A DNA stretch of 62,891 nucleotides, the filler included, from Reclinomonas americana ATCC 50394 (Eukaryota), in the NCBI GenBank assembly GCA_048213135.1. It is 5 parts of 3 records of this genome, joined end to end, with 100 filler letters (N's around TTAATTAATTAA, not from the genome) between each part and the next. Parts side by side here need not be neighbours in the genome. Positions count along the whole stretch, not along the records: positions 1 to 12,944 come from PS015442.1; positions 13,045 to 20,724 come from PS015442.1; positions 20,825 to 43,494 come from PS015442.1; positions 43,595 to 53,205 come from PS015443.1; positions 53,306 to 62,891 come from PS015445.1. One strand, given 5' to 3'. Position numbers and translations under genes: made by a program. Each line of letters starts with the position of its first letter. Positions within the stretch are counted from its first letter, which is position 1. Under the pieces are notes generated by a model. It did no database searches, had not been told where the DNA came from, and saw only the letters and a list, made by a program, of their open reading frames with translations. Below, one piece after another: positions 1-62,891 of the stretch.

Positions 1-682
1 CACGAAGCGAGAAATGATATGAGACTTGGGACGTAACGATAATTTTCGTTTGGGACGTCGGCGAATAACGGTTTTTGAGTCCGATCCTCATTCTCTGCCT
101 CTCGTCGTTTCTCTCTTCGTCGCTGCAGCCGATATAAACCAGAAAGCTCGTGATACGTATGCCGGTCGTGTACGCGCTTGTGAGTACGAGGGCAGGCCTG
201 GATTTCGATATCATCTGAGAATAACGGAAAAATCGAAACCGAGGTCAGACAACCAGAAACGCATGCGTTACGCGGCAGCTCACCACAATGACACGACGAC
301 ACATGATGTCCACGTACCTCGTGGATGATAACAATACTAGAAAAATACAAGTGGTTGTTCAGTTTCGGGTGCCAAGTACAAAAGCGTCTACACAAACATG
401 CAAATCGTCACCAAACGCTGCGAGAAGAACTCTTGGTCAACCTCGACCTCCTACCAGGGTCACGGGGAAGCAGTCGAGGGGAAGGACGGTAAAGGGGAGG
501 AGGAATGACAAGAATATAACACACAGACACACAAAGAAAATCTACGCTACGCTGCCATCAAGACTGGAGTTTGTGATGATGGAGAAGCAGGAGACTCAAT
601 TGTCAGTCTGACTGGCCCCCCTGTGCGTGAATGCTACACGCTGACATCACTGACGCACACTTACATTTATTGCAGAACCCCG

Positions 683-1916
683 TCACGACATCCCGCACTG
701 AAGCTGTTGTGCCACCGATGGTGACGAATCGGCGAGGTGGTAGCAGAACCTGTGCAGCATGCTTAGCACGACGGCAAGGCAAATGCGCGTGAGTGTGTGT
801 TGCAAACCATTGCATGGCGCACTTGTTTGCCGGCTGCATGGGTCGAACGCCAACTGCGTGAAATGGCGGAGTGTGAGAAGTTGCAACCATAAAGAGAGGA
901 CGAGAGTGTTCTCCGGCGACACACCATGATCATTATAGTTGCAGACCGCACTCCAGCTCTGCTGCAGGTAGCGCAACACGTAAGCGCCCGCCATTTCGCC
1001 GGTGCGATCCATGCCGTGCTCGCAGTGCACGTAGATGAGCAGCGGTTTGGCCGCTGCACTCTGCAACAACGTGCGCAGCGATGCTGTTCGCGACACCAAA
1101 TCGTCGAGCATCCACGACACATTGGCGGAGCGCTGCGCAATCTGCGTCTCCGTGAACTTGCTCGTCGGGCAGTTGTCGGCTGCGCGTGCTCGATCAGCAG
1201 GCAGCAACAAAAGGAAGGGGGCGCACTGCCTGTGTGGTACGATTCGCGCAACTCGTTTCACCCTTGGTCTCCCAGTGCACGTACTGCCCGCGCTCGGGGT
1301 ACTGATCAAAAAACGCCTTCTCAATCGCCGAGTCAATCGGCTCGACCGGATCCTCGTCGCCAATGAGACTGACATCGATCAACAAAAAGTCCTCAGGCAG
1401 CTTGTACGGCGACTCCTTCGCCACTTGAATCGCCGTAAAATTCCTCAACTCATCCCACCCAAAGCAACTGCACAGCGCAGCATGAGAAGCCAGCAAGCCG
1501 CGAGATAAAGAGAGAGAGAGAGAGAGACGAAACTCGGCATAAGGCACTCTACCGCCACAATCGGCAAAGTCCACCTGCGCATGCACAGCAGTGAGCGAGT
1601 GTGTGGCATGAAACGTGAGCAATGAATTAGACGAACAGCGTCATTCCGCGGCTGGTCGCCTGCCCTCACAGTCATGAGTCACATGCACACACACGCGCGC
1701 GCAGACACACGCACCTCGCACAAGAAAATTCCGCCAGCCTTTTCCCGGCGCCTCGAGCGAATCCACCTACAAGTGAGAGAGTGTGAGATCACACACAGTC
1801 ACACACTGAAAGGAGACACGCACATAGTGGATCTTGCTCTGCTTAATGCCGCAGACAGAGAGCGACATGGCTGCGACAAGCACAATGCACACGATGAGCG
1901 CGCGCAGAGATGACAT
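683..1916 (-). CDS. Secreted protein-tyrosine/dual-specificity phosphatase-like protein (7 exons)
   Basis: Spliced model: MSSLRALIVCIVLVAAMSLSVCG (signal-peptide-like), NFLVRGDQP, FLLIDVSL, catalytic loop IYVHCEHGMDRTGE (CX5R), ending WFCYHL...QCGMS*. GT-AG introns keep the frame. Confidence 0.8.
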
Positions 1917-1997
1917 TGTTGTGGACAGTGGACAGAGGCTCGCGGCATGCGTTTGTCATCACCAACAAAACAAACAAACAACAGACGGAAAGTGCGC

Positions 1998-4900
1998 ATG
2001 AGCGCGAGGCTGCGCACCAGCGGCCTGCGGCGGCCTTCATCTGCGGCATCCACTGCAGTGGCAAGTGGTGCGTCTTGTTACTCATAACAAAAGTATGTGC
2101 TTGTTTGTGACTTTGATGGTGATGAATGAATAGGAGCGACGCCGTTTGTGCCGCTGACCACTCCGAATCACGCATCGTCTTCCGGCAACGACGATGCGAC
2201 CAGTGTCGTAGTGCGCGTGAGACCACAGAGTGCAGCTCCGGCTGCGTCACCACTGCTCTCCCCGTCGCCCACACCGCAACAACAACAACAACAACAGTCG
2301 TCGGGGATGTTGGCAGCCGCGGCCGCAGCAGCCGCCGCGCACCACTTTCACCGGCATTCACCCGTGCCTGCGCAGTCGCCTTCTTTGGCTGCTGTGTCGT
2401 CGTCTCTGATTCGTCCGTCGTCGGCGGCACCGGCGTTGGAGCGGCGAAAGTCAGGCAATGCTGCGTCTTTGTCGTTGGCTGTGTCGTCGGCGCATCGTCC
2501 ACTGGAGGGCGTGGCGGCGTCGGAGGCTGGCGCGCGTGAGTTGTCTGCGGCGTCGATGGATTTTGATGATGAGCTGTTGGATGTCGAGGATGATGGTGAC
2601 GAAGATGATGATGATGATGCGGAGGAGGAGAGAGCGGAGGTGCGAGAGCATGTGAGTAGGTTACAGCAGCGGCAGGGTGTGCGGCCTGTGGTGGCCACGG
2701 CCAGTGCCAGTGACAGTGATGGGGAGGCGGAGCGTGCTGGAAGGCGTGTGCCGCGCGGTTCGCCGGAGCGGGTGGTGGTGACGGGGGAGCGGCGAGGGGA
2801 GCAGGAGGCGGTGGGGTTTGCGCCGCGGGCGGCTGTGGCGCCGGCTCATGTGACGCCTTCTGCGGCGGCGGCACCGACCAGCTACCCACCGCGGTCGACG
2901 GCATCGCCATCCGGAGTGGTTCCCTCGTCGGCATCGTCAGCAGCGGCGGCGGCAGCAGGAGCAGCGCCAGGGATGCCATCGTCCCGCTTTCAGGAGCGAA
3001 GGCCGGTGTTGGCGACAGACGTCGGCACATGTCTCGGTGAGGGTCGATGGTTGTGGGAAGATAGGGGAGAAACACAAGCTGATGGTTTCTCGTGCAGGTG
3101 ATTTTGACATGCTGAGTGAGATTGGGCGCGGTACCTACGGGACCGTGTACAAGGTCCGCTCGCGCCGTGACAAGCGCATTTACGTGGCCAAGCAGATCGT
3201 GCTTCGCAATATGAAGCCGACTCGGCGTCAGAAGGCCCTCTCGGAAGTTACGTCTCTGCAGGTCCGCTGGCTGCTGCTCATTGTTTTCTCATTCCCCGAC
3301 TCGCTGCAGGCTCTGTTGCTGCGCGACATTGATCACCCGAACATTGTGCGCTACTACTCGTCGTTTATGGACAACGACTCACTGTACATTATCATGGAGG
3401 TGAGGGAAACGTGCACTCGTATTTTACTTTCTCCGGATATGCGCTGACTGCTTGATTTTTTGCGTCGCAATTGCTCAGTACGCGGAGCGCGGCGACTTGC
3501 ACCGCCTGTACAAACGACACAAGAAGAAGCACGCGTATTTTTCCGAGAGATTACTGTGGAAGCTGGCCAGTGAGCTGGCGTCGGCGCTGGTCTACTTGCA
3601 CGACCAGCACATTATCCATCGCGATCTCAAGTGTCTCAATGTTTTTCTCACGGCCGACAAGCGAGTCAAGGTGCGTCTACTTGCGGCACATACATGTCTG
3701 TGCCTCTGTGCATGTGCGTGCGTTCCAACATCAATGCGGGCAGATTGGCGACCTTGGCGTGTCTCGTATTGTGGGAGAGGACGAATTTTTGCACACGCAA
3801 GCCGGCACACCGGCCTTCTTTGCTCCGGAGCAAGTACGCAAGAAACCGTACGACTACAAGGTCGATGTGTGGGGCTACGGCTGCCTGCTGTACCAGCTGG
3901 CAGCGTTGCACCCGCCATTTGAGGTGCGTTTAGCGGGGGAAGATGGAATTTCTCTCTCTCTCCATGCAACTGACGTGGGTCACTCGTGTAGGGCACCAAC
4001 GTTTTCGATCTGGCCAGCAACATTGTACACAAATCACCAGCGCCACTCTCCAATCACTACTCATCACGATTCCGTGCTTTCCTCGGTACACTGCTGGAGA
4101 AGGTGCCGGATAAGAGACCAGGTGTGTGTTTCTCCTTTTTTCTCGTCGGCTTCTATTTTCTTTTCCTCGGCGTTTGACTCTTGTGGCAGCCATGCGCGAT
4201 GCGTGCTCGTTGATACCTCCAGAACTGGCACCGCACCTCCCGAACGACATGTCACGACACGCCACCGAGACGTTCTCCTCGTCCACCGTTGCCTCGACCG
4301 AGGACTCGGTGCGTCCACCTCGATGTTTTCTTACTGTGTCTGGGGGAAGGTGTTTCTCAACTTCCTTGTCACTGTAGGTTCGCTTGGTCAGTGTTGGGCA
4401 GTCACCGGCAGCGCAGCCCGACAATCAGCGCCAGTCCCGCGCCTCGCGCCCGAGTCAGCCGATCCGCAGCCGCAGTGCTGGCTCCATTCCGGTGATTGCC
4501 GAGGCGGCTGTTGCAGCAGCAGCGGCGGCAGCGGCGGCGGGAGACGCACGAGTGTTGCGTTCCTACAACGTGGAACGACGCGACTTCTTTGTGTGTCTGA
4601 CACCTTCGTGCGTGTAGGTTGTCGCCCCCAATCTCCCGCCCGCTGACAAGTCGACCGACCGCGGGCAACGATTCCGACGGCGCGCATGCAGTGGTGCGTC
4701 CTGTTTTGTCGGCGGGTCAAACGCCTCGCGTCGCCAGCGGTCTGCAGCACCAGCAGCGCATTGTCGGTGCCGCGGCCTCGGGTGGCACGCCTGCCTCGGT
4801 GAGTCACGCGTGTTTATGTGCGTTTTACATGAAGCGTGTTGTGACTCACCAGGGTTTGCGCGTGCGCGCTAACAGGATCAGGTGCACGGATCGAGTCGGC

Positions 4901-5844
4901 AATCTGGGATCAGCGAAGAGGACGCCGAGCGAGCGCCGCGCTCGGTGGAGGTTCGCCAGTTTATTCCGCCCCCGCGCTTTGATGTGCAGACGGCTGTCCG
5001 ACCGGCCAGCGCCGGTGCCTCCGGCAACCGACCTGTGCCGGTGCAGAGGCGACCAGTGGTGTCCAAGGTCAGCATGAGAGAGTCCATTGTCCGTCGCTGA
5101 CGCTAACTGTGCTTGTGTGCCGCGCAGCTGTCACAACAGCAGGAGCAAATATTACTCGGTCAGCAGAACCCCAAGCCGCCGGCGGTATTATCGCTGCTGG
5201 CCTCCAACGCACGGGAGACGCACATTTCCCCCGCCGGCTCGTCCTCTGTCGGCTCGCAGTCGAGTTCCGCAGCCATGGCAGCGGGCGGGCTGCGCATGTC
5301 GGTGTCCGAGTCGGCTGTTCCCACGCGCATTGCGTCGGCGACTGCTGCGGCGGCGGCACTGCATCGGCGCATGAATGTGAACACGACGAGCACGTCCACC
5401 CGCGTTCAATCGGCGGGTGCTGCACCACCGGCACCATCATCTGTCGGCGCCACTCCACCGTCTGGCTCGGCCGTCGTCGAGGTGGCGGGGCAGGCGCGAC
5501 CGGTGCGGCCGCAGAGCGCACCACGCGCCTCGCTGCACATGCCATCCTCTGCCAGCGGCGGCAATGTCTTTGTGGTGGCCAACGCCGCGGAACGAGAGAG
5601 CCGCAGTCGACAGCCAGTGGCCACACTCGCCGCCGCCGCCGTCACCGCCATGGCCGCCTCACGATCGCACTCGCTGGATCGTCCCGCCTCGGCCAGTGCA
5701 GCCTCGGCAGGCGCAGACAACAAGGCCGCCAACGCGCTGTTCAATCTCACACCAACCGCGGGCGGTGGCGGCAGCAGCACCGGCGGCAGCAGCAGCGGCC
5801 GACGTCGCGCCACGGTGCAAGATTTGCGTGCGGCTGCCAGATGA
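1998..5844 (+). CDS. NEK (NIMA-related) Ser/Thr kinase with long low-complexity N- and C-terminal extensions
   Basis: Exons give IGRGTYGTVYKV, YVAKQI, HPNIVRYYSSF, HRDLKCLNVFL, IGDLG, GTPAFFAPE, KPYDYKVDVWGYGC. Predicted ATG 1998, stop 5842-5844. Confidence 0.9.
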
Positions 5845-6066
5845 TGATGATGATGATACCATAGTTAGTTACTTGCCTGTATGATATGTTTTGTAGTTGT
5901 TCTTGTTGTTTTTTTAACTCGGTGGTGCACACACACGCATGCACGCATGCAAAGCAACGTACTGCTGTTGCTGCTGCTGTTGTTGTTGTTATAAAGAAAA
6001 TGCGAAGTCTCTCTTGTACAATGAGTCGGGACACATTTGATCGCCAATTCACGAGAGAGAGCGCGC

Positions 6067-8078
6067 ATGGCAACGGCCTCTCCTTCCTCCTCCTCGTCCA
6101 CCACAGGAGGCACTCTGTGGAGTGTGGACTCGCCCGAGGCGCGCTTCTGGGAACGCGATCTGGCCTCCTCTATTGGTCGCACCAATCAGTACGCGGCCGA
6201 TCGCCTCGTCATGCTGCGTGAGAAGGAACGATCAGGAGTTGCGTGGATACACACACACACACACACAGAAAGAGAGAGGGCGACGCACACACACATGCGC
6301 ACACACTCTTCTCACGCGATTCTGTGATTCCTTCCCTCTTAATCACTCTCTGGCAGATGTTGCGTCGATCCTCGGCGTACTATGAGATGCGATCACGAGT
6401 GTGTGCGTTTGCCAAGATGAAGCGCGATGAGCGACTTCGCAGTTGCGTGTGATGCTCTCACAGTGTCTATCTCTTTGTCACTGCACACTGAATCATCCGC
6501 GTTGTGTTAGAGCTCTCACAGCAGCATCGGCGAGTGGGCAGTGGCGGAGGAGGAGGAGGACTGCACGAGAACACTGCGGAGCTGTCGTACTCGTCGCCAC
6601 AGAAGCTAAAGAGTGCGGCTGCGGGTGGTGGGGCCAGTGGCTCGGGAAGGCGCATCAGTTATGATCGCAAGCGCACTGAGGTTTGCTGGTGTTCGTGTGC
6701 TGCGTGGCGCGCGGAAACCGCGCCTGACACACCCAGCGGCGATTGTTGTGGTTGTTGTTGTTGGCAGAGCTTCAGCTCGTTCACCGACTTTAGTGTGTCG
6801 TCGATTGGTGGCTTTGACGGAACGTTGCGTGCGGCGGGCGTGTACATGTACGTGGAGGTGCGCGATGGATGCTGATCTTGTTGGCGTGCAGTGAGGGCGA
6901 TTCGGATAACAGCAACAGCGAGGGCGGCCTCGGCGATGCTGACACGCCGCCGACCGAGCAGTACGCCTTTCAGGGTATCTTCCAGATCTATGACTTTGAT
7001 GCGCCACATGCTGGTTCGTCGCGGTTGTGGTTCGCGCGATCCATTGTCAATGCCTCACAGAGCAATCGCAAACAGGGACGACGGTTCNNNNNNNNNNNNN
7101 NNNNNNNNNNNNNNNNNNNNNNNNNNNNNNNNNNNNNNNNNNNNNNNNNNNNNNNNNNNNNNNNNNNNNNNNNNNNNNNNNNNNNNNNNNNNNNNNNNNN
7201 NNNNNNNNNNNNNNNNNNNNNNNNNNNNNNNNNNNNNNNNNNNNNNNNNNNNNNNNNNNNNNNNNNNNNNNNNNNNNNNNNNNNNNNNNNNNNNNNNNNN
7301 NNNNNNNNNNNNNNNNNNNNNNNNNNNNNNNNNNNNNNNNNNNNNNNNNNNNNNNNNNNNNNNNNNNNNNNNNNNNNNNNNNNNNNNNNNNNNNNNNNNN
7401 NNNNNNNNNNNNNNNNNNNNNNNNNNNNNNNNNNNNNNNNNNNNNNNNNNNNNNNNNNNNNNNNNNNNNNNNNNNNNNNNNNNNNNNNNNNNNNNNNNNN
7501 NNNNNNNNNNNNNNNNNNNNNNNNNNNNNNNNNNNNNNNNNNNNNNNNNNNNNNNNNNNNNNNNNNNNNNNNNNNNNNNNNNNNNNNNNNNNNNNNNNNN
7601 NNNNNNNNNNNNNNNNNNNNNNNNNNNNNNNNNNNNNNNNNNNNNNNNNNNNNNNNNNNNNNNNNNNNNNNNNNNNNNNNNNNNNNNNNNNNNNNNNNNN
7701 NNNNNNNNNNNNNNNNNNNNNNNNNNNNNNNNNNNNNNNNNNNNNNNNNNNNNNNNNNNNNNNNNNNNNNNNNNNNNNNNNNNNNNNNNNNNNNNNNNNN
7801 NNNNNNNNNNNNNNNNNNNNNNNNNNNNNNNNNNNNNNNNNNNNNNNNNNNNNNNNNNNNNNNNNNNNNNNNNNNNNNNNNNNNNNNNNNNNNNNNNNNN
7901 NNNNNNNNNNNNNNNNNNNNNNNNNNNNNNNNNNNNNNNNNNNNNNNNNNNNNNNNNNNNNNNNNNNNNNNNNNNNNNNNNNNNNNNNNNNNNNNNNNNN
8001 NNNNNNNNNNNNNNNNNNNNNNNNNNNNNNNNNNNNNNNNNNNNNNNNNNNNNNNNNNNNNNNNNNNNNNNNNNNNNN

Positions 8079-8110
<32 letters not shown>

Positions 8111-9015
8111 TTTGTGGTTGCCTATCGTTGACCTCGGATGGATGACTGCAGATTGGTTTTGCAAGTGGCACTCTGCATTTTGTCAACCTCAGCAGCGGCC
8201 GTCGAGTGCAGGAGACGCAACTGAAACCACACGCTTCAGTGACAGCTCTCGCCTTCGATCAACAGGGCATGCTGCTGTTTGCGGGCGACGACAAGGTGAA
8301 TGCTGTTTCTTTGATATTACGACGCAGACTATTATTGTGTGTTGACAAGTGTGGCAGGGTCGTGTCACCTCGTACGAGTGGGATGGCAAGGGCAAATACA
8401 CCACCACTACGGTGACGCAAGTGCTGCCGTCGGATTCACCAATCACCTGCCTGAACTACAGTTTGTGGGATCCATCGGCCCTCGGGCGGCCGTCACTGGT
8501 GGTCAGCGCATGTGTGGACTCGGTGCAAGTGTTTGCCATTCTGCAAGACCGCCCGAAAGGCTCACTCACGCCAGCGACACGCTACGCCATCAAGCATCGC
8601 CGCAAGAACATTCACGCCGTATTCACGCCGCGTATCGGCACTGGCGGAGGCGGTGCTGGTCTCGGTGCGTCGGATTGCCTTTTGTTTGCACACAACTCAC
8701 TGCTGACCATTTCTCGTGGGTGCAGTGAGTGGCAGCGAAGACGGTGGTGTGTACGTCTTCGACTTGGAGTCCTCGAAGAAGACAGCAACCACGGTGCTGC
8801 AAGGGCACGCAGCCACCGTGCTCGACGTCTCGTGGTCACCCGACGAAACACTGCTGGCATCGTGCGGTCTGTGCCATGTTGTATGCGTTTTGTTCTTCAG
8901 CCACTTCTCACTCTTGTGCCTGGCAACAGATGAGACCGGTGTCGTTATCGTGTGGAAGCGAACAAGACACTTGTCGGTGTCGCGTGAGGGTGCATTGCCC
9001 GGTGCTCGCCGGTGA
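6067..9015 (+). CDS. WDR13: WD40-repeat protein, WDR13-like (middle lost in gap 7088-8078)
   Basis: N-terminal R.NQY...R..MLRE segment, YAFQGIFQIYD, and C-terminal [54 protein letters not shown] match my recollection of WDR13. Confidence 0.8.
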
Positions 9016-9070
9016 TTGTACTTTATCATAAAGAAAGGCGGAGAGCAAACACTGTCACTCTCGCCGAGTG

Positions 9071-10331
9071 ATGAGCGAGCAGTTCCGCACACTCCTGTAC
9101 TCTGTGGATGGTCACGTGGCGCGCATCCGCCTGAATCGTCCACAACGCGGCAATGGGATCACCACCAAGCTGGCGCGTGAGCTCGAGTGCGCAGTGGAGA
9201 AAGCCGATCTCGACCCTGCAGTGCACGTGATTGCGTTGTCGGGAGAGGGCGCCGGCTTTTGCGGAGGATATGATCTGAAAGCACTGGCAGAAGACATGCA
9301 TGCAAAGCCGATGGATGACGATGAGGGACAACGCGTGGGAGCCCCGACACACTGGGCCACTGTGCGCGACAACCACCAGCCCGATGCAGTGTGGGATCCG
9401 ATGAAGGACTATCAGTTCATGGTCGGCGCATGTGTGTGTGCCAGAGAGCGAGTGAGGCGTTGTGATCTGATCAGTTGCATGCATGCATGCAGTCGCGCAA
9501 TGTGCGTTCGTACATGGCCTTGTTCCGCTGCAACAAGCCGGTGTTGTGCAAGGTTCTTGATCGTTGCTTGTTCCGCCATCTGTGCACGAGAGAGGGCACT
9601 GAGCGATGCCTTTCCACAGGTCCACGGTGGGGGGCATACCCTGCTCTTGGAGGAAAATCGTGCCTGCTTGCAACTGACTGTTTTCCTGCTGATGTGCAGG
9701 CTTTTGCGTGGCCGGCGGCACAGATCTGGCCCTGTGTAGCGACATGCTGGTGGTAGCTGACGATGCCAAGATGGGATACAGTCCGGCACGAGTGTGGGGT
9801 GTGCCGACCACTGCCATGTGGATGGAACGCATCGGGGTGCAACGAGCCAAACGCCTGCTCTTCACTGGGTGAGTTCACCCTTCGCTCTGTGTAGGGTAGT
9901 CGCCGACTCTAGTGCCATCATCGCAGTGACTTGATCTCGGGCAAGCAGGCGGCCGAGTGGGGTCTGGCTCTGGAGTCGCATCCGGCTGGCGAACTCGACG
10001 CCAAGTTTGAGGTTCTGGCACACCACTGCGCGGTTGAGTTGTGCACAGCTCACCCCCGCGAGTTGTGTCACAGGAGCTGGTGCAGCGCATCGCCAAGGTG
10101 CCAATCAATCAACTGATCATGCACAAGCTGGTGTGCAACCAGCAGTTGCTCCAGTCGGGTGTGGAGAGCATGCAGACCATGTCGACGGTGTTTGACGGCA
10201 TTGCGAGACACACGCAGGAGGGCTACGCATTCCAGCAGCGTGCACAACAAGTGGGGTATCGGCAGGCGGTGGCCGAGCGCGACGCACCGTTTGACGAATC
10301 GGCGCGCGTGCGTCTCCGAGCCCGCTTGTGA
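9071..10331 (+). CDS. Enoyl-CoA hydratase/crotonase family protein, bacterial-type subfamily (6 exons)
   Basis: ARIRLNRPQRGNGI, GFCGGYDL, DPMKDYQFMSRNVR, KPVLCKVHGFCVAGGTDLALCSD, ARVWGVPTTAMW, AKRLLFTGDLISG, STVFDGIARHTQEG. The frame needs a 7-nt exon at 9620-9626. Confidence 0.92.
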
Positions 10332-10332
10332 G

Positions 10333-12944
10333 TCAATCCCGCAATTCTGCTCTCTCCACGAGGCCCAGTGAAAGCGCCCAACTCTCGTAGCTGCCTCGTT
10401 TCCGGAAACTCGACATCCACAGCACATGCAGTCCGTCGTGGTCCACGGTGTGACTGTCTTGCGCGTACAAATGATTCACGTCGGCGTCGTCGTCGTACTT
10501 GAGCATGCAGGCCATTACCGCATCCGGCGGAGACACGCTGACGTGATGTAGGCGGCGACCCGACCGGGCGCTGTGGAGGCGCGTGAGGTGTGTGCTATGA
10601 GGTAAGAAGTGGAGCAGGCATACCACCACAGCGACAGCGTCAGGTCGCTCGTGAGCACTGTGAGCACGTCCGTGTCCTCGTTGAAGTCAGTGTCGAGAAT
10701 CACCGTGTCGAATAGCGGCCGCAAGTCGAACAGCCGGCGTGACTGTGTGCGTGGTACTCGCCGCAATGAGCACCTTGCCACACTATTCTGTCTGTACACA
10801 CGTAGAGTCACACCTGCCGACCGGACCGCGTGGTGACCACTGTCGCGCCGACGCCTTCCAGCGGTGGCTGGCCACTGCCGCCGGCGTCGGCGTCTTCCGG
10901 GCACGTCCATGACACCTTGCTCATGTCTCTCGCCCAGATCGTGAATCGGTGGCGCAACACGGGAACCGGTTGCACACACAACTCATACAGCGACACGCGG
11001 TGTGTGTCGGTGAACATGAATGTGCTGCCGCCGTCGCAGCAGCCGAACTGCGCGCAATGTGTCGGCAAGCGACGGGATCGAGCACGTTCAGATATATATC
11101 CACGCGACGACCAAACCTCGCACTGCTGTGAACGACACGAAGACGACACACGATGACCGGCAGGCGTGGTGACTTCGGGAAAGCCGGGCGCAATCAGGTG
11201 CACGGCAAACTCGAAGCGGTGTCTCGGGCACGACACGAGGTGAGGTACGCCAATGTCGGCATCCACAAAGCCTTCGTGTGAATTGAGTTGCATCAGTGCC
11301 ATGGACGCATCCAGTGCCACCGCCATGAATGGCAGATCGGCCGACACTGACGCGGACCACGTGTCTGCTCGATGCATGTTGCGATACTATTGCGTGCGAG
11401 GACGTTGGCAGTCGGGGGGAGCGGTGACGTGAGTACACAATGAGGCTGACCTGAGAGACCAGTGGAGCCAGCGGATAGAACTGCACCGTCGTGTGATCGT
11501 AGTGAGGCAGACAACACAAGCGAGAAGAGAAACGAGACTGCTGATCACACAGCACCGACACGACATCCGGTCCGCTGGCACGCCGATAAACAGTGAGGCA
11601 GTTGAACCCCACGCCCAACGTTTCCTGTTTGCTGACTTGCACGGCCAACATGGCAGTCACACGCGTCTCGGGCACCAGCTGGTCGCGACAGTGATGAGTT
11701 TCCAGTGGGAACAACAGACACACACATGCAGACCTGCACCACAATGACATCGATGCGGCTGTGATCGGCCTGCGCCGCCGAGAGCACCACCGCCGTGCAC
11801 GTGTCGACACACACCAGCGTGCTGCGTATGCATGCACTTGTGAGGCAGCACGACAACCACCGAGAACAACATGCGTGCACACCGAAAGCGTGACTTGGTG
11901 CGGAGAGCTAGCGAATGCCGATCGAGATCCAGCGATCCACGCACCACTCCCGAGTCCGCATCGAACAGAATCAGCGTACCGTACTGCTCCCACGTCAAAG
12001 GCGTTATGGTCGCTGCGGGCAGAGGCTGAAGGGACAACCACCAGCGAGCCGTACCTTGGTGAGACCGACCAGCAAGTTGACCGACAAGTGACGCTGCACC
12101 ATCGAGAAAACTGAGCTGCTTGCCGCACGCACGAGGAGACGAGTGGAAATGGGAGAGAGATACACACCATGGCCCATCCACGAACGCACACCAAGTCGCG
12201 CAGATGCAACGATCGGCCAAGTCGGAACAGCAGATGCCCATCGCTGAGCATCACTCAAGTGAGTCAACTGAACTCGATTCCACACACACACACACACAGA
12301 GGCGATATGAAGATACCGTGAGTGCACATCGCAAAAGGCGTCGGCCGACGGCGCAGCAGCGCCAGACAAGTGCACGTGTTCGATCAAATGCAGATTGCGA
12401 GAGCCGAGAAGCGCGCGATGTGCCAAACGCGTTGTGTCCCACACAACACTGAGTGTACGCACTTGATCGCTGCTCAACAGCTGAGCGCGCATGCAAGTCA
12501 TCGATCGGCGATTACGCGCGGAAAAACACGTGCACAAAAAAGCAATGCAACTTGACGCGTGATCGCATGCGCAAACGTGCGATGCCGGCATGTACGCTGC
12601 AGGACACCGCACTCACGTGCACGACACAGTGACACCACGTCGCCCTTGCGCCACATGATATGATAGGAAAACAGTCCCACCACACGTGTCCCACTCGTCT
12701 CATCACACACACTCATGAGCAGCGGACCAGGCGCATATGCGCGCGTGTTGGCCGAGTTCCGGCAACGCCCGAACAAGACCACTGCGCTGTTGCGTCACTC
12801 CACGCGTGTGTGTGTGAGCGTTTGTGTGTGCGTGTGTGTGACATGACAATGCCGCGCACTCGTGCAAACAGCAAGGTTCTGCGAGCAGTGCAAGGCTTCG
12901 CAGTGGCCTCTGCACCAGGCGAGAAGGATCGGTTGTCGGATGGA
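10333..12944 (-). CDS. DCAF17-like beta-rich protein (5' end uncertain or truncated at scaffold end)
   Basis: Exons give RAQLLSSDQVRTLSVVWDT, LLVGLTKYGTLILFDADSGVVRGSLDL..RFRTL, VILDTDFNEDTDVLTVL and SHTVDHDGLHVLWM, resembling DCAF17 blocks from memory. Stop at 10333-10335. Confidence 0.45.
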
Positions 12945-12988
12945 NNNNNNNNNNNNNNNNNNNNNNNNNNNNNNNNNNNNNNNNNNNN

Positions 12989-13000
12989 TTAATTAATTAA
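12989..13000. other. Artificial scaffold linker TTAATTAATTAA (also at 20769-20780, 43539-43550, 53250-53261)
   Basis: The same palindromic six-frame-stop 12-mer sits between N runs four times, and genes on either side are truncated. Confidence 0.95.
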
Positions 13001-13044
13001 NNNNNNNNNNNNNNNNNNNNNNNNNNNNNNNNNNNNNNNNNNNN

Positions 13045-13390
13045 AGAGAGAGAGAGAGAGAGAGAGAGGAGAGGAGGAGAGGAGAGGGAGACAGCAGGAG
13101 AGAGAGAGAGAGAGGGGAGGGAGGAGAGGGAGAGAGGAAAGAGGGAGAGCGGGAGGAAGAGAACGGGAGAAGAAGAGAAAGGGAGAAAGAGAGAGCAAGA
13201 GGAAGAGAAAGGCAGAAGGAGAGAGAGGGAGAGGGAGTGGAAGAGAGGGAAAAGGAAAAGAGAGTGACAAACAGGGAGGCGGAGAGAGAGAGAGAGAAAA
13301 ACAGAGAGAGAGCAAGGAAGAGAAAGAGGGAATGAGAGAGGAGACAGACAAGGAGGGGTGGAGGTGCAGAGGGCAAGAGAAAAGACAGCT
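13045..13390. repeat. GA/CT-rich low-complexity tract (intronic)
   Basis: Almost pure purine sequence on the + strand. Similar tracts at 14290-14655, 17840-18097 and 48865-49085. Confidence 0.9.
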
Positions 13391-13401
13391 CGTCAGAAAA
13401 C

Positions 13402-15161
13402 TTCATCAACGTCCGAGGAGGGCACCGACGACGAAACTGTCTCGAGCATGTCTTGGAATGAGCCAGGATTGTTGATGACCTCGAATCCATCCACATCCTC
13501 ATCTTCGCCGGCCGCCGCACCCGATCCACCAGCACGGCCACCTGGCGCCTTGAACAGCTTCTTGGTCTTTTCCACCACCGCATCTGCGATCGTAGAAGAG
13601 TGAGGCCTCTAGTGCACAGAGACACCGAGATGTAAACACACCTCGCATGGTCTTGGCGTGCTTGGTGATCGAGGAGCCCCAGTCGAGCAGAGTCCACGAG
13701 AGATTTTTCTTGTTCTACACAAGGAGGGGGATCCTGTGAATACCACAGACGCTGTGCCAACCTTTCCCCCCAGTAAAACACACACCTCGTACACATCGGT
13801 GCTGAAGCTCTCCAGACTCATGCCCTGCAGACTCTTCTCCATCGCGTCCGTTAATGAGCCCTGCAGCGTGAACAGATTGCGATCCTCCTTGGACCTGCGC
13901 CACAGCAACAACACAACGCCTCAGGAGGGGGAGCGCCACACACACCACAAGATGCCACGACGCCTCACCGTGCCAGCTGCGTGGTCTTGCGCAGGAAGCT
14001 GAGCAGCTCATACAGTCCACCGGCGTGGAAGTAGAACTTGTACGACTCGCCGCTGATGCACGTCACCGTGAGGTTGGAGGCACCTGCACGCGCCTGAATG
14101 AGCACACACAAAGACACATAGAGAGAGCGAGAGAAGTGGAAGACGCCCATCGCACCAGTGGACGGGAACGAGCGGTACAGCGAGCGGATCTGCGCGAGCG
14201 GGAAACACACCGAGTACCACATCTCCTGCGTGATGTTGGCTGGCGGTTGCTGATGCGACACCGCTGCTCCAACAACAGTGAGAGACGACAATGGACAAGA
14301 GAGGAGGAGAGGAGGGAAGAGGAGAGGAGGAGAAGGAAAGAGGAAGGGAAGAAAGAGATGAAGGGAGAGAGGAGGGGCAGAGAGGAGAAGAGGAGAGGAG
14401 CAGAGAGGAGAAGGAAAGAGGAAGGGAAGGAAAGGGAAGAGGAAGGGAAGAGAAGAGGAGCAGAGAGGAGAGAGGAGGAGCAGAGAGGAGAAGAGGAGAG
14501 GAGCAGAGAGGAGAAGGAAAGAGGAAGGGAAGGAAAGGGAAGAGGAAGGGAAGAGAAGAGGAGAGAAGAGAGGAGAGAAGAGAGGAGAGAGAGAAGAGAA
14601 GCGAGAAGAAGAAGAGAAGTGGAGAGAAGAGAAAAGACGAGAGGAGGAGAGGTGACAGAAAAGCCACAGTTGCTGAAGAAACACACCTCCTTCGATCACA
14701 TACTGAGGAGCCCAAACAAAGATCGGCTGACACTCCTGACAACATATGTGTGAGCAATCATCATTGAATGTGAGATGTGGCACAGACAGAGAGAGAGACC
14801 TCCTCCACAATCATGAGTGTGCCAAAGATCTTGTTCTCGCCAGTGGCACTGATATGCACCGCAATGCGGTCGCGGCTGAACAACACCGCACTTTCACCGC
14901 CCTGAGAAATTGAAGAATGAGCTCACAACTGACACTTTCTCTCTCTCTCTCACACACACACAAAGGCTTGTGTAAGCGACTCACAAGCAGCGCAAAGATG
15001 CGACGAATGGTGTCAGGCGCCCCTGCACTGTCACTCATATCCACCAAGTCCATGCCACTTCCACCGCCTCCTCCTCCAGCAGAAGCACCACCCACACTGC
15101 TGCTGCGAGGAGGAGGCCCACTGCTGCCTCCTCCTCCCACAGACGACGAGCGAGATGACAT
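13402..15161 (-). CDS. TBC1D15/17 (Gyp7-type) Rab-GAP, N-terminal PH-like region only (3' part beyond scaffold end)
   Basis: Exons: VLFSRDRIAVH...KIFGTLMIVEE..PIFVWAP, WYSVCFPLAQIRSLYRS, NLTVTCISGESYKFYFHAGG..ELLSFL, SKEDRNLF, LSWTLLDWGSSITK, DGFEVI. The TBC domain itself is not seen. Confidence 0.7.
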
Positions 15162-15249
15162 GAGGCTTTACACTCACAAAAGTGCGTGTCAGTGAGTGAG
15201 TGGGACAGACAGAGCGAGCACGGCTGTCCTCTGTCCACGGGTGAAAACA

Positions 15250-16041
15250 ATGTCACGCGCCTGTGTTGCAAAAGGCGCCGCTGCTGTCTCCACAAACAAC
15301 GCGCGCGACGAGATATGCGGTACACACTCACAGAAGCGCGCGCGTGGGTGGTGGACAGATGGACAGTGCGAGCACTGTCCATTGCCAACAACCCCACTTT
15401 TACCGCGTGCGTTGTGAGCGCATTGTTCGTGTCTCATGGCGACTGCAAACGGTACATGCACACAGAGCACGCGCACAATGGAAAACAAAGAAACGCGAGG
15501 AAAAAACGCAAGATGTGGCTAATTATAGTCTGCTCTCTCTCTCTCTTTCTCAGTGACGCTCTCGTTCTGGACGTCGGTTCTCGACGACTTTGCTGTGTTT
15601 GGCTCGTGGTTGCCTCCGGGGCAAGCACAAGAGATGCCGATTTTGGAGACGCGCATGCTGTTGGATGCGAAGCCGCCAGTGGTGTTGCACAAGCGCGAAA
15701 TCACTCTGGCAAACCTCCCCGTCGGCACCAAGCTCTACTACTTGGTACTTACACACACACACACACACACTCTCTCTCCCTCACACACTCTCTCTCACTC
15801 ACTCAATTCTTCCTTTTCTTTTGCAGTTCTGCATTCACGGTCAGAGCTTCATCAACCGCAACGAGGCCATGGAGACAGTGGACGGATACCTGCGCAACTA
15901 TGTGATTGTGCAACCTGCGCCTCCACCTGGTGCTGCTGCTGCTGCACCGGCGCCGGCTTCTTCTTGGGCGTCCACTGGTTCGGCATCGACTCTGCCTCCG
16001 CCGGTGCCTGTGTCGCTGGTTCCAGCTGCTGTTGCCGCACC
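15250..16041 (+). CDS. N-terminal exons with a CBM48/AMPK-beta glycogen-binding-like domain (probably the same gene as 16831-19483)
   Basis: TLSFWT..DDFAVFGSW...REITLANLPVGTKLYYL|FCIHGQSFINRNEAMETVDGYLRNYVIV, followed by a Pro/Ala linker running into the gap. Start codon uncertain. Confidence 0.5.
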
Positions 16042-16830
16042 NNNNNNNNNNNNNNNNNNNNNNNNNNNNNNNNNNNNNNNNNNNNNNNNNNNNNNNNNNN
16101 NNNNNNNNNNNNNNNNNNNNNNNNNNNNNNNNNNNNNNNNNNNNNNNNNNNNNNNNNNNNNNNNNNNNNNNNNNNNNNNNNNNNNNNNNNNNNNNNNNNN
16201 NNNNNNNNNNNNNNNNNNNNNNNNNNNNNNNNNNNNNNNNNNNNNNNNNNNNNNNNNNNNNNNNNNNNNNNNNNNNNNNNNNNNNNNNNNNNNNNNNNNN
16301 NNNNNNNNNNNNNNNNNNNNNNNNNNNNNNNNNNNNNNNNNNNNNNNNNNNNNNNNNNNNNNNNNNNNNNNNNNNNNNNNNNNNNNNNNNNNNNNNNNNN
16401 NNNNNNNNNNNNNNNNNNNNNNNNNNNNNNNNNNNNNNNNNNNNNNNNNNNNNNNNNNNNNNNNNNNNNNNNNNNNNNNNNNNNNNNNNNNNNNNNNNNN
16501 NNNNNNNNNNNNNNNNNNNNNNNNNNNNNNNNNNNNNNNNNNNNNNNNNNNNNNNNNNNNNNNNNNNNNNNNNNNNNNNNNNNNNNNNNNNNNNNNNNNN
16601 NNNNNNNNNNNNNNNNNNNNNNNNNNNNNNNNNNNNNNNNNNNNNNNNNNNNNNNNNNNNNNNNNNNNNNNNNNNNNNNNNNNNNNNNNNNNNNNNNNNN
16701 NNNNNNNNNNNNNNNNNNNNNNNNNNNNNNNNNNNNNNNNNNNNNNNNNNNNNNNNNNNNNNNNNNNNNNNNNNNNNNNNNNNNNNNNNNNNNNNNNNNN
16801 NNNNNNNNNNNNNNNNNNNNNNNNNNNNNC

Positions 16831-18057
16831 CATGCCAGTGGTGCGGTGGTGGAGTTGCAACGTGATCCGTCGCTGGTGGAGGAGGAGAAGATGAAGGTGG
16901 CGTCGGAGCAGCTGACAAGCATTTCGTCGCTGTTGAAGAAGAAGTACAAGAAGGGTGGTGGCGCCAAGAAGGCCTCGGGCAAGTCGACGCCGACGACGAC
17001 GGTGGTGGCAGCAGCCACAGCCGCCACCGATGCCGCGGATGCGGAATCGTCGTCCTCGGCCGCCGCTTCTGGTTCTCTCGATGCGCCCGCTGCTGCTGGC
17101 GGTGCGTCTTCGTCTTCGGCGCCAGTCGACGCAGCGACGGTGATGGAGTTGAAGGTGTGGTGTCGGTGTCGACTGTTCTCATCCGTTCGCTCTCTTTCAC
17201 TCACTCCTCCGTGCAGATTGACGCTCGCTCGTGCATCATTTGCCACCGCCAGTGCTGGAAGTACATTGCGCTGCCCAAGTGCGCTCTGGAGCACCCGTAC
17301 TGCCTGCCGTGCGCCAAGTCGTACTTTGGTCAGTCGCCACCGGCCAAGATGCGCTGCTTGCTCTGCTTGCAACGCTCGACCGATTGCACGTCGTACGAGT
17401 CGCTGACGCACCTGGCACCGGTGCACCGTGGCGGGTGAGTTGCACAACACGGTGAAGAGAGGTCCGTCGCGCTCATTGCTTGGCGTGTGTGCAGCGTTGG
17501 AGGCGGCGCGACCGAGGTTTGCGAGGTGCACCAGAAGCCGCTTGCGTACTTTGATGTCGAGCGCAAGACGCTGTACTGTGCCGACTGTGTGCGGCGGTTA
17601 CCGGAGGAGTACGAGGTGGTTCCGTTGAAGGAGGCCCTCGGGCACACATTGGCGCCGCTGCAGGAGAAGGTGCGGAGTGCCAGTCAATTCTTCCCCAAAG
17701 GAAAATCCCCCTCATCCATCTCTTTGCAGATGATGGGTCTGGCGGGCTTTTGGACCGAGTTTTCGAACTCGGTGTCGGCTCTTGGCACCAAGGCGTCGGG
17801 AGTGGCGGATGCGTCGGCCAAGGAGATTACCAAGGTACGAGTGGGAAAGGGAAAGAGGGAAGGGAGGAAAGAGGGAGACAGAGAGAGGAGAGATAGAAGG
17901 AGAAGGAGGGTGAGAGAAATAGAGAGAGAGAGGGAGACAGGGAGAGGATGGGTGAGAGGAATGGGGAGCAGAGAGAAGAGAAGAAAGAGGGAAAGGAGAG
18001 GGATGGTGAGAGAAAATGGAGAGAGAGAAGGCAGCTCGTGGAAAACAAGGAATCAGA

Positions 18058-18098
<41 letters not shown>

Positions 18099-19483
18099 NN
18101 NNNNNNNNNNNNNNNNNNNNNNNNNNNNNNNNNNNNNNNNNNNNNNNNNNNNNNNNNNNNNNNNNNNNNNNNNNNNNNNNNNNNNNNNNNNNNNNNNNNN
18201 NNNNNNNNNNNNNNNNNNNNNNNNNNNNNNNNNNNNNNNNNNNNNNNNNNNNNNNNNNNNNNNNNNNNNNNNNNNNNNNNNNNNNNNNNNNNNNNNNNNN
18301 NNNNNNNNNNNNNNNNNNNNNNNNNNNNNNNNNNNNNNNNNNNNNNNNNNNNNNNNNNNNNNNNNNNNNNNNNNNNNNNACAGTTCGTGGCCGACATTGA
18401 CGCCATCATTGCGAGACTACACGAGATTCGTGAGAACGCCCTTGACTCCATCACCAAGGACACGAAGCGTGTGGTCAGCTCGTGCAACTGTTGCGTCTCG
18501 CTGTCTTTCCAAGCAACGTCAAAAAATGCACGTGCCAACTTCTGTTCCCTCTCGCAGCCTTGCAGCAGCGTATGAACGAGACCGTGAATTCTACCGGCAC
18601 CGTGCTGCGCTCCCTGCTGCGCGGCCTGGAGCGTGTGCCGCAGGGTGCACTCAGTGCCGACGGTGACGAGCTGCTGGCCATGCGGACTGGCGTGTTTGGC
18701 ATGGAGGCGGCCGCCGAGGAGCCGGGCGTGAGCCTGCCGGTGTTCTTCCAGGAGGTGGAGGCGAGCTGGAATGCTGCTGAGCAGTGCCTGCACCAGTGCC
18801 GCTGCATCAAGGACACGGCCGAGTCGGATGACACGACCCAGCCGAACTCGGCGGTGGCGTTTGTGGCGGGCATCAAGGGTGGGTGGGGAAGGGAGAAGGG
18901 GGGGGGGGGGGAGGGGAGGGAGGGGGGGAGAGGGGGAAGGGAGGCGAAGGAGAAGGAGAAACGGGAGGGGGAGGCTGAGTGCATGATCTGTAAGCGGAAG
19001 TGAGAGTAGAAGTGAGAGTGTGTGTGTGAGAGAATGAGAAGGGAGGACGAGGGCTGAGTGCATGATCCGTGAGTGGAAGTGAGTGCAGAAAGGAGAAGGG
19101 GAAGGGGTGAGGAGTGCCTGTATGCTCCGTGAGTGTAAGTGAGAGTAGAAGGGAGTGTGTGTGTGAGAGTGAGAAGGGAGCACGACGGCTGAGTGCACGA
19201 TCCGTGAGTGGAAGGGGTGAGGGGTGCGTGTATGATTGAGAGAGAATGAAGAGAGCGTGTGTACGTGTGTGTGAGAAGGAGGGAGAGAACAGCACTTGCT
19301 GATGGTGATGTGCACAGACCAACTGGAGCGATACAAGCCGGCAGTGTCGGTCGGATTCTTGGTACGTCGTTGTCTTTTGAATTGTGCGTTACGCAAACTG
19401 GCTGTGCTCACCCACAATGGCATCTGCAGTACGGCACCACTGGCTACGAGGAAGACGACGACTTTACCAACTACGACTACTGA
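16831..19483 (+). CDS. RING + B-box + coiled-coil (TRIM/RBCC-like) E3 ligase
   Basis: RING CIIC...PKCALEHPYCLPC...RCLLC; B-box CEVHQKPLAYFD....LYCADC....YEVVPLKEAL; then a long heptad-rich helix. Stop at 19481-19483. Confidence 0.8.
18972..19215 (+). repeat. Intronic degenerate minisatellite (core GAGTGCATGATCCGTGAGTGGAAG, about 4 copies)
   Basis: The core recurs near 18977, 19056, 19113 and 19191, separated by GA/GT-rich spacers. Confidence 0.75.
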
Positions 19484-20048
19484 GGAGAACGCATAATGAA
19501 GACGAGGGTTTTTGGCACACCGTGACCATTAAACAAAGAGCGACTGATCGAGGATGGTGCAGGAAGAGGAGGCAATCAACGAGGGATGCACAGTGTGAAC
19601 TGTGCTCTCCCTCGCCATCGACGTTGACTCTTCTTGGGGCTCGGCTTTTGCTTACCTTGACCTCCTAGTTGTCCTGCCAAGTAATGGATGTAAGGGTGAA
19701 AAATCGATGATACAAGGGTCGAGTGTGCACAGAAGGAGGCAAGGAGTCAAGGGTGGCAAGCGCAGAGCCCACAGGCTTGTAATTGCCAATGGGCGTGAGA
19801 TGCCGAGGTGGGCAATAACAATAGAAACTTCACTGATCCATACACAACAATGAGCATCTACCAGTGATCGCCAACAAGTCTCGTGTGCTTTCCTTCTACA
19901 ACTAAAACTGTTTAAAGTGTGTTGTCGATGTTGAGAATAAAGCCCTATTCAGGACACACAGCCTCCAGGCCAGGAAGAAGACTTCGTCAGCAGTGACCAC
20001 CAGAAGACGTCCATCGCGGTAACTACGAAGAAGACAAAGAAAAATTGA

Positions 20049-20400
20049 TCATATCAAGAAGAACAGTGGGGCAAGCATTGGGAAACTGTTACTTCTCTCA
20101 CACCACGCCACCATGAGCAAGCTGCACTCCGGCCTGAACCTGTGCACCACCCACTCCCTTGCATCGTTGGACAAACATCGCGATATCGAGTAACTTGTAC
20201 GTAAGCTTGTCGTGCAAAGGCGAGAGATGCACTGTCGGACGTTGCGCACGCCGAGACGACGGAGGCCAGTCGACACCAAGGCCGATGCCGTGCCAATCGA
20301 GGTCACAGGGAGCACCACCAGCTCGACCTTGGCCTGATCGCCGACCTTCTGCTTGAACGCCTTGACCAACGACTCGTACTTGGCCTTCTTGCCGTGGACA
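20049..20400 (-). mobile_element. 5'-truncated non-LTR retrotransposon remnant, C-terminus of a restriction-like endonuclease (R2/NeSL/CRE-type)
   Basis: Intronless frame HGKKAKYESLVKAF...KVELVVLPVTSIGT..LVSTGLRRLGV....ISRLCTTSLRTSYSI, with the KxxKY motif and the typical RLE tail. It lies in a gene-free stretch of different composition. Confidence 0.55.
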
Positions 20401-20824
20401 CTAGGAGGTCAAGCTTGCCTGGGTCGACGTCCGGAGAATGGGTCACAAATCAAGGGTGGATGTTGAACGGAGCCCACGGTGTCGAGACTAGACATATGGT
20501 GCCGAGGAGGCGAACGTTAACAGGACGTTAGGAGGTCAAAGTCTCGAGCTCGACGTCCAGACAAGGGGTCAAGAGTCAAAGGTGGAGGGCGCAGAACCCG
20601 AGAGGCTGCTGCTTGGCGCATGATACCAAGGCACACAGGACGTTAGGCGGCCTAGGTTGGTCAAACACTCAGCAAACGTCGCCAATCTCTTCCAATATCC
20701 GTTCCGTGCTTTCATGCTCCTCCGNNNNNNNNNNNNNNNNNNNNNNNNNNNNNNNNNNNNNNNNNNNNTTAATTAATTAANNNNNNNNNNNNNNNNNNNN
20801 NNNNNNNNNNNNNNNNNNNNNNNN

Positions 20825-22623
20825 AATCTCCGACGCACTGGTGGCCGCTGTGTTTTGGAGTTTCCTGTCACTGCCGGCGTGGTTTGTCAATGATCGCCAG
20901 CATGTTACCACGGTGCCGATTGTGCGACACGGAGTGTCGGTGGCCGCCACTGTGTTGGCGGCACTTGTCGGCGTCGACCTGGTAGATGGGACCGCGATCG
21001 CTGGTGGTCTCGCGCAATGCACGAGACCAGCCGGTGCGGCGACCACGTACTCGTCCCTGGCGGTGTCTAGCGGTCTGCAAGGTGCACTAGAGCGTTGGCT
21101 GTTTGCCACTCTGACTCCGGAGGTGGTCACGGCACACGACATGCCACGACTTGGTTAGTGATGATGCGCACGCCGTTTCATGTGTGCAAGACATGTGCAT
21201 TTGTGTTGCCAGCTAACGCGGTGATGACAGATGTTTTCATGGCTGGCGCGCGACTGCTGTTTTCGTCACTCATTCGACTCGAGCTGTTTGATTTTGATCG
21301 GTACTATTCGAGTGTGGTGACGCAGCTGGTCGGCGACGACGAGTCGGTGAGTCCTGGTTTTTTAATTTCCCCCCGGTCCCTGTCGCCGCGTGACTCATTT
21401 CGGACATGCGCAGACACGCAAGGCGCTGGAGTTGCACTCGAATTTCGCCACGTACCTTGATGTCGACGTGTGCACTGTGCGCCCCAGTGGTTCGTGGGTC
21501 TCCGACGCGTTCGGTGGCGGCTACCGCGCCGACGCCGCAGGGGCCAACGACACAGTCATGCGCGAGTGTGACCACGACTGGATTATTGGGCACACGAGTC
21601 TGGTCTCTGGCGCGTTCTCGTCGTCTGCTGCCGCTGCGGCGGCAACAACTGTCAGTATATCACCGGACACAGACGATGACGACGCCTCGGATTGGTTCGA
21701 ATCGCTGCCACTCTCGCTTGGACCGGCCAGTTCCCACTGGCACAAGGCGCTGGCGGCACGTCGCATGCTGCTGCGTGGAGCTGCGCTGCCGTCGGGCTCG
21801 TCATCGTGGGGTCCTCCCGAATTGATGCTGATCGATGACCTGACGGACAGTCTGCACTCGTTCATCTCCGATGGATGTGCGCAGCCGCTGCTGGTTCCAC
21901 CGCCACCACGACGCTTGTCGTACTCGCGAAATGCTGCTGCGACGGGCACCATCACGGCCACAACGACACCGTCTCCGCAGTCGGCGGCTCTCGCGTCGGG
22001 CGGCTTCCGCTCGCAGCCCGCCTCGCCTGCATCCGCCACTGCGTGGCCACCTCTGCGGTCACACACGCACCCCGGTGCATTGCGCATGGAGGCTCCTCGT
22101 GCCGCCAGCCTGCACCAAGTCGCGCAAGTATTGTCGCTTGACGACCATGTCGACGGCACACTGACATCGGTCACTGTTCACCGGCTCACCGCCTACTGGT
22201 GCGCGGGGGAAGATCATTCATTCATTCGTTCGCCGATTGTATTGTGTTTGTGTTTCTCACTTGTGGTCCGGATCGGCAGGCTCTCTCTCGACGATTTTAG
22301 CTGTGCCGACGAGTGCGCCGATTGGCTGCCGCGTCTGGTGGCTGTCCTGTGTCTGCTGGATCACACGCCGTGCCTGTTTGCCGCGCTGCAGCATGTTCTC
22401 ACGCGCGGTTCGTGCCATTGTCGTAATCTGCGGAAGTCACTGCATTGATCGTGTGCTGTTCACTGATTTCATTTTCTCTCGCGCAGCAACGGTGTCGGAG
22501 GGCTCTCTGGCCCTGCTGCAGATCGTGATGGAAGAGCGACGGCACGATTTCGAACAGCTGCATCCGCTTCTTGGATCGTATTTGCAAGGCGAGCGTCTGT
22601 ACCCAGTCGCCACTGGAGAAATG
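20825..22623 (+). CDS. Mediator subunit MED12-like, internal fragment
   Basis: RHGVSVAATVL, LQGALERWL and LLFSSLIRLELFDFDRYYSSVV resemble the MED12 block L.F.ELIR..vF....Y. Canonical introns; both ends fall in gaps. Confidence 0.45.
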
Positions 22624-23279
22624 GTGAGAGTGCGTTGCGACGCGCGCGCGTGTGTGTGTGTGCACGCACTCATACCATGNNNNNNNNNNNNNNNNNNNNN
22701 NNNNNNNNNNNNNNNNNNNNNNNNNNNNNNNNNNNNNNNNNNNNNNNNNNNNNNNNNNNNNNNNNNNNNNNNNNNNNNNNNNNNNNNNNNNNNNNNNNNN
22801 NNNNNNNNNNNNNNNNNNNNNNNNNNNNNNNNNNNNNNNNNNNNNNNNNNNNNNNNNNNNNNNNNNNNNNNNNNNNNNNNNNNNNNNNNNNNNNNNNNNN
22901 NNNNNNNNNNNNNNNNNNNNNNNNNNNNNNNNNNNNNNNNNNNNNNNNNNNNNNNNNNNNNNNNNNNNNNNNNNNNNNNNNNNNNNNNNNNNNNNNNNNN
23001 NNNNNNNNNNNNNNNNNNNNNNNNNNNNNNNNNNNNNNNNNNNNNNNNNNNNNNNNNNNNNNNNNNNNNNNNNNNNNNNNNNNNNNNNNNNNNNNNNNNN
23101 NNNNNNNNNNNNNNNNNNNNNNNNNNNNNNNNNNNNNNNNNNNNNNNNNNNNNNNNNNNNNNNNNNNNNNNNNNNNNNNNNNNNNNNNNNNNNNNNNNNN
23201 NNNNNNNNNNNNNNNNNNNNNNNNNNNNNNNNNNNNNNNNGCGCATGTGCGCATGTTTGCGTGTGTGTGCACACAGTAC

Positions 23280-23664
23280 CTGAGCGAGGCGGTGGTCCCA
23301 GATGATGCGCATGATGATGCGTATGGTGATGATACGCCGCGCGACCAGCAGACGCACTGGTCACAGCGCCAGCACCTGTCTGCGCTGGTGGCGGTGGCGG
23401 TGGTGGTGGTGGCGGTGGCGGCAGTGGAGGTGGTGGCGGTCCCAGCCCAGGCGCAATGGAGGTATTCATGTACGCAGCAGCCGCAGCCGCCGCAGCCGCC
23501 GCCGCCGCAGCAGCAGCGGCTGCGTGTTGTTGTTGCTGTTGTTGCTGTTGTTGTTGTTGTTGTTGCAACTGCGTGTGTGGTGGTGGCACAGTGGCGAACA
23601 GTGCCGGTGGGCCGGCATGTGGAGGCAGAGAGGAGTGCGGAGGCGGCGGCGGTGGGTCGCTCAT
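23280..23664 (-). CDS. First exon of a polyP/polyQ/polyA/His low-complexity protein (rest in gap)
   Basis: ATG at 23664: MSDPPPPPP...QQQQ...AAAA...HHAHHLGPPPRS, then a G|GTACTG donor. Divergent from BLOC1S1. Confidence 0.6.
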
Positions 23665-23777
23665 CCTTTGTCGTCCCCCAACAACAACAACAACAACGCG
23701 AAGTGAATGAGTGGAGTGGCCCAACGAATTGGATGTATGAATCGCTCTCTTTGTGTTGATCATCGCCGCGCAGTGAT

Positions 23778-24337
23778 ATGCTGACCGCGTTGTACAAGCA
23801 GCACCAGGTGGACCAGCAGAAGCGGCGGCAGGGCCTTGGTATGTGTGGAATGAGAGAGAGAGAGAGTGTTGAGTGCTCACACGCGCACCGTGTCTCCTCA
23901 CAGAGCAACGACGGCATGCGGCGCTGCTGGCGGTGGCCTCGGCCTCGGACGACGTGCTTGATCGTGTGACACGAGGCGCGAATGAGGTCAGCAGCCTCTC
24001 TCTCTCTCCCTTATGCACACAAACACACTCTCACTCTCTTTTTCTGGTTGCGCAGGTGTTTCAGAATCAGCGCGCACTGGAGGCCGAGTCACAAGCGCTG
24101 CAGCAAGAGGCCGTGCGCTTCTCACGACAGACCGTGCAGTGGCTCACGCTGTTGGACCAGTTCAACGCGTCACTAAAGGTGCGTCGAGTGACAAGCGCGC
24201 GCGCACACTCACAGAGAGATGCTGACTGGGTGAGAGTGCAGGATCTGGGCGACGTGGAGCACTGGGCGCAGTCACTGGAGAACGACATGAAGCTGGTGAC
24301 AACGAGTCTCGAGTTCATCACCCGTCCGTCGACATGA
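23778..24337 (+). CDS. BLOC1S1: BLOC-1 subunit 1 (GCN5L1)
   Basis: 4 exons: MLTALYKQHQ..., VFQNQRALEAESQALQ..AVRFSRQTVQWL..., DLGDVEHWAQSLENDM..VTTSLE. Confidence 0.92.
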
Positions 24338-24391
24338 CTCCTCTCTCTCTCTTCTCTCTGTTGTGTGTGCTCGTGTGAGCAAGTGAATCAT

Positions 24392-37687: not shown

Positions 37688-40600
37688 ATGGCGTCGTCGG
37701 CTGCTGACCAGCGCGCGACGCGCAAGGTCATGGAGAAGAGCGAGTATGTTCGCGGCCCGTGGTCGGTCGAAGAGGTGTGTCCCTCTCTGCTGTCTCTCTC
37801 TGTGTGTGTGCGCGAAATGGCGGCTCTCGCTGTCGAAGCACGGGCACTTTTTTTTTGTTGTGGCGGAAAGGAACCGGTACAACACGCACTCTCCCGATTT
37901 GTGCCCACACACTCTCTCCTCTGTGCACACACACACGCACGCTCTCTCCGCTGTCTGTCTGTATGCGTGTACGTGCGCGGGTTCGGGTTGTTGTTGTTGT
38001 TGCTGTTGGCGCGCGATGCTCTCTTGCTGAACGCCACGCCCCCCCTCCTCCTCTCTCTCAACGCACGCACACTCTGTCTGTCTCTCTCTGCGCCTCTGTC
38101 TCTCCATATCTCTCTCTGTCTGTGCATCACTTGTCGGTTTGACGGCTGATTTGTGTGTGCGTGCACAGGATCAAATGCTGCGCGACTTGGTGGAGAAAAT
38201 GGGACCGAAGCGATGGTCGCGCATCGCACAGACGATGCCGGGGCGCATTGGAAAACAGTGTCGAGAGAGGTTTGTTTGATTTTTCTTTTTTCTGCTCGTA
38301 CATACATGGGCATGATTGTGTTGTGTGTGCGCATGTCACCCGTTGCGATCTGTGTCATTTCTCGTCGCTCTCTCTCTTTCTCTCTCCGTCCCTCCGAGTG
38401 TCGGAGGAAAGGGGTGTTTGTGATGCCAGCATCGCAGTGGGCGAGAATTAGTCCCTCGACCTCTGTTTCGCCCGAGACAGGCGTTTGCTCACGCACACAC
38501 ACGTTCACAGATGGTACAATCACTTGTGCCCTGGTGTGCGAAAGACCGAGTGGACAGACGAGGAAGATGCTCGGATTCTGGATGCACACCAGCGACTTGG
38601 AAACGGTGCGTTGTGGTCGAATCGTTGGATTTGTGTGCCACACGTGCCAGAATGTGAATCGCTCATGGGGTCCATTGTGCTTGCAGCGTGGTCGCAAATC
38701 GCACGAGCGCTGCCCGGACGCACAGCCAATGCTGTGAAGAATCGCTGGCACTCCACCCTGCGGAAACGTATCAATGGTGGAGTCGATGGGCCGCCGAGCC
38801 CCACCATGTATGGATCGGCGCCGCACTCGATGGCGCCCGACATGCTGCTGATGAGCGCCAATGCCGTCCCCATGGATCTCACACTCGGCGCGAATCGCAA
38901 GCGGCGGTGCGAGTACACGCTGCCGTCTAGCCCCAGTAATCTCATGAGGAGTGTCGCCAAGTCGTTCCAACAGCGCAAGAATCGCAAGCGCGGTGCGTCT
39001 CTCCAGGACTTGCCTGGCAATCATGTGTGTATTCTGACGTTGAGCTGTAGGCGGTATGGAAGACGACGATGACGAAGACGACGATGACGACGACGATGAC
39101 GAGACTGACTCATCGTACCCGATGACCACGTCCATCTCCACGGGGCCTTCCACACCTGCACCACCGCCGATGTTTGACGACGCGGGAGAGACTGGTACGT
39201 GTGCATGCGCTGACTACTCACTGCTCATTTTCGTCACTCATTGTGCTGTGCAGCGAGGAAGCGACCACGAACCAATGCCCACCAGCCGAATTTGGGAGAG
39301 GAGTTTTCACGCAGTGCGCCTGGTTTCGATTTTGCCGAGTTCCAGCATACCATGGCCAAGAACCACGCTGCTGCAATGCAACAGTGGGGGGGAATGATGC
39401 CGCCCGGTCAGGTCAGTCGCCTCACCTCGGCTGTCCTTCTCTTGCGCACAATCCGACTCACCACGTATCTCCTCGCAGCCTTCGTACGCCCCAATTCCTC
39501 TCATGTATGGCGGCCCAGTGCCTGCCATGCCCTACGGCGCCGTGCCCATGGGTGTCGCTGGTGGTCCACCACTGCCACCACCGCCACCACCACCGCCAGT
39601 CGCAAGCATGGGATTGCCGCCACCACCGCCTCCGCCCCCACCAGGGTCGCTCATGTCGGCGCCGATGATTCCGCCCGCTGGCATGCAAGCTTCGCTACCG
39701 CCGCCACCACCACCACCACCACCAACACAACAACACATGGCGAGCATGCCGACGCAGGGTGTGCCCATGATTCCCGCCGCAGGTTCACAGCCACCAACTG
39801 CCAGCATCGCCGCGACAGCAGCGTCAACAGCAGCAGCAGCATCAAAACCTGGCCATCTGTTTGGCGCACCTGTACCCAATCCGTTCAAGTCTGGCGAGCC
39901 CATGTTGCGTTTTCCCCGCTGCTGCTGCTGTGACTTGTCCACTTCCCTCACTTCGTTATCCTCCTCCCTTTCGTGCAGTCAACTTGCGGCTTCGCGTGTA
40001 TTTGGCTCGTTCCGATCTCTGCGCAACTCGCTGTTCCTGCCACCGACTGCCACAGAGAGCAATCAAAAGGGCAAGACGGGTGACGATGCCCGCGGCGAAC
40101 TGCCGCTGCCAGAGGACGCGGACCGTGTCAAGTGCGACAATGGCCGCAATGTCTCCATCTACGAGTACTGGAGGTACCGAGACTGCACACCGGCACTGGA
40201 TCAAGTTGCGCAACTCTCTCGTGTGAACTGCTGCAGAATGCTGGTGATGCTCACACGCACACGCACGCGCACAGCTTGGTCTCGACATGAGGTTCGTCGA
40301 GTCCAACATCACTCGGTCGCTGGAGGAGGCGGCGGTGGAGGAGGAGGAAGAGGAGAGCAGCGGGTCGGCGCAGGCACCAGATGAGGCAGCCACAATAATC
40401 TCCAAGAGGCAACGTCCATCGCTGACCGTGCAACTCGACGGCATCAAGACAGAACCGCAGCATGACAATGTCGGCAGCGTTGCTGAGCCGTCGGAGCGCC
40501 GTGTGGACGAGGATGTGATTGGAGACTCGGAGGAGCCGGTGAGTGCCGATCACGCCGTCGCTCTTTATTTTTTATGGGCGTCATTCTCACTAGCATGGTG

Positions 40601-41810
40601 GGCGCGGCGCAGAAATTCCAGTACGACTTCCGTCGCACATCGATTCATGGCACGTCGTTGCCGCGCATGCCTGTGCCGCCACCACTGGTTCGGCAGATGA
40701 GTCGCACCGGCTCAACCAAGGATGTGGCATTGTTTGGCGACCAGGGGTCAATTTTGGTGGAGCTGGACGACGGCCTGAACTTCCCGTGCGTTGATTTTCT
40801 CTGTGTGTTTCAGCCCTGTTTTCCGTTCTCGAGGCTGACGATGTGTGCGACTGTCATATAGTGGCTTCCCGGTATCGGGTGCGAACCGCGGATACCTGTT
40901 GGAGCTCATGTCACCACTCATTTCGCCAGCTTGTGCTCGTGGTTGTGCGTCACCCGCCCCTGGCCTGCTGTCGCACATTCATGCACCGCCACCACTGCAT
41001 CGGGATACGTCGCTGGACTCGTTGGGATGCTTGCAAACGGCCTTCTCGAACGGATCCATGCGTGGCCTGCTGGCTGGTGCGCAGGGCCACTCGGACCGCA
41101 GCATCTCTGCGTTCTTCCAGCAGCCGGCTGCCCCGCGACTGGGCTCGAACAGCCAGTTGGGAGGAGGCAGCAAGGATGTTTCAATGACACAGTTGAGACC
41201 GGCGGCCGCTGCTGCCGCTGCTGCGGCGTCTAGTGCCGCTGGCCACGCCGCTACCGCTGCCGCCTCTGCTGTTTCCGCAGCCGCCACCACCACCACCACC
41301 ACTGCTTCGTCGTCATCGTCATCGTCCTCATCATCCACTGGCACTACCGCCAATGGCGCGGTGCCGATGGTGGTGTCATCGGCAGCAGCGCCTGCACCGA
41401 CCGGCAGCTCATCGCTGCTGGGCACTCGCAATGCGCCACTGTCGCCGGCCAGCAAGGAGAATGCCATTGACCGGTTACTGGAGGACATTTCGGAGGAGAG
41501 CGAGTCCGGTGGCGTCTTCACTTCGCTGAAGCGCAACGGCTCACTCGGCGTGATGTCGCGCAATCGATCACTGGGAGCCCTGAGCTCGATGACATTTTCT
41601 TCCACGGAAGGACAGGTCATGTGTGACGATTCGGTGCCGTCGTCGTCGCCGTTTCCGCAAAACGGTTCCCCCGTCCGCGACGACTCGATGAGGTGAGGTT
41701 GAGCATGTACGCACGCGCGCGTAGCATTCATTGTATGCGTGTGTGCTGACCACGTGTTCTCCGTGTGCATCTGCAGCAGAGTAGTCGCCTCGGGCATCAC
41801 TCGTGCGTGA
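37688..41810 (+). CDS. R2R3-type Myb transcription factor with acidic and Pro-rich regions
   Basis: [93 protein letters not shown]. About 12 exons in phase. Confidence 0.92.
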
Positions 41811-42194
41811 GATACATTGACGACGACGAGGGTGGCAGGTCACCAGTGACGGTGGTCTCTTGTATGTAATTCGGGATGTTTTTTGGCATACATGGTGTTC
41901 ATATGATGCGTGAGTGCCGCGTTGAAGGGAGACAGGAGTGTGTGTGTGAGAGAGAGGTTGTGTTTTGCATGAATATCAGAGTTGTTTTTGGTTTGTTTGG
42001 GTTTTTTTGGTGTCTTGTGCGTATGTGTGACATTCTCTGTGTGTATGAGTGGTTAGATGAGGGGTGTGCAAGTGGACCTTGCGTCGCTGAGCGAGTGGGA
42101 GGCGACAAGGGGTTCCGAATTCGGCCAACAGCGACAAACAATGAATCGTTTGTGTTGCATGCACGTGTGTCCCTTGTCCTCCCCCCACAACTGA

Positions 42195-43006
42195 ATGGGT
42201 TGCAAGTGGTCGCGCTCGCGGCGCCCCACACGCCCCGCCCGACCTGCACGGTCACAACAGCGCCTCCTCTGCGTATGCCTGCTCGATCAAGTTGCGTGAC
42301 CCGAGCCGGCCGTGCAGCTGTGCAGCTGTGTGATTCACCACCACCACCACCACCACCACCACCAACAGAGTGGTGAAGTGGTGGCCAGTCACGCCCCTCC
42401 ATCTGTGGTGCCTGCACACTTGCAGCTGCTGCACGGAAGACTGGCCACACTGGCCACAGCACACTTGCGACAGCGCACATCACATCGCCTTCGCCATCGT
42501 GAAGAGGACGATGATCTCGATGAGGCCAGCTGTGTTCTGGCGATCGCACACGACGCCAAGTCGTTTTACGCCGTCTCCACACCCGTGGACGTGGTAGCAG
42601 GTCCCGGAAGCAAGTGGCCACAGCGTGTAATGGCTGCATGCGCCACGCAAGGCGTTTCCGCGACGCATCGCGAGCTGGCCGAGTTCGTGGTGCGACAAGT
42701 GGTCTCGGAGCGCGCGTCGCACGTGAGCAACGCCGCAGCGAGTGAGTGGAGCACGTATGTGCGACTCGCACACCGTGTGCTGGAGACTGTGGCGGTGCGT
42801 GGCGCCGTTCTCCTCGTTTCACTCAGTGACCCGACCCGTGTAGCGTGCAGAACGAAGGCTCCAGCGTGGCCACCGAGGACATCCTGCTCGGCGAGCTGTC
42901 CCGCATGGAGAGCAAGTCGCGCACACGCGCGCAGCAGCTGCTTGCCAAAGCAGAGGCCGCGGCTCGGGCCACCGGTCGCCTTGCACCGGCCTCGTCATCG
43001 ATCTAG
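42195..43006 (+). CDS. Hypothetical protein with an MGC N-terminus (possible myristoylation/palmitoylation) and a poly-His tract
   Basis: 3 exons with GTATG donors at 42273 and 42755: MGCKWSRS...CVIHHHHHHHHHQQ...; TAG at 43004-43006. Confidence 0.6.
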
Positions 43007-43196
43007 CCCGCTGCTGAGATTGTTCCGATCGTCACGTGGTCTCAAGACGAGCTCGTCTCGTCATCGCCACCTGTGCTGAGGGACCCAAGCCATGAGTCGC
43101 CACCGCAGCAGCAACGACGTGCCGGGGAGGCAGGGAGACGACCGACCAACGAACGACCAAGTAAAGAAAACCAACCTCGATTCGTTTTTCTTGTCT

Positions 43197-43405
43197 ATGA
43201 GTTCACGAAGCTGGCGCGGCATCACGAGCATCGTGGTGGTGTGTCTGGCGCTGTGTGCGCTGGCTGTGGTGGCGGAAGACAATGGGCTGGCACGACTGCC
43301 GTACATGGTGAGCTGCAACGATGTGTGTGTGTGTGTGTGTGCACATTGATGCACTATGCTGATGATGCGTGCACACAGGGCTGGAACAGCTGGTGTGTGT
43401 GTGTG

Positions 43406-43440
<35 letters not shown>

Positions 43441-43494
43441 GTGAGTGCACTGAGTGTGTACGCGCGTGTGTAGGTCCACGGATGACATTGCAGG
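43197..43494 (+). CDS. Glycoside hydrolase family 27 (alpha-galactosidase-like), 5' fragment
   Basis: Signal peptide, then DNGLARLPYM|GWNSW (14-nt exon at 43379-43392). Truncated at scaffold end. Confidence 0.85.
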
Positions 43495-43593
43495 NNNNNN
43501 NNNNNNNNNNNNNNNNNNNNNNNNNNNNNNNNNNNNNNTTAATTAATTAANNNNNNNNNNNNNNNNNNNNNNNNNNNNNNNNNNNNNNNNNNN

Positions 43594-44686
43594 NCGCACT
43601 GCTGCCGCACCTCGGACTCGCTCGTGATGTGACCACCATGTCGGTACGTGTTCGTTCATGCCGTGTGCTTCGCGATCGATGCAGGCGGCTGAGATTGCAT
43701 GCGACAGGTGCACGAGGTTCGCGACATTCTCGCCGCCCTGCAGCACATGGACGACGGCATCAACTCCATCTACATGAATGCAATTGGCATTGACCTGGCC
43801 GCTTGTGCGTACGTTTTCGTAGTTTGTCGTCGTCTCACCTACTCATCCCATGATGGCTGCACGTGCCGACAGCATGTGCCTGGCTGCGCGATCCCTCTCT
43901 CGATCGTCTCCTCTGTACGGTGCTGGCCGGTGTCCCCGTGCGTGCCCGCCGTGTGGGCGATCGACGAGCTCACCGTGGCGGTGGCGGCGGTCACAGCCAC
44001 CATCAGTCCATGCCAGCAAAGCGGGTGAGTGTCTGTTGTCATACTCTCTTTGCCGTACTCTGCGCTTCTCAACACAATGGCCCGACAGTTTGCCGACGTC
44101 ACCACGACGGCGGCGGCCACTCCCACCGATACCGATTTTGCGCTGTCGTCCATGTCTGCCAGCGATGTGCTGGCTCATCACGACAGTTCTCCAGAGATGC
44201 GAGTGCGCACTGGGCCCGGACGGTACGCCTCGTTCTCGTCGCGCCTCGCCGCAACAGTTGCGTGATTCGAAACGCGGTCGGTGCTACCACTTGCTGAGTT
44301 GTTGTCTTGTGGGAACAGCCGGTCGACGAGATCGCACCCGAGGAGGAATCAGATGCCACGCAGCGGAGCACCACTGTGCGCTCGCTCTTCTCCGACACGA
44401 CCGCCACCCCGCTTACCGCAGTGTCACGGTACACGGCCGAAGATGTGGAGTTGGCAGCCTTTCATGCGGCACAAGAGCGTTTCGTCTCCGACATGCATTG
44501 CAGCCCGGCGACAACCACGACAGTGTCCACTAATTTCCCTCGAACAGAGAGACGCAATCTCGGCTCCGTGGCCACTCAGCTGATGGAACAACTGAAACAG
44601 CGTGACAAGACCATCTTGGATCTGAGCGACGAAAACAGACGGCTGCGCGAGGAAGTGGCACATTTGCGCGCCCGCCTCCACTCATA
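43594..44686 (+). CDS. Hypothetical protein, 3' fragment with C-terminal coiled coil
   Basis: Exons VHEVRDILAALQHM..., ...SSRLAAT|PVDEIAPEEE...QLKQRDKTILDLSDENRRLREEVAHLRARLHS*. Confidence 0.6.
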
Positions 44687-44775
44687 GCACACCCCCGGAA
44701 CTATAGTCACAANNNNNNNNNNNNNNNNNNNNTGCCTGTCGCGGCTGGCTGACGTGCATTATTATTTTGATGTAG

Positions 44776-45028
44776 GCGGCTCGTCTGGCCGAGATTAGGC
44801 GACAGGAGAGCGAGATTCTGGACGTGCGCGCTGCGCCACTCCGTCGGTACCTCATGGAGAATGTGATGCCGACATTGACTCGCGGCTTGATGAATGTGTG
44901 CAAAGTACGGCCCGGTGATCCCATCGACTACCTGGTGCGTCTTGCTCCATGTGTGGGTCTGCCCTGCGCAATCACTCACTGTTTGGTGCTCACAGGCGGA
45001 GTACTTGTTCCACAATTCGGCCATGTAA
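44776..45028 (+). CDS. AK7: Adenylate kinase 7, last two exons (Dpy-30 motif)
   Basis: EILDVRAAPLRRYLMENVMPTLTRGLMNVCKVRPGDPIDYL|AEYLF..*. Confidence 0.85.
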
Positions 45029-45547
45029 AGTCGCAACTCTTGTTGGAGGAGCGAAACGAGACAGGAGTTTAGCAAAAAAGTACAATACCATGCCTGTGAT
45101 TATTATCGAATTCCGCATTATGCACGATGATGATATTAGTTAGTTACGTGTTGNNNNNNNNNNNNNNNNNNNNNNNNNNNNNNNNNNNNNNNNNNNNNNN
45201 NNNNNNNNNNNNNNNNNNNNNNNNNNNNNNNNNNNNNNNNNNNNNNNNNNNNNNNNNNNNNNNNNNNNNNNNNNNNNNNNNNNNNNNNNNNNNNNNNNNN
45301 NNNNNNNNNNNNNNNNNNNNNNNNNNNNNNNNNNNNNNNNNNNNNNNNNNNNNNNNNNNNNNNNNNNNNNNNNNNNNNNNNNNNNNNNNNNNNNNNNNNN
45401 NNNNNNNNNNNNNNNNNNNNNNNNNNNNNNNNNNNNNNNNNNNNNNNNNNNNNNNNNNNNNNNNNNNNNNNNNNNNNNNNNNNNNNNNNNTTTCTCCTTC
45501 CTTCCCTCCCTCCTGTAACGCTGACTGGTTCTTCCTTCCGTTTGCAG

Positions 45548-47306
45548 GCGTGGCACCAGCAGCCACCGCATGTGCCCGTGTTCGGCAAGGGCAACAATGT
45601 GGTGCCGCTGATTCACATCAACGACCTGTGCCAGATTCTGTACAATGTGGCGGTGAATAAGCCCGAGCGCAGCTACATTCTGGCGGTGGACGACGGCAAC
45701 TGCACACTGCGTCAGATTGCCAAGGTGAAGAGAGTCTCTCACACTCCTCTCCCCCCCTCGTGCGTCCGTGCATGCTCATTGCGTTGCGGCAGACCATCTC
45801 GACGCACCTGACCACCGGCGACGTGGTGCACCTGAACGAAGACGAGTTTGCACTGTTCCCGAACTTTGAGTTCTTCCTGGTGAACCTGCGTTTCGAGACG
45901 GGAGTGGCCAAGGAGTTCGAGTTTGAGTGGACATCGCAAGAGGGATTTGCGGAGAATGCGGAGAAGATCATGAGCGAGTACCGCAAGGCGCGTACCATTC
46001 AGCCAGTGCGCATTGTGGTGGCGGGTCCACCGGCCGCCGGCAAGAGTCTAGTCAGCGAGCGCATTGCGAAGAACTACAAGCTGCCGCACCTGAAGACCAG
46101 CGAGGTCATTGCCGAGTATGTCGGCCAGAAGCAGTGGCTGGAGGAGCAGGAGGCGAAGATCGCCGCCGAGCAAAAGGCCAAGGAGGAGCGCGAGGCCAAG
46201 ATTGCCGAGCTCGGTTAGTTCGCGAACTTGTAGCTGTGCTGGAGGCTAGAGAACAGTTTGCTCATTGACTGGACTGTGCAGAGGAAAAGGAGGAACCGGT
46301 TCCCGACGACCTGCGCAACCCGCCCGGCCTTCTCACCGAGGACGAGGAGGCGGCGCGACAGGAGAAGATGGATGCCATTCGCGAGGCTCTCGAGGCACTC
46401 AACGAGCTGAAGGAGGAGGGCAGCGGCCGGTTCGTTTTCAATTTGCACAGAGCCGCACTGCAAATCCCACTCCTGTTGGTACTGACCATCCTCCTCCTCG
46501 CCCAGGTTCACGGACGAGGGTCTGACAAAGATCTTCCGGTGGAAGTTGGGTCAGAAGACATGCCTGAATCAGGGCTTTGTACTCGACGGATACCCGCGGA
46601 CACTGCGACAGGCACGACTGCTGTTCGCTCTTGGTGAGCTCTTTTCTCTTTTCTTCTTCTTCTCCTGTACCCGGTTGCTAACCGGATCCGTGCGACAGAG
46701 GGCGAGGATGGAGACGAGGCCACTGGCCCACCCGCCGATCCAGAGCGTTTGCCCGAGTTTGTGCTGACCGTCACGGTTTGTGTGTGGTCTCGTGGTGCTG
46801 TGACCGTTTCCTAGCAAACTCACTCTTGGTTTGGTTACACAGGCGCCATTGGATGTGCTCAAGGGCCGTCTGTTGAGGTTGCCGGAGGCAAACGTTGTCG
46901 GCACGCACAACACCGAGGCCGGCTTCAACCGCCGCTACGAGCACTACCAGCAGAACGCCACCCCCGACAAGACGATGATTACGTACTTTGAGGAGAACGA
47001 GTGCGTGACGCGTGCAGTCGAGTCCAAGGAGGGCAATGTGGAGGAGATGCTGGCAGCAGTCGTCGACAAGGTGGGCGCCCCGCGTAACTACGGTCTCACC
47101 CCCGACGAGGTCGCGCGTGTGGAGCAGGAGGAACGACTGCGGCAGGTGTGTTGAGGGTTCCGTCTTCTTGTCGTCCGTCCATCCATAGGCTGACGTGCTT
47201 TGTGTTGCAGCGTGCCGAGGAGCAGAAGCGCGAGGCAGAACGAGCCGCGCTGGGCGACAAGGAGCGCGAAGAGTACCAACGGCGAGAGATGCGCGAGGCC
47301 GAAGAT
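45548..47306 (+). CDS. AK7: Adenylate kinase 7, central exons (kinase domain)
   Basis: PVFGKGNNVVPLIHINDL, P-loop GPPAAGKS, CLNQGFVLDGYPRT, GTHNTEAGFNRR, GAPRNYG. Confidence 0.9.
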
Positions 47307-48004
47307 GTTGCGTTTTTTTGGGGGGCGAGTGCTCGATTGTGTANNNNNNNNNNNNNNNNNNNNNNNNNNNNNNNNNNNNNNNNNNNNNNNNNNNNNNNNN
47401 NNNNNNNNNNNNNNNNNNNNNNNNNNNNNNNNNNNNNNNNNNNNNNNNNNNNNNNNNNNNNNNNNNNNNNNNNNNNNNNNNNNNNNNNNNNNNNNNNNNN
47501 NNNNNNNNNNNNNNNNNNNNNNNNNNNNNNNNNNNNNNNNNNNNNNNNNNNNNNNNNNNNNNNNNNNNNNNNNNNNNNNNNNNNNNNNNNNNNNNNNNNN
47601 NNNNNNNNNNNNNNNNNNNNNNNNNNNNNNNNNNNNNNNNNNNNNNNNNNNNNNNNNNNNNNNNNNNNNNNNNNNNNNNNNNNNNNNNNNNNNNNNNNNN
47701 NNNNNNNNNNNNNNNNNNNNNNNNNNNNNNNNNNNNNNNNNNNNNNNNNNNNNNNNNNNNNNNNNNNNNNNNNNNNNNNNNNNNNNNNNNNNNNNNNNNN
47801 NNNNNNNNNNNNNNNNNNNNNNNNNNNNNNNNNNNNNNNNNNNNNNNNNNNNNNNNNNNNNNNNNNNNNNNNNNNNNNNNNNNNNNNNNNNNNNNNNNNN
47901 NNNNNNNNNNNNNNNNNNNNNNNNNNNNNNNNNNNNNNNNNNNNNNNNNNNNNNNNNNNNNNNNNNNNNNNNNGAGAGAGAGAGCGAATCATGCGACCAC
48001 GCAC

Positions 48005-48860
48005 CGACTTGAACAGCGGATGCAGCCAGTCCTCGCCGAGGCCATACGGAATACCCGTGTGAACGACATGCGAGCGCACATTGTCGCGACGCGGGCGCTT
48101 GTGCACCAGCTTCTCAATCTGCGAGCATGGAGAGACAAAGAGAGAGCTCAGTGGGACAGGCTGCGTAAACAAAATAACACGGCAACCGAGACACACACGC
48201 AACATCGACAATGTGCTGGTAGGCGGGATTGGTGCGGCGCTTCACCGCCAGATCCTCCGTGAACGTCTCGTCAGGGTTGTCGGGATCACGAGGCACACGA
48301 TCCCACGACATGACACTGCTGCGCACAATCAGCGTCTTGTGATCCATGAACTCGGCGTTGCGCAAGACTGTGTCCCACATGAGAAAAACTGATTTGAGAT
48401 CGCCACAAACACACACTTTATCCAACGCAACAGTTGACGCATTTCAGCGTCTCCTCTGGCCTCTCCAGCACATCATAGATGATAATGTTGGCCTCCAGCC
48501 ACGCCGCCCACAGCGCCTCGTCACTGCTTCCATCCTACACGCACACAAAACAAACCAGATGAACATGGTGTTCAACTCACTCTCTCCTCAGTCACAAGTC
48601 AACGCAACAATGAAACGCGTCACATGCGACAGCACACTGGGACTTCCAGAGCCCGCAGGCGCAGCATCAGAGGACGACGAACCAGCCGCAGCCGCAACAG
48701 CCGCAGCAGCCGCCTCCATCACAGCCGCAGTGGGCGGTGCCGTGGCCAGCGACTCGACATTGACCGTGCCAAACACCTCAATGCCCTGGTCCGCCAGCAG
48801 CTTGCTCAAGTGCCGACCCAGAAACGTGTCACACGGCGACAAAAACGCTTTCTTCACCAT
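48005..48860 (-). CDS. AK7: Adenylate kinase 7, N-terminal exons (NAD-binding-like domain) on an inverted contig
   Basis: MVKKAFLSPCDTFLGRHLSK, IIIYDV, SSVMSW, FTEDLAVKRRTNPAY, GIPYGLGEDWLHPLFKS. The phase-0 donor fits the AWHQ.. acceptor at 45548. Confidence 0.85.
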
Positions 48861-49277
48861 CACTGGGAAAAGAGAAGAGAGAAGAAAGAAGGGTAAGAAA
48901 GCAAACAACACAGATGCAAGAAAGAATGAGAGGAGAAGGGAGGGAGAGGAGAATGGAGGGAGAGGAGAAGGGAGGGAGAGGAGAAGGTGAGGGAGAGGAG
49001 AAGGGATGAGAGGAGAAGGGGCGAGAGGAGAAGGGAGAGAGAGGAGAAGGGATGAGAGGGAGACTGAACAAAGATTGAGAGAAGAAGCGCTCTTGTCGAA
49101 GCATGCAGCGGTCAACGAGAGACGTGTGTGTGTGTGTGCGACTGTGTGTGCAAGTGAGAGAGGCTGAACGCACTCACCGACAACCCTGCGCAGAAACAAC
49201 GGCTGAGGCCAATACGGCTCGCGCCTGTGTCATCTGTCCGTCCCGCCAATTTCCACAGAGAGAGAGCTGCGCGGGCA

Positions 49278-52200
49278 ATGAAGCGGAGGCGACGATCGCG
49301 TTCTGCGACCAACGACGGCGATGGCGAGGATGATGATGGCGATGCGCCTCCTCCACCTCCGCCTCCTCCAGCAATGATGCAGGTGGATGATGCCAATGAC
49401 GCGGATGAGGAGGATGAGGACGATGACAATGACGACTCCAAGGCGGCGGCGGCGATGACGACGACGACGACGACGACGACGCGGTTGAGAGCGTTGACGC
49501 AGGAGCTGTTGAGCAGTGGCAAGGCGGTGACAATGGCGGCGCAGAGTGCGCTGTCGGTGGTGGGGGGCGCGGCAAAGGGTGGTGGTGAGGAGGATCCAGT
49601 CGAGGCGTTTGCGTACAGGATGGCGCGCAATAAGCATGGCTTTGCGCGGGTGGCGGAGGCGAGCGCGGCGCGCATTGTAAAGTGCGTTTGTGGTGTTGTG
49701 TGTGTGTGTGTTTGTAGATGTGCATCTGCACGTCCGACACCCCACTCTCTCTTCTCTTCCTCGCACACTCTCGCTCACCCGAGCACGCGTACACACATAG
49801 TATCGAGTGTGCTCTCCTTCTCGTACCTCCCTCTTCTCTTTGTATGCATGTTCGATTGAGTCCTCGCTCTCTCTCTCACACACTCGCTCTCTCTCCCACA
49901 CCCGCACGCACAGGATACTGAGCAAGCTGCATGGAACCTACGTGGGCGGGCGTGCACCGGCCACGCAGGCCGAGTGGACCGACAATATGGAGCCCGTGGT
50001 TGACTTGCTCGACAATTTGTACGAGATTGTAGTTGCGTGGTCGAACATCACAGCCACCATCAGCTGTCGCAGTCCACTCACGTTGTGTGGCGTCGTGCAG
50101 GACACGGCGTTGGATGAGGCGCAAGGGAAGCGCAAGACCGGCAAGGGTGAGAAAGCGACGTCGGCTGCCTCGTCGACGACCACCTCACAGAAGAAGAAGC
50201 TGGGCATGGACGACCTGCGTCGCCCGGTTCTGCTGCGGCCGCAGCTGCGATGGGGCGACGTTGACAACGCCATGACGCTGTTCGCACCGAAACTCAAGAC
50301 CAAGCCGAATGCGTTGTTGTCGCTGGAGGAGACGTACGCGCAGGGCGGAGTGACCGACACACCTGACGGTCCCGCACCCGCTGCGCTGGCCAGTGTGGAG
50401 GAGTATGCGCGATCGCTTGGTGCTGTGTCGTCAGCATCGTCCGCGTCGGCGTCTCCAATGGTGGCGGGCGGGCGGAGACAGTGCGTCTCGCTGTTGCTTC
50501 TTCTGTTTATTGGTTTTTCGCACGCGAGTTGCTGAGTCGTCTTGTCGCTGTGCAGATTCCCGCACCCGTACGGACCAGAGCTGAAAGCGCTCGACTTCAC
50601 CGACGAGAGGCATCTGACTGCCACCCGTGAGCAACTGTTCCGCAAGGTCGAGGAGACCGAGTGCCAGTGGGTGTCCACGCGAGATGAGCTCGAAACCATG
50701 GCCGCAATATTGGATGGGGAGAGCGAGATCGCCATTGACTTGGAGGTTTGTAATGTCCATGAAGTCTCTCTCATGGTCGCATGTCGAATGTGCTCATCGC
50801 CTTGGTCTCTACAGCACCACAATTTCCGCTCCTTCACCGGTTTCCTGTGCCTCATGCAAGTCTCCACGCGGACGCAAGACTTTTTGGTGGACACGCTCGA
50901 GCTGCGCGAAGACTTGCACATTCTCAACTCGTCGTTCACAAACCCCAACATCGTCAAGGTGTGTAGCGCTTCTGTATTGAAGGCATGGTGGCAGTCATCA
51001 TTGTGCTCACATGCCAGCGTGTGGATCAGGTGCTGCACGGTGCACAGTCCGACGTGATCTGGCTGCAGCGCGATCTGGGCCTGTACCTTGTCAACATGTT
51101 TGACACGGGCCAGGCAGCTCGTATTCTCGGTGAGTCCCTCGCACGAGGAGTGCGTGCGCAGAGCTCACTGTTGGCTGACGCACTTGTGGCATGCAGAGTT
51201 TCCGAGTTTCGGCCTCGCCTTCCTGCTGAGTCACTACTGCGGTGTCGTGGCCAACAAGAAGTATCAGAAGGCCGACTGGAGAATACGGTGCGATTTTTCG
51301 TGTGTGAGACTGTGCATTGACCCACATCACATCACTCTTATTCTTTGCGTTGAAACAATGACAGACCGCTGCCGCAAGAAATGATTCGCTACGCCCGCGA
51401 GGACACGCACTATCTGCTGTATGTGTACGACCGCTTGCGTGCGTCGCTGGCGCAACAGGGCCAGCAGCGCGGTATGGGCGCGGAGCTGTTGCGCCAAGTG
51501 TGGATCAAGTCGCGAGACATTTGCCTGCAAACATTCCAGCCCGACATCTTCACCGAGGACTCGTACATGAACCTGCTCGAGAAGCTCGGTGGTCGTCGAC
51601 TGCGACAGGAGCAAATCAACATCTTCCGAGCACTGTTCAAGTGGCGCGACTTTGTCGCTCGCTTGGAGGACGAGTCAACGAGCTACGTGCTGCCGAATCT
51701 GTTGCTCATGCGGATAGCCGAGGAGGTACCGCATGACGTGGACCGATTGTGTGCCGTGGCCAAGCCCATTCCTCCGCTGCTGCAACGCTACAAGCATGTT
51801 GTGATGCAAATCATACAACAGGCACTGCAAGAGAACGTTGCGTGGCGACGTGCTTGTGTGTGCGAGTGTCACGCGTGATGTCGTGCTGACCGAGGATGTA
51901 CGCAGTTTGACTTTGCGGATCAGTTCGAGGCCATTCGCTCGATGAGCCATGGTACAGCTCGATTTGCATTCAATTTCTTTCTCGTTGTGTCTGACTGTTT
52001 GTTTCTGCAGGCGACAAGGCCAGTGGTGCGGGTGCAGGATCGTCTGCTGGTGCCACGGCGACGACGACAACCACCACCACAACAACAACAACAGCGACAG
52101 CAGCCGCCAGTGCACCATTGTCGGCATCGGCTGGATCTGCTGCTGCAGTGGTAGGTGGAGCTCGTAATGGATCACGAGCGCGCACTGCCGCGGCATCCAT

Positions 52201-53205
52201 GGCGGTGGATGAGCCATCGTCTCGCTCTGGTTCGTGCTTTTGTGATACATTTCCCACCACTGTACCGCTGCCAGTGTCGCTCACGCACCTGCAAACAGAG
52301 TATGAGAGATATGCCAGTCAGGTGCACGAAGACGACGAAGGTGGGCGACTTCTCTTGCCTTGTGCATTTCATCGGCGCCGCTGACCTCCATCTCTGCACA
52401 GACGAAGAAATGGAGACCGACAAGTATCCATTTGAGCCGATCGAGTCGGCGTCGCGTGGCAAGGCGAGTTGTTGTTGGTCTCGTTGACCGTCGTTGATTG
52501 CATAAGCTGATCTATCGTAGTCGCTGCGTCAGGCGCCGGGAATCATTGTGCGCACCACCGCCAGCAGTTCGTACTTTTCGTCACCGAATGCAGTCTACAT
52601 GTTCCAGGTGCGTCTCTCTGCATTGTTTCCCCCCTTCCTCTTATCTCGAGTGCACCACCTCACTGTGTTTCATTGCAGCAGCGACAGGGCATGGGATTGC
52701 TGCCGTCGGCGAACAAGCCGAGCGCCAAGGCGATTGCTTCATCGATTGCCGATGCTTTCTCGCTGCCGTCCTTCTCGCTTCTGGATGTGCGTGTGTTTTA
52801 TCTTGCTGCTGATGTCATTTCGCACATGCACCGCTCACTGTGCTGCCACCACACTCAGCCACGACCATCGAGTGGCGGAGCTGGTGGCTCAGCTGCCTCG
52901 AATGCAGTCACCGGTGCCGGTTCACGGCAACAGGCATTTATCGGCAAAGCATCTGCGGCAGCACCAATGGAGATGAGTGACGATGAGGAGGACGACGCTT
53001 CCGACGAGGCGCAGTCGCGCAACATTGAGGTACCGACGCCCTCCGAGGACAGCGTTCCGCAATCGCTGTCGGAGATTTTCAAACTCAGGTTCGCCCCACA
53101 CACATCATCATCATCTTCCATTGCCAGGTGTGTTGTTCGCTGCGCACTCATCAGTGCACGCACATCTGCAGCAAGAAGAACCGTCGGCGGAACCGCGAGC
53201 GCAAG
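49278..53205 (+). CDS. RRP6: Exosome 3'-5' exonuclease RRP6/EXOSC10 (3' end truncated)
   Basis: PMC2NT-like [106 protein letters not shown]. Confidence 0.95.
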
Positions 53206-54301
53206 NNNNNNNNNNNNNNNNNNNNNNNNNNNNNNNNNNNNNNNNNNNNTTAATTAATTAANNNNNNNNNNNNNNNNNNNNNNNNNNNNNNNNNNNNNNN
53301 NNNNNGGTCAGTTCAAAATGCATCTCGAGAATTTTCGACACGTGCCAGCAAAACCCATTTTTTTCGCGCCTCACTGGTCGCCCGTCGACGTGGCGCAGTG
53401 CATAATGTGCGCCACATGGCGGTGAAGCTGGCAAGCTGTCACGAAGACGATGCGACCGATCTGTTGTTGAGAAAAAATCGGGACACTGTCCAGCAAATCG
53501 TCTGAAAACGGACAGAAATCTTCCGTTTCACTCGCGCAGCTCCCGCTGATTGTCACCAGTGGACAGACTGGACCTCAGTTTGAAGCGCAGGAGCTGGTGA
53601 ACGAGATGACATGCGGCCTGCCGCCAGCTAGCCAGCAGAACTTGAGAAACATGTGACGCACTCAACGGTCGTCCGTAACCGAAAAAAACGCGTGCCATCG
53701 TCTGCGTGTGTGAGAGAGTCTCCCTGATGCCTGTCGTTGGCGAGAAGGCTGTGGCGAGAGCCGTCATCGTCTATCTGACTGATACCCCGAAGAGCGGGTG
53801 GAAAACGATCGCAAGGCGGCGCAGCGTCAACATTTCCACGAAACGAGCGATTTCGAGATTTTCTTCGACTCAAGCACGATCTGTTGGACTGCTTTTCTTG
53901 GCCCAGGTTCATTTTTTTCGTCTTCTCGACGCAGGAGTGTGATCTTCGCGAGATGCGGATTCCGAATACACCCGTATACACCCGGTGCACAGGCACTCGT
54001 TCAGGAGCTGCGGGTCACGCAAGATTGGGTGTCAAAAATCGACCATTTTTTGGCTGCTTTGGTCGTCCAACGGTCATTATTTTTCTCATTGCCTGTGCAT
54101 TTTTGCTGCGCCGCTTCGCCGCCACTTTGTAGTGCAGCAAGTAAGGTACCATAATACACCCCATCACACCCCCCAGAAGAGACCGGAATGGGGTGAAAAA
54201 AGCGGTCGCGAGCTGAAAACCCGCGAAAAGGGTGTATTTTCCGCTCCGACATTGCGCTGCGAACACACATTGTATTGGCACAAGCGGCTCCAGACACTCT
54301 C

Positions 54302-57300
54302 ATGAGCCACGACGACGGCTTCGAGGACCCCTGTGCACTACAAGAGGATCGCAGACCTAGTCTACAGGTGCCTTGACACACGCACACACACACACTCTCT
54401 CTTTCTCTGCTCCTCGGAGGAATTCTGTTTGTTGAGCTCACACACACATTGACATAGGTCTGTGTGGGCTCCGTGCCGCAAGCCTCTCCCGTCACCACAC
54501 ACTTTGTGTCACGCGAGGAGGAGGAGGAGGAGGCACACGAGAAGACGATGATACCTGCTCATCCGCCAGTCATTGATCATCAGCCTGACAGCGACGATGA
54601 TGATGCGGAAGAGGAGGAAGATGATGAGGNNNNNNNNNNNNNNNNNNNNNNNNNNNNNNNNNNNNNNNNNNNNNNNNNNNNNNNNNNNNNNNNNNNNNNN
54701 NNNNNNNNNNNNNNNNNNNNNNNNNNNNNNNNNNNNNNNNNNNNNNNNNNNNNNNNNNNNNNNNNNNNNNNNNNNNNNNNNNNNNNNNNNNNNNNNNNNN
54801 NNNNNNNNNNNNNNNNNNNNNNNNNNNNNNNNNNNNNNNNNNNNNNNNNNNNNNNNNNNNNNNNNNNNNNNNNNNNNNNNNNNNNNNNNNNNNNNNNNNN
54901 NNNNNNNNNNNNNNNNNNNNNNNNNNNNNNNNNNNNNNNNNNNNNNNNNNNNNNNNNNNNNNNNNNNNNNNNNNNNNNNNNNNNNNNNNNGGCTGGAGAT
55001 GCTGTCGGATGGAACGCTGCACTTTTACCGAAGTCCCGACAAGCAAGTGTGCACTGGTTGGTCGTTCTGCTGCTGCTGCGCACGCCAGTCTCTGCTCGCG
55101 TCACCCTCATTCCTCCCCCCTTTCCAGCCACCATGCACCTCCGCGACATGGTGCTGTTCCCTGCAGGCAACAAGCCGCACCTTATCAAATTCCGCCACAA
55201 GCAGGGCGAGCAGGAGAGTCGGAGTAAGCGGCTGACTTTTGATCGGCAGGAGGACCTGGATCAGTGGCGTGAGGCACTCGCTCACACCAAGCAATTGTGC
55301 GCGTGAGCGTTGTTGTCGGTGCCTAATTTGTGTCGTCGCTGACATGACCCTTGACACCACAGAGTGGACACGGGTGATCCGCCATCGCTGCGCATGATGC
55401 GCGTGTCGGACGGGCACCTGTCGGTCTCCGTGTGGTCCGCACAAAACCTCAAATCGTGCGCTCGCCGGCCGTATGTGGTGCTCGCCTACGGTGGTCTCCA
55501 GAAGCACACGGATACCAGCGAGGGTGTGTCGCCGCAGTGGCGCGAGGAGTTTGATTTGTTGCGTTTTTGTGTGCGANNNNNNNNNNNNNNNNNNNNNNNN
55601 NNNNNNNNNNNNNNNNNNNNNNNNNNNNNNNNNNNNNNNNNNNNNNNNNNNNNNNNNNNNNNNNNNNNNNNNNNNNNNNNNNNNNNNNNNNNNNNNNNNN
55701 NNNNNNNNNNNNNNNNNNNNNNNNNNNNNNNNNNNNNNNNNNNNNNNNNNNNNNNNNNNNNNNNNNNNNNNNNNNNNNNNNNNNNNNNNNNNNNNNNNNN
55801 NNNNNNNNNNNNNNNNNNNNNNNNNNNNNNNNNNNNNNNNNNNNNNNNNNNNNNNNNNNNNNNNNNNNNNNNNNNNNNNNNNNNNNNNNNNNNNNNNNNN
55901 NNNNNNNNNNNNNNNNNNNNNNNNNNNNNNNNNNNNNNNNNNNNNNNNNNNNNNNNNNNNNNNNNNNNNNNNNNNNNNNNNNNNNNNNNNNNNNNNNNNN
56001 NNNNNNNNNNNNNNNNNNNNNNNNNNNNNNNNNNNNNNNNNNNNNNNNNNNNNNNNNNNNNNNNNNNNNNNNNNNNNNNNNNNNNNNNNNNNNNNNNNNN
56101 NNNNNNNNNNNNNNNNNNNNNNNNNNNNNNNNNNNNNNNNNNNNNNNNNNNNNNNNNNNNNNNNNNNNNNNNNNNNNNNNNNNNNNNNNNNNNNNNNNNN
56201 NNNNNNNNNNNNNNNNNNNNNNNNNNNNNNNNNNNNNNNNNNNNNNNNNNNNNNNNNNNNNNNNNNNNNNNNNNNNNNNNNNNNNNNNNNNNNNNNNNNN
56301 NNNNNNNNNNNNNNNNNNNNNNNNNNNNNNNNNNNNNNNNNNNNNNNNNNNNNNNNNNNNNNNNNNNNNNNNNNNNNNNNNNNNNNNNNNNNNNNNNNNN
56401 NNNNNNNNNNNNNNNNNNNNNNNNNNNNNNNNNNNNNNNNNNNNNNNNNNNNNNNNNNNNNNNNNNNNNNNNNNNNNNNNNNNNNNNNNNNNNNNNNNNN
56501 NNNNNNNNNNNNNNNNNNNNNNNNNNNNNNNNNNNNNNNNNNNNNNNNNNNNNNNNNNNNNNNNNGGGAGAAGAGTGGTGCGTCGTCGCTGACACGCTGT
56601 GCATGCAGTCCGGTGTCGGTGTTGCCAGCAGAGTTGCACGTGACGGTGTGGGACGCGGTGAAACCACTGCAAGAGAATCACGTCTTTCTCGGGTACACGC
56701 GGTACAATGTTGCCGAGTTGCTCGAGAATCCTGGTGCACAAGCGCGGCAGTTCCCGCTGGGCACCAGCAAGCCGCGCGACAGTGCTGTCGGGACCCTCTC
56801 CCTCAGTCTGACGCTGAATTTTGCACATGTGAGTCCTCCTTTTGTTCTCGTTTGGTGCATTTGCTGACCTGATTGTGTGCACAGTTGTACACTACGCCCG
56901 TGCCGGAGACGTCGTTCTTTGGCAGTCCTCTCGCGCGAGTCATGCAGCGCTCCGACCACACACGACACTCGTTGCCGGTACCCTTGAAGCGCGCCCTGCT
57001 GTGCATCCGTTCACAAGGTGCGCGCAACAGCTGTGTGGCCGCGTGAGTTGATGGTTGAGCTGAACAGAGTTGTATCCGACTCGGCAGGGTTGAATTTCGA
57101 TGGCGTCTTCCGTGTCAGTGGCCTCCGCTCTCGTCTCGACACACTAAAGATGCGATTCGATCGCGGCGAGGACATCCACCTGCTCAGCCAGTCGGAGGTC
57201 GACATTCCCACCGTGGCCAGTCTCATCAAGCTGTACTTCCGCGAGCTGCCAGAACCGATCGTGACATTCGATCAGTATCGCAAGGCGGTGCACATTGGTG

Positions 57301-58817
57301 GTGCGTCTCCTTCTCTCCTTTCTGTGCATTCGCTGTGCATTCGTGGACTCACGCGCGCGCGCGCGGGCGGACTGATGCAGAGCTTCCGGAGCACACGGAT
57401 GCGGCGACGATTGTTGGTGTTCTGCGAGAGTTGATCCACTCATTACCACCCATCAACATTCACCTGCTGCGCTGCACCTGTGCGCTGATGATGGAGGTGG
57501 CCGAGCACAGTGCGACAAATCGCATGCCACTCCAAAACCTCTCGATTGGTGCGTATCGCTGCGATAAAAGTCAGCACTCTCTCTCTCCCCTCTGCTCACA
57601 CACCGCACCGGGGACAGTGTTCGGGCCGGCTTTTTGCCGCAGCATGAGTGACTCACTGGAGACGGCACTCAGCGACACGAATTCCGCCAACCGGTGTGTG
57701 GCGCTGATTTTGCGACACTTTTCCGACCTGTTTGGCGTTGCGTTTTCATCTGCTCGTGTATGAAACGAGGAGCGCAATCGCTGACTTGACTGCGCATTGA
57801 CAGGACCACCGCTCCATTCTCGACATGATTGCCGGTGGTGAGTTTGGTGACTAGCTTCATTGAGTTCGCATCCAACTCACTTGCCGCTTCACAGAACCGG
57901 ACGATCCCATTGTGCCACAGCGACCACCACCAGCCGACCAGGACCTGTCGTTGTGGAACGTGCCTGTGTCCTCGTTCTCGTTGCTGCCACTGCCCGGAAT
58001 GCCGCGTGTGGAATCGGAACCGGCGCCGGTGGCGGCAGAGCCCTCACCAGTTCAGGCAGTGGTGGATGTCGACGTGCACCACGACGACGATGCAGCAGTA
58101 GCAGTAGCTGCGGCGCCACCACCTGACGACTCTTCCAGCGACCATGCACTCCATGAGCCGGCTCCAGTGCCTGTGGATGATGATGTTGACGACAAAGGCG
58201 ACGTCGATGATGCAGGTGGCGCAGACGATGTAGACCACGCCGCAGCGGGTGAGGCAGGCGACGAAATCATTGACGACGACGGCGAGAATGGCGATGGTGC
58301 ATGGACGGACTCGGGCAGCGAATCCGAGTCGTCGCCGTCGCCGCCACCACCGCCGCCAGCCGATGACGATGCCGTCAGCGACGATGATGCCTACGGTCGT
58401 GGTGCTGTTGACGAAAACGTAGAGCCGGCCGCTGCCGTTGGCGACAGCGAGTCATCGACTGCAGCGGCGGACGAGCCGGCAGCTGTGGTGGACGACGAAA
58501 GAAGGCCCGAGTCGATGGGCAGCCTGACGGCGGAGCTTGGCTCCGCGGGTGATCTCCTCGATGCCGCCGGTGCCTTCTCGCCCGTGTCTTCCGGATCTCC
58601 GTCATCGTCGCCATCGTCGTCGGCAAGTGGTGGCGGTCGCGAACGTGCGCCCACCGACATGCTGTCGATTCGAGCACGAACAATGGCCGCCGCCTTCCGT
58701 TCCGGTAGTGTTCCCGGTGCCACCATCGCCGCCATGTTTGCTTCCACCCTTGTCACATCCCCCAAGAACGTCGACGGCGACGACGAGGAGGATGAGAAGA
58801 AGAAGAAGAAACCATAA
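54302..58817 (+). CDS. RhoGAP with PH and C2 domains and an acidic low-complexity tail (two gaps)
   Basis: PH GTLHFY...DLDQWREAL; C2 LSVSVWSAQNL..RPYVVL...SPQWREEF...LHVTVWD; GAP FFGSPL, GLNFDGVFRVSG, VASLIKLYFRELPEP, NRMPLQNLSIVFGP. Confidence 0.9.
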
Positions 58818-58898
58818 AAACGTCGACCCCATCTTCGTCCTGCATCTCATCCATCGATCTTCTTGTTGTTGTGTTGTTGAGCACGAGTAGAGAAAGCC

Positions 58899-59773
58899 AT
58901 GTTCTACTTGGTGAGTCTGTCTCTGCCTCCACAGCACGCCAGTCGCACACCACGACGAGCTCACCTTGATCGCACACACAGCTCAAGCTGAAGAGGCGCA
59001 TTCAGTTGCAACCAAAGGAACTTGGTCGCGAGATCGCCGACAAGATCAGACGAGCACTCATTCGCGAGGTTCGTGAGAGAGAGAAAACACACGCACGCAT
59101 GTCGAGTTGAATTTCGATCTCTCTGCAGGTGGAAGGCACATGTGACCAGAATGGATACATCATTGCGTTGCTGGAGATCACACACACGGGTGCCGGCAAG
59201 ATCGACGAGCTCTCCGGTGCGGTGTCTTTCCAAGTCGAGTATCAGGCGCTCATCTTCAGACCCGAGAAGGGTGAAGTGTGCGACGGCGTGTGTCTGTCTG
59301 TGTCACAGGTGCGGTGTCTCGCCGCCCTTCCTTTCTCCCCCCCTCACGCGCGTGTGCTCATCTTCTGAGTCACCACACGCGCACACAGCATGCCATCATC
59401 GTGCAGGTCGGGCCTGCGCAGGTGTTGGTGCCGCCGCAAGTTGTGGATTGACATTGATCGACTCCTTTTCGTGTCTGTGGCCTGCTGACGCACTTCCTTC
59501 TCTCTCTTTCTCTGTTCCCCACAGATGATTCCCGAGGAGATGAAGTTTGACAACTCGCAGACGCCCATGTTTGCCAACGAGGATCGCTCACTGAAGATCA
59601 CACGCGGCACCGAGCTGCGCATTCAGATTTTCGGCACCAAGTTCATGGGCACTAGCATTGTTGCGTGTCGACTGTCAGGTTGTGCTTTGTGTTTTCGGGG
59701 GCTGATGCAGGCTGTCCATGCGCAGAACGCACTGGGATCCATTCAGGGTGACTACTTGGGTCCAATCGGGTGA
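58899..59773 (+). CDS. RPB7: RNA polymerase II subunit RPB7
   Basis: Exons 58899-58910, 58982-59068, 59129-59308, 59389-59439, 59525-59659 and 59726-59773 give 170 aa: VEGTC..NGYII, FRPEKGEV.DG, GP, ALGSIQGDYLG. Confidence 0.93.
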
Positions 59774-59834
59774 GGTGTGGGAGGGGAGCAGCGAGAGCAG
59801 CACGAGAGGCAATGTACACTCGCGTGGCTTGTCG

Positions 59835-61954
59835 TTATCCGTCAATCAGCTGCTCGATTCTTCGCTCTCGTGCCGCCATGTCTTTTCTCTTGTCGACATC
59901 TCGGAAGTATCTTTCCGTCACGTGTTCCACAGCCGAGGTGAATACCCGTGCCGCATTCTGTCGCAGCTGCTGTCGCGGGGAGAGGTGAGTTGGCGACTGC
60001 GACAGTGGCGGTGGCGACGCCGTGTCTGGGCGATGCGGTGCCTCGGTGGCGTCGCCCGAGTTCTCCTGCGCCTGGAGGTGCGTCCACACCTCGAGGAGCT
60101 GCCGCTCCGACTCTTTCAGCGCCACATCCACCAGTACGGGCTGAGGAACGAGCAATTCTGCGCGGACGGGGCAATGAGTAATGGGTGCGCCGCAGTGACG
60201 GATATCACACGCTGACCAACCCGCAGCACTCGGCCAGTGTGTGGACATGCGCGGTGAGAGGCGAGGAGACGCCCGATGGGTGCGTGGCGAGTGGGGAGAG
60301 CGTGGAGACTGCGGGGCACGCGCGGACATGGGTTGCGGCGCCGACTCCAAGCGAGCCGACACCAACTCAGCATTTTCCTGCAAAGCAAACAAACTGTGAG
60401 CTGAGAAAAGCAAACAAGAAGCGATCGAAAGCAGAGCCGACCTTGACTTTGACGACCGCGGCCAAGTTCTCCAGCGACTCGCGTTGCTCAACCGACTGCG
60501 GCCGGCTGTCGTCGTCACTCAGCTTGTGCACCGTCGTGAGCGTCTGTCGCTCAATGCCCACTTGCAGAGCCTCGAGCTTGGAGCGCAAATGTGCCGACCA
60601 CTGTGACGCAACCGCAGCAGCAGCAGTATGGGAGTGTGAGTGAGTGCACGAACGGTGACGAGTTCTTCACAAAAGAGGATGCGCACGTTTTGCGGGAGTG
60701 CCGCGTCTGGTCCTCCCACTGCACCCGCCGGTCCGAGCAATCGCAGATTGGTGGCACCTGGCGGAGGCGTTGGTACGGGCGTGGTGGCTGCCGACTGTGG
60801 CAAGCGTCAGAAGCCGCGATGGACGTGAGCAGAGTGAGAGACGCACGCACGCAACTGCACGCTGTGCTCGTGCACTATTCAGTCGACTGGCAGGCACCGA
60901 CGGCAGCGACGGCGTGAGCGACATGGCCGACAGGGAGCCGGAGGGGTGGGGAGGTTCGTTTCCAGTGGCGTTGGCAGCTGTGCATGCGCGTCAGTCGTTG
61001 TGTGTTTCCCAACCGCTCGCGAAAGCAGAAACTCACCTCCAGTGTCGCCCCCTGGCTGCGCCGCATCGCCACCGGCAGAGTCGACCAGTGCCGGGCTCGG
61101 CTGCTCACGCGAGCGCACCTCTGGCGGAATTCTGCATCGCCCCCCACTGATCAGTCTCATGGCCAACAACAAGTAAAGCGAACGAGCAACGCACAATGTC
61201 GGCATGGTCAGCGGCACCTTTGCAGGCGACTTGGGTCTCTTTCTCGGCGTAATCACTGCCACGGAGGCGACAAGAGTGAGCAGCACTGCTCAAACACAAC
61301 ACACACTCACAGAGAGAAGAGAGTGCGCATCGCAACTCTCACGCTCCTGATCGCGATACATCATGTCGGCCGCAGCCTCGGCCAGCAACGTATTGCGTGG
61401 CTCCAGCTCCGACGCACGCGCAAAGCACCGGTGTGCCTCGCGGTACTGATACGACCGAGCATACGCCTGTGTGCACAGAGTGAGGGGAAAGGAGTGATTG
61501 CGTGATCAGTGTGTCACACGAGTGTGCTGACCTCGCCTCCCAACACCCAGCCCTCCACATCGTACGGAAGCAGACGCATCATGTTCTCGGCATCGAGACG
61601 CGCCGAACCCGACAGGCCCAGCTTGAGATACGAACGTGCCCTCAGGCTCAACAGAAAACCATCAGCGGGCTCCACCACCAAACCCTGTCATCATCAAATG
61701 GCGAATGCGTGTGTGTGTGTGTGTGAGAAAGAGAGAGAGGTAGAGGAGAATGCGTGTGAGAGAGTGGCACCTTGGTGGCGAGGTCGGCCGCCTGTTGGTA
61801 CTGCCCGCGCTCAAACAAATCAATGGCGCGTTGCGACAGCTGCTCGTGCTCACTGGCCGCTTTCCTGTAAACACCAGCCAGTCAAGTCACTCACTCACTC
61901 ACTACGCCACACTCTCTCTTTCACACACAGGCACACGGACCTGCGCGAGGCCAT
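59835..61954 (-). CDS. TPR-domain protein with low-complexity/coiled C-terminal part
   Basis: AIDLFERGQYQQAADLATKGLVVEP....LSLRARSYLKLG...ARLDAENMMRLLP, YREAHRCFARASELEPRN. Exons stay in phase to IEQLIDG*. Confidence 0.75.
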
Positions 61955-62652
61955 TGTCGTGACTTTTCTCGACCGACGATGGAAAGAAAATCACACTGGC
62001 TCTCCTCTTGTCTGTCTGTCCCCCCTCTCTTTTGTTGCTAGAGGTTGTTTTCGTGGCACGCCGAGGTTGTGTGGTCGGTGTTAGAGTGGACTCGAGTACA
62101 CCTCCTCTGCACGTGTGCGCCTTGCGACCTTTTCCCTCGCCAACACAGCAAGCAGCGGATCCACTCAGCTCTCTCTCACTCCCTCAAGCACTCTCTTTTT
62201 TTCCATGGGCAGTCCAGCGTTGCGTACCCCTCGCCTGCTCTCTCTGTTTGCCTGTATCTCTCGCCACCTGCATGTGCCACACGCAAGCAGAAGGGCATCC
62301 CTCTTTGTGTGCTTGTTTTTTTTTTGTACCCGCTCTTTCCCCCCCACTCTTCACTTGTTCCTCCTCTTCCTCTCGTCTGAAGCGCCGCTGTTCCGCGCCA
62401 GTGTGTGGGTTCCTGTCAGTAGAGCACTTCAGTGCATATGCGGGGTGTGTGTGAGGGAGCGGCAGAGAGGCGCTGGCCATGCCCATCGCCCCAAGCCAAA
62501 GAGCACGCACGCGCGCGCGCGCAAAATTTCTGTCATCACTCGTGCTGCCTTTTCTCTTTTCCTCCTCCTCCTCCTCTGCTGCTGCTCTTGGGTGTTGTTG
62601 GTGTGCACGTGACGTGTTGCTCATCGTGTGGCTGCATGTGTGCGAAACACAG

Positions 62653-62769
62653 TCCGGAGACGTGGTGTGGCCAGGCGGAGGCCGTCCTCCGACAGATTGG
62701 AGAGCCGCTCTCCGTGACGCTCCTCTACGAGAAGATTGCCGAGCGGGGCGTGATGAAGACGAAAGCACG
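62653..62769 (+). CDS. Exon encoding a HARE-HTH (ASXL-type winged helix)-like domain; gene runs out of the window
   Basis: TWCGQAEAVLRQIGEPLSVTLLYEKIAERGV.KTK, flanked by a CAG acceptor and a GTGAGT donor. Confidence 0.6.
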
Positions 62770-62891
62770 GTGAGTGGGTGGAGTCACGCAGACACGCAGA
62801 CACACGCACATGCACACGCAGAGTAGACTGCTTGCATGTTTTGCAGAGTGTGTGATGTCAGCCGCCATGATTGTGTGTGCATGGTGTGTGT

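Follow-up and report, generated by a model that had tools for sequence, protein, structure and literature searches.

According to the textbook rule, the G paired to the ACAGA box of U6 lies five bases downstream of the cut at the 5' splice site, and noncanonical U1 registers are rare exceptions. Mammalian 5' splice sites in a +1-shifted register were described by Roca and Krainer (via PMC4856993); these begin with GUU and have their consensus displaced by one base, with U1 thought to pair one position off and the cut made at the GU. For rare human sites, shifted U1 registers with the cleavage decided later by U5 and U6 are established in the accounts given in PMC4856993 and PMC11162779, and of 201,541 human sites the validated noncanonical registers account in total for 1.5% (PMC4856993). 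Table 3 of the same paper has 68 predicted human sites with a bulge +2/+3 register, where the GU is separated by an extra U from the block that pairs as +3 to +6, and the -1 G pairing is retained. A noncanonical U6 register is described for the STAT3 tandem donor (PMC11162779), where the spacing between the cut and the G:C pair to the ACAGA box is not the standard one.

We compared these systems with a window of 62,891 nucleotides, filler included, from Reclinomonas americana ATCC 50394, consisting of five pieces separated by N44-TTAATTAATTAA-N44 spacers and containing 56 kb of non-N sequence from a fragmentary assembly with many gaps. The first-pass annotation had proposed that 27 introns, and probably three more, begin with GTT, and a GTT-type motif was found at all 30 coordinates, spread over all five pieces as it had claimed. 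The exact heptamer GTTGCGT is present at 22 of these, with GTTGCGC and GTTACGT at two each and GTTGCGA, GTTGAGT, GTTGTGG and GTTTCGT at one each. This donor class is real, frequent and a variant of a known rare mechanism. While the shifted register is rare in humans, the class in R. americana consists of one rigid heptamer in about 20% of predicted introns, with a displaced consensus of GCGU instead of the AAGU-like one of mammalian shifted sites, and without G at -1; this last feature (0/26) also sets it apart from the human bulge +2/+3 sites, as does an extra base that is only ever T. The STAT3 case is confined to a single gene and one base shorter (G at +4), whereas a fifth of R. americana introns would have a distance one base longer, with G at +6. 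The annotator did not know of this as a major intron class elsewhere, which agrees with a null result from a full-text search of literature outside subscription papers.

GTTGCGT occurs 33 times on the two strands of the window, compared with 14.49 +/- 3.80 expected from 100 dinucleotide shuffles (z ~4.9), none of which reached 33 (maximum 26), and the related heptamers ATTGCGT, CTTGCGT and TTTGCGT have 9, 13 and 10 copies, respectively. There is a clear strand bias, with ~26 sense copies versus 3 antisense. Eleven copies were not on the original list: three are antisense to predicted exons, one is within a sense exon, two are inside predicted sense introns and four lie outside predicted genes, while the copy at 30762 (+ strand) is a donor in the parse, opening a modelled intron of 66 nt (30762..30827).

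Introns were predicted using an exon-chaining parser built for this analysis, with five hand-read NEK exons as codon seed; these replaced unsupervised codon training on long ORFs, which collapsed onto microsatellites. Before the class was allowed, the parser ran through or mis-joined the GTT sites. The refined parse has 152 predicted introns, of which 110 have G at +5, 30 (20%) have GTT donors, in line with the annotator's rough count of one intron in five, and 12 are in a remaining group that includes clear errors. GTTGCGT was the commonest donor heptamer in the parse that was begun without a donor motif. A uniform donor model recovered 23 of the 30 listed sites, and a two-profile donor model 25; of the five sites missed by the latter, three adjoin N gaps and are only candidate donors, each with the GTTGCGT motif (27685..27691, 47307..47313 and 55558..55564, all + strand), and the other two (3247 and 37167) are introns by homology, so that the claimed need for GTT donors to keep the reading frame held for these 25 and two more. 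With motif-blind scoring (every GT equal), GTT[GA][CA]G was the donor of 19 of 112 introns, chosen from 114 sites in the window, and GTG[CA]GT that of 20 of 112; forbidding them cost the parse 36.4 and 34.6 nats, respectively, whereas forbidding GTC.., GTA.., GTG[GA][CA]G or GTT[CT][CA]G cost only 0 to 1.7. The 174 GTC.. and 44 GTA.. sites are thus dispensable to the parse, and the extra donor base is only T. Pfam searches of 130 of the 404 ORFs of at least 85 aa gave matches in only six ORFs, because the exons are short, and the best protein matches of the window genes are 49-60% identical. A metagenome scan for relatives gave one unrelated AT-rich 1.3-kb contig only.

Six junctions could be fixed to the exact residue by protein homology (NEK 3247, RPB7 59440 and 59660, EXOSC10/RRP6 50032, AK7 48203 and 48431), and no homology-tested junction contradicted its GTT donor. 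The names of the conserved genes in which the class had been noted (NEK, PEX4, RRP6, RPB7 and AK7) were also confirmed by homology. NEK is a NEK2-like kinase gene, with a GTTACGT intron of 63 nt (3247..3309, + strand) that is in frame and has no stop. Residues 1-49 of its exon 2 match residues 7-55 of NEK2 chain 2w5a_A and residue 3 of exon 3 matches residue 58, which places the junction at 55|56 without an indel. The RPB7 exons around the 85 nt GTTGTGG intron (59440..59524, + strand) are exactly collinear with RPB7, as residue 58 of exon 3 corresponds to RPB7 residue 92, exon 4 has 17 aa, and residue 2 of exon 5 corresponds to residue 113. The following GTTGCGT intron of 66 nt (59660..59725, + strand) is also collinear: residue 40 of the 45 aa exon 5 is RPB7 residue 152, and the last exon, with 15 aa and then a stop, takes the protein to residue 172, equal in length to the human chain. 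In a PDB search, the 55-codon ORF preceding 59440 had given no match, as its exon part is limited to the final 17 codons.

The spliced models of EXOSC10 and AK7 were aligned using MAFFT, as tblastn with EXOSC10 homologues crossed short open introns without delimiting the exons. In EXOSC10/RRP6, removal of the 69 nt GTTGCGT intron at 50032..50100 (+ strand) gives the junction EIV|DTALDEAQG in the N-terminal domain, which is gap-free against 10/10 homologues; a second GTTGCGT intron of 69 nt (51837..51905, + strand) is predicted by the parses, with usable homology stopping at the junction. A word-index homologue search with two AK7 exons gave no match, and relatives of AK7 (adenylate kinase 7) were recovered with an exhaustive HMMER search. 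The AK7 gene has three GTTGCGT introns on the - strand, of which the 85 nt intron at 48119..48203 has a junction block that is gap-free in 20/20 AK7 homologues, and the 64 nt intron at 48368..48431 is collinear in all but the homologues with a 2-residue insert; the 74 nt intron at 48535..48608 comes from the parse, its junction being in a variable region. The PEX4 gene (match to PEROXIN-4, E 1.3e-25) has a GTTGCGC intron of 83 nt with an AAG acceptor (37085..37167, - strand), identified through UBC homology. The exon 5' of it ends three residues past HPNV, and the intron is followed by a 24 nt microexon (TGEICLDV, 37061..37084, - strand) that contains the active-site Cys and bridges the UBC residues, with 8 residues where UBE2D3 and 4gpr_A have 7, a fit to within one residue. 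Directly after the microexon is an ordinary GTGAGT intron (37003-37060, - strand).

The other class introns are parser predictions. GTTGCGT introns found in both parses are, on the + strand, 4554..4617 (64 nt), 6238..6356 (119 nt), 6824..6891 (68 nt), 18490..18557 (68 nt), 34332..34390 (59 nt, with the next exon entering a gap), 36145..36210 (66 nt), 39904..39978 (75 nt, with a low surrounding coding score), 44257..44318 (62 nt) and 57737..57803 (67 nt), and on the - strand 29329..29387 (59 nt) and 29508..29584 (77 nt). Both parses also contain a GTTACGT intron in a CCHC zinc-knuckle gene (29771..29849, - strand, 79 nt) and a GTTGCGC intron (40205..40274, + strand, 70 nt). The GTTGAGT intron at 31141..31199 (+ strand, 59 nt) is from the two-profile parse, and the GTTTCGT variant at 1468..1533 (- strand, 66 nt, phase 2) is a model prediction. 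Acceptor choice varied between parses for the GTTGCGT donor at 6442..6448 (+ strand; 69, 80 or 108 nt) and for the GTTGCGT intron at 60795..60855 (- strand; 61 nt in the refined parse and either 68 or 255 nt in other parses), while the GTTGCGA intron at 61256..61336 (- strand) has 81 nt, or 51 nt, in the parses.

Class and ordinary introns were compared in a set of 26 and 47 introns, respectively, built without exon information and filtered for YAG acceptors. Median length is 69 in both, and G precedes the YAG at -4 in 19/26 class and 32/47 ordinary introns. Within this YAG-filtered set the class acceptors are CAG in 24/26 and TAG in 2/26, the PEX4 intron with its AAG being outside the set. 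CTGAC/CTGAT branch motifs are common to both, a strict YTRAY being present in 12/26 of the class, at a median of 16 nt from the 3' site, and in 18/47 of the ordinary introns, at 19 nt, and interior base composition is equal. The equal length, GCAG acceptor, branch motif and composition indicate that both are ordinary U2-type introns, and by these sequence features, together with the GT...AG ends and the conserved reading frame found in the predicted set, the class introns are classified as U2-type GT-AG spliceosomal introns. They are intermixed with ordinary introns in the same genes, with phases of 11/6/9; adjacent class-class pairs are in excess (12 vs 5.0 expected, p 0.0006), while gene-level clustering was not significant (p 0.20). 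An introner or mobile-intron family was considered and rejected, with interior alignment scores of 8.0 for class-class, 7.6 for ordinary-ordinary and 7.8 for mixed pairs (400 random pairs each). Introns of the diplonemid type were also rejected, these having G/GTATG donors or no GT-AG in the description of PMC12621601.

The two donor types differ on both sides of the cut. In the 26 class introns, +4 is G in 24, +5 is C in 22 and +7 is T in 21, with G at +6 in all 26 by class definition, and information from +1 to +7 is 2, 2, 2, 1.61, 1.26, 2 and 1.03 bits, compared with 2, 2, 0.51, 0.16, 2 and 0.64 bits from +1 for ordinary donors. On the exon side, the last base is G in 41/47 ordinary introns versus 0/26 in the class (Fisher p 2e-14), where coding composition predicts ~10.3 (P(0) = 2.8e-6), and among all 30 coordinates the base 5' of the donor G is A in 12, T in 11, C in 7 and never G; it is this -1 G contrast between the two donor types that is new here. 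The class -1 position resembles the ordinary -2 (p 0.40) and the class -2 the ordinary -3 (p 0.86), although this profile comparison is partly self-reinforcing, as the two-profile donor model included exon positions. The class exon profile matches the ordinary one after a displacement of one base, with NN|GUUGCGU therefore read like NNG|GUGCGU; when these are aligned on UGCGU, only one column differs, G versus U. The first-pass annotation had left the choice between a shifted and a bulged register, and here the exon profile favours the shift and disfavours the bulge. A normal register with one U bulged, in which GCGU would pair like the ordinary +3 to +6, has been validated experimentally at rare human sites (PMC4856993), and a positionally degenerate UU bulge is plausible, with as many base pairs as the shifted register. 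From the pairing scheme, a bulge should favour G at -1 as in ordinary donors, because this position stays free to pair and a G there would add ~4 kcal/mol, yet it is absent from both the 26 and the 30; +3 should also tolerate A, C and G, while the GTC.. and GTA.. sites could all be forbidden at no cost. We thus regard the bulge as improbable. Judging from the sequence, the class members are probably, though far from certainly, genuine U2-type GT-AG introns spliced by the machinery that also serves neighbouring introns, with the 5' splice site read one base out of register.

Under such a shift, the usual exon-final G would become the first intron base, so the cut would move one base upstream and the intron would keep its GU start. 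U1, or a U1 variant, may pair in the +1-shifted position, with G+1 occupying the place normally held by the -1 G, and U+3 that of U+2; the cleavage point would then be fixed by the GU itself, and the U6 ACAGA helix would lie on G+6/U+7, at a distance from the cut of six bases instead of five. PMC11162779 reports a -1 case only and states that alternative U6 registers beyond this one had not been described, and a U6 helix shifted by +1 is without known precedent. When paired to a generic U1 5' end, which may differ from that of R. americana, the class consensus has a best predicted duplex of -1.4 kcal/mol and a full shifted pairing of -0.4 kcal/mol, compared with -7.8 or -12.2 for the ordinary consensus. 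Neither generic U1 nor U6 explains the preference for C at +5, which exceeds that for C at the ordinary +4 (22/26 vs 17/47, p 7e-5). Such weak pairing and the C preference would suit a dedicated recognition RNA, a U1 paralogue or U1/U11-like snRNA whose 5' end would match GUUGCGU with full complementarity (for example carrying A where U1 has the C pairing with G+1), as would the near invariance of the heptamer, the lack of any contribution from the exon side and the excess of adjacent class introns. In that case class introns would have a type of 5' splice site of their own and have their branch site and 3' site in common with ordinary ones. The tighter heptamer could merely offset the lost exon pairs and one mismatch, however, and the GC-rich genome may favour C, while Rfam searches at gathering thresholds gave 0 matches within the window, snRNA genes included; we consider this alternative possible but rather doubtful. 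The same tentative standing applies to its fuller form, a third type of 5' splice site defined by a U1-like paralogue fully complementary to GUUGCGU and a U6 helix six bases from the scissile bond, in which a fifth of introns would have their own reader but depend on the standard machinery at the branch site and 3' site, and runs of class introns within genes would permit separate regulation. An artefact, with nearby ordinary donors as the true sites or an assembly error (an extra T, or G-to-T), might be suspected from the fragmentary assembly with its gaps, the second GT five bases into every GTTGCGT and the parser errors elsewhere, but is very unlikely and has already been largely refuted: the six GTT junctions agree with homologues to the residue, the internal GT, at +5, would not keep the frame and has C at its -1, a true GGTGCGT would add an exon base and break all verified frames, and a T inserted into GTGCGT would leave a G at -1, which was never seen. 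The enrichment and strand bias of the motif also argue against it. U12-type introns have an RTATCCTT donor and a rigid TCCTTAAC-like branch site near the 3' end. A divergent minor-spliceosome class of this kind would share with the GTT donors a long and rigid intron-side motif to which the exon side adds nothing, but GTTGCGT is unlike RTATCCTT, branch motif, branch distance, acceptor and length are indistinguishable from those of ordinary introns, and phase 0 shows no deficit, making such a class extremely unlikely.

With the shifted register as the preferred reading, one predicted intron in five in this sample of an intron-rich genome departs, through a single rigid motif, from both the rule of G at +5 and that of the canonical U1 register. 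R. americana would be a natural system for how the cleavage point is set after U1 departs, for the slack in the helix between U6 and the 5' splice site, and for snRNA variants as a source of intron classes. In practice, about a fifth of introns here will be modelled wrongly by gene finders whose training used a single donor profile. Information on the exon side is likewise traded against that on the intron side in the two major classes of 5' splice site, U5-type AG//GU and U6-type //GURAG (PMC9803359, PMC11732430), but as presented in these papers both have G at +5 in a common register, whereas the R. americana class has G at +6. AG|GT donors with weak intron sides are also present in the window.

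We re-read the 30 donor positions listed in the first-pass annotation for introns of the GTT class, in which the usual donor motif is displaced by one base and the G of ordinary donors (GTGCGT, GTGAGT and similar) moves from +5 to +6. All 30 proved to carry T directly after GT, with the exact heptamer GTTGCGT at 22 and one-base variants of it at the others, and the base preceding the donor G was A at 12, T at 11 and C at 7 sites, and at none G. GTTGCGT is enriched in the window, with 33 copies on both strands versus 14.5±3.8 in dinucleotide shuffles (0/100 shuffles reached 33), and TTGCGT preceded by A, C or T is present in 9, 13 and 10 copies. Eleven GTTGCGT copies were absent from the list: three are antisense to predicted exons, one is in a sense exon, two lie inside predicted sense introns and four outside predicted genes, and the copy at 30762 is a further likely donor. 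The copies at 8221(-), 12789(+), 42291(+), 62219(+) and 34750(+), located outside gene models or within a dubious long predicted intron, are each followed by intron-like sequence and may be additional class members.

Donor use was assessed with a purpose-written exon-chaining dynamic program, which combined codon log-odds, any GT donor, any AG acceptor and a length prior, and took five NEK exons read by hand as its seed. With donor scores initially uniform and the heptamer table then re-estimated, the parse settled at 112 introns and included 23/30 listed sites, with GTTGCGT as the commonest donor heptamer (20). Since such a table favours rigid motifs, the parse was rerun with motif-blind donor scoring: GTT[GA][CA]G, which has 114 matches in the window, then opened 19 and GTG[CA]GT 20 of 112 introns. 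Excluding the first motif lowered the parse score by 36.4 nats and excluding the second by 34.6; the loss on excluding GTC[GA][CA]G (174 sites), GTA[GA][CA]G (44), GTG[GA][CA]G (260) or GTT[CT][CA]G (75) was between 0 and 1.7 nats. In the last parse, whose donor model had two profiles, 152 introns were predicted, of which 110 have G at +5, 30 belong to the GTT class and 12 to neither, and 25/30 listed sites were included; of the five missed, 27685, 47307 and 55558 adjoin gaps, and 3247 and 37167 were settled by homology. The earlier figure of about one intron in five is matched by the 20% (30/152) predicted here, itself an estimate from our own error-prone parser, in which some of the 'other' introns skip an obvious GTGAGT donor. 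The donor GTTTCGTCTC, a class variant with T at +4, was predicted at 1533(-) and 44479(+); further class candidates found only in the model are 1252(-) (GTTGCGC), 27159 and 30069(-) (GTTGAGA) and 51984 (GTTGTGT), and the donor predicted at 6359 is doubtful.

Junctions were tested either by searching single exons and comparing residue numbers, or by local alignment of spliced models with homologues. In NEK, residues 1-49 of exon 2 correspond to residues 7-55 of the NEK2 chain 2w5a_A and residue 3 of exon 3 to residue 58, placing the 63-base GTTACGT intron at 3247 exactly between residues 55 and 56; as this intron is in frame and lacks a stop, the parser had read through it. Both RPB7 donors, 59440 (GTTGTGG) and 59660 (GTTGCGT), are exact by residue numbering: residue 58 of exon 3 matches RPB7 residue 92, exon 4 has 17 residues, residues 2 and 40 of exon 5 match residues 113 and 152, and the 15 residues of the last exon, closed by a stop, bring the protein to residue 172, exactly as long as the human chain. 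In EXOSC10/RRP6 the 50032 junction falls in a block without gaps in 10/10 homologues, and the 51837 junction is past the reach of usable homology. The AK7 junction at 48203 is without gaps in 20/20 homologues, that at 48431 is collinear save against homologues with a 2-residue insert, and that at 48608 lies within a variable stretch. The PEX4 exon upstream of 37167 ends three residues past HPNV (residue 117 matching residue 81 of 4gpr_A and 79 of 8upf_L), and the next long exon begins at residue 92 (4gpr_A), 90 (8upf_L) or 95 (Arabidopsis PEROXIN-4); the two are bridged by a 24-base microexon at 37061-37084(-), TGEICLDV, which bears the catalytic cysteine and makes the model one residue longer than UBE2D3 there. 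At none of the junctions tested by homology in these five genes was a GTT donor contradicted. Within PEX4 37003-37167(-), the intron preceding the microexon ends in AAG, not YAG. The gap at 47344-47973 divides the adenylate kinase 7 gene into an N-terminal part (47975-48860(-)) and a remainder on the opposite strand (45491-47343(+)); the simplest explanation is that one contig of the scaffold was placed in the wrong orientation.

For comparison of the classes, we combined the 112-intron parse with four listed sites placed by hand (3247, 59440, 31141 and 1533) and filtered for a length of 45-130 nt and a YAG acceptor, giving 95 introns (26 class, 47 with G at +5, 22 others). In this set, built without exon information, the last exon base was G in 41/47 ordinary versus 0/26 class introns (Fisher p 2e-14), where about 10 class introns would be expected to have G from coding composition (P(0) = 2.8e-6). 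The ordinary -2 position is poor in G (8/104), and the class -1 profile is indistinguishable from ordinary -2 (p 0.40), as is class -2 from ordinary -3 (p 0.86), a comparison that is partly circular because the donor model of that set included exon columns. In the parse-exclusion test the extra base was T only. NN/GUUGCGU (slash marking the splice site) thus aligns column by column with NNG/GUGCGU, with one G-to-U as the sole difference, and the usual exon-final G would act as the first G of the class intron. The first-pass annotation had allowed either a shifted or a bulged register. With one U bulged out, the normal register leaves -1 free to pair, and with a generic U1 end a G there would be worth about 4 kcal/mol, yet it is never G; the +1-shifted register predicts the observed exon profile and is the better-supported reading, the bulge being disfavoured. 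Many ordinary donors carry a pyrimidine at +3 and are weak on their intron side (AG/GTCAGC, AG/GTCAGT, AG/GTTTG., and GAG/GTTCGT in RPB7; sites include 5068, 23987, 39412 and 61531(-)), and as these retain G at +5 and -1, the two Gs are the main ordinary determinants.

A bolder, less probable reading, in which a U1-like variant RNA is complementary to the class heptamer, is kept alive by weak pairing: against a generic U1 5' end, the class consensus reaches -1.4 kcal/mol at best, compared with -7.8 for GUGCGU and -12.2 for GUGAGU. It is also kept in play by the class motif being much more rigid than ordinary donors, with C at +5 in 22/26 versus C at +4 in 17/47 ordinary introns (p 7e-5), a preference that standard U1 or U6 pairing fails to explain, and by an excess of adjacent class introns in the predicted models (12 pairs versus 5.0 expected, p 0.0006), with neighbours such as 6238/6442, 29849/29584/29387, 48608/48431/48203, 39904/40205 and 59440/59660. 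Clustering at the gene level was not significant among the predicted models in the window (p 0.20). With regard to the rest of the intron, class and ordinary introns have the same median length (69 nt) and branch motifs (CTGAC/CTGAT), G precedes YAG in 19/26 and 32/47, and phases 0/1/2 number 11/6/9 and 26/11/10, respectively; there is no sign that the class uses a branch-site system of its own, and genes hold both kinds intermixed. A mobile-intron family was rejected, as class interiors are no more similar to each other than across classes (mean local alignment scores 8.0 class-class, 7.6 ordinary-ordinary, 7.8 mixed) and have the same base composition as ordinary ones. The acceptor consensus across predicted introns is GCAG, without a marked pyrimidine tract, and a purine precedes YAG in 26/26 class and 46/47 ordinary introns.

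As judged from sequence, the GTT class is confirmed as real; it is a frequent variant of a mechanism already known as a rarity. Registers in which U1 pairing is shifted or bulged are proven for rare human sites according to PMC4856993, where validated noncanonical registers altogether make up 1.5% of the 201,541 5' splice sites counted in human and 68 sites are predicted for the bulge +2/+3 register, whereas the class here accounts for about a fifth of predicted introns. For U6, PMC11162779 gives an alternative register as previously undescribed, with the G:C pair always five bases downstream of the cut, and reports one case with four; six would be needed by a fifth of introns here. In the openly readable full-text literature, supplements excepted, GTTGCG/GUUGCG was found in primers and unrelated uses and not as a donor; a genome paper outside that literature could have mentioned it.

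The window, with 56,326/62,891 non-N bases, 58.5% G+C and many internal gaps, stems from a eukaryote rich in very short introns; best protein matches are just 49-60% identical, and Rfam at gathering thresholds returned no RNA family within it. Four identical artificial spacers (12945-13044, 20725-20824, 43495-43594 and 53206-53305), each N44-TTAATTAATTAA-N44, link five scaffolds, the window being a section of a concatenated pseudo-molecule, so adjoining pieces are not necessarily genome neighbours. Di- and trinucleotide microsatellites, (GA)n, (GT)n, (CAG)n and (GGT)n, are very plentiful throughout, sitting in introns and forming homopolymeric amino-acid runs in exons, and derailed unsupervised codon training.

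What the first reader, a model, noticed from the sequence alone, without database searches (positions are those of the whole stretch)
3246..61337. Shifted donors never follow an exonic G
Seen: in all 30 shifted cases the last exon base is A, C or T (e.g. GAA|GTTACG, CGA|GTTGCG, ATT|GTTGCG, GGC|GTTGCG). Most ordinary donors here follow G (AAG|GTGCGT, TCG|GTGAGT). Aligned on TGCGT, the two classes are G|GTGCGT and |GTTGCGT, so the intron's own first G occupies the slot of the exonic -1 G. Inference: the recognised element may be G-K-TGCGT, with cleavage moved to the available GT. That would free the exon end from coding constraint and offer a simple route to 1-nt intron sliding.
Basis: partly seen in the sequence, partly recalled or inferred. 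Interest (0 to 1): 0.8.

Follow-up and report, generated by a model that had tools for sequence, protein, structure and literature searches.

The report
Intron donors shifted by one base
About a fifth of the short introns in this unidentified eukaryote begin GTTGCGT instead of GTGCGT and never follow an exonic G, as if the intron's own first G stands in for the usual last exon G when the splice site is recognised.

Summary
The window is a gapped nuclear scaffold of an unidentified flagellate eukaryote with introns of about 68 nt. My self-trained gene finder used no exonic base in its donor model. It gave 114 introns: 21 start GTT[AG]CG[TA] ("shifted") and 32 start GT[AG]NGT ("canonical"). The last exon base is G in 0 of 21 shifted and 22 of 32 canonical donors (Fisher p = 2.5e-7; donor-blind parse 0 of 14 against 27 of 35, p = 4.7e-7). 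Without any annotation, 38 of 39 GTT[GA]CGT sites lack a preceding G. Two junctions are fixed to the residue by homology (NEK2, AK7).

It corresponds to the human "shifted register" of U1 pairing, rare in the only species for which I saw it described. Position -1 of shifted donors resembles position -2 of canonical ones. A bulged-U register would keep the G preference and is disfavoured.

"Never G" is mainly loss of the G preference. Active avoidance is unproven: P is 1e-4 against coding composition but 0.02 to 0.04 against the GTT context. New here: shifted donors have C at +5 in 21 of 21, which a standard U1 5' end does not explain.

No RNA reads, genome or U1 gene were available. One-base intron sliding is untested. 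The scan's earlier notes held nothing like it.

The parts
3247..3309 (+). shifted-donor intron, 63 nt, GAA|GTTACGT...CAG|GCT, phase 0, in a NEK-type kinase gene
   Evidence: Read-through translation against human NEK2 puts query residue 49 at NEK2 55 and residue 71 at NEK2 56, so exactly these 21 codons are extra. Local intron score at the 98.8th percentile.
4554..4617 (+). shifted-donor intron, 64 nt, AGT|GTTGCGT, phase 2
   Evidence: Gene model. Local score percentile 0.917.
6238..6356 (+). shifted-donor intron, 119 nt, GGA|GTTGCGT, phase 0
   Evidence: Gene model in a low-scoring gene. Sequence read.
6442..6549 (+). shifted-donor intron, GCA|GTTGCGT, phase 1; acceptor uncertain (GAG at 6549, with alternatives at 6521 and 6541)
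   Evidence: Gene model. Alternatives seen by eye.
18490..18557 (+). shifted-donor intron, 68 nt, ACT|GTTGCGT, phase 1
   Evidence: Gene model. Local score percentile 0.992.
28694..28825 (+). shifted-donor intron, 132 nt, TTC|GTTACGT, phase 0 (lower confidence)
   Evidence: Gene model in a low-scoring gene. Percentile 0.79.
29329..29387 (-). shifted-donor intron, 59 nt, ATC|GTTGCGT, phase 2, in a CCHC zinc-knuckle gene
   Evidence: Gene model. Percentile 0.973.
29508..29584 (-). shifted-donor intron, 77 nt, GCT|GTTGCGT, phase 2
   Evidence: Gene model. Percentile 0.994.
29771..29849 (-). shifted-donor intron, 79 nt, CAA|GTTACGT, phase 2
   Evidence: Gene model. Percentile 0.927.
30762..30827 (+). 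shifted-donor intron, 66 nt, AAC|GTTGCGT, phase 1
   Evidence: Gene model. Percentile 0.949.
36145..36210 (+). shifted-donor intron, 66 nt, GAC|GTTGCGT, phase 1
   Evidence: Gene model. Percentile 0.985.
39904..39978 (+). shifted-donor intron, 75 nt, CAT|GTTGCGT, phase 2
   Evidence: Gene model. Percentile 0.946.
48119..48203 (-). shifted-donor intron, 85 nt, GAT|GTTGCGT, phase 0, in an adenylate kinase 7-like gene
   Evidence: The spliced product aligns without a gap across ...QHIVD|IEKLV... to AK7 homologues P0035, P0102 and P0109. Percentile 0.992.
48368..48431 (-). shifted-donor intron, 64 nt, ACT|GTTGCGT, phase 1, AK7-like gene
   Evidence: No gap at the junction against P0035 and P0102; other homologues vary in length there. 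Percentile 0.950.
48535..48608 (-). shifted-donor intron, 74 nt, ATT|GTTGCGT, phase 0, AK7-like gene
   Evidence: Gene model. Percentile 0.952. The junction lies in a poorly conserved stretch.
50032..50100 (+). shifted-donor intron, 69 nt, GTA|GTTGCGT, phase 0, in an Rrp6-like exonuclease gene
   Evidence: Gene model, gene score 113. Percentile 0.997.
51837..51905 (+). shifted-donor intron, 69 nt, AAC|GTTGCGT, phase 0, Rrp6-like gene
   Evidence: Gene model. Percentile 0.944.
57737..57803 (+). shifted-donor intron, 67 nt, GGC|GTTGCGT, phase 0, in a RhoGAP gene
   Evidence: Gene model. The local score preferred a different acceptor; percentile 0.88.
59660..59725 (+). shifted-donor intron, 66 nt, ATT|GTTGCGT, phase 0, in an RPB7-like gene
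   Evidence: Gene model. Percentile 0.967. The downstream exon weakly matches the C-terminus of an RNA polymerase subunit 7 (E = 0.45).
60788..60855 (-). shifted-donor intron, 68 nt, GCA|GTTGCGT, phase 0
   Evidence: Gene model. The local score is only at percentile 0.54 and picks another acceptor, so confidence is lower.
61286..61336 (-). shifted-donor intron, 51 nt, AGA|GTTGCGA, phase 1; the only one with A at +7
   Evidence: Gene model. Percentile 0.90. Lower confidence.

Best explanation
These are ordinary short GT-AG spliceosomal introns whose 5' splice site is read one base out of the usual register.

In canonical donors the recognised string is G|GURCGU, with the G in the exon. In the shifted class it is |GUURCGU. 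The intron's first G takes the place that the last exon G normally takes (opposite C9 of U1, if this organism's U1 is standard at that position). The following U sits where G+1 normally sits, as a mismatch. URCGU then pairs as usual. Cleavage still occurs 5' of the only GU present.

Because the -1 slot is filled from the intron, the real last exon base falls in the -2 slot. That slot does not favour G, which would explain why these donors are not seen after G.

The two classes can interconvert by gain or loss of one T inside the intron, with no change to the mRNA. Exon ends that are not G mostly carry the shifted form.

Shown here: the class exists, cleavage is at the GT, and the -1 statistics and the link to exon-end identity hold.
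For: 1. GTTGCG emerged as a joint top donor hexamer (6 of 77 introns) before any donor training. It is the top heptamer both after training (17 of 113) and in a donor-blind parse (11 of 145).
2. 52% of the 33 scorable GTT[GA]CGT sites lie above the 90th percentile of an intron score that ignores the donor. The figure is 16% for GTGCGT and 16% for GTGAGT sites.
3. G at -1: 0 of 21 shifted against 22 of 32 canonical, p = 2.5e-7. Donor-blind: 0 of 14 against 27 of 35, p = 4.7e-7.
4. Shifted -1 (A7 C6 G0 T8) resembles canonical -2 (A11 C10 G5 T6).
5. At phase-0 junctions, canonical last codons end in G in 12 of 13. Shifted ones end in G in 0 of 10 and in A in 4 of 10 (GTA, GGA, GCA, GAA), although only 11.8% of third codon positions are A (p = 0.023).
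6. Among RCGT-core donors: -1 G gives 10 canonical and 0 shifted; -1 not G gives 6 canonical and 20 shifted (p = 3.2e-5).
7. Four GTTNGT donors that fit the canonical register (G at +5, T at +6) all follow G.
8. Intron length (median 68 against 67 nt), CAG acceptors (18 of 21 against 26 of 32), branch-like YTVAY motifs (18 of 21 against 26 of 32) and G+C (0.56 against 0.55) are the same in both classes. One splicing machinery is therefore likely.
9. Cleavage at the GT: NEK2 alignment and AK7 alignments.
10. A shifted register of U1 pairing is experimentally established for a few human sites, according to passages of PMC4856993 and PMC9311317.
Against: - No RNA evidence could be had, so every splice junction is a prediction. 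The gene finder is noisy: 61 of 114 introns fall in neither class, and it missed at least one micro-exon.
- With the standard U1 5' end, predicted duplexes with the 21 shifted sites are very weak (mean -0.94 kcal/mol against -6.04 for canonical). Only 2 of 21 put G+1 opposite C9.
- The same calculation predicts that GUUGAGU would pair well in the shifted register (-5.9 kcal/mol). Yet non-C variants are not used above the base rate (about 2 of 25 sites with a high local score). A standard U1 therefore does not explain the invariant C at +5.
- By duplex energy, a G at -1 would strengthen binding through a bulged register (-5.3 against about -1.5 kcal/mol). Stability alone does not predict its absence.
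- Measured against the GTT sequence context, the zero count of G is only marginally low (P 0.02 to 0.11).
- The sample is one 63-kb window.
Confidence: 0.55

Rival explanations
1. Bulged-U register. U1 pairs in the ordinary frame (G+1 with C8, U+2 with A7). One of the two U's is looped out, and RCGU then pairs as usual.
For: - Bulge registers at +2/+3 are described for human 5' splice sites (PMC4856993 Figure 1C legend).
- Nearest-neighbour folding picks this register when -1 is G.
- It keeps the cleavage site without further assumptions.
Against: In this register C9 stays free to pair with an exonic -1 G, so the G preference of canonical donors (22 of 32) should persist. It is 0 of 21. Synonymous third positions at phase-0 junctions avoid G in 0 of 10 against 41% expected (P = 0.005).
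Confidence: 0.12
2. A separate reader. A variant U1 snRNA, or a protein factor, is specific for UURCGU, so the resemblance to a shifted canonical site is only partial.
For: - The class is much narrower than the canonical one: C at +5 in 21 of 21 against C at +4 in 16 of 32 (p = 4e-5).
- The standard U1 5' end pairs poorly with it.
- A hypothetical U1 with G at position 5 reproduces the restriction to RCGU: -7.4 kcal/mol for GUUGCGU and GUUACGU, against -2.7 and -2.8 for GUUGAGU and GUUGUGU. This shows that snRNA sequence could matter.
Against: - No snRNA gene lies in the window, so there is no direct support.
- All other intron features are shared with canonical introns.
- A single U1 changed at position 5 would serve both classes, and that is the best explanation above rather than a separate reader.
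Confidence: 0.15
3. Nothing special. Chance or annotation bias, combined with the general scarcity of G before GTT.
For: - G precedes GTTG in only 10 to 14% of cases.
- Low-scoring sites of the same motif have G in 2 of 28.
- GTTGCG as a hexamer is not over-represented: 70 against 59.2 expected, with 11 of 100 shuffles reaching 70.
Against: - The contrast with canonical donors is very strong and survives a donor-blind parse.
- Half of all GTT[GA]CGT sites sit at intron-like places.
- Two junctions are confirmed by homology.
- Context scarcity cannot explain why canonical donors are 69% G.
Confidence: 0.05

Closest known systems
Shifted (+1) base-pairing register between U1 snRNA and atypical human 5' splice sites (Roca and Krainer 2009). 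I saw it only as cited and summarised in PMC4856993 and PMC9311317; the original, PMC2719486, is not held.
   Same: - The intron's G+1 takes the -1 slot.
- U+2 is mismatched.
- The remaining intron bases match the consensus moved by one.
- Cleavage stays at the GU.
- The test oligonucleotide listed in PMC4856993 Table 2 likewise has A, not G, before the GU.
   Different: - From recall, not from a call: the human sites number only a few dozen. Here they are 21 of 114 predicted introns, or 21 of the 53 with a recognisable consensus.
- The core is URCGU with an invariant C, rather than AAGUAU.
- A standard U1 end pairs only weakly with it.
- No experimental test exists for this organism.
Bulged-nucleotide registers of U1 and 5' splice site pairing (Roca et al. 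2012, reference list only; Tan et al. 2016, PMC4856993, passages read)
   Same: There is one extra U between the GU and the consensus tail. It would give the same cleavage site.
   Different: This register predicts that the -1 G preference is retained, which is not seen (0 of 21).
U12-type (minor spliceosome) introns
   Same: A second, tightly conserved donor class coexists with the major one.
   Different: The donor is not of the RTATCCTT type (motif recalled, from no call; all 21 begin GTT[AG]CG). Branch-like motifs and acceptors are the same as in the canonical class.
Introner elements (families of recently copied introns)
   Same: Many introns share an identical 7-nt start.
   Different: There is no similarity beyond the donor. 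All-against-all blastn of intron interiors gave only 12 to 17 nt matches. I judged those to be simple repeats from the sequences listed. They occur both within and between classes.

Membership tests
U1 shifted-register 5' splice sites | The intron still begins with GU and is cleaved there | tested here: met
   Reading frames of 21 introns. The exact 21-codon excess against NEK2. Gapless AK7 alignment across the 48203 junction. No RNA reads were available.
U1 shifted-register 5' splice sites | Intron positions +3 to +7 equal the species' canonical +2 to +6 | tested here: met
   T 21 of 21, R 21 of 21, C 21 of 21, G 21 of 21 and T 20 of 21, against canonical T, R, N (C in 16 of 32), G, T.
U1 shifted-register 5' splice sites | Position -1 loses the G preference and behaves like the canonical -2 | tested here: met
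   G in 0 of 21 against 22 of 32. Shifted -1 is A7 C6 G0 T8 against canonical -2 A11 C10 G5 T6.
U1 shifted-register 5' splice sites | More stable pairing to the organism's U1 5' end in the shifted register than in the canonical one | tested here: inconclusive
   This organism's U1 is unknown. With a standard U1 end, mean dG is -0.94 kcal/mol and only 2 of 21 pair G+1 with C9. With a hypothetical G at position 5, the shifted register is recovered when -1 is A; with C or U at -1, G+1 is left unpaired.
U1 shifted-register 5' splice sites | Rescue by compensatory U1 mutations in the shifted register only | not testable with these tools
   This needs cells or extracts of the organism, or a heterologous minigene.
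Bulge +2/+3 register | The exonic -1 G still pairs with C9, so the G preference is kept | tested here: not met
   0 of 21. Phase-0 last codons end in G in 0 of 10 against 12 of 13 in canonical donors.
U12-type introns | Donor RTATCCTT (motif recalled from general knowledge) | tested here: not met
   All 21 begin GTT[AG]CG.
Introner elements | Copies are similar along their length | tested here: not met
   Only 12 to 17 nt matches among 53 intron interiors; I judged them simple repeats from the sequences.

The most novel reading that the evidence does not exclude
In this lineage the 5' splice site is a fixed element, G / G-or-U / URCGU, whose first G may be supplied by the exon or by the intron. 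The intron-supplied form has become the standard solution for exon ends that are not G (20 of 26 such RCGT donors). It would make up about a fifth of all introns. It would also imply a U1 5' end that pairs with C at +4 (for example a G at U1 position 5), and a catalytic core that routinely tolerates one extra U between the GU and the U6-paired bases. That would be the first genome in which register shifting is a major, selected mode of splice-site recognition rather than a rare exception.
Probability: 0.35. Interest if true: 0.75.

Novelty: new variant of a known kind. Interest (0 to 1): 0.6.

Why it matters
If the pattern holds genome-wide, this organism would be a natural experiment on how the 5' splice site is measured. 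In it, U1 and U6 recognition and the point of cleavage would be uncoupled by one base in hundreds or thousands of introns.

It bears on three things:
- how far exon ends are constrained by splicing signals;
- how much slack the catalytic core has between the GU and the U6 helix;
- gene annotation, since splice-site models built on one position matrix would score these donors badly.

It also gives a concrete, mRNA-neutral path (a one-base T gain or loss) by which donors adapt to the exon's last base.

Tried and rejected
- Whole genome: none is held for this window.
- Sequencing runs: none was listed and no RNA holder was listed. Read laying was therefore never used.
- Earlier notes of the scan: nothing on this genome. 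A word search returned one unrelated giant-virus note.
- Rfam: no family at gathering score. At E up to 1 there were only three weak miRNA or sRNA matches and no snRNA.
- Gene finding: a fully agnostic parse with introns up to 450 nt was noise. Restricting donors to three seed hexamers made the parser jump over exons. Both were dropped.
- The search for homologous proteins with a 140-residue AK7 exon, longer proteins only: no hit. The all-library HMMER search then found 639 relatives, the best only 60% identical. Cluster look-up named AK7 in Sycon, Limulus, Cyanophora and Pharyngomonas entries, but no close relative. The organism stays unidentified.
- RPB7 junction: the upstream exon gave no PDB match at E up to 0.01. 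The downstream exon matched only weakly (E = 0.45). This is not used as proof.
- Literature: motif searches returned primer or miRNA papers only (428 papers, 15 listed; 57 papers, 12 listed; 15,290 papers, 20 listed). 'Shifted register' with snRNA, splice site and intron is held by 9 papers, of which 8 were listed. None of those listed describes a GUU-type donor class. The tunicate paper only mentions the idea in one passage. Roca and Krainer 2009 is not held.
- A reading with the intron boundaries moved one base downstream at both ends (G|TT...AGN|) keeps the frame. I rejected it because the base after the AG is unconstrained (G6 T8 A4 C3) while CAG or TAG precedes it in 20 of 21.
- Introner origin: rejected.


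Full report
**What the window is**

The 62,891 bases hold 6,565 N in 20 gaps. Between the gaps are protein-coding genes broken by many short introns.

I scanned the 150 longest of 439 stop-free stretches of 240 nt or more against Pfam. Hits included a protein kinase, an enoyl-CoA hydratase, an E2 enzyme, a RhoGAP, a dual-specificity phosphatase, a Myb protein, an Rrp6-like exonuclease with HRDC, GCN5L1 and an AAA or adenylate-kinase domain. The adenylate kinase is of the AK7 type found in ciliated cells.

The best relative of a 140-residue exon among 1.84 billion representative proteins is only 60% identical. The organism therefore stays unidentified.

No whole genome is held. No sequencing run could be listed. 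No RNA family, snRNAs included, is detectable in the window. Everything below rests on the window itself plus protein homology.

**How I called introns**

I wrote a small gene finder: a dynamic programme over codons, with introns of explicit length, GT...AG ends and split codons checked for stops. I trained it on the window itself.

The donor model uses only intron positions +3 to +7. No exonic base enters it, so it cannot bias the -1 base.

- In a first pass every GT was an equal donor, and only a length prior and a YAG preference were set by hand. GTTGCG was already tied for commonest donor hexamer: 6 of 77 introns, the same as GTGCGT and GTGTGT.
- After self-training there were 113 introns in 27 genes, and GTTGCGT was the commonest heptamer at 17.
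- I then put the donor term back to zero and kept the trained acceptor, length and codon terms. GTTGCGT was still first, at 11 of 145.

The finder is noisy. 61 of the final 114 introns fit neither consensus class, and some of those are surely wrong. It also missed a 24-nt micro-exon in the E2 gene. The class statistics use only the two recognisable classes.

**Is GTTGCGT a real donor?**

I scored all 7,407 scorable GT sites with a measure that ignores the donor. It combines coding score upstream and downstream in a compatible frame, the acceptor matrix and intron length.

- 52% of the 33 scorable GTT[GA]CGT sites lie above the 90th percentile, with a median at 0.92.
- The figure is 16% for GTGCGT, 16% for GTGAGT and 14% for GTACGT sites.
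- Five further GTT[GA]CGT sites run into an N gap before any acceptor. One more, at base 37 on the - strand, lies too near the window's end to be scored.

Two junctions are pinned by homology:

- The 63-nt intron at 3247 is in frame and has no stop, so I aligned the read-through translation to human NEK2. Query residue 49 (E) matches NEK2 residue 55, and query residue 71 matches residue 56. Exactly the 21 codons 3247 to 3309 are extra.
- The three-intron N-terminal part of the AK7-like gene, once spliced at GTTGCGT donors, aligns to AK7 homologues. There is no gap across the 48203 junction (P0035, P0102, P0109). There is no gap across the 48431 junction in two of them.

Shifted and canonical introns do not otherwise differ:

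| Feature | Shifted | Canonical |
|---|---|---|
| Median length (nt) | 68 | 67 |
| CAG acceptor | 18 of 21 | 26 of 32 |
| YTVAY motif 8 to 45 nt from the 3' end | 18 of 21 | 26 of 32 |
| G+C | 0.56 | 0.55 |

Their interiors share nothing beyond short matches of 12 to 17 nt, so they are not a family of copied introns.

**The -1 base**

Base counts at the last exon position, trained parse:

| Class | n | A | C | G | T |
|---|---|---|---|---|---|
| Shifted, GTT[AG]NG[TA] | 21 | 7 | 6 | 0 | 8 |
| Canonical, GT[AG]NGT | 32 | 2 | 1 | 22 | 7 |

- Fisher's exact p = 2.5e-7.
- In the donor-blind parse it is 0 of 14 against 27 of 35, p = 4.7e-7.
- Without any annotation, 39 GTT[GA]CGT sites are preceded by A10 C12 G1 T16. 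The single G case lies 11 nt before an acceptor, inside a predicted intron.
- Of all 82 GTT[GA]CG sites, six follow G, and none looks like a donor; the highest local-score percentile among them is 0.76.
- Four donors of the form GTTNGT, which fit the ordinary register (G at +5, T at +6), all follow G.

**Is G avoided, or merely not preferred?**

This depends on the null chosen.

- Against codon-position composition of the predicted coding sequence, 7.3 G would be expected among 21, and P(0) = 1e-4.
- G is generally scarce before GTT (17%), GTTG (14%) and exonic GTTG (10%). Low-scoring sites of the same motif have G in 2 of 28. On those backgrounds P(0 of 21) is 0.02 to 0.11.
- Against the canonical -2 position (G in 5 of 32), the difference is not significant (p = 0.14).

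The secure statement is that the strong G preference is gone. Real avoidance beyond that is possible, but one window does not show it.

**Support for the slot model**

- Position -1 of shifted donors looks like position -2 of canonical donors, being poor in G and somewhat rich in A.
- At phase-0 junctions -1 is a synonymous third position. There, canonical last codons end in G in 12 of 13. Shifted ones end in G in 0 of 10 (P = 0.005 at 41% G3) and in A in 4 of 10 (P = 0.023 at 11.8% A3). The A-ending codons are the otherwise rare GTA, GGA, GCA and GAA.
- Among donors with an RCGT core, the exon's last base almost decides the class. With G, 10 are canonical and 0 shifted. Without G, 6 are canonical and 20 shifted (p = 3.2e-5; donor-blind 8, 0, 4 and 12, p = 0.0013).

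A bulged-U register would leave U1 C9 free for an exonic G. It should therefore keep the preference, and it does not.

**What the model does not explain**

The shifted class is much narrower than the canonical one. C stands at +5 in 21 of 21, against C at the matching +4 in 16 of 32 (p = 4e-5). Sites with A, T or G there are not enriched for intron-like context: about 2 of 25, which is the base rate.

Duplex folding gives these values:

| U1 5' end assumed | Result |
|---|---|
| Standard | Mean -0.94 kcal/mol for the 21 shifted sites, -6.04 for the canonical ones |
| Standard | The unused GUUGAGU would pair at -5.9 in the shifted register |
| Hypothetical, G at position 5 | -7.4 for GUUGCGU and GUUACGU; -2.7 and -2.8 for GUUGAGU and GUUGUGU |
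| Hypothetical, G at position 5 | -7.2 for a canonical donor lacking -1 G |

The hypothetical U1 reproduces both the restriction to RCGU and the near-equivalence of the two ways of living without an exonic G. This is a what-if calculation only, because the U1 of this organism is unknown.

By energy alone, a G at -1 would strengthen binding through the bulged register. Stability does not account for its absence.

**Comparison with what is known**

[quoted passage not shown] They credit it to Roca and Krainer 2009, which is not held. They also describe registers with a bulged nucleotide at +2 or +3.

The shifted test oligonucleotide in Table 2 of PMC4856993 has A, not G, before the GU. From memory, such sites number only a few dozen in humans.

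Here the class is 21 of 114 predicted introns, or 21 of the 53 that match a consensus.

My full-text searches found no description of a lineage with a GUU-type donor class. Motif searches are swamped by primers, and subscription papers are not covered. If a genome paper exists for this unidentified organism, it may already report the pattern.

**One-base intron sliding**

I see no evidence for it, and it is not a simple route. Turning G+1 of G|GTGCGT into T moves cleavage one base upstream and removes a base from the mRNA. An AG acceptor cannot compensate for that by a one-base move.

The mRNA-neutral switch is gain or loss of one T inside the intron. Comparing orthologous introns would decide between these, but no related genome was within reach.

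**Verdict**

The slot interpretation is partly supported and matches a known mechanism. The scale of its use and the invariant C are the new elements.

The whole case needs RNA-seq junctions, the U1 sequence and a genome-wide count.

Noticed in passing
window 36802-37527, - strand: A PEX4-like E2 gene; its downstream exon matches Arabidopsis PEROXIN-4 at E = 1.4e-25. By eye it has a 24-nt micro-exon (37084-37061, TGEICLDV). Upstream lies an 83-nt intron, 37167-37085, with a GTTGCGC donor after A and an AAG acceptor. Downstream lies a 58-nt GTGAGT intron, 37060-37003. My gene finder missed the micro-exon. There are 11 residues between HPNV and LKSAWSP here, against 10 in PDB chain 4gpr_A.
   Followed up: partly
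window 45491-47342 (+) and 47975-48860 (-): The AK7-like gene is in two pieces on opposite strands, both running into the gap 47344-47973. The N-terminal part is on the - strand and the central part on the + strand. This is probably a contig placed in the wrong orientation in the scaffold.
   Followed up: partly
window 12945-13044, 20725-20824, 43495-43594, 53206-53305: Four pairs of 44-N blocks, each pair separated by exactly 12 called bases. This looks like an assembly or masking artefact.
   Followed up: no
window 27685, 45143, 47307, 55558 (+) and 28663 (-): Five of 39 GTT[GA]CGT sites are followed by an N gap before any acceptor. Several scaffold gaps therefore seem to fall inside introns just after a donor.
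   Followed up: no
window 18883-18939, + strand: A 57-nt run made almost only of G, with a few A, was called as an intron with an AAG acceptor. It is more likely a low-complexity tract or an assembly problem than an intron.
   Followed up: no
window 6359 and 6824, + strand: Not every GTTGCGT is a donor. At 6359 it lies in frame in an exon (ATG TTG CGT). At 6824 a GTTGCGT donor giving a 68-nt intron and a GTACGT donor at 6848 giving a 44-nt intron are both compatible with the frame and share one acceptor.
   Followed up: partly
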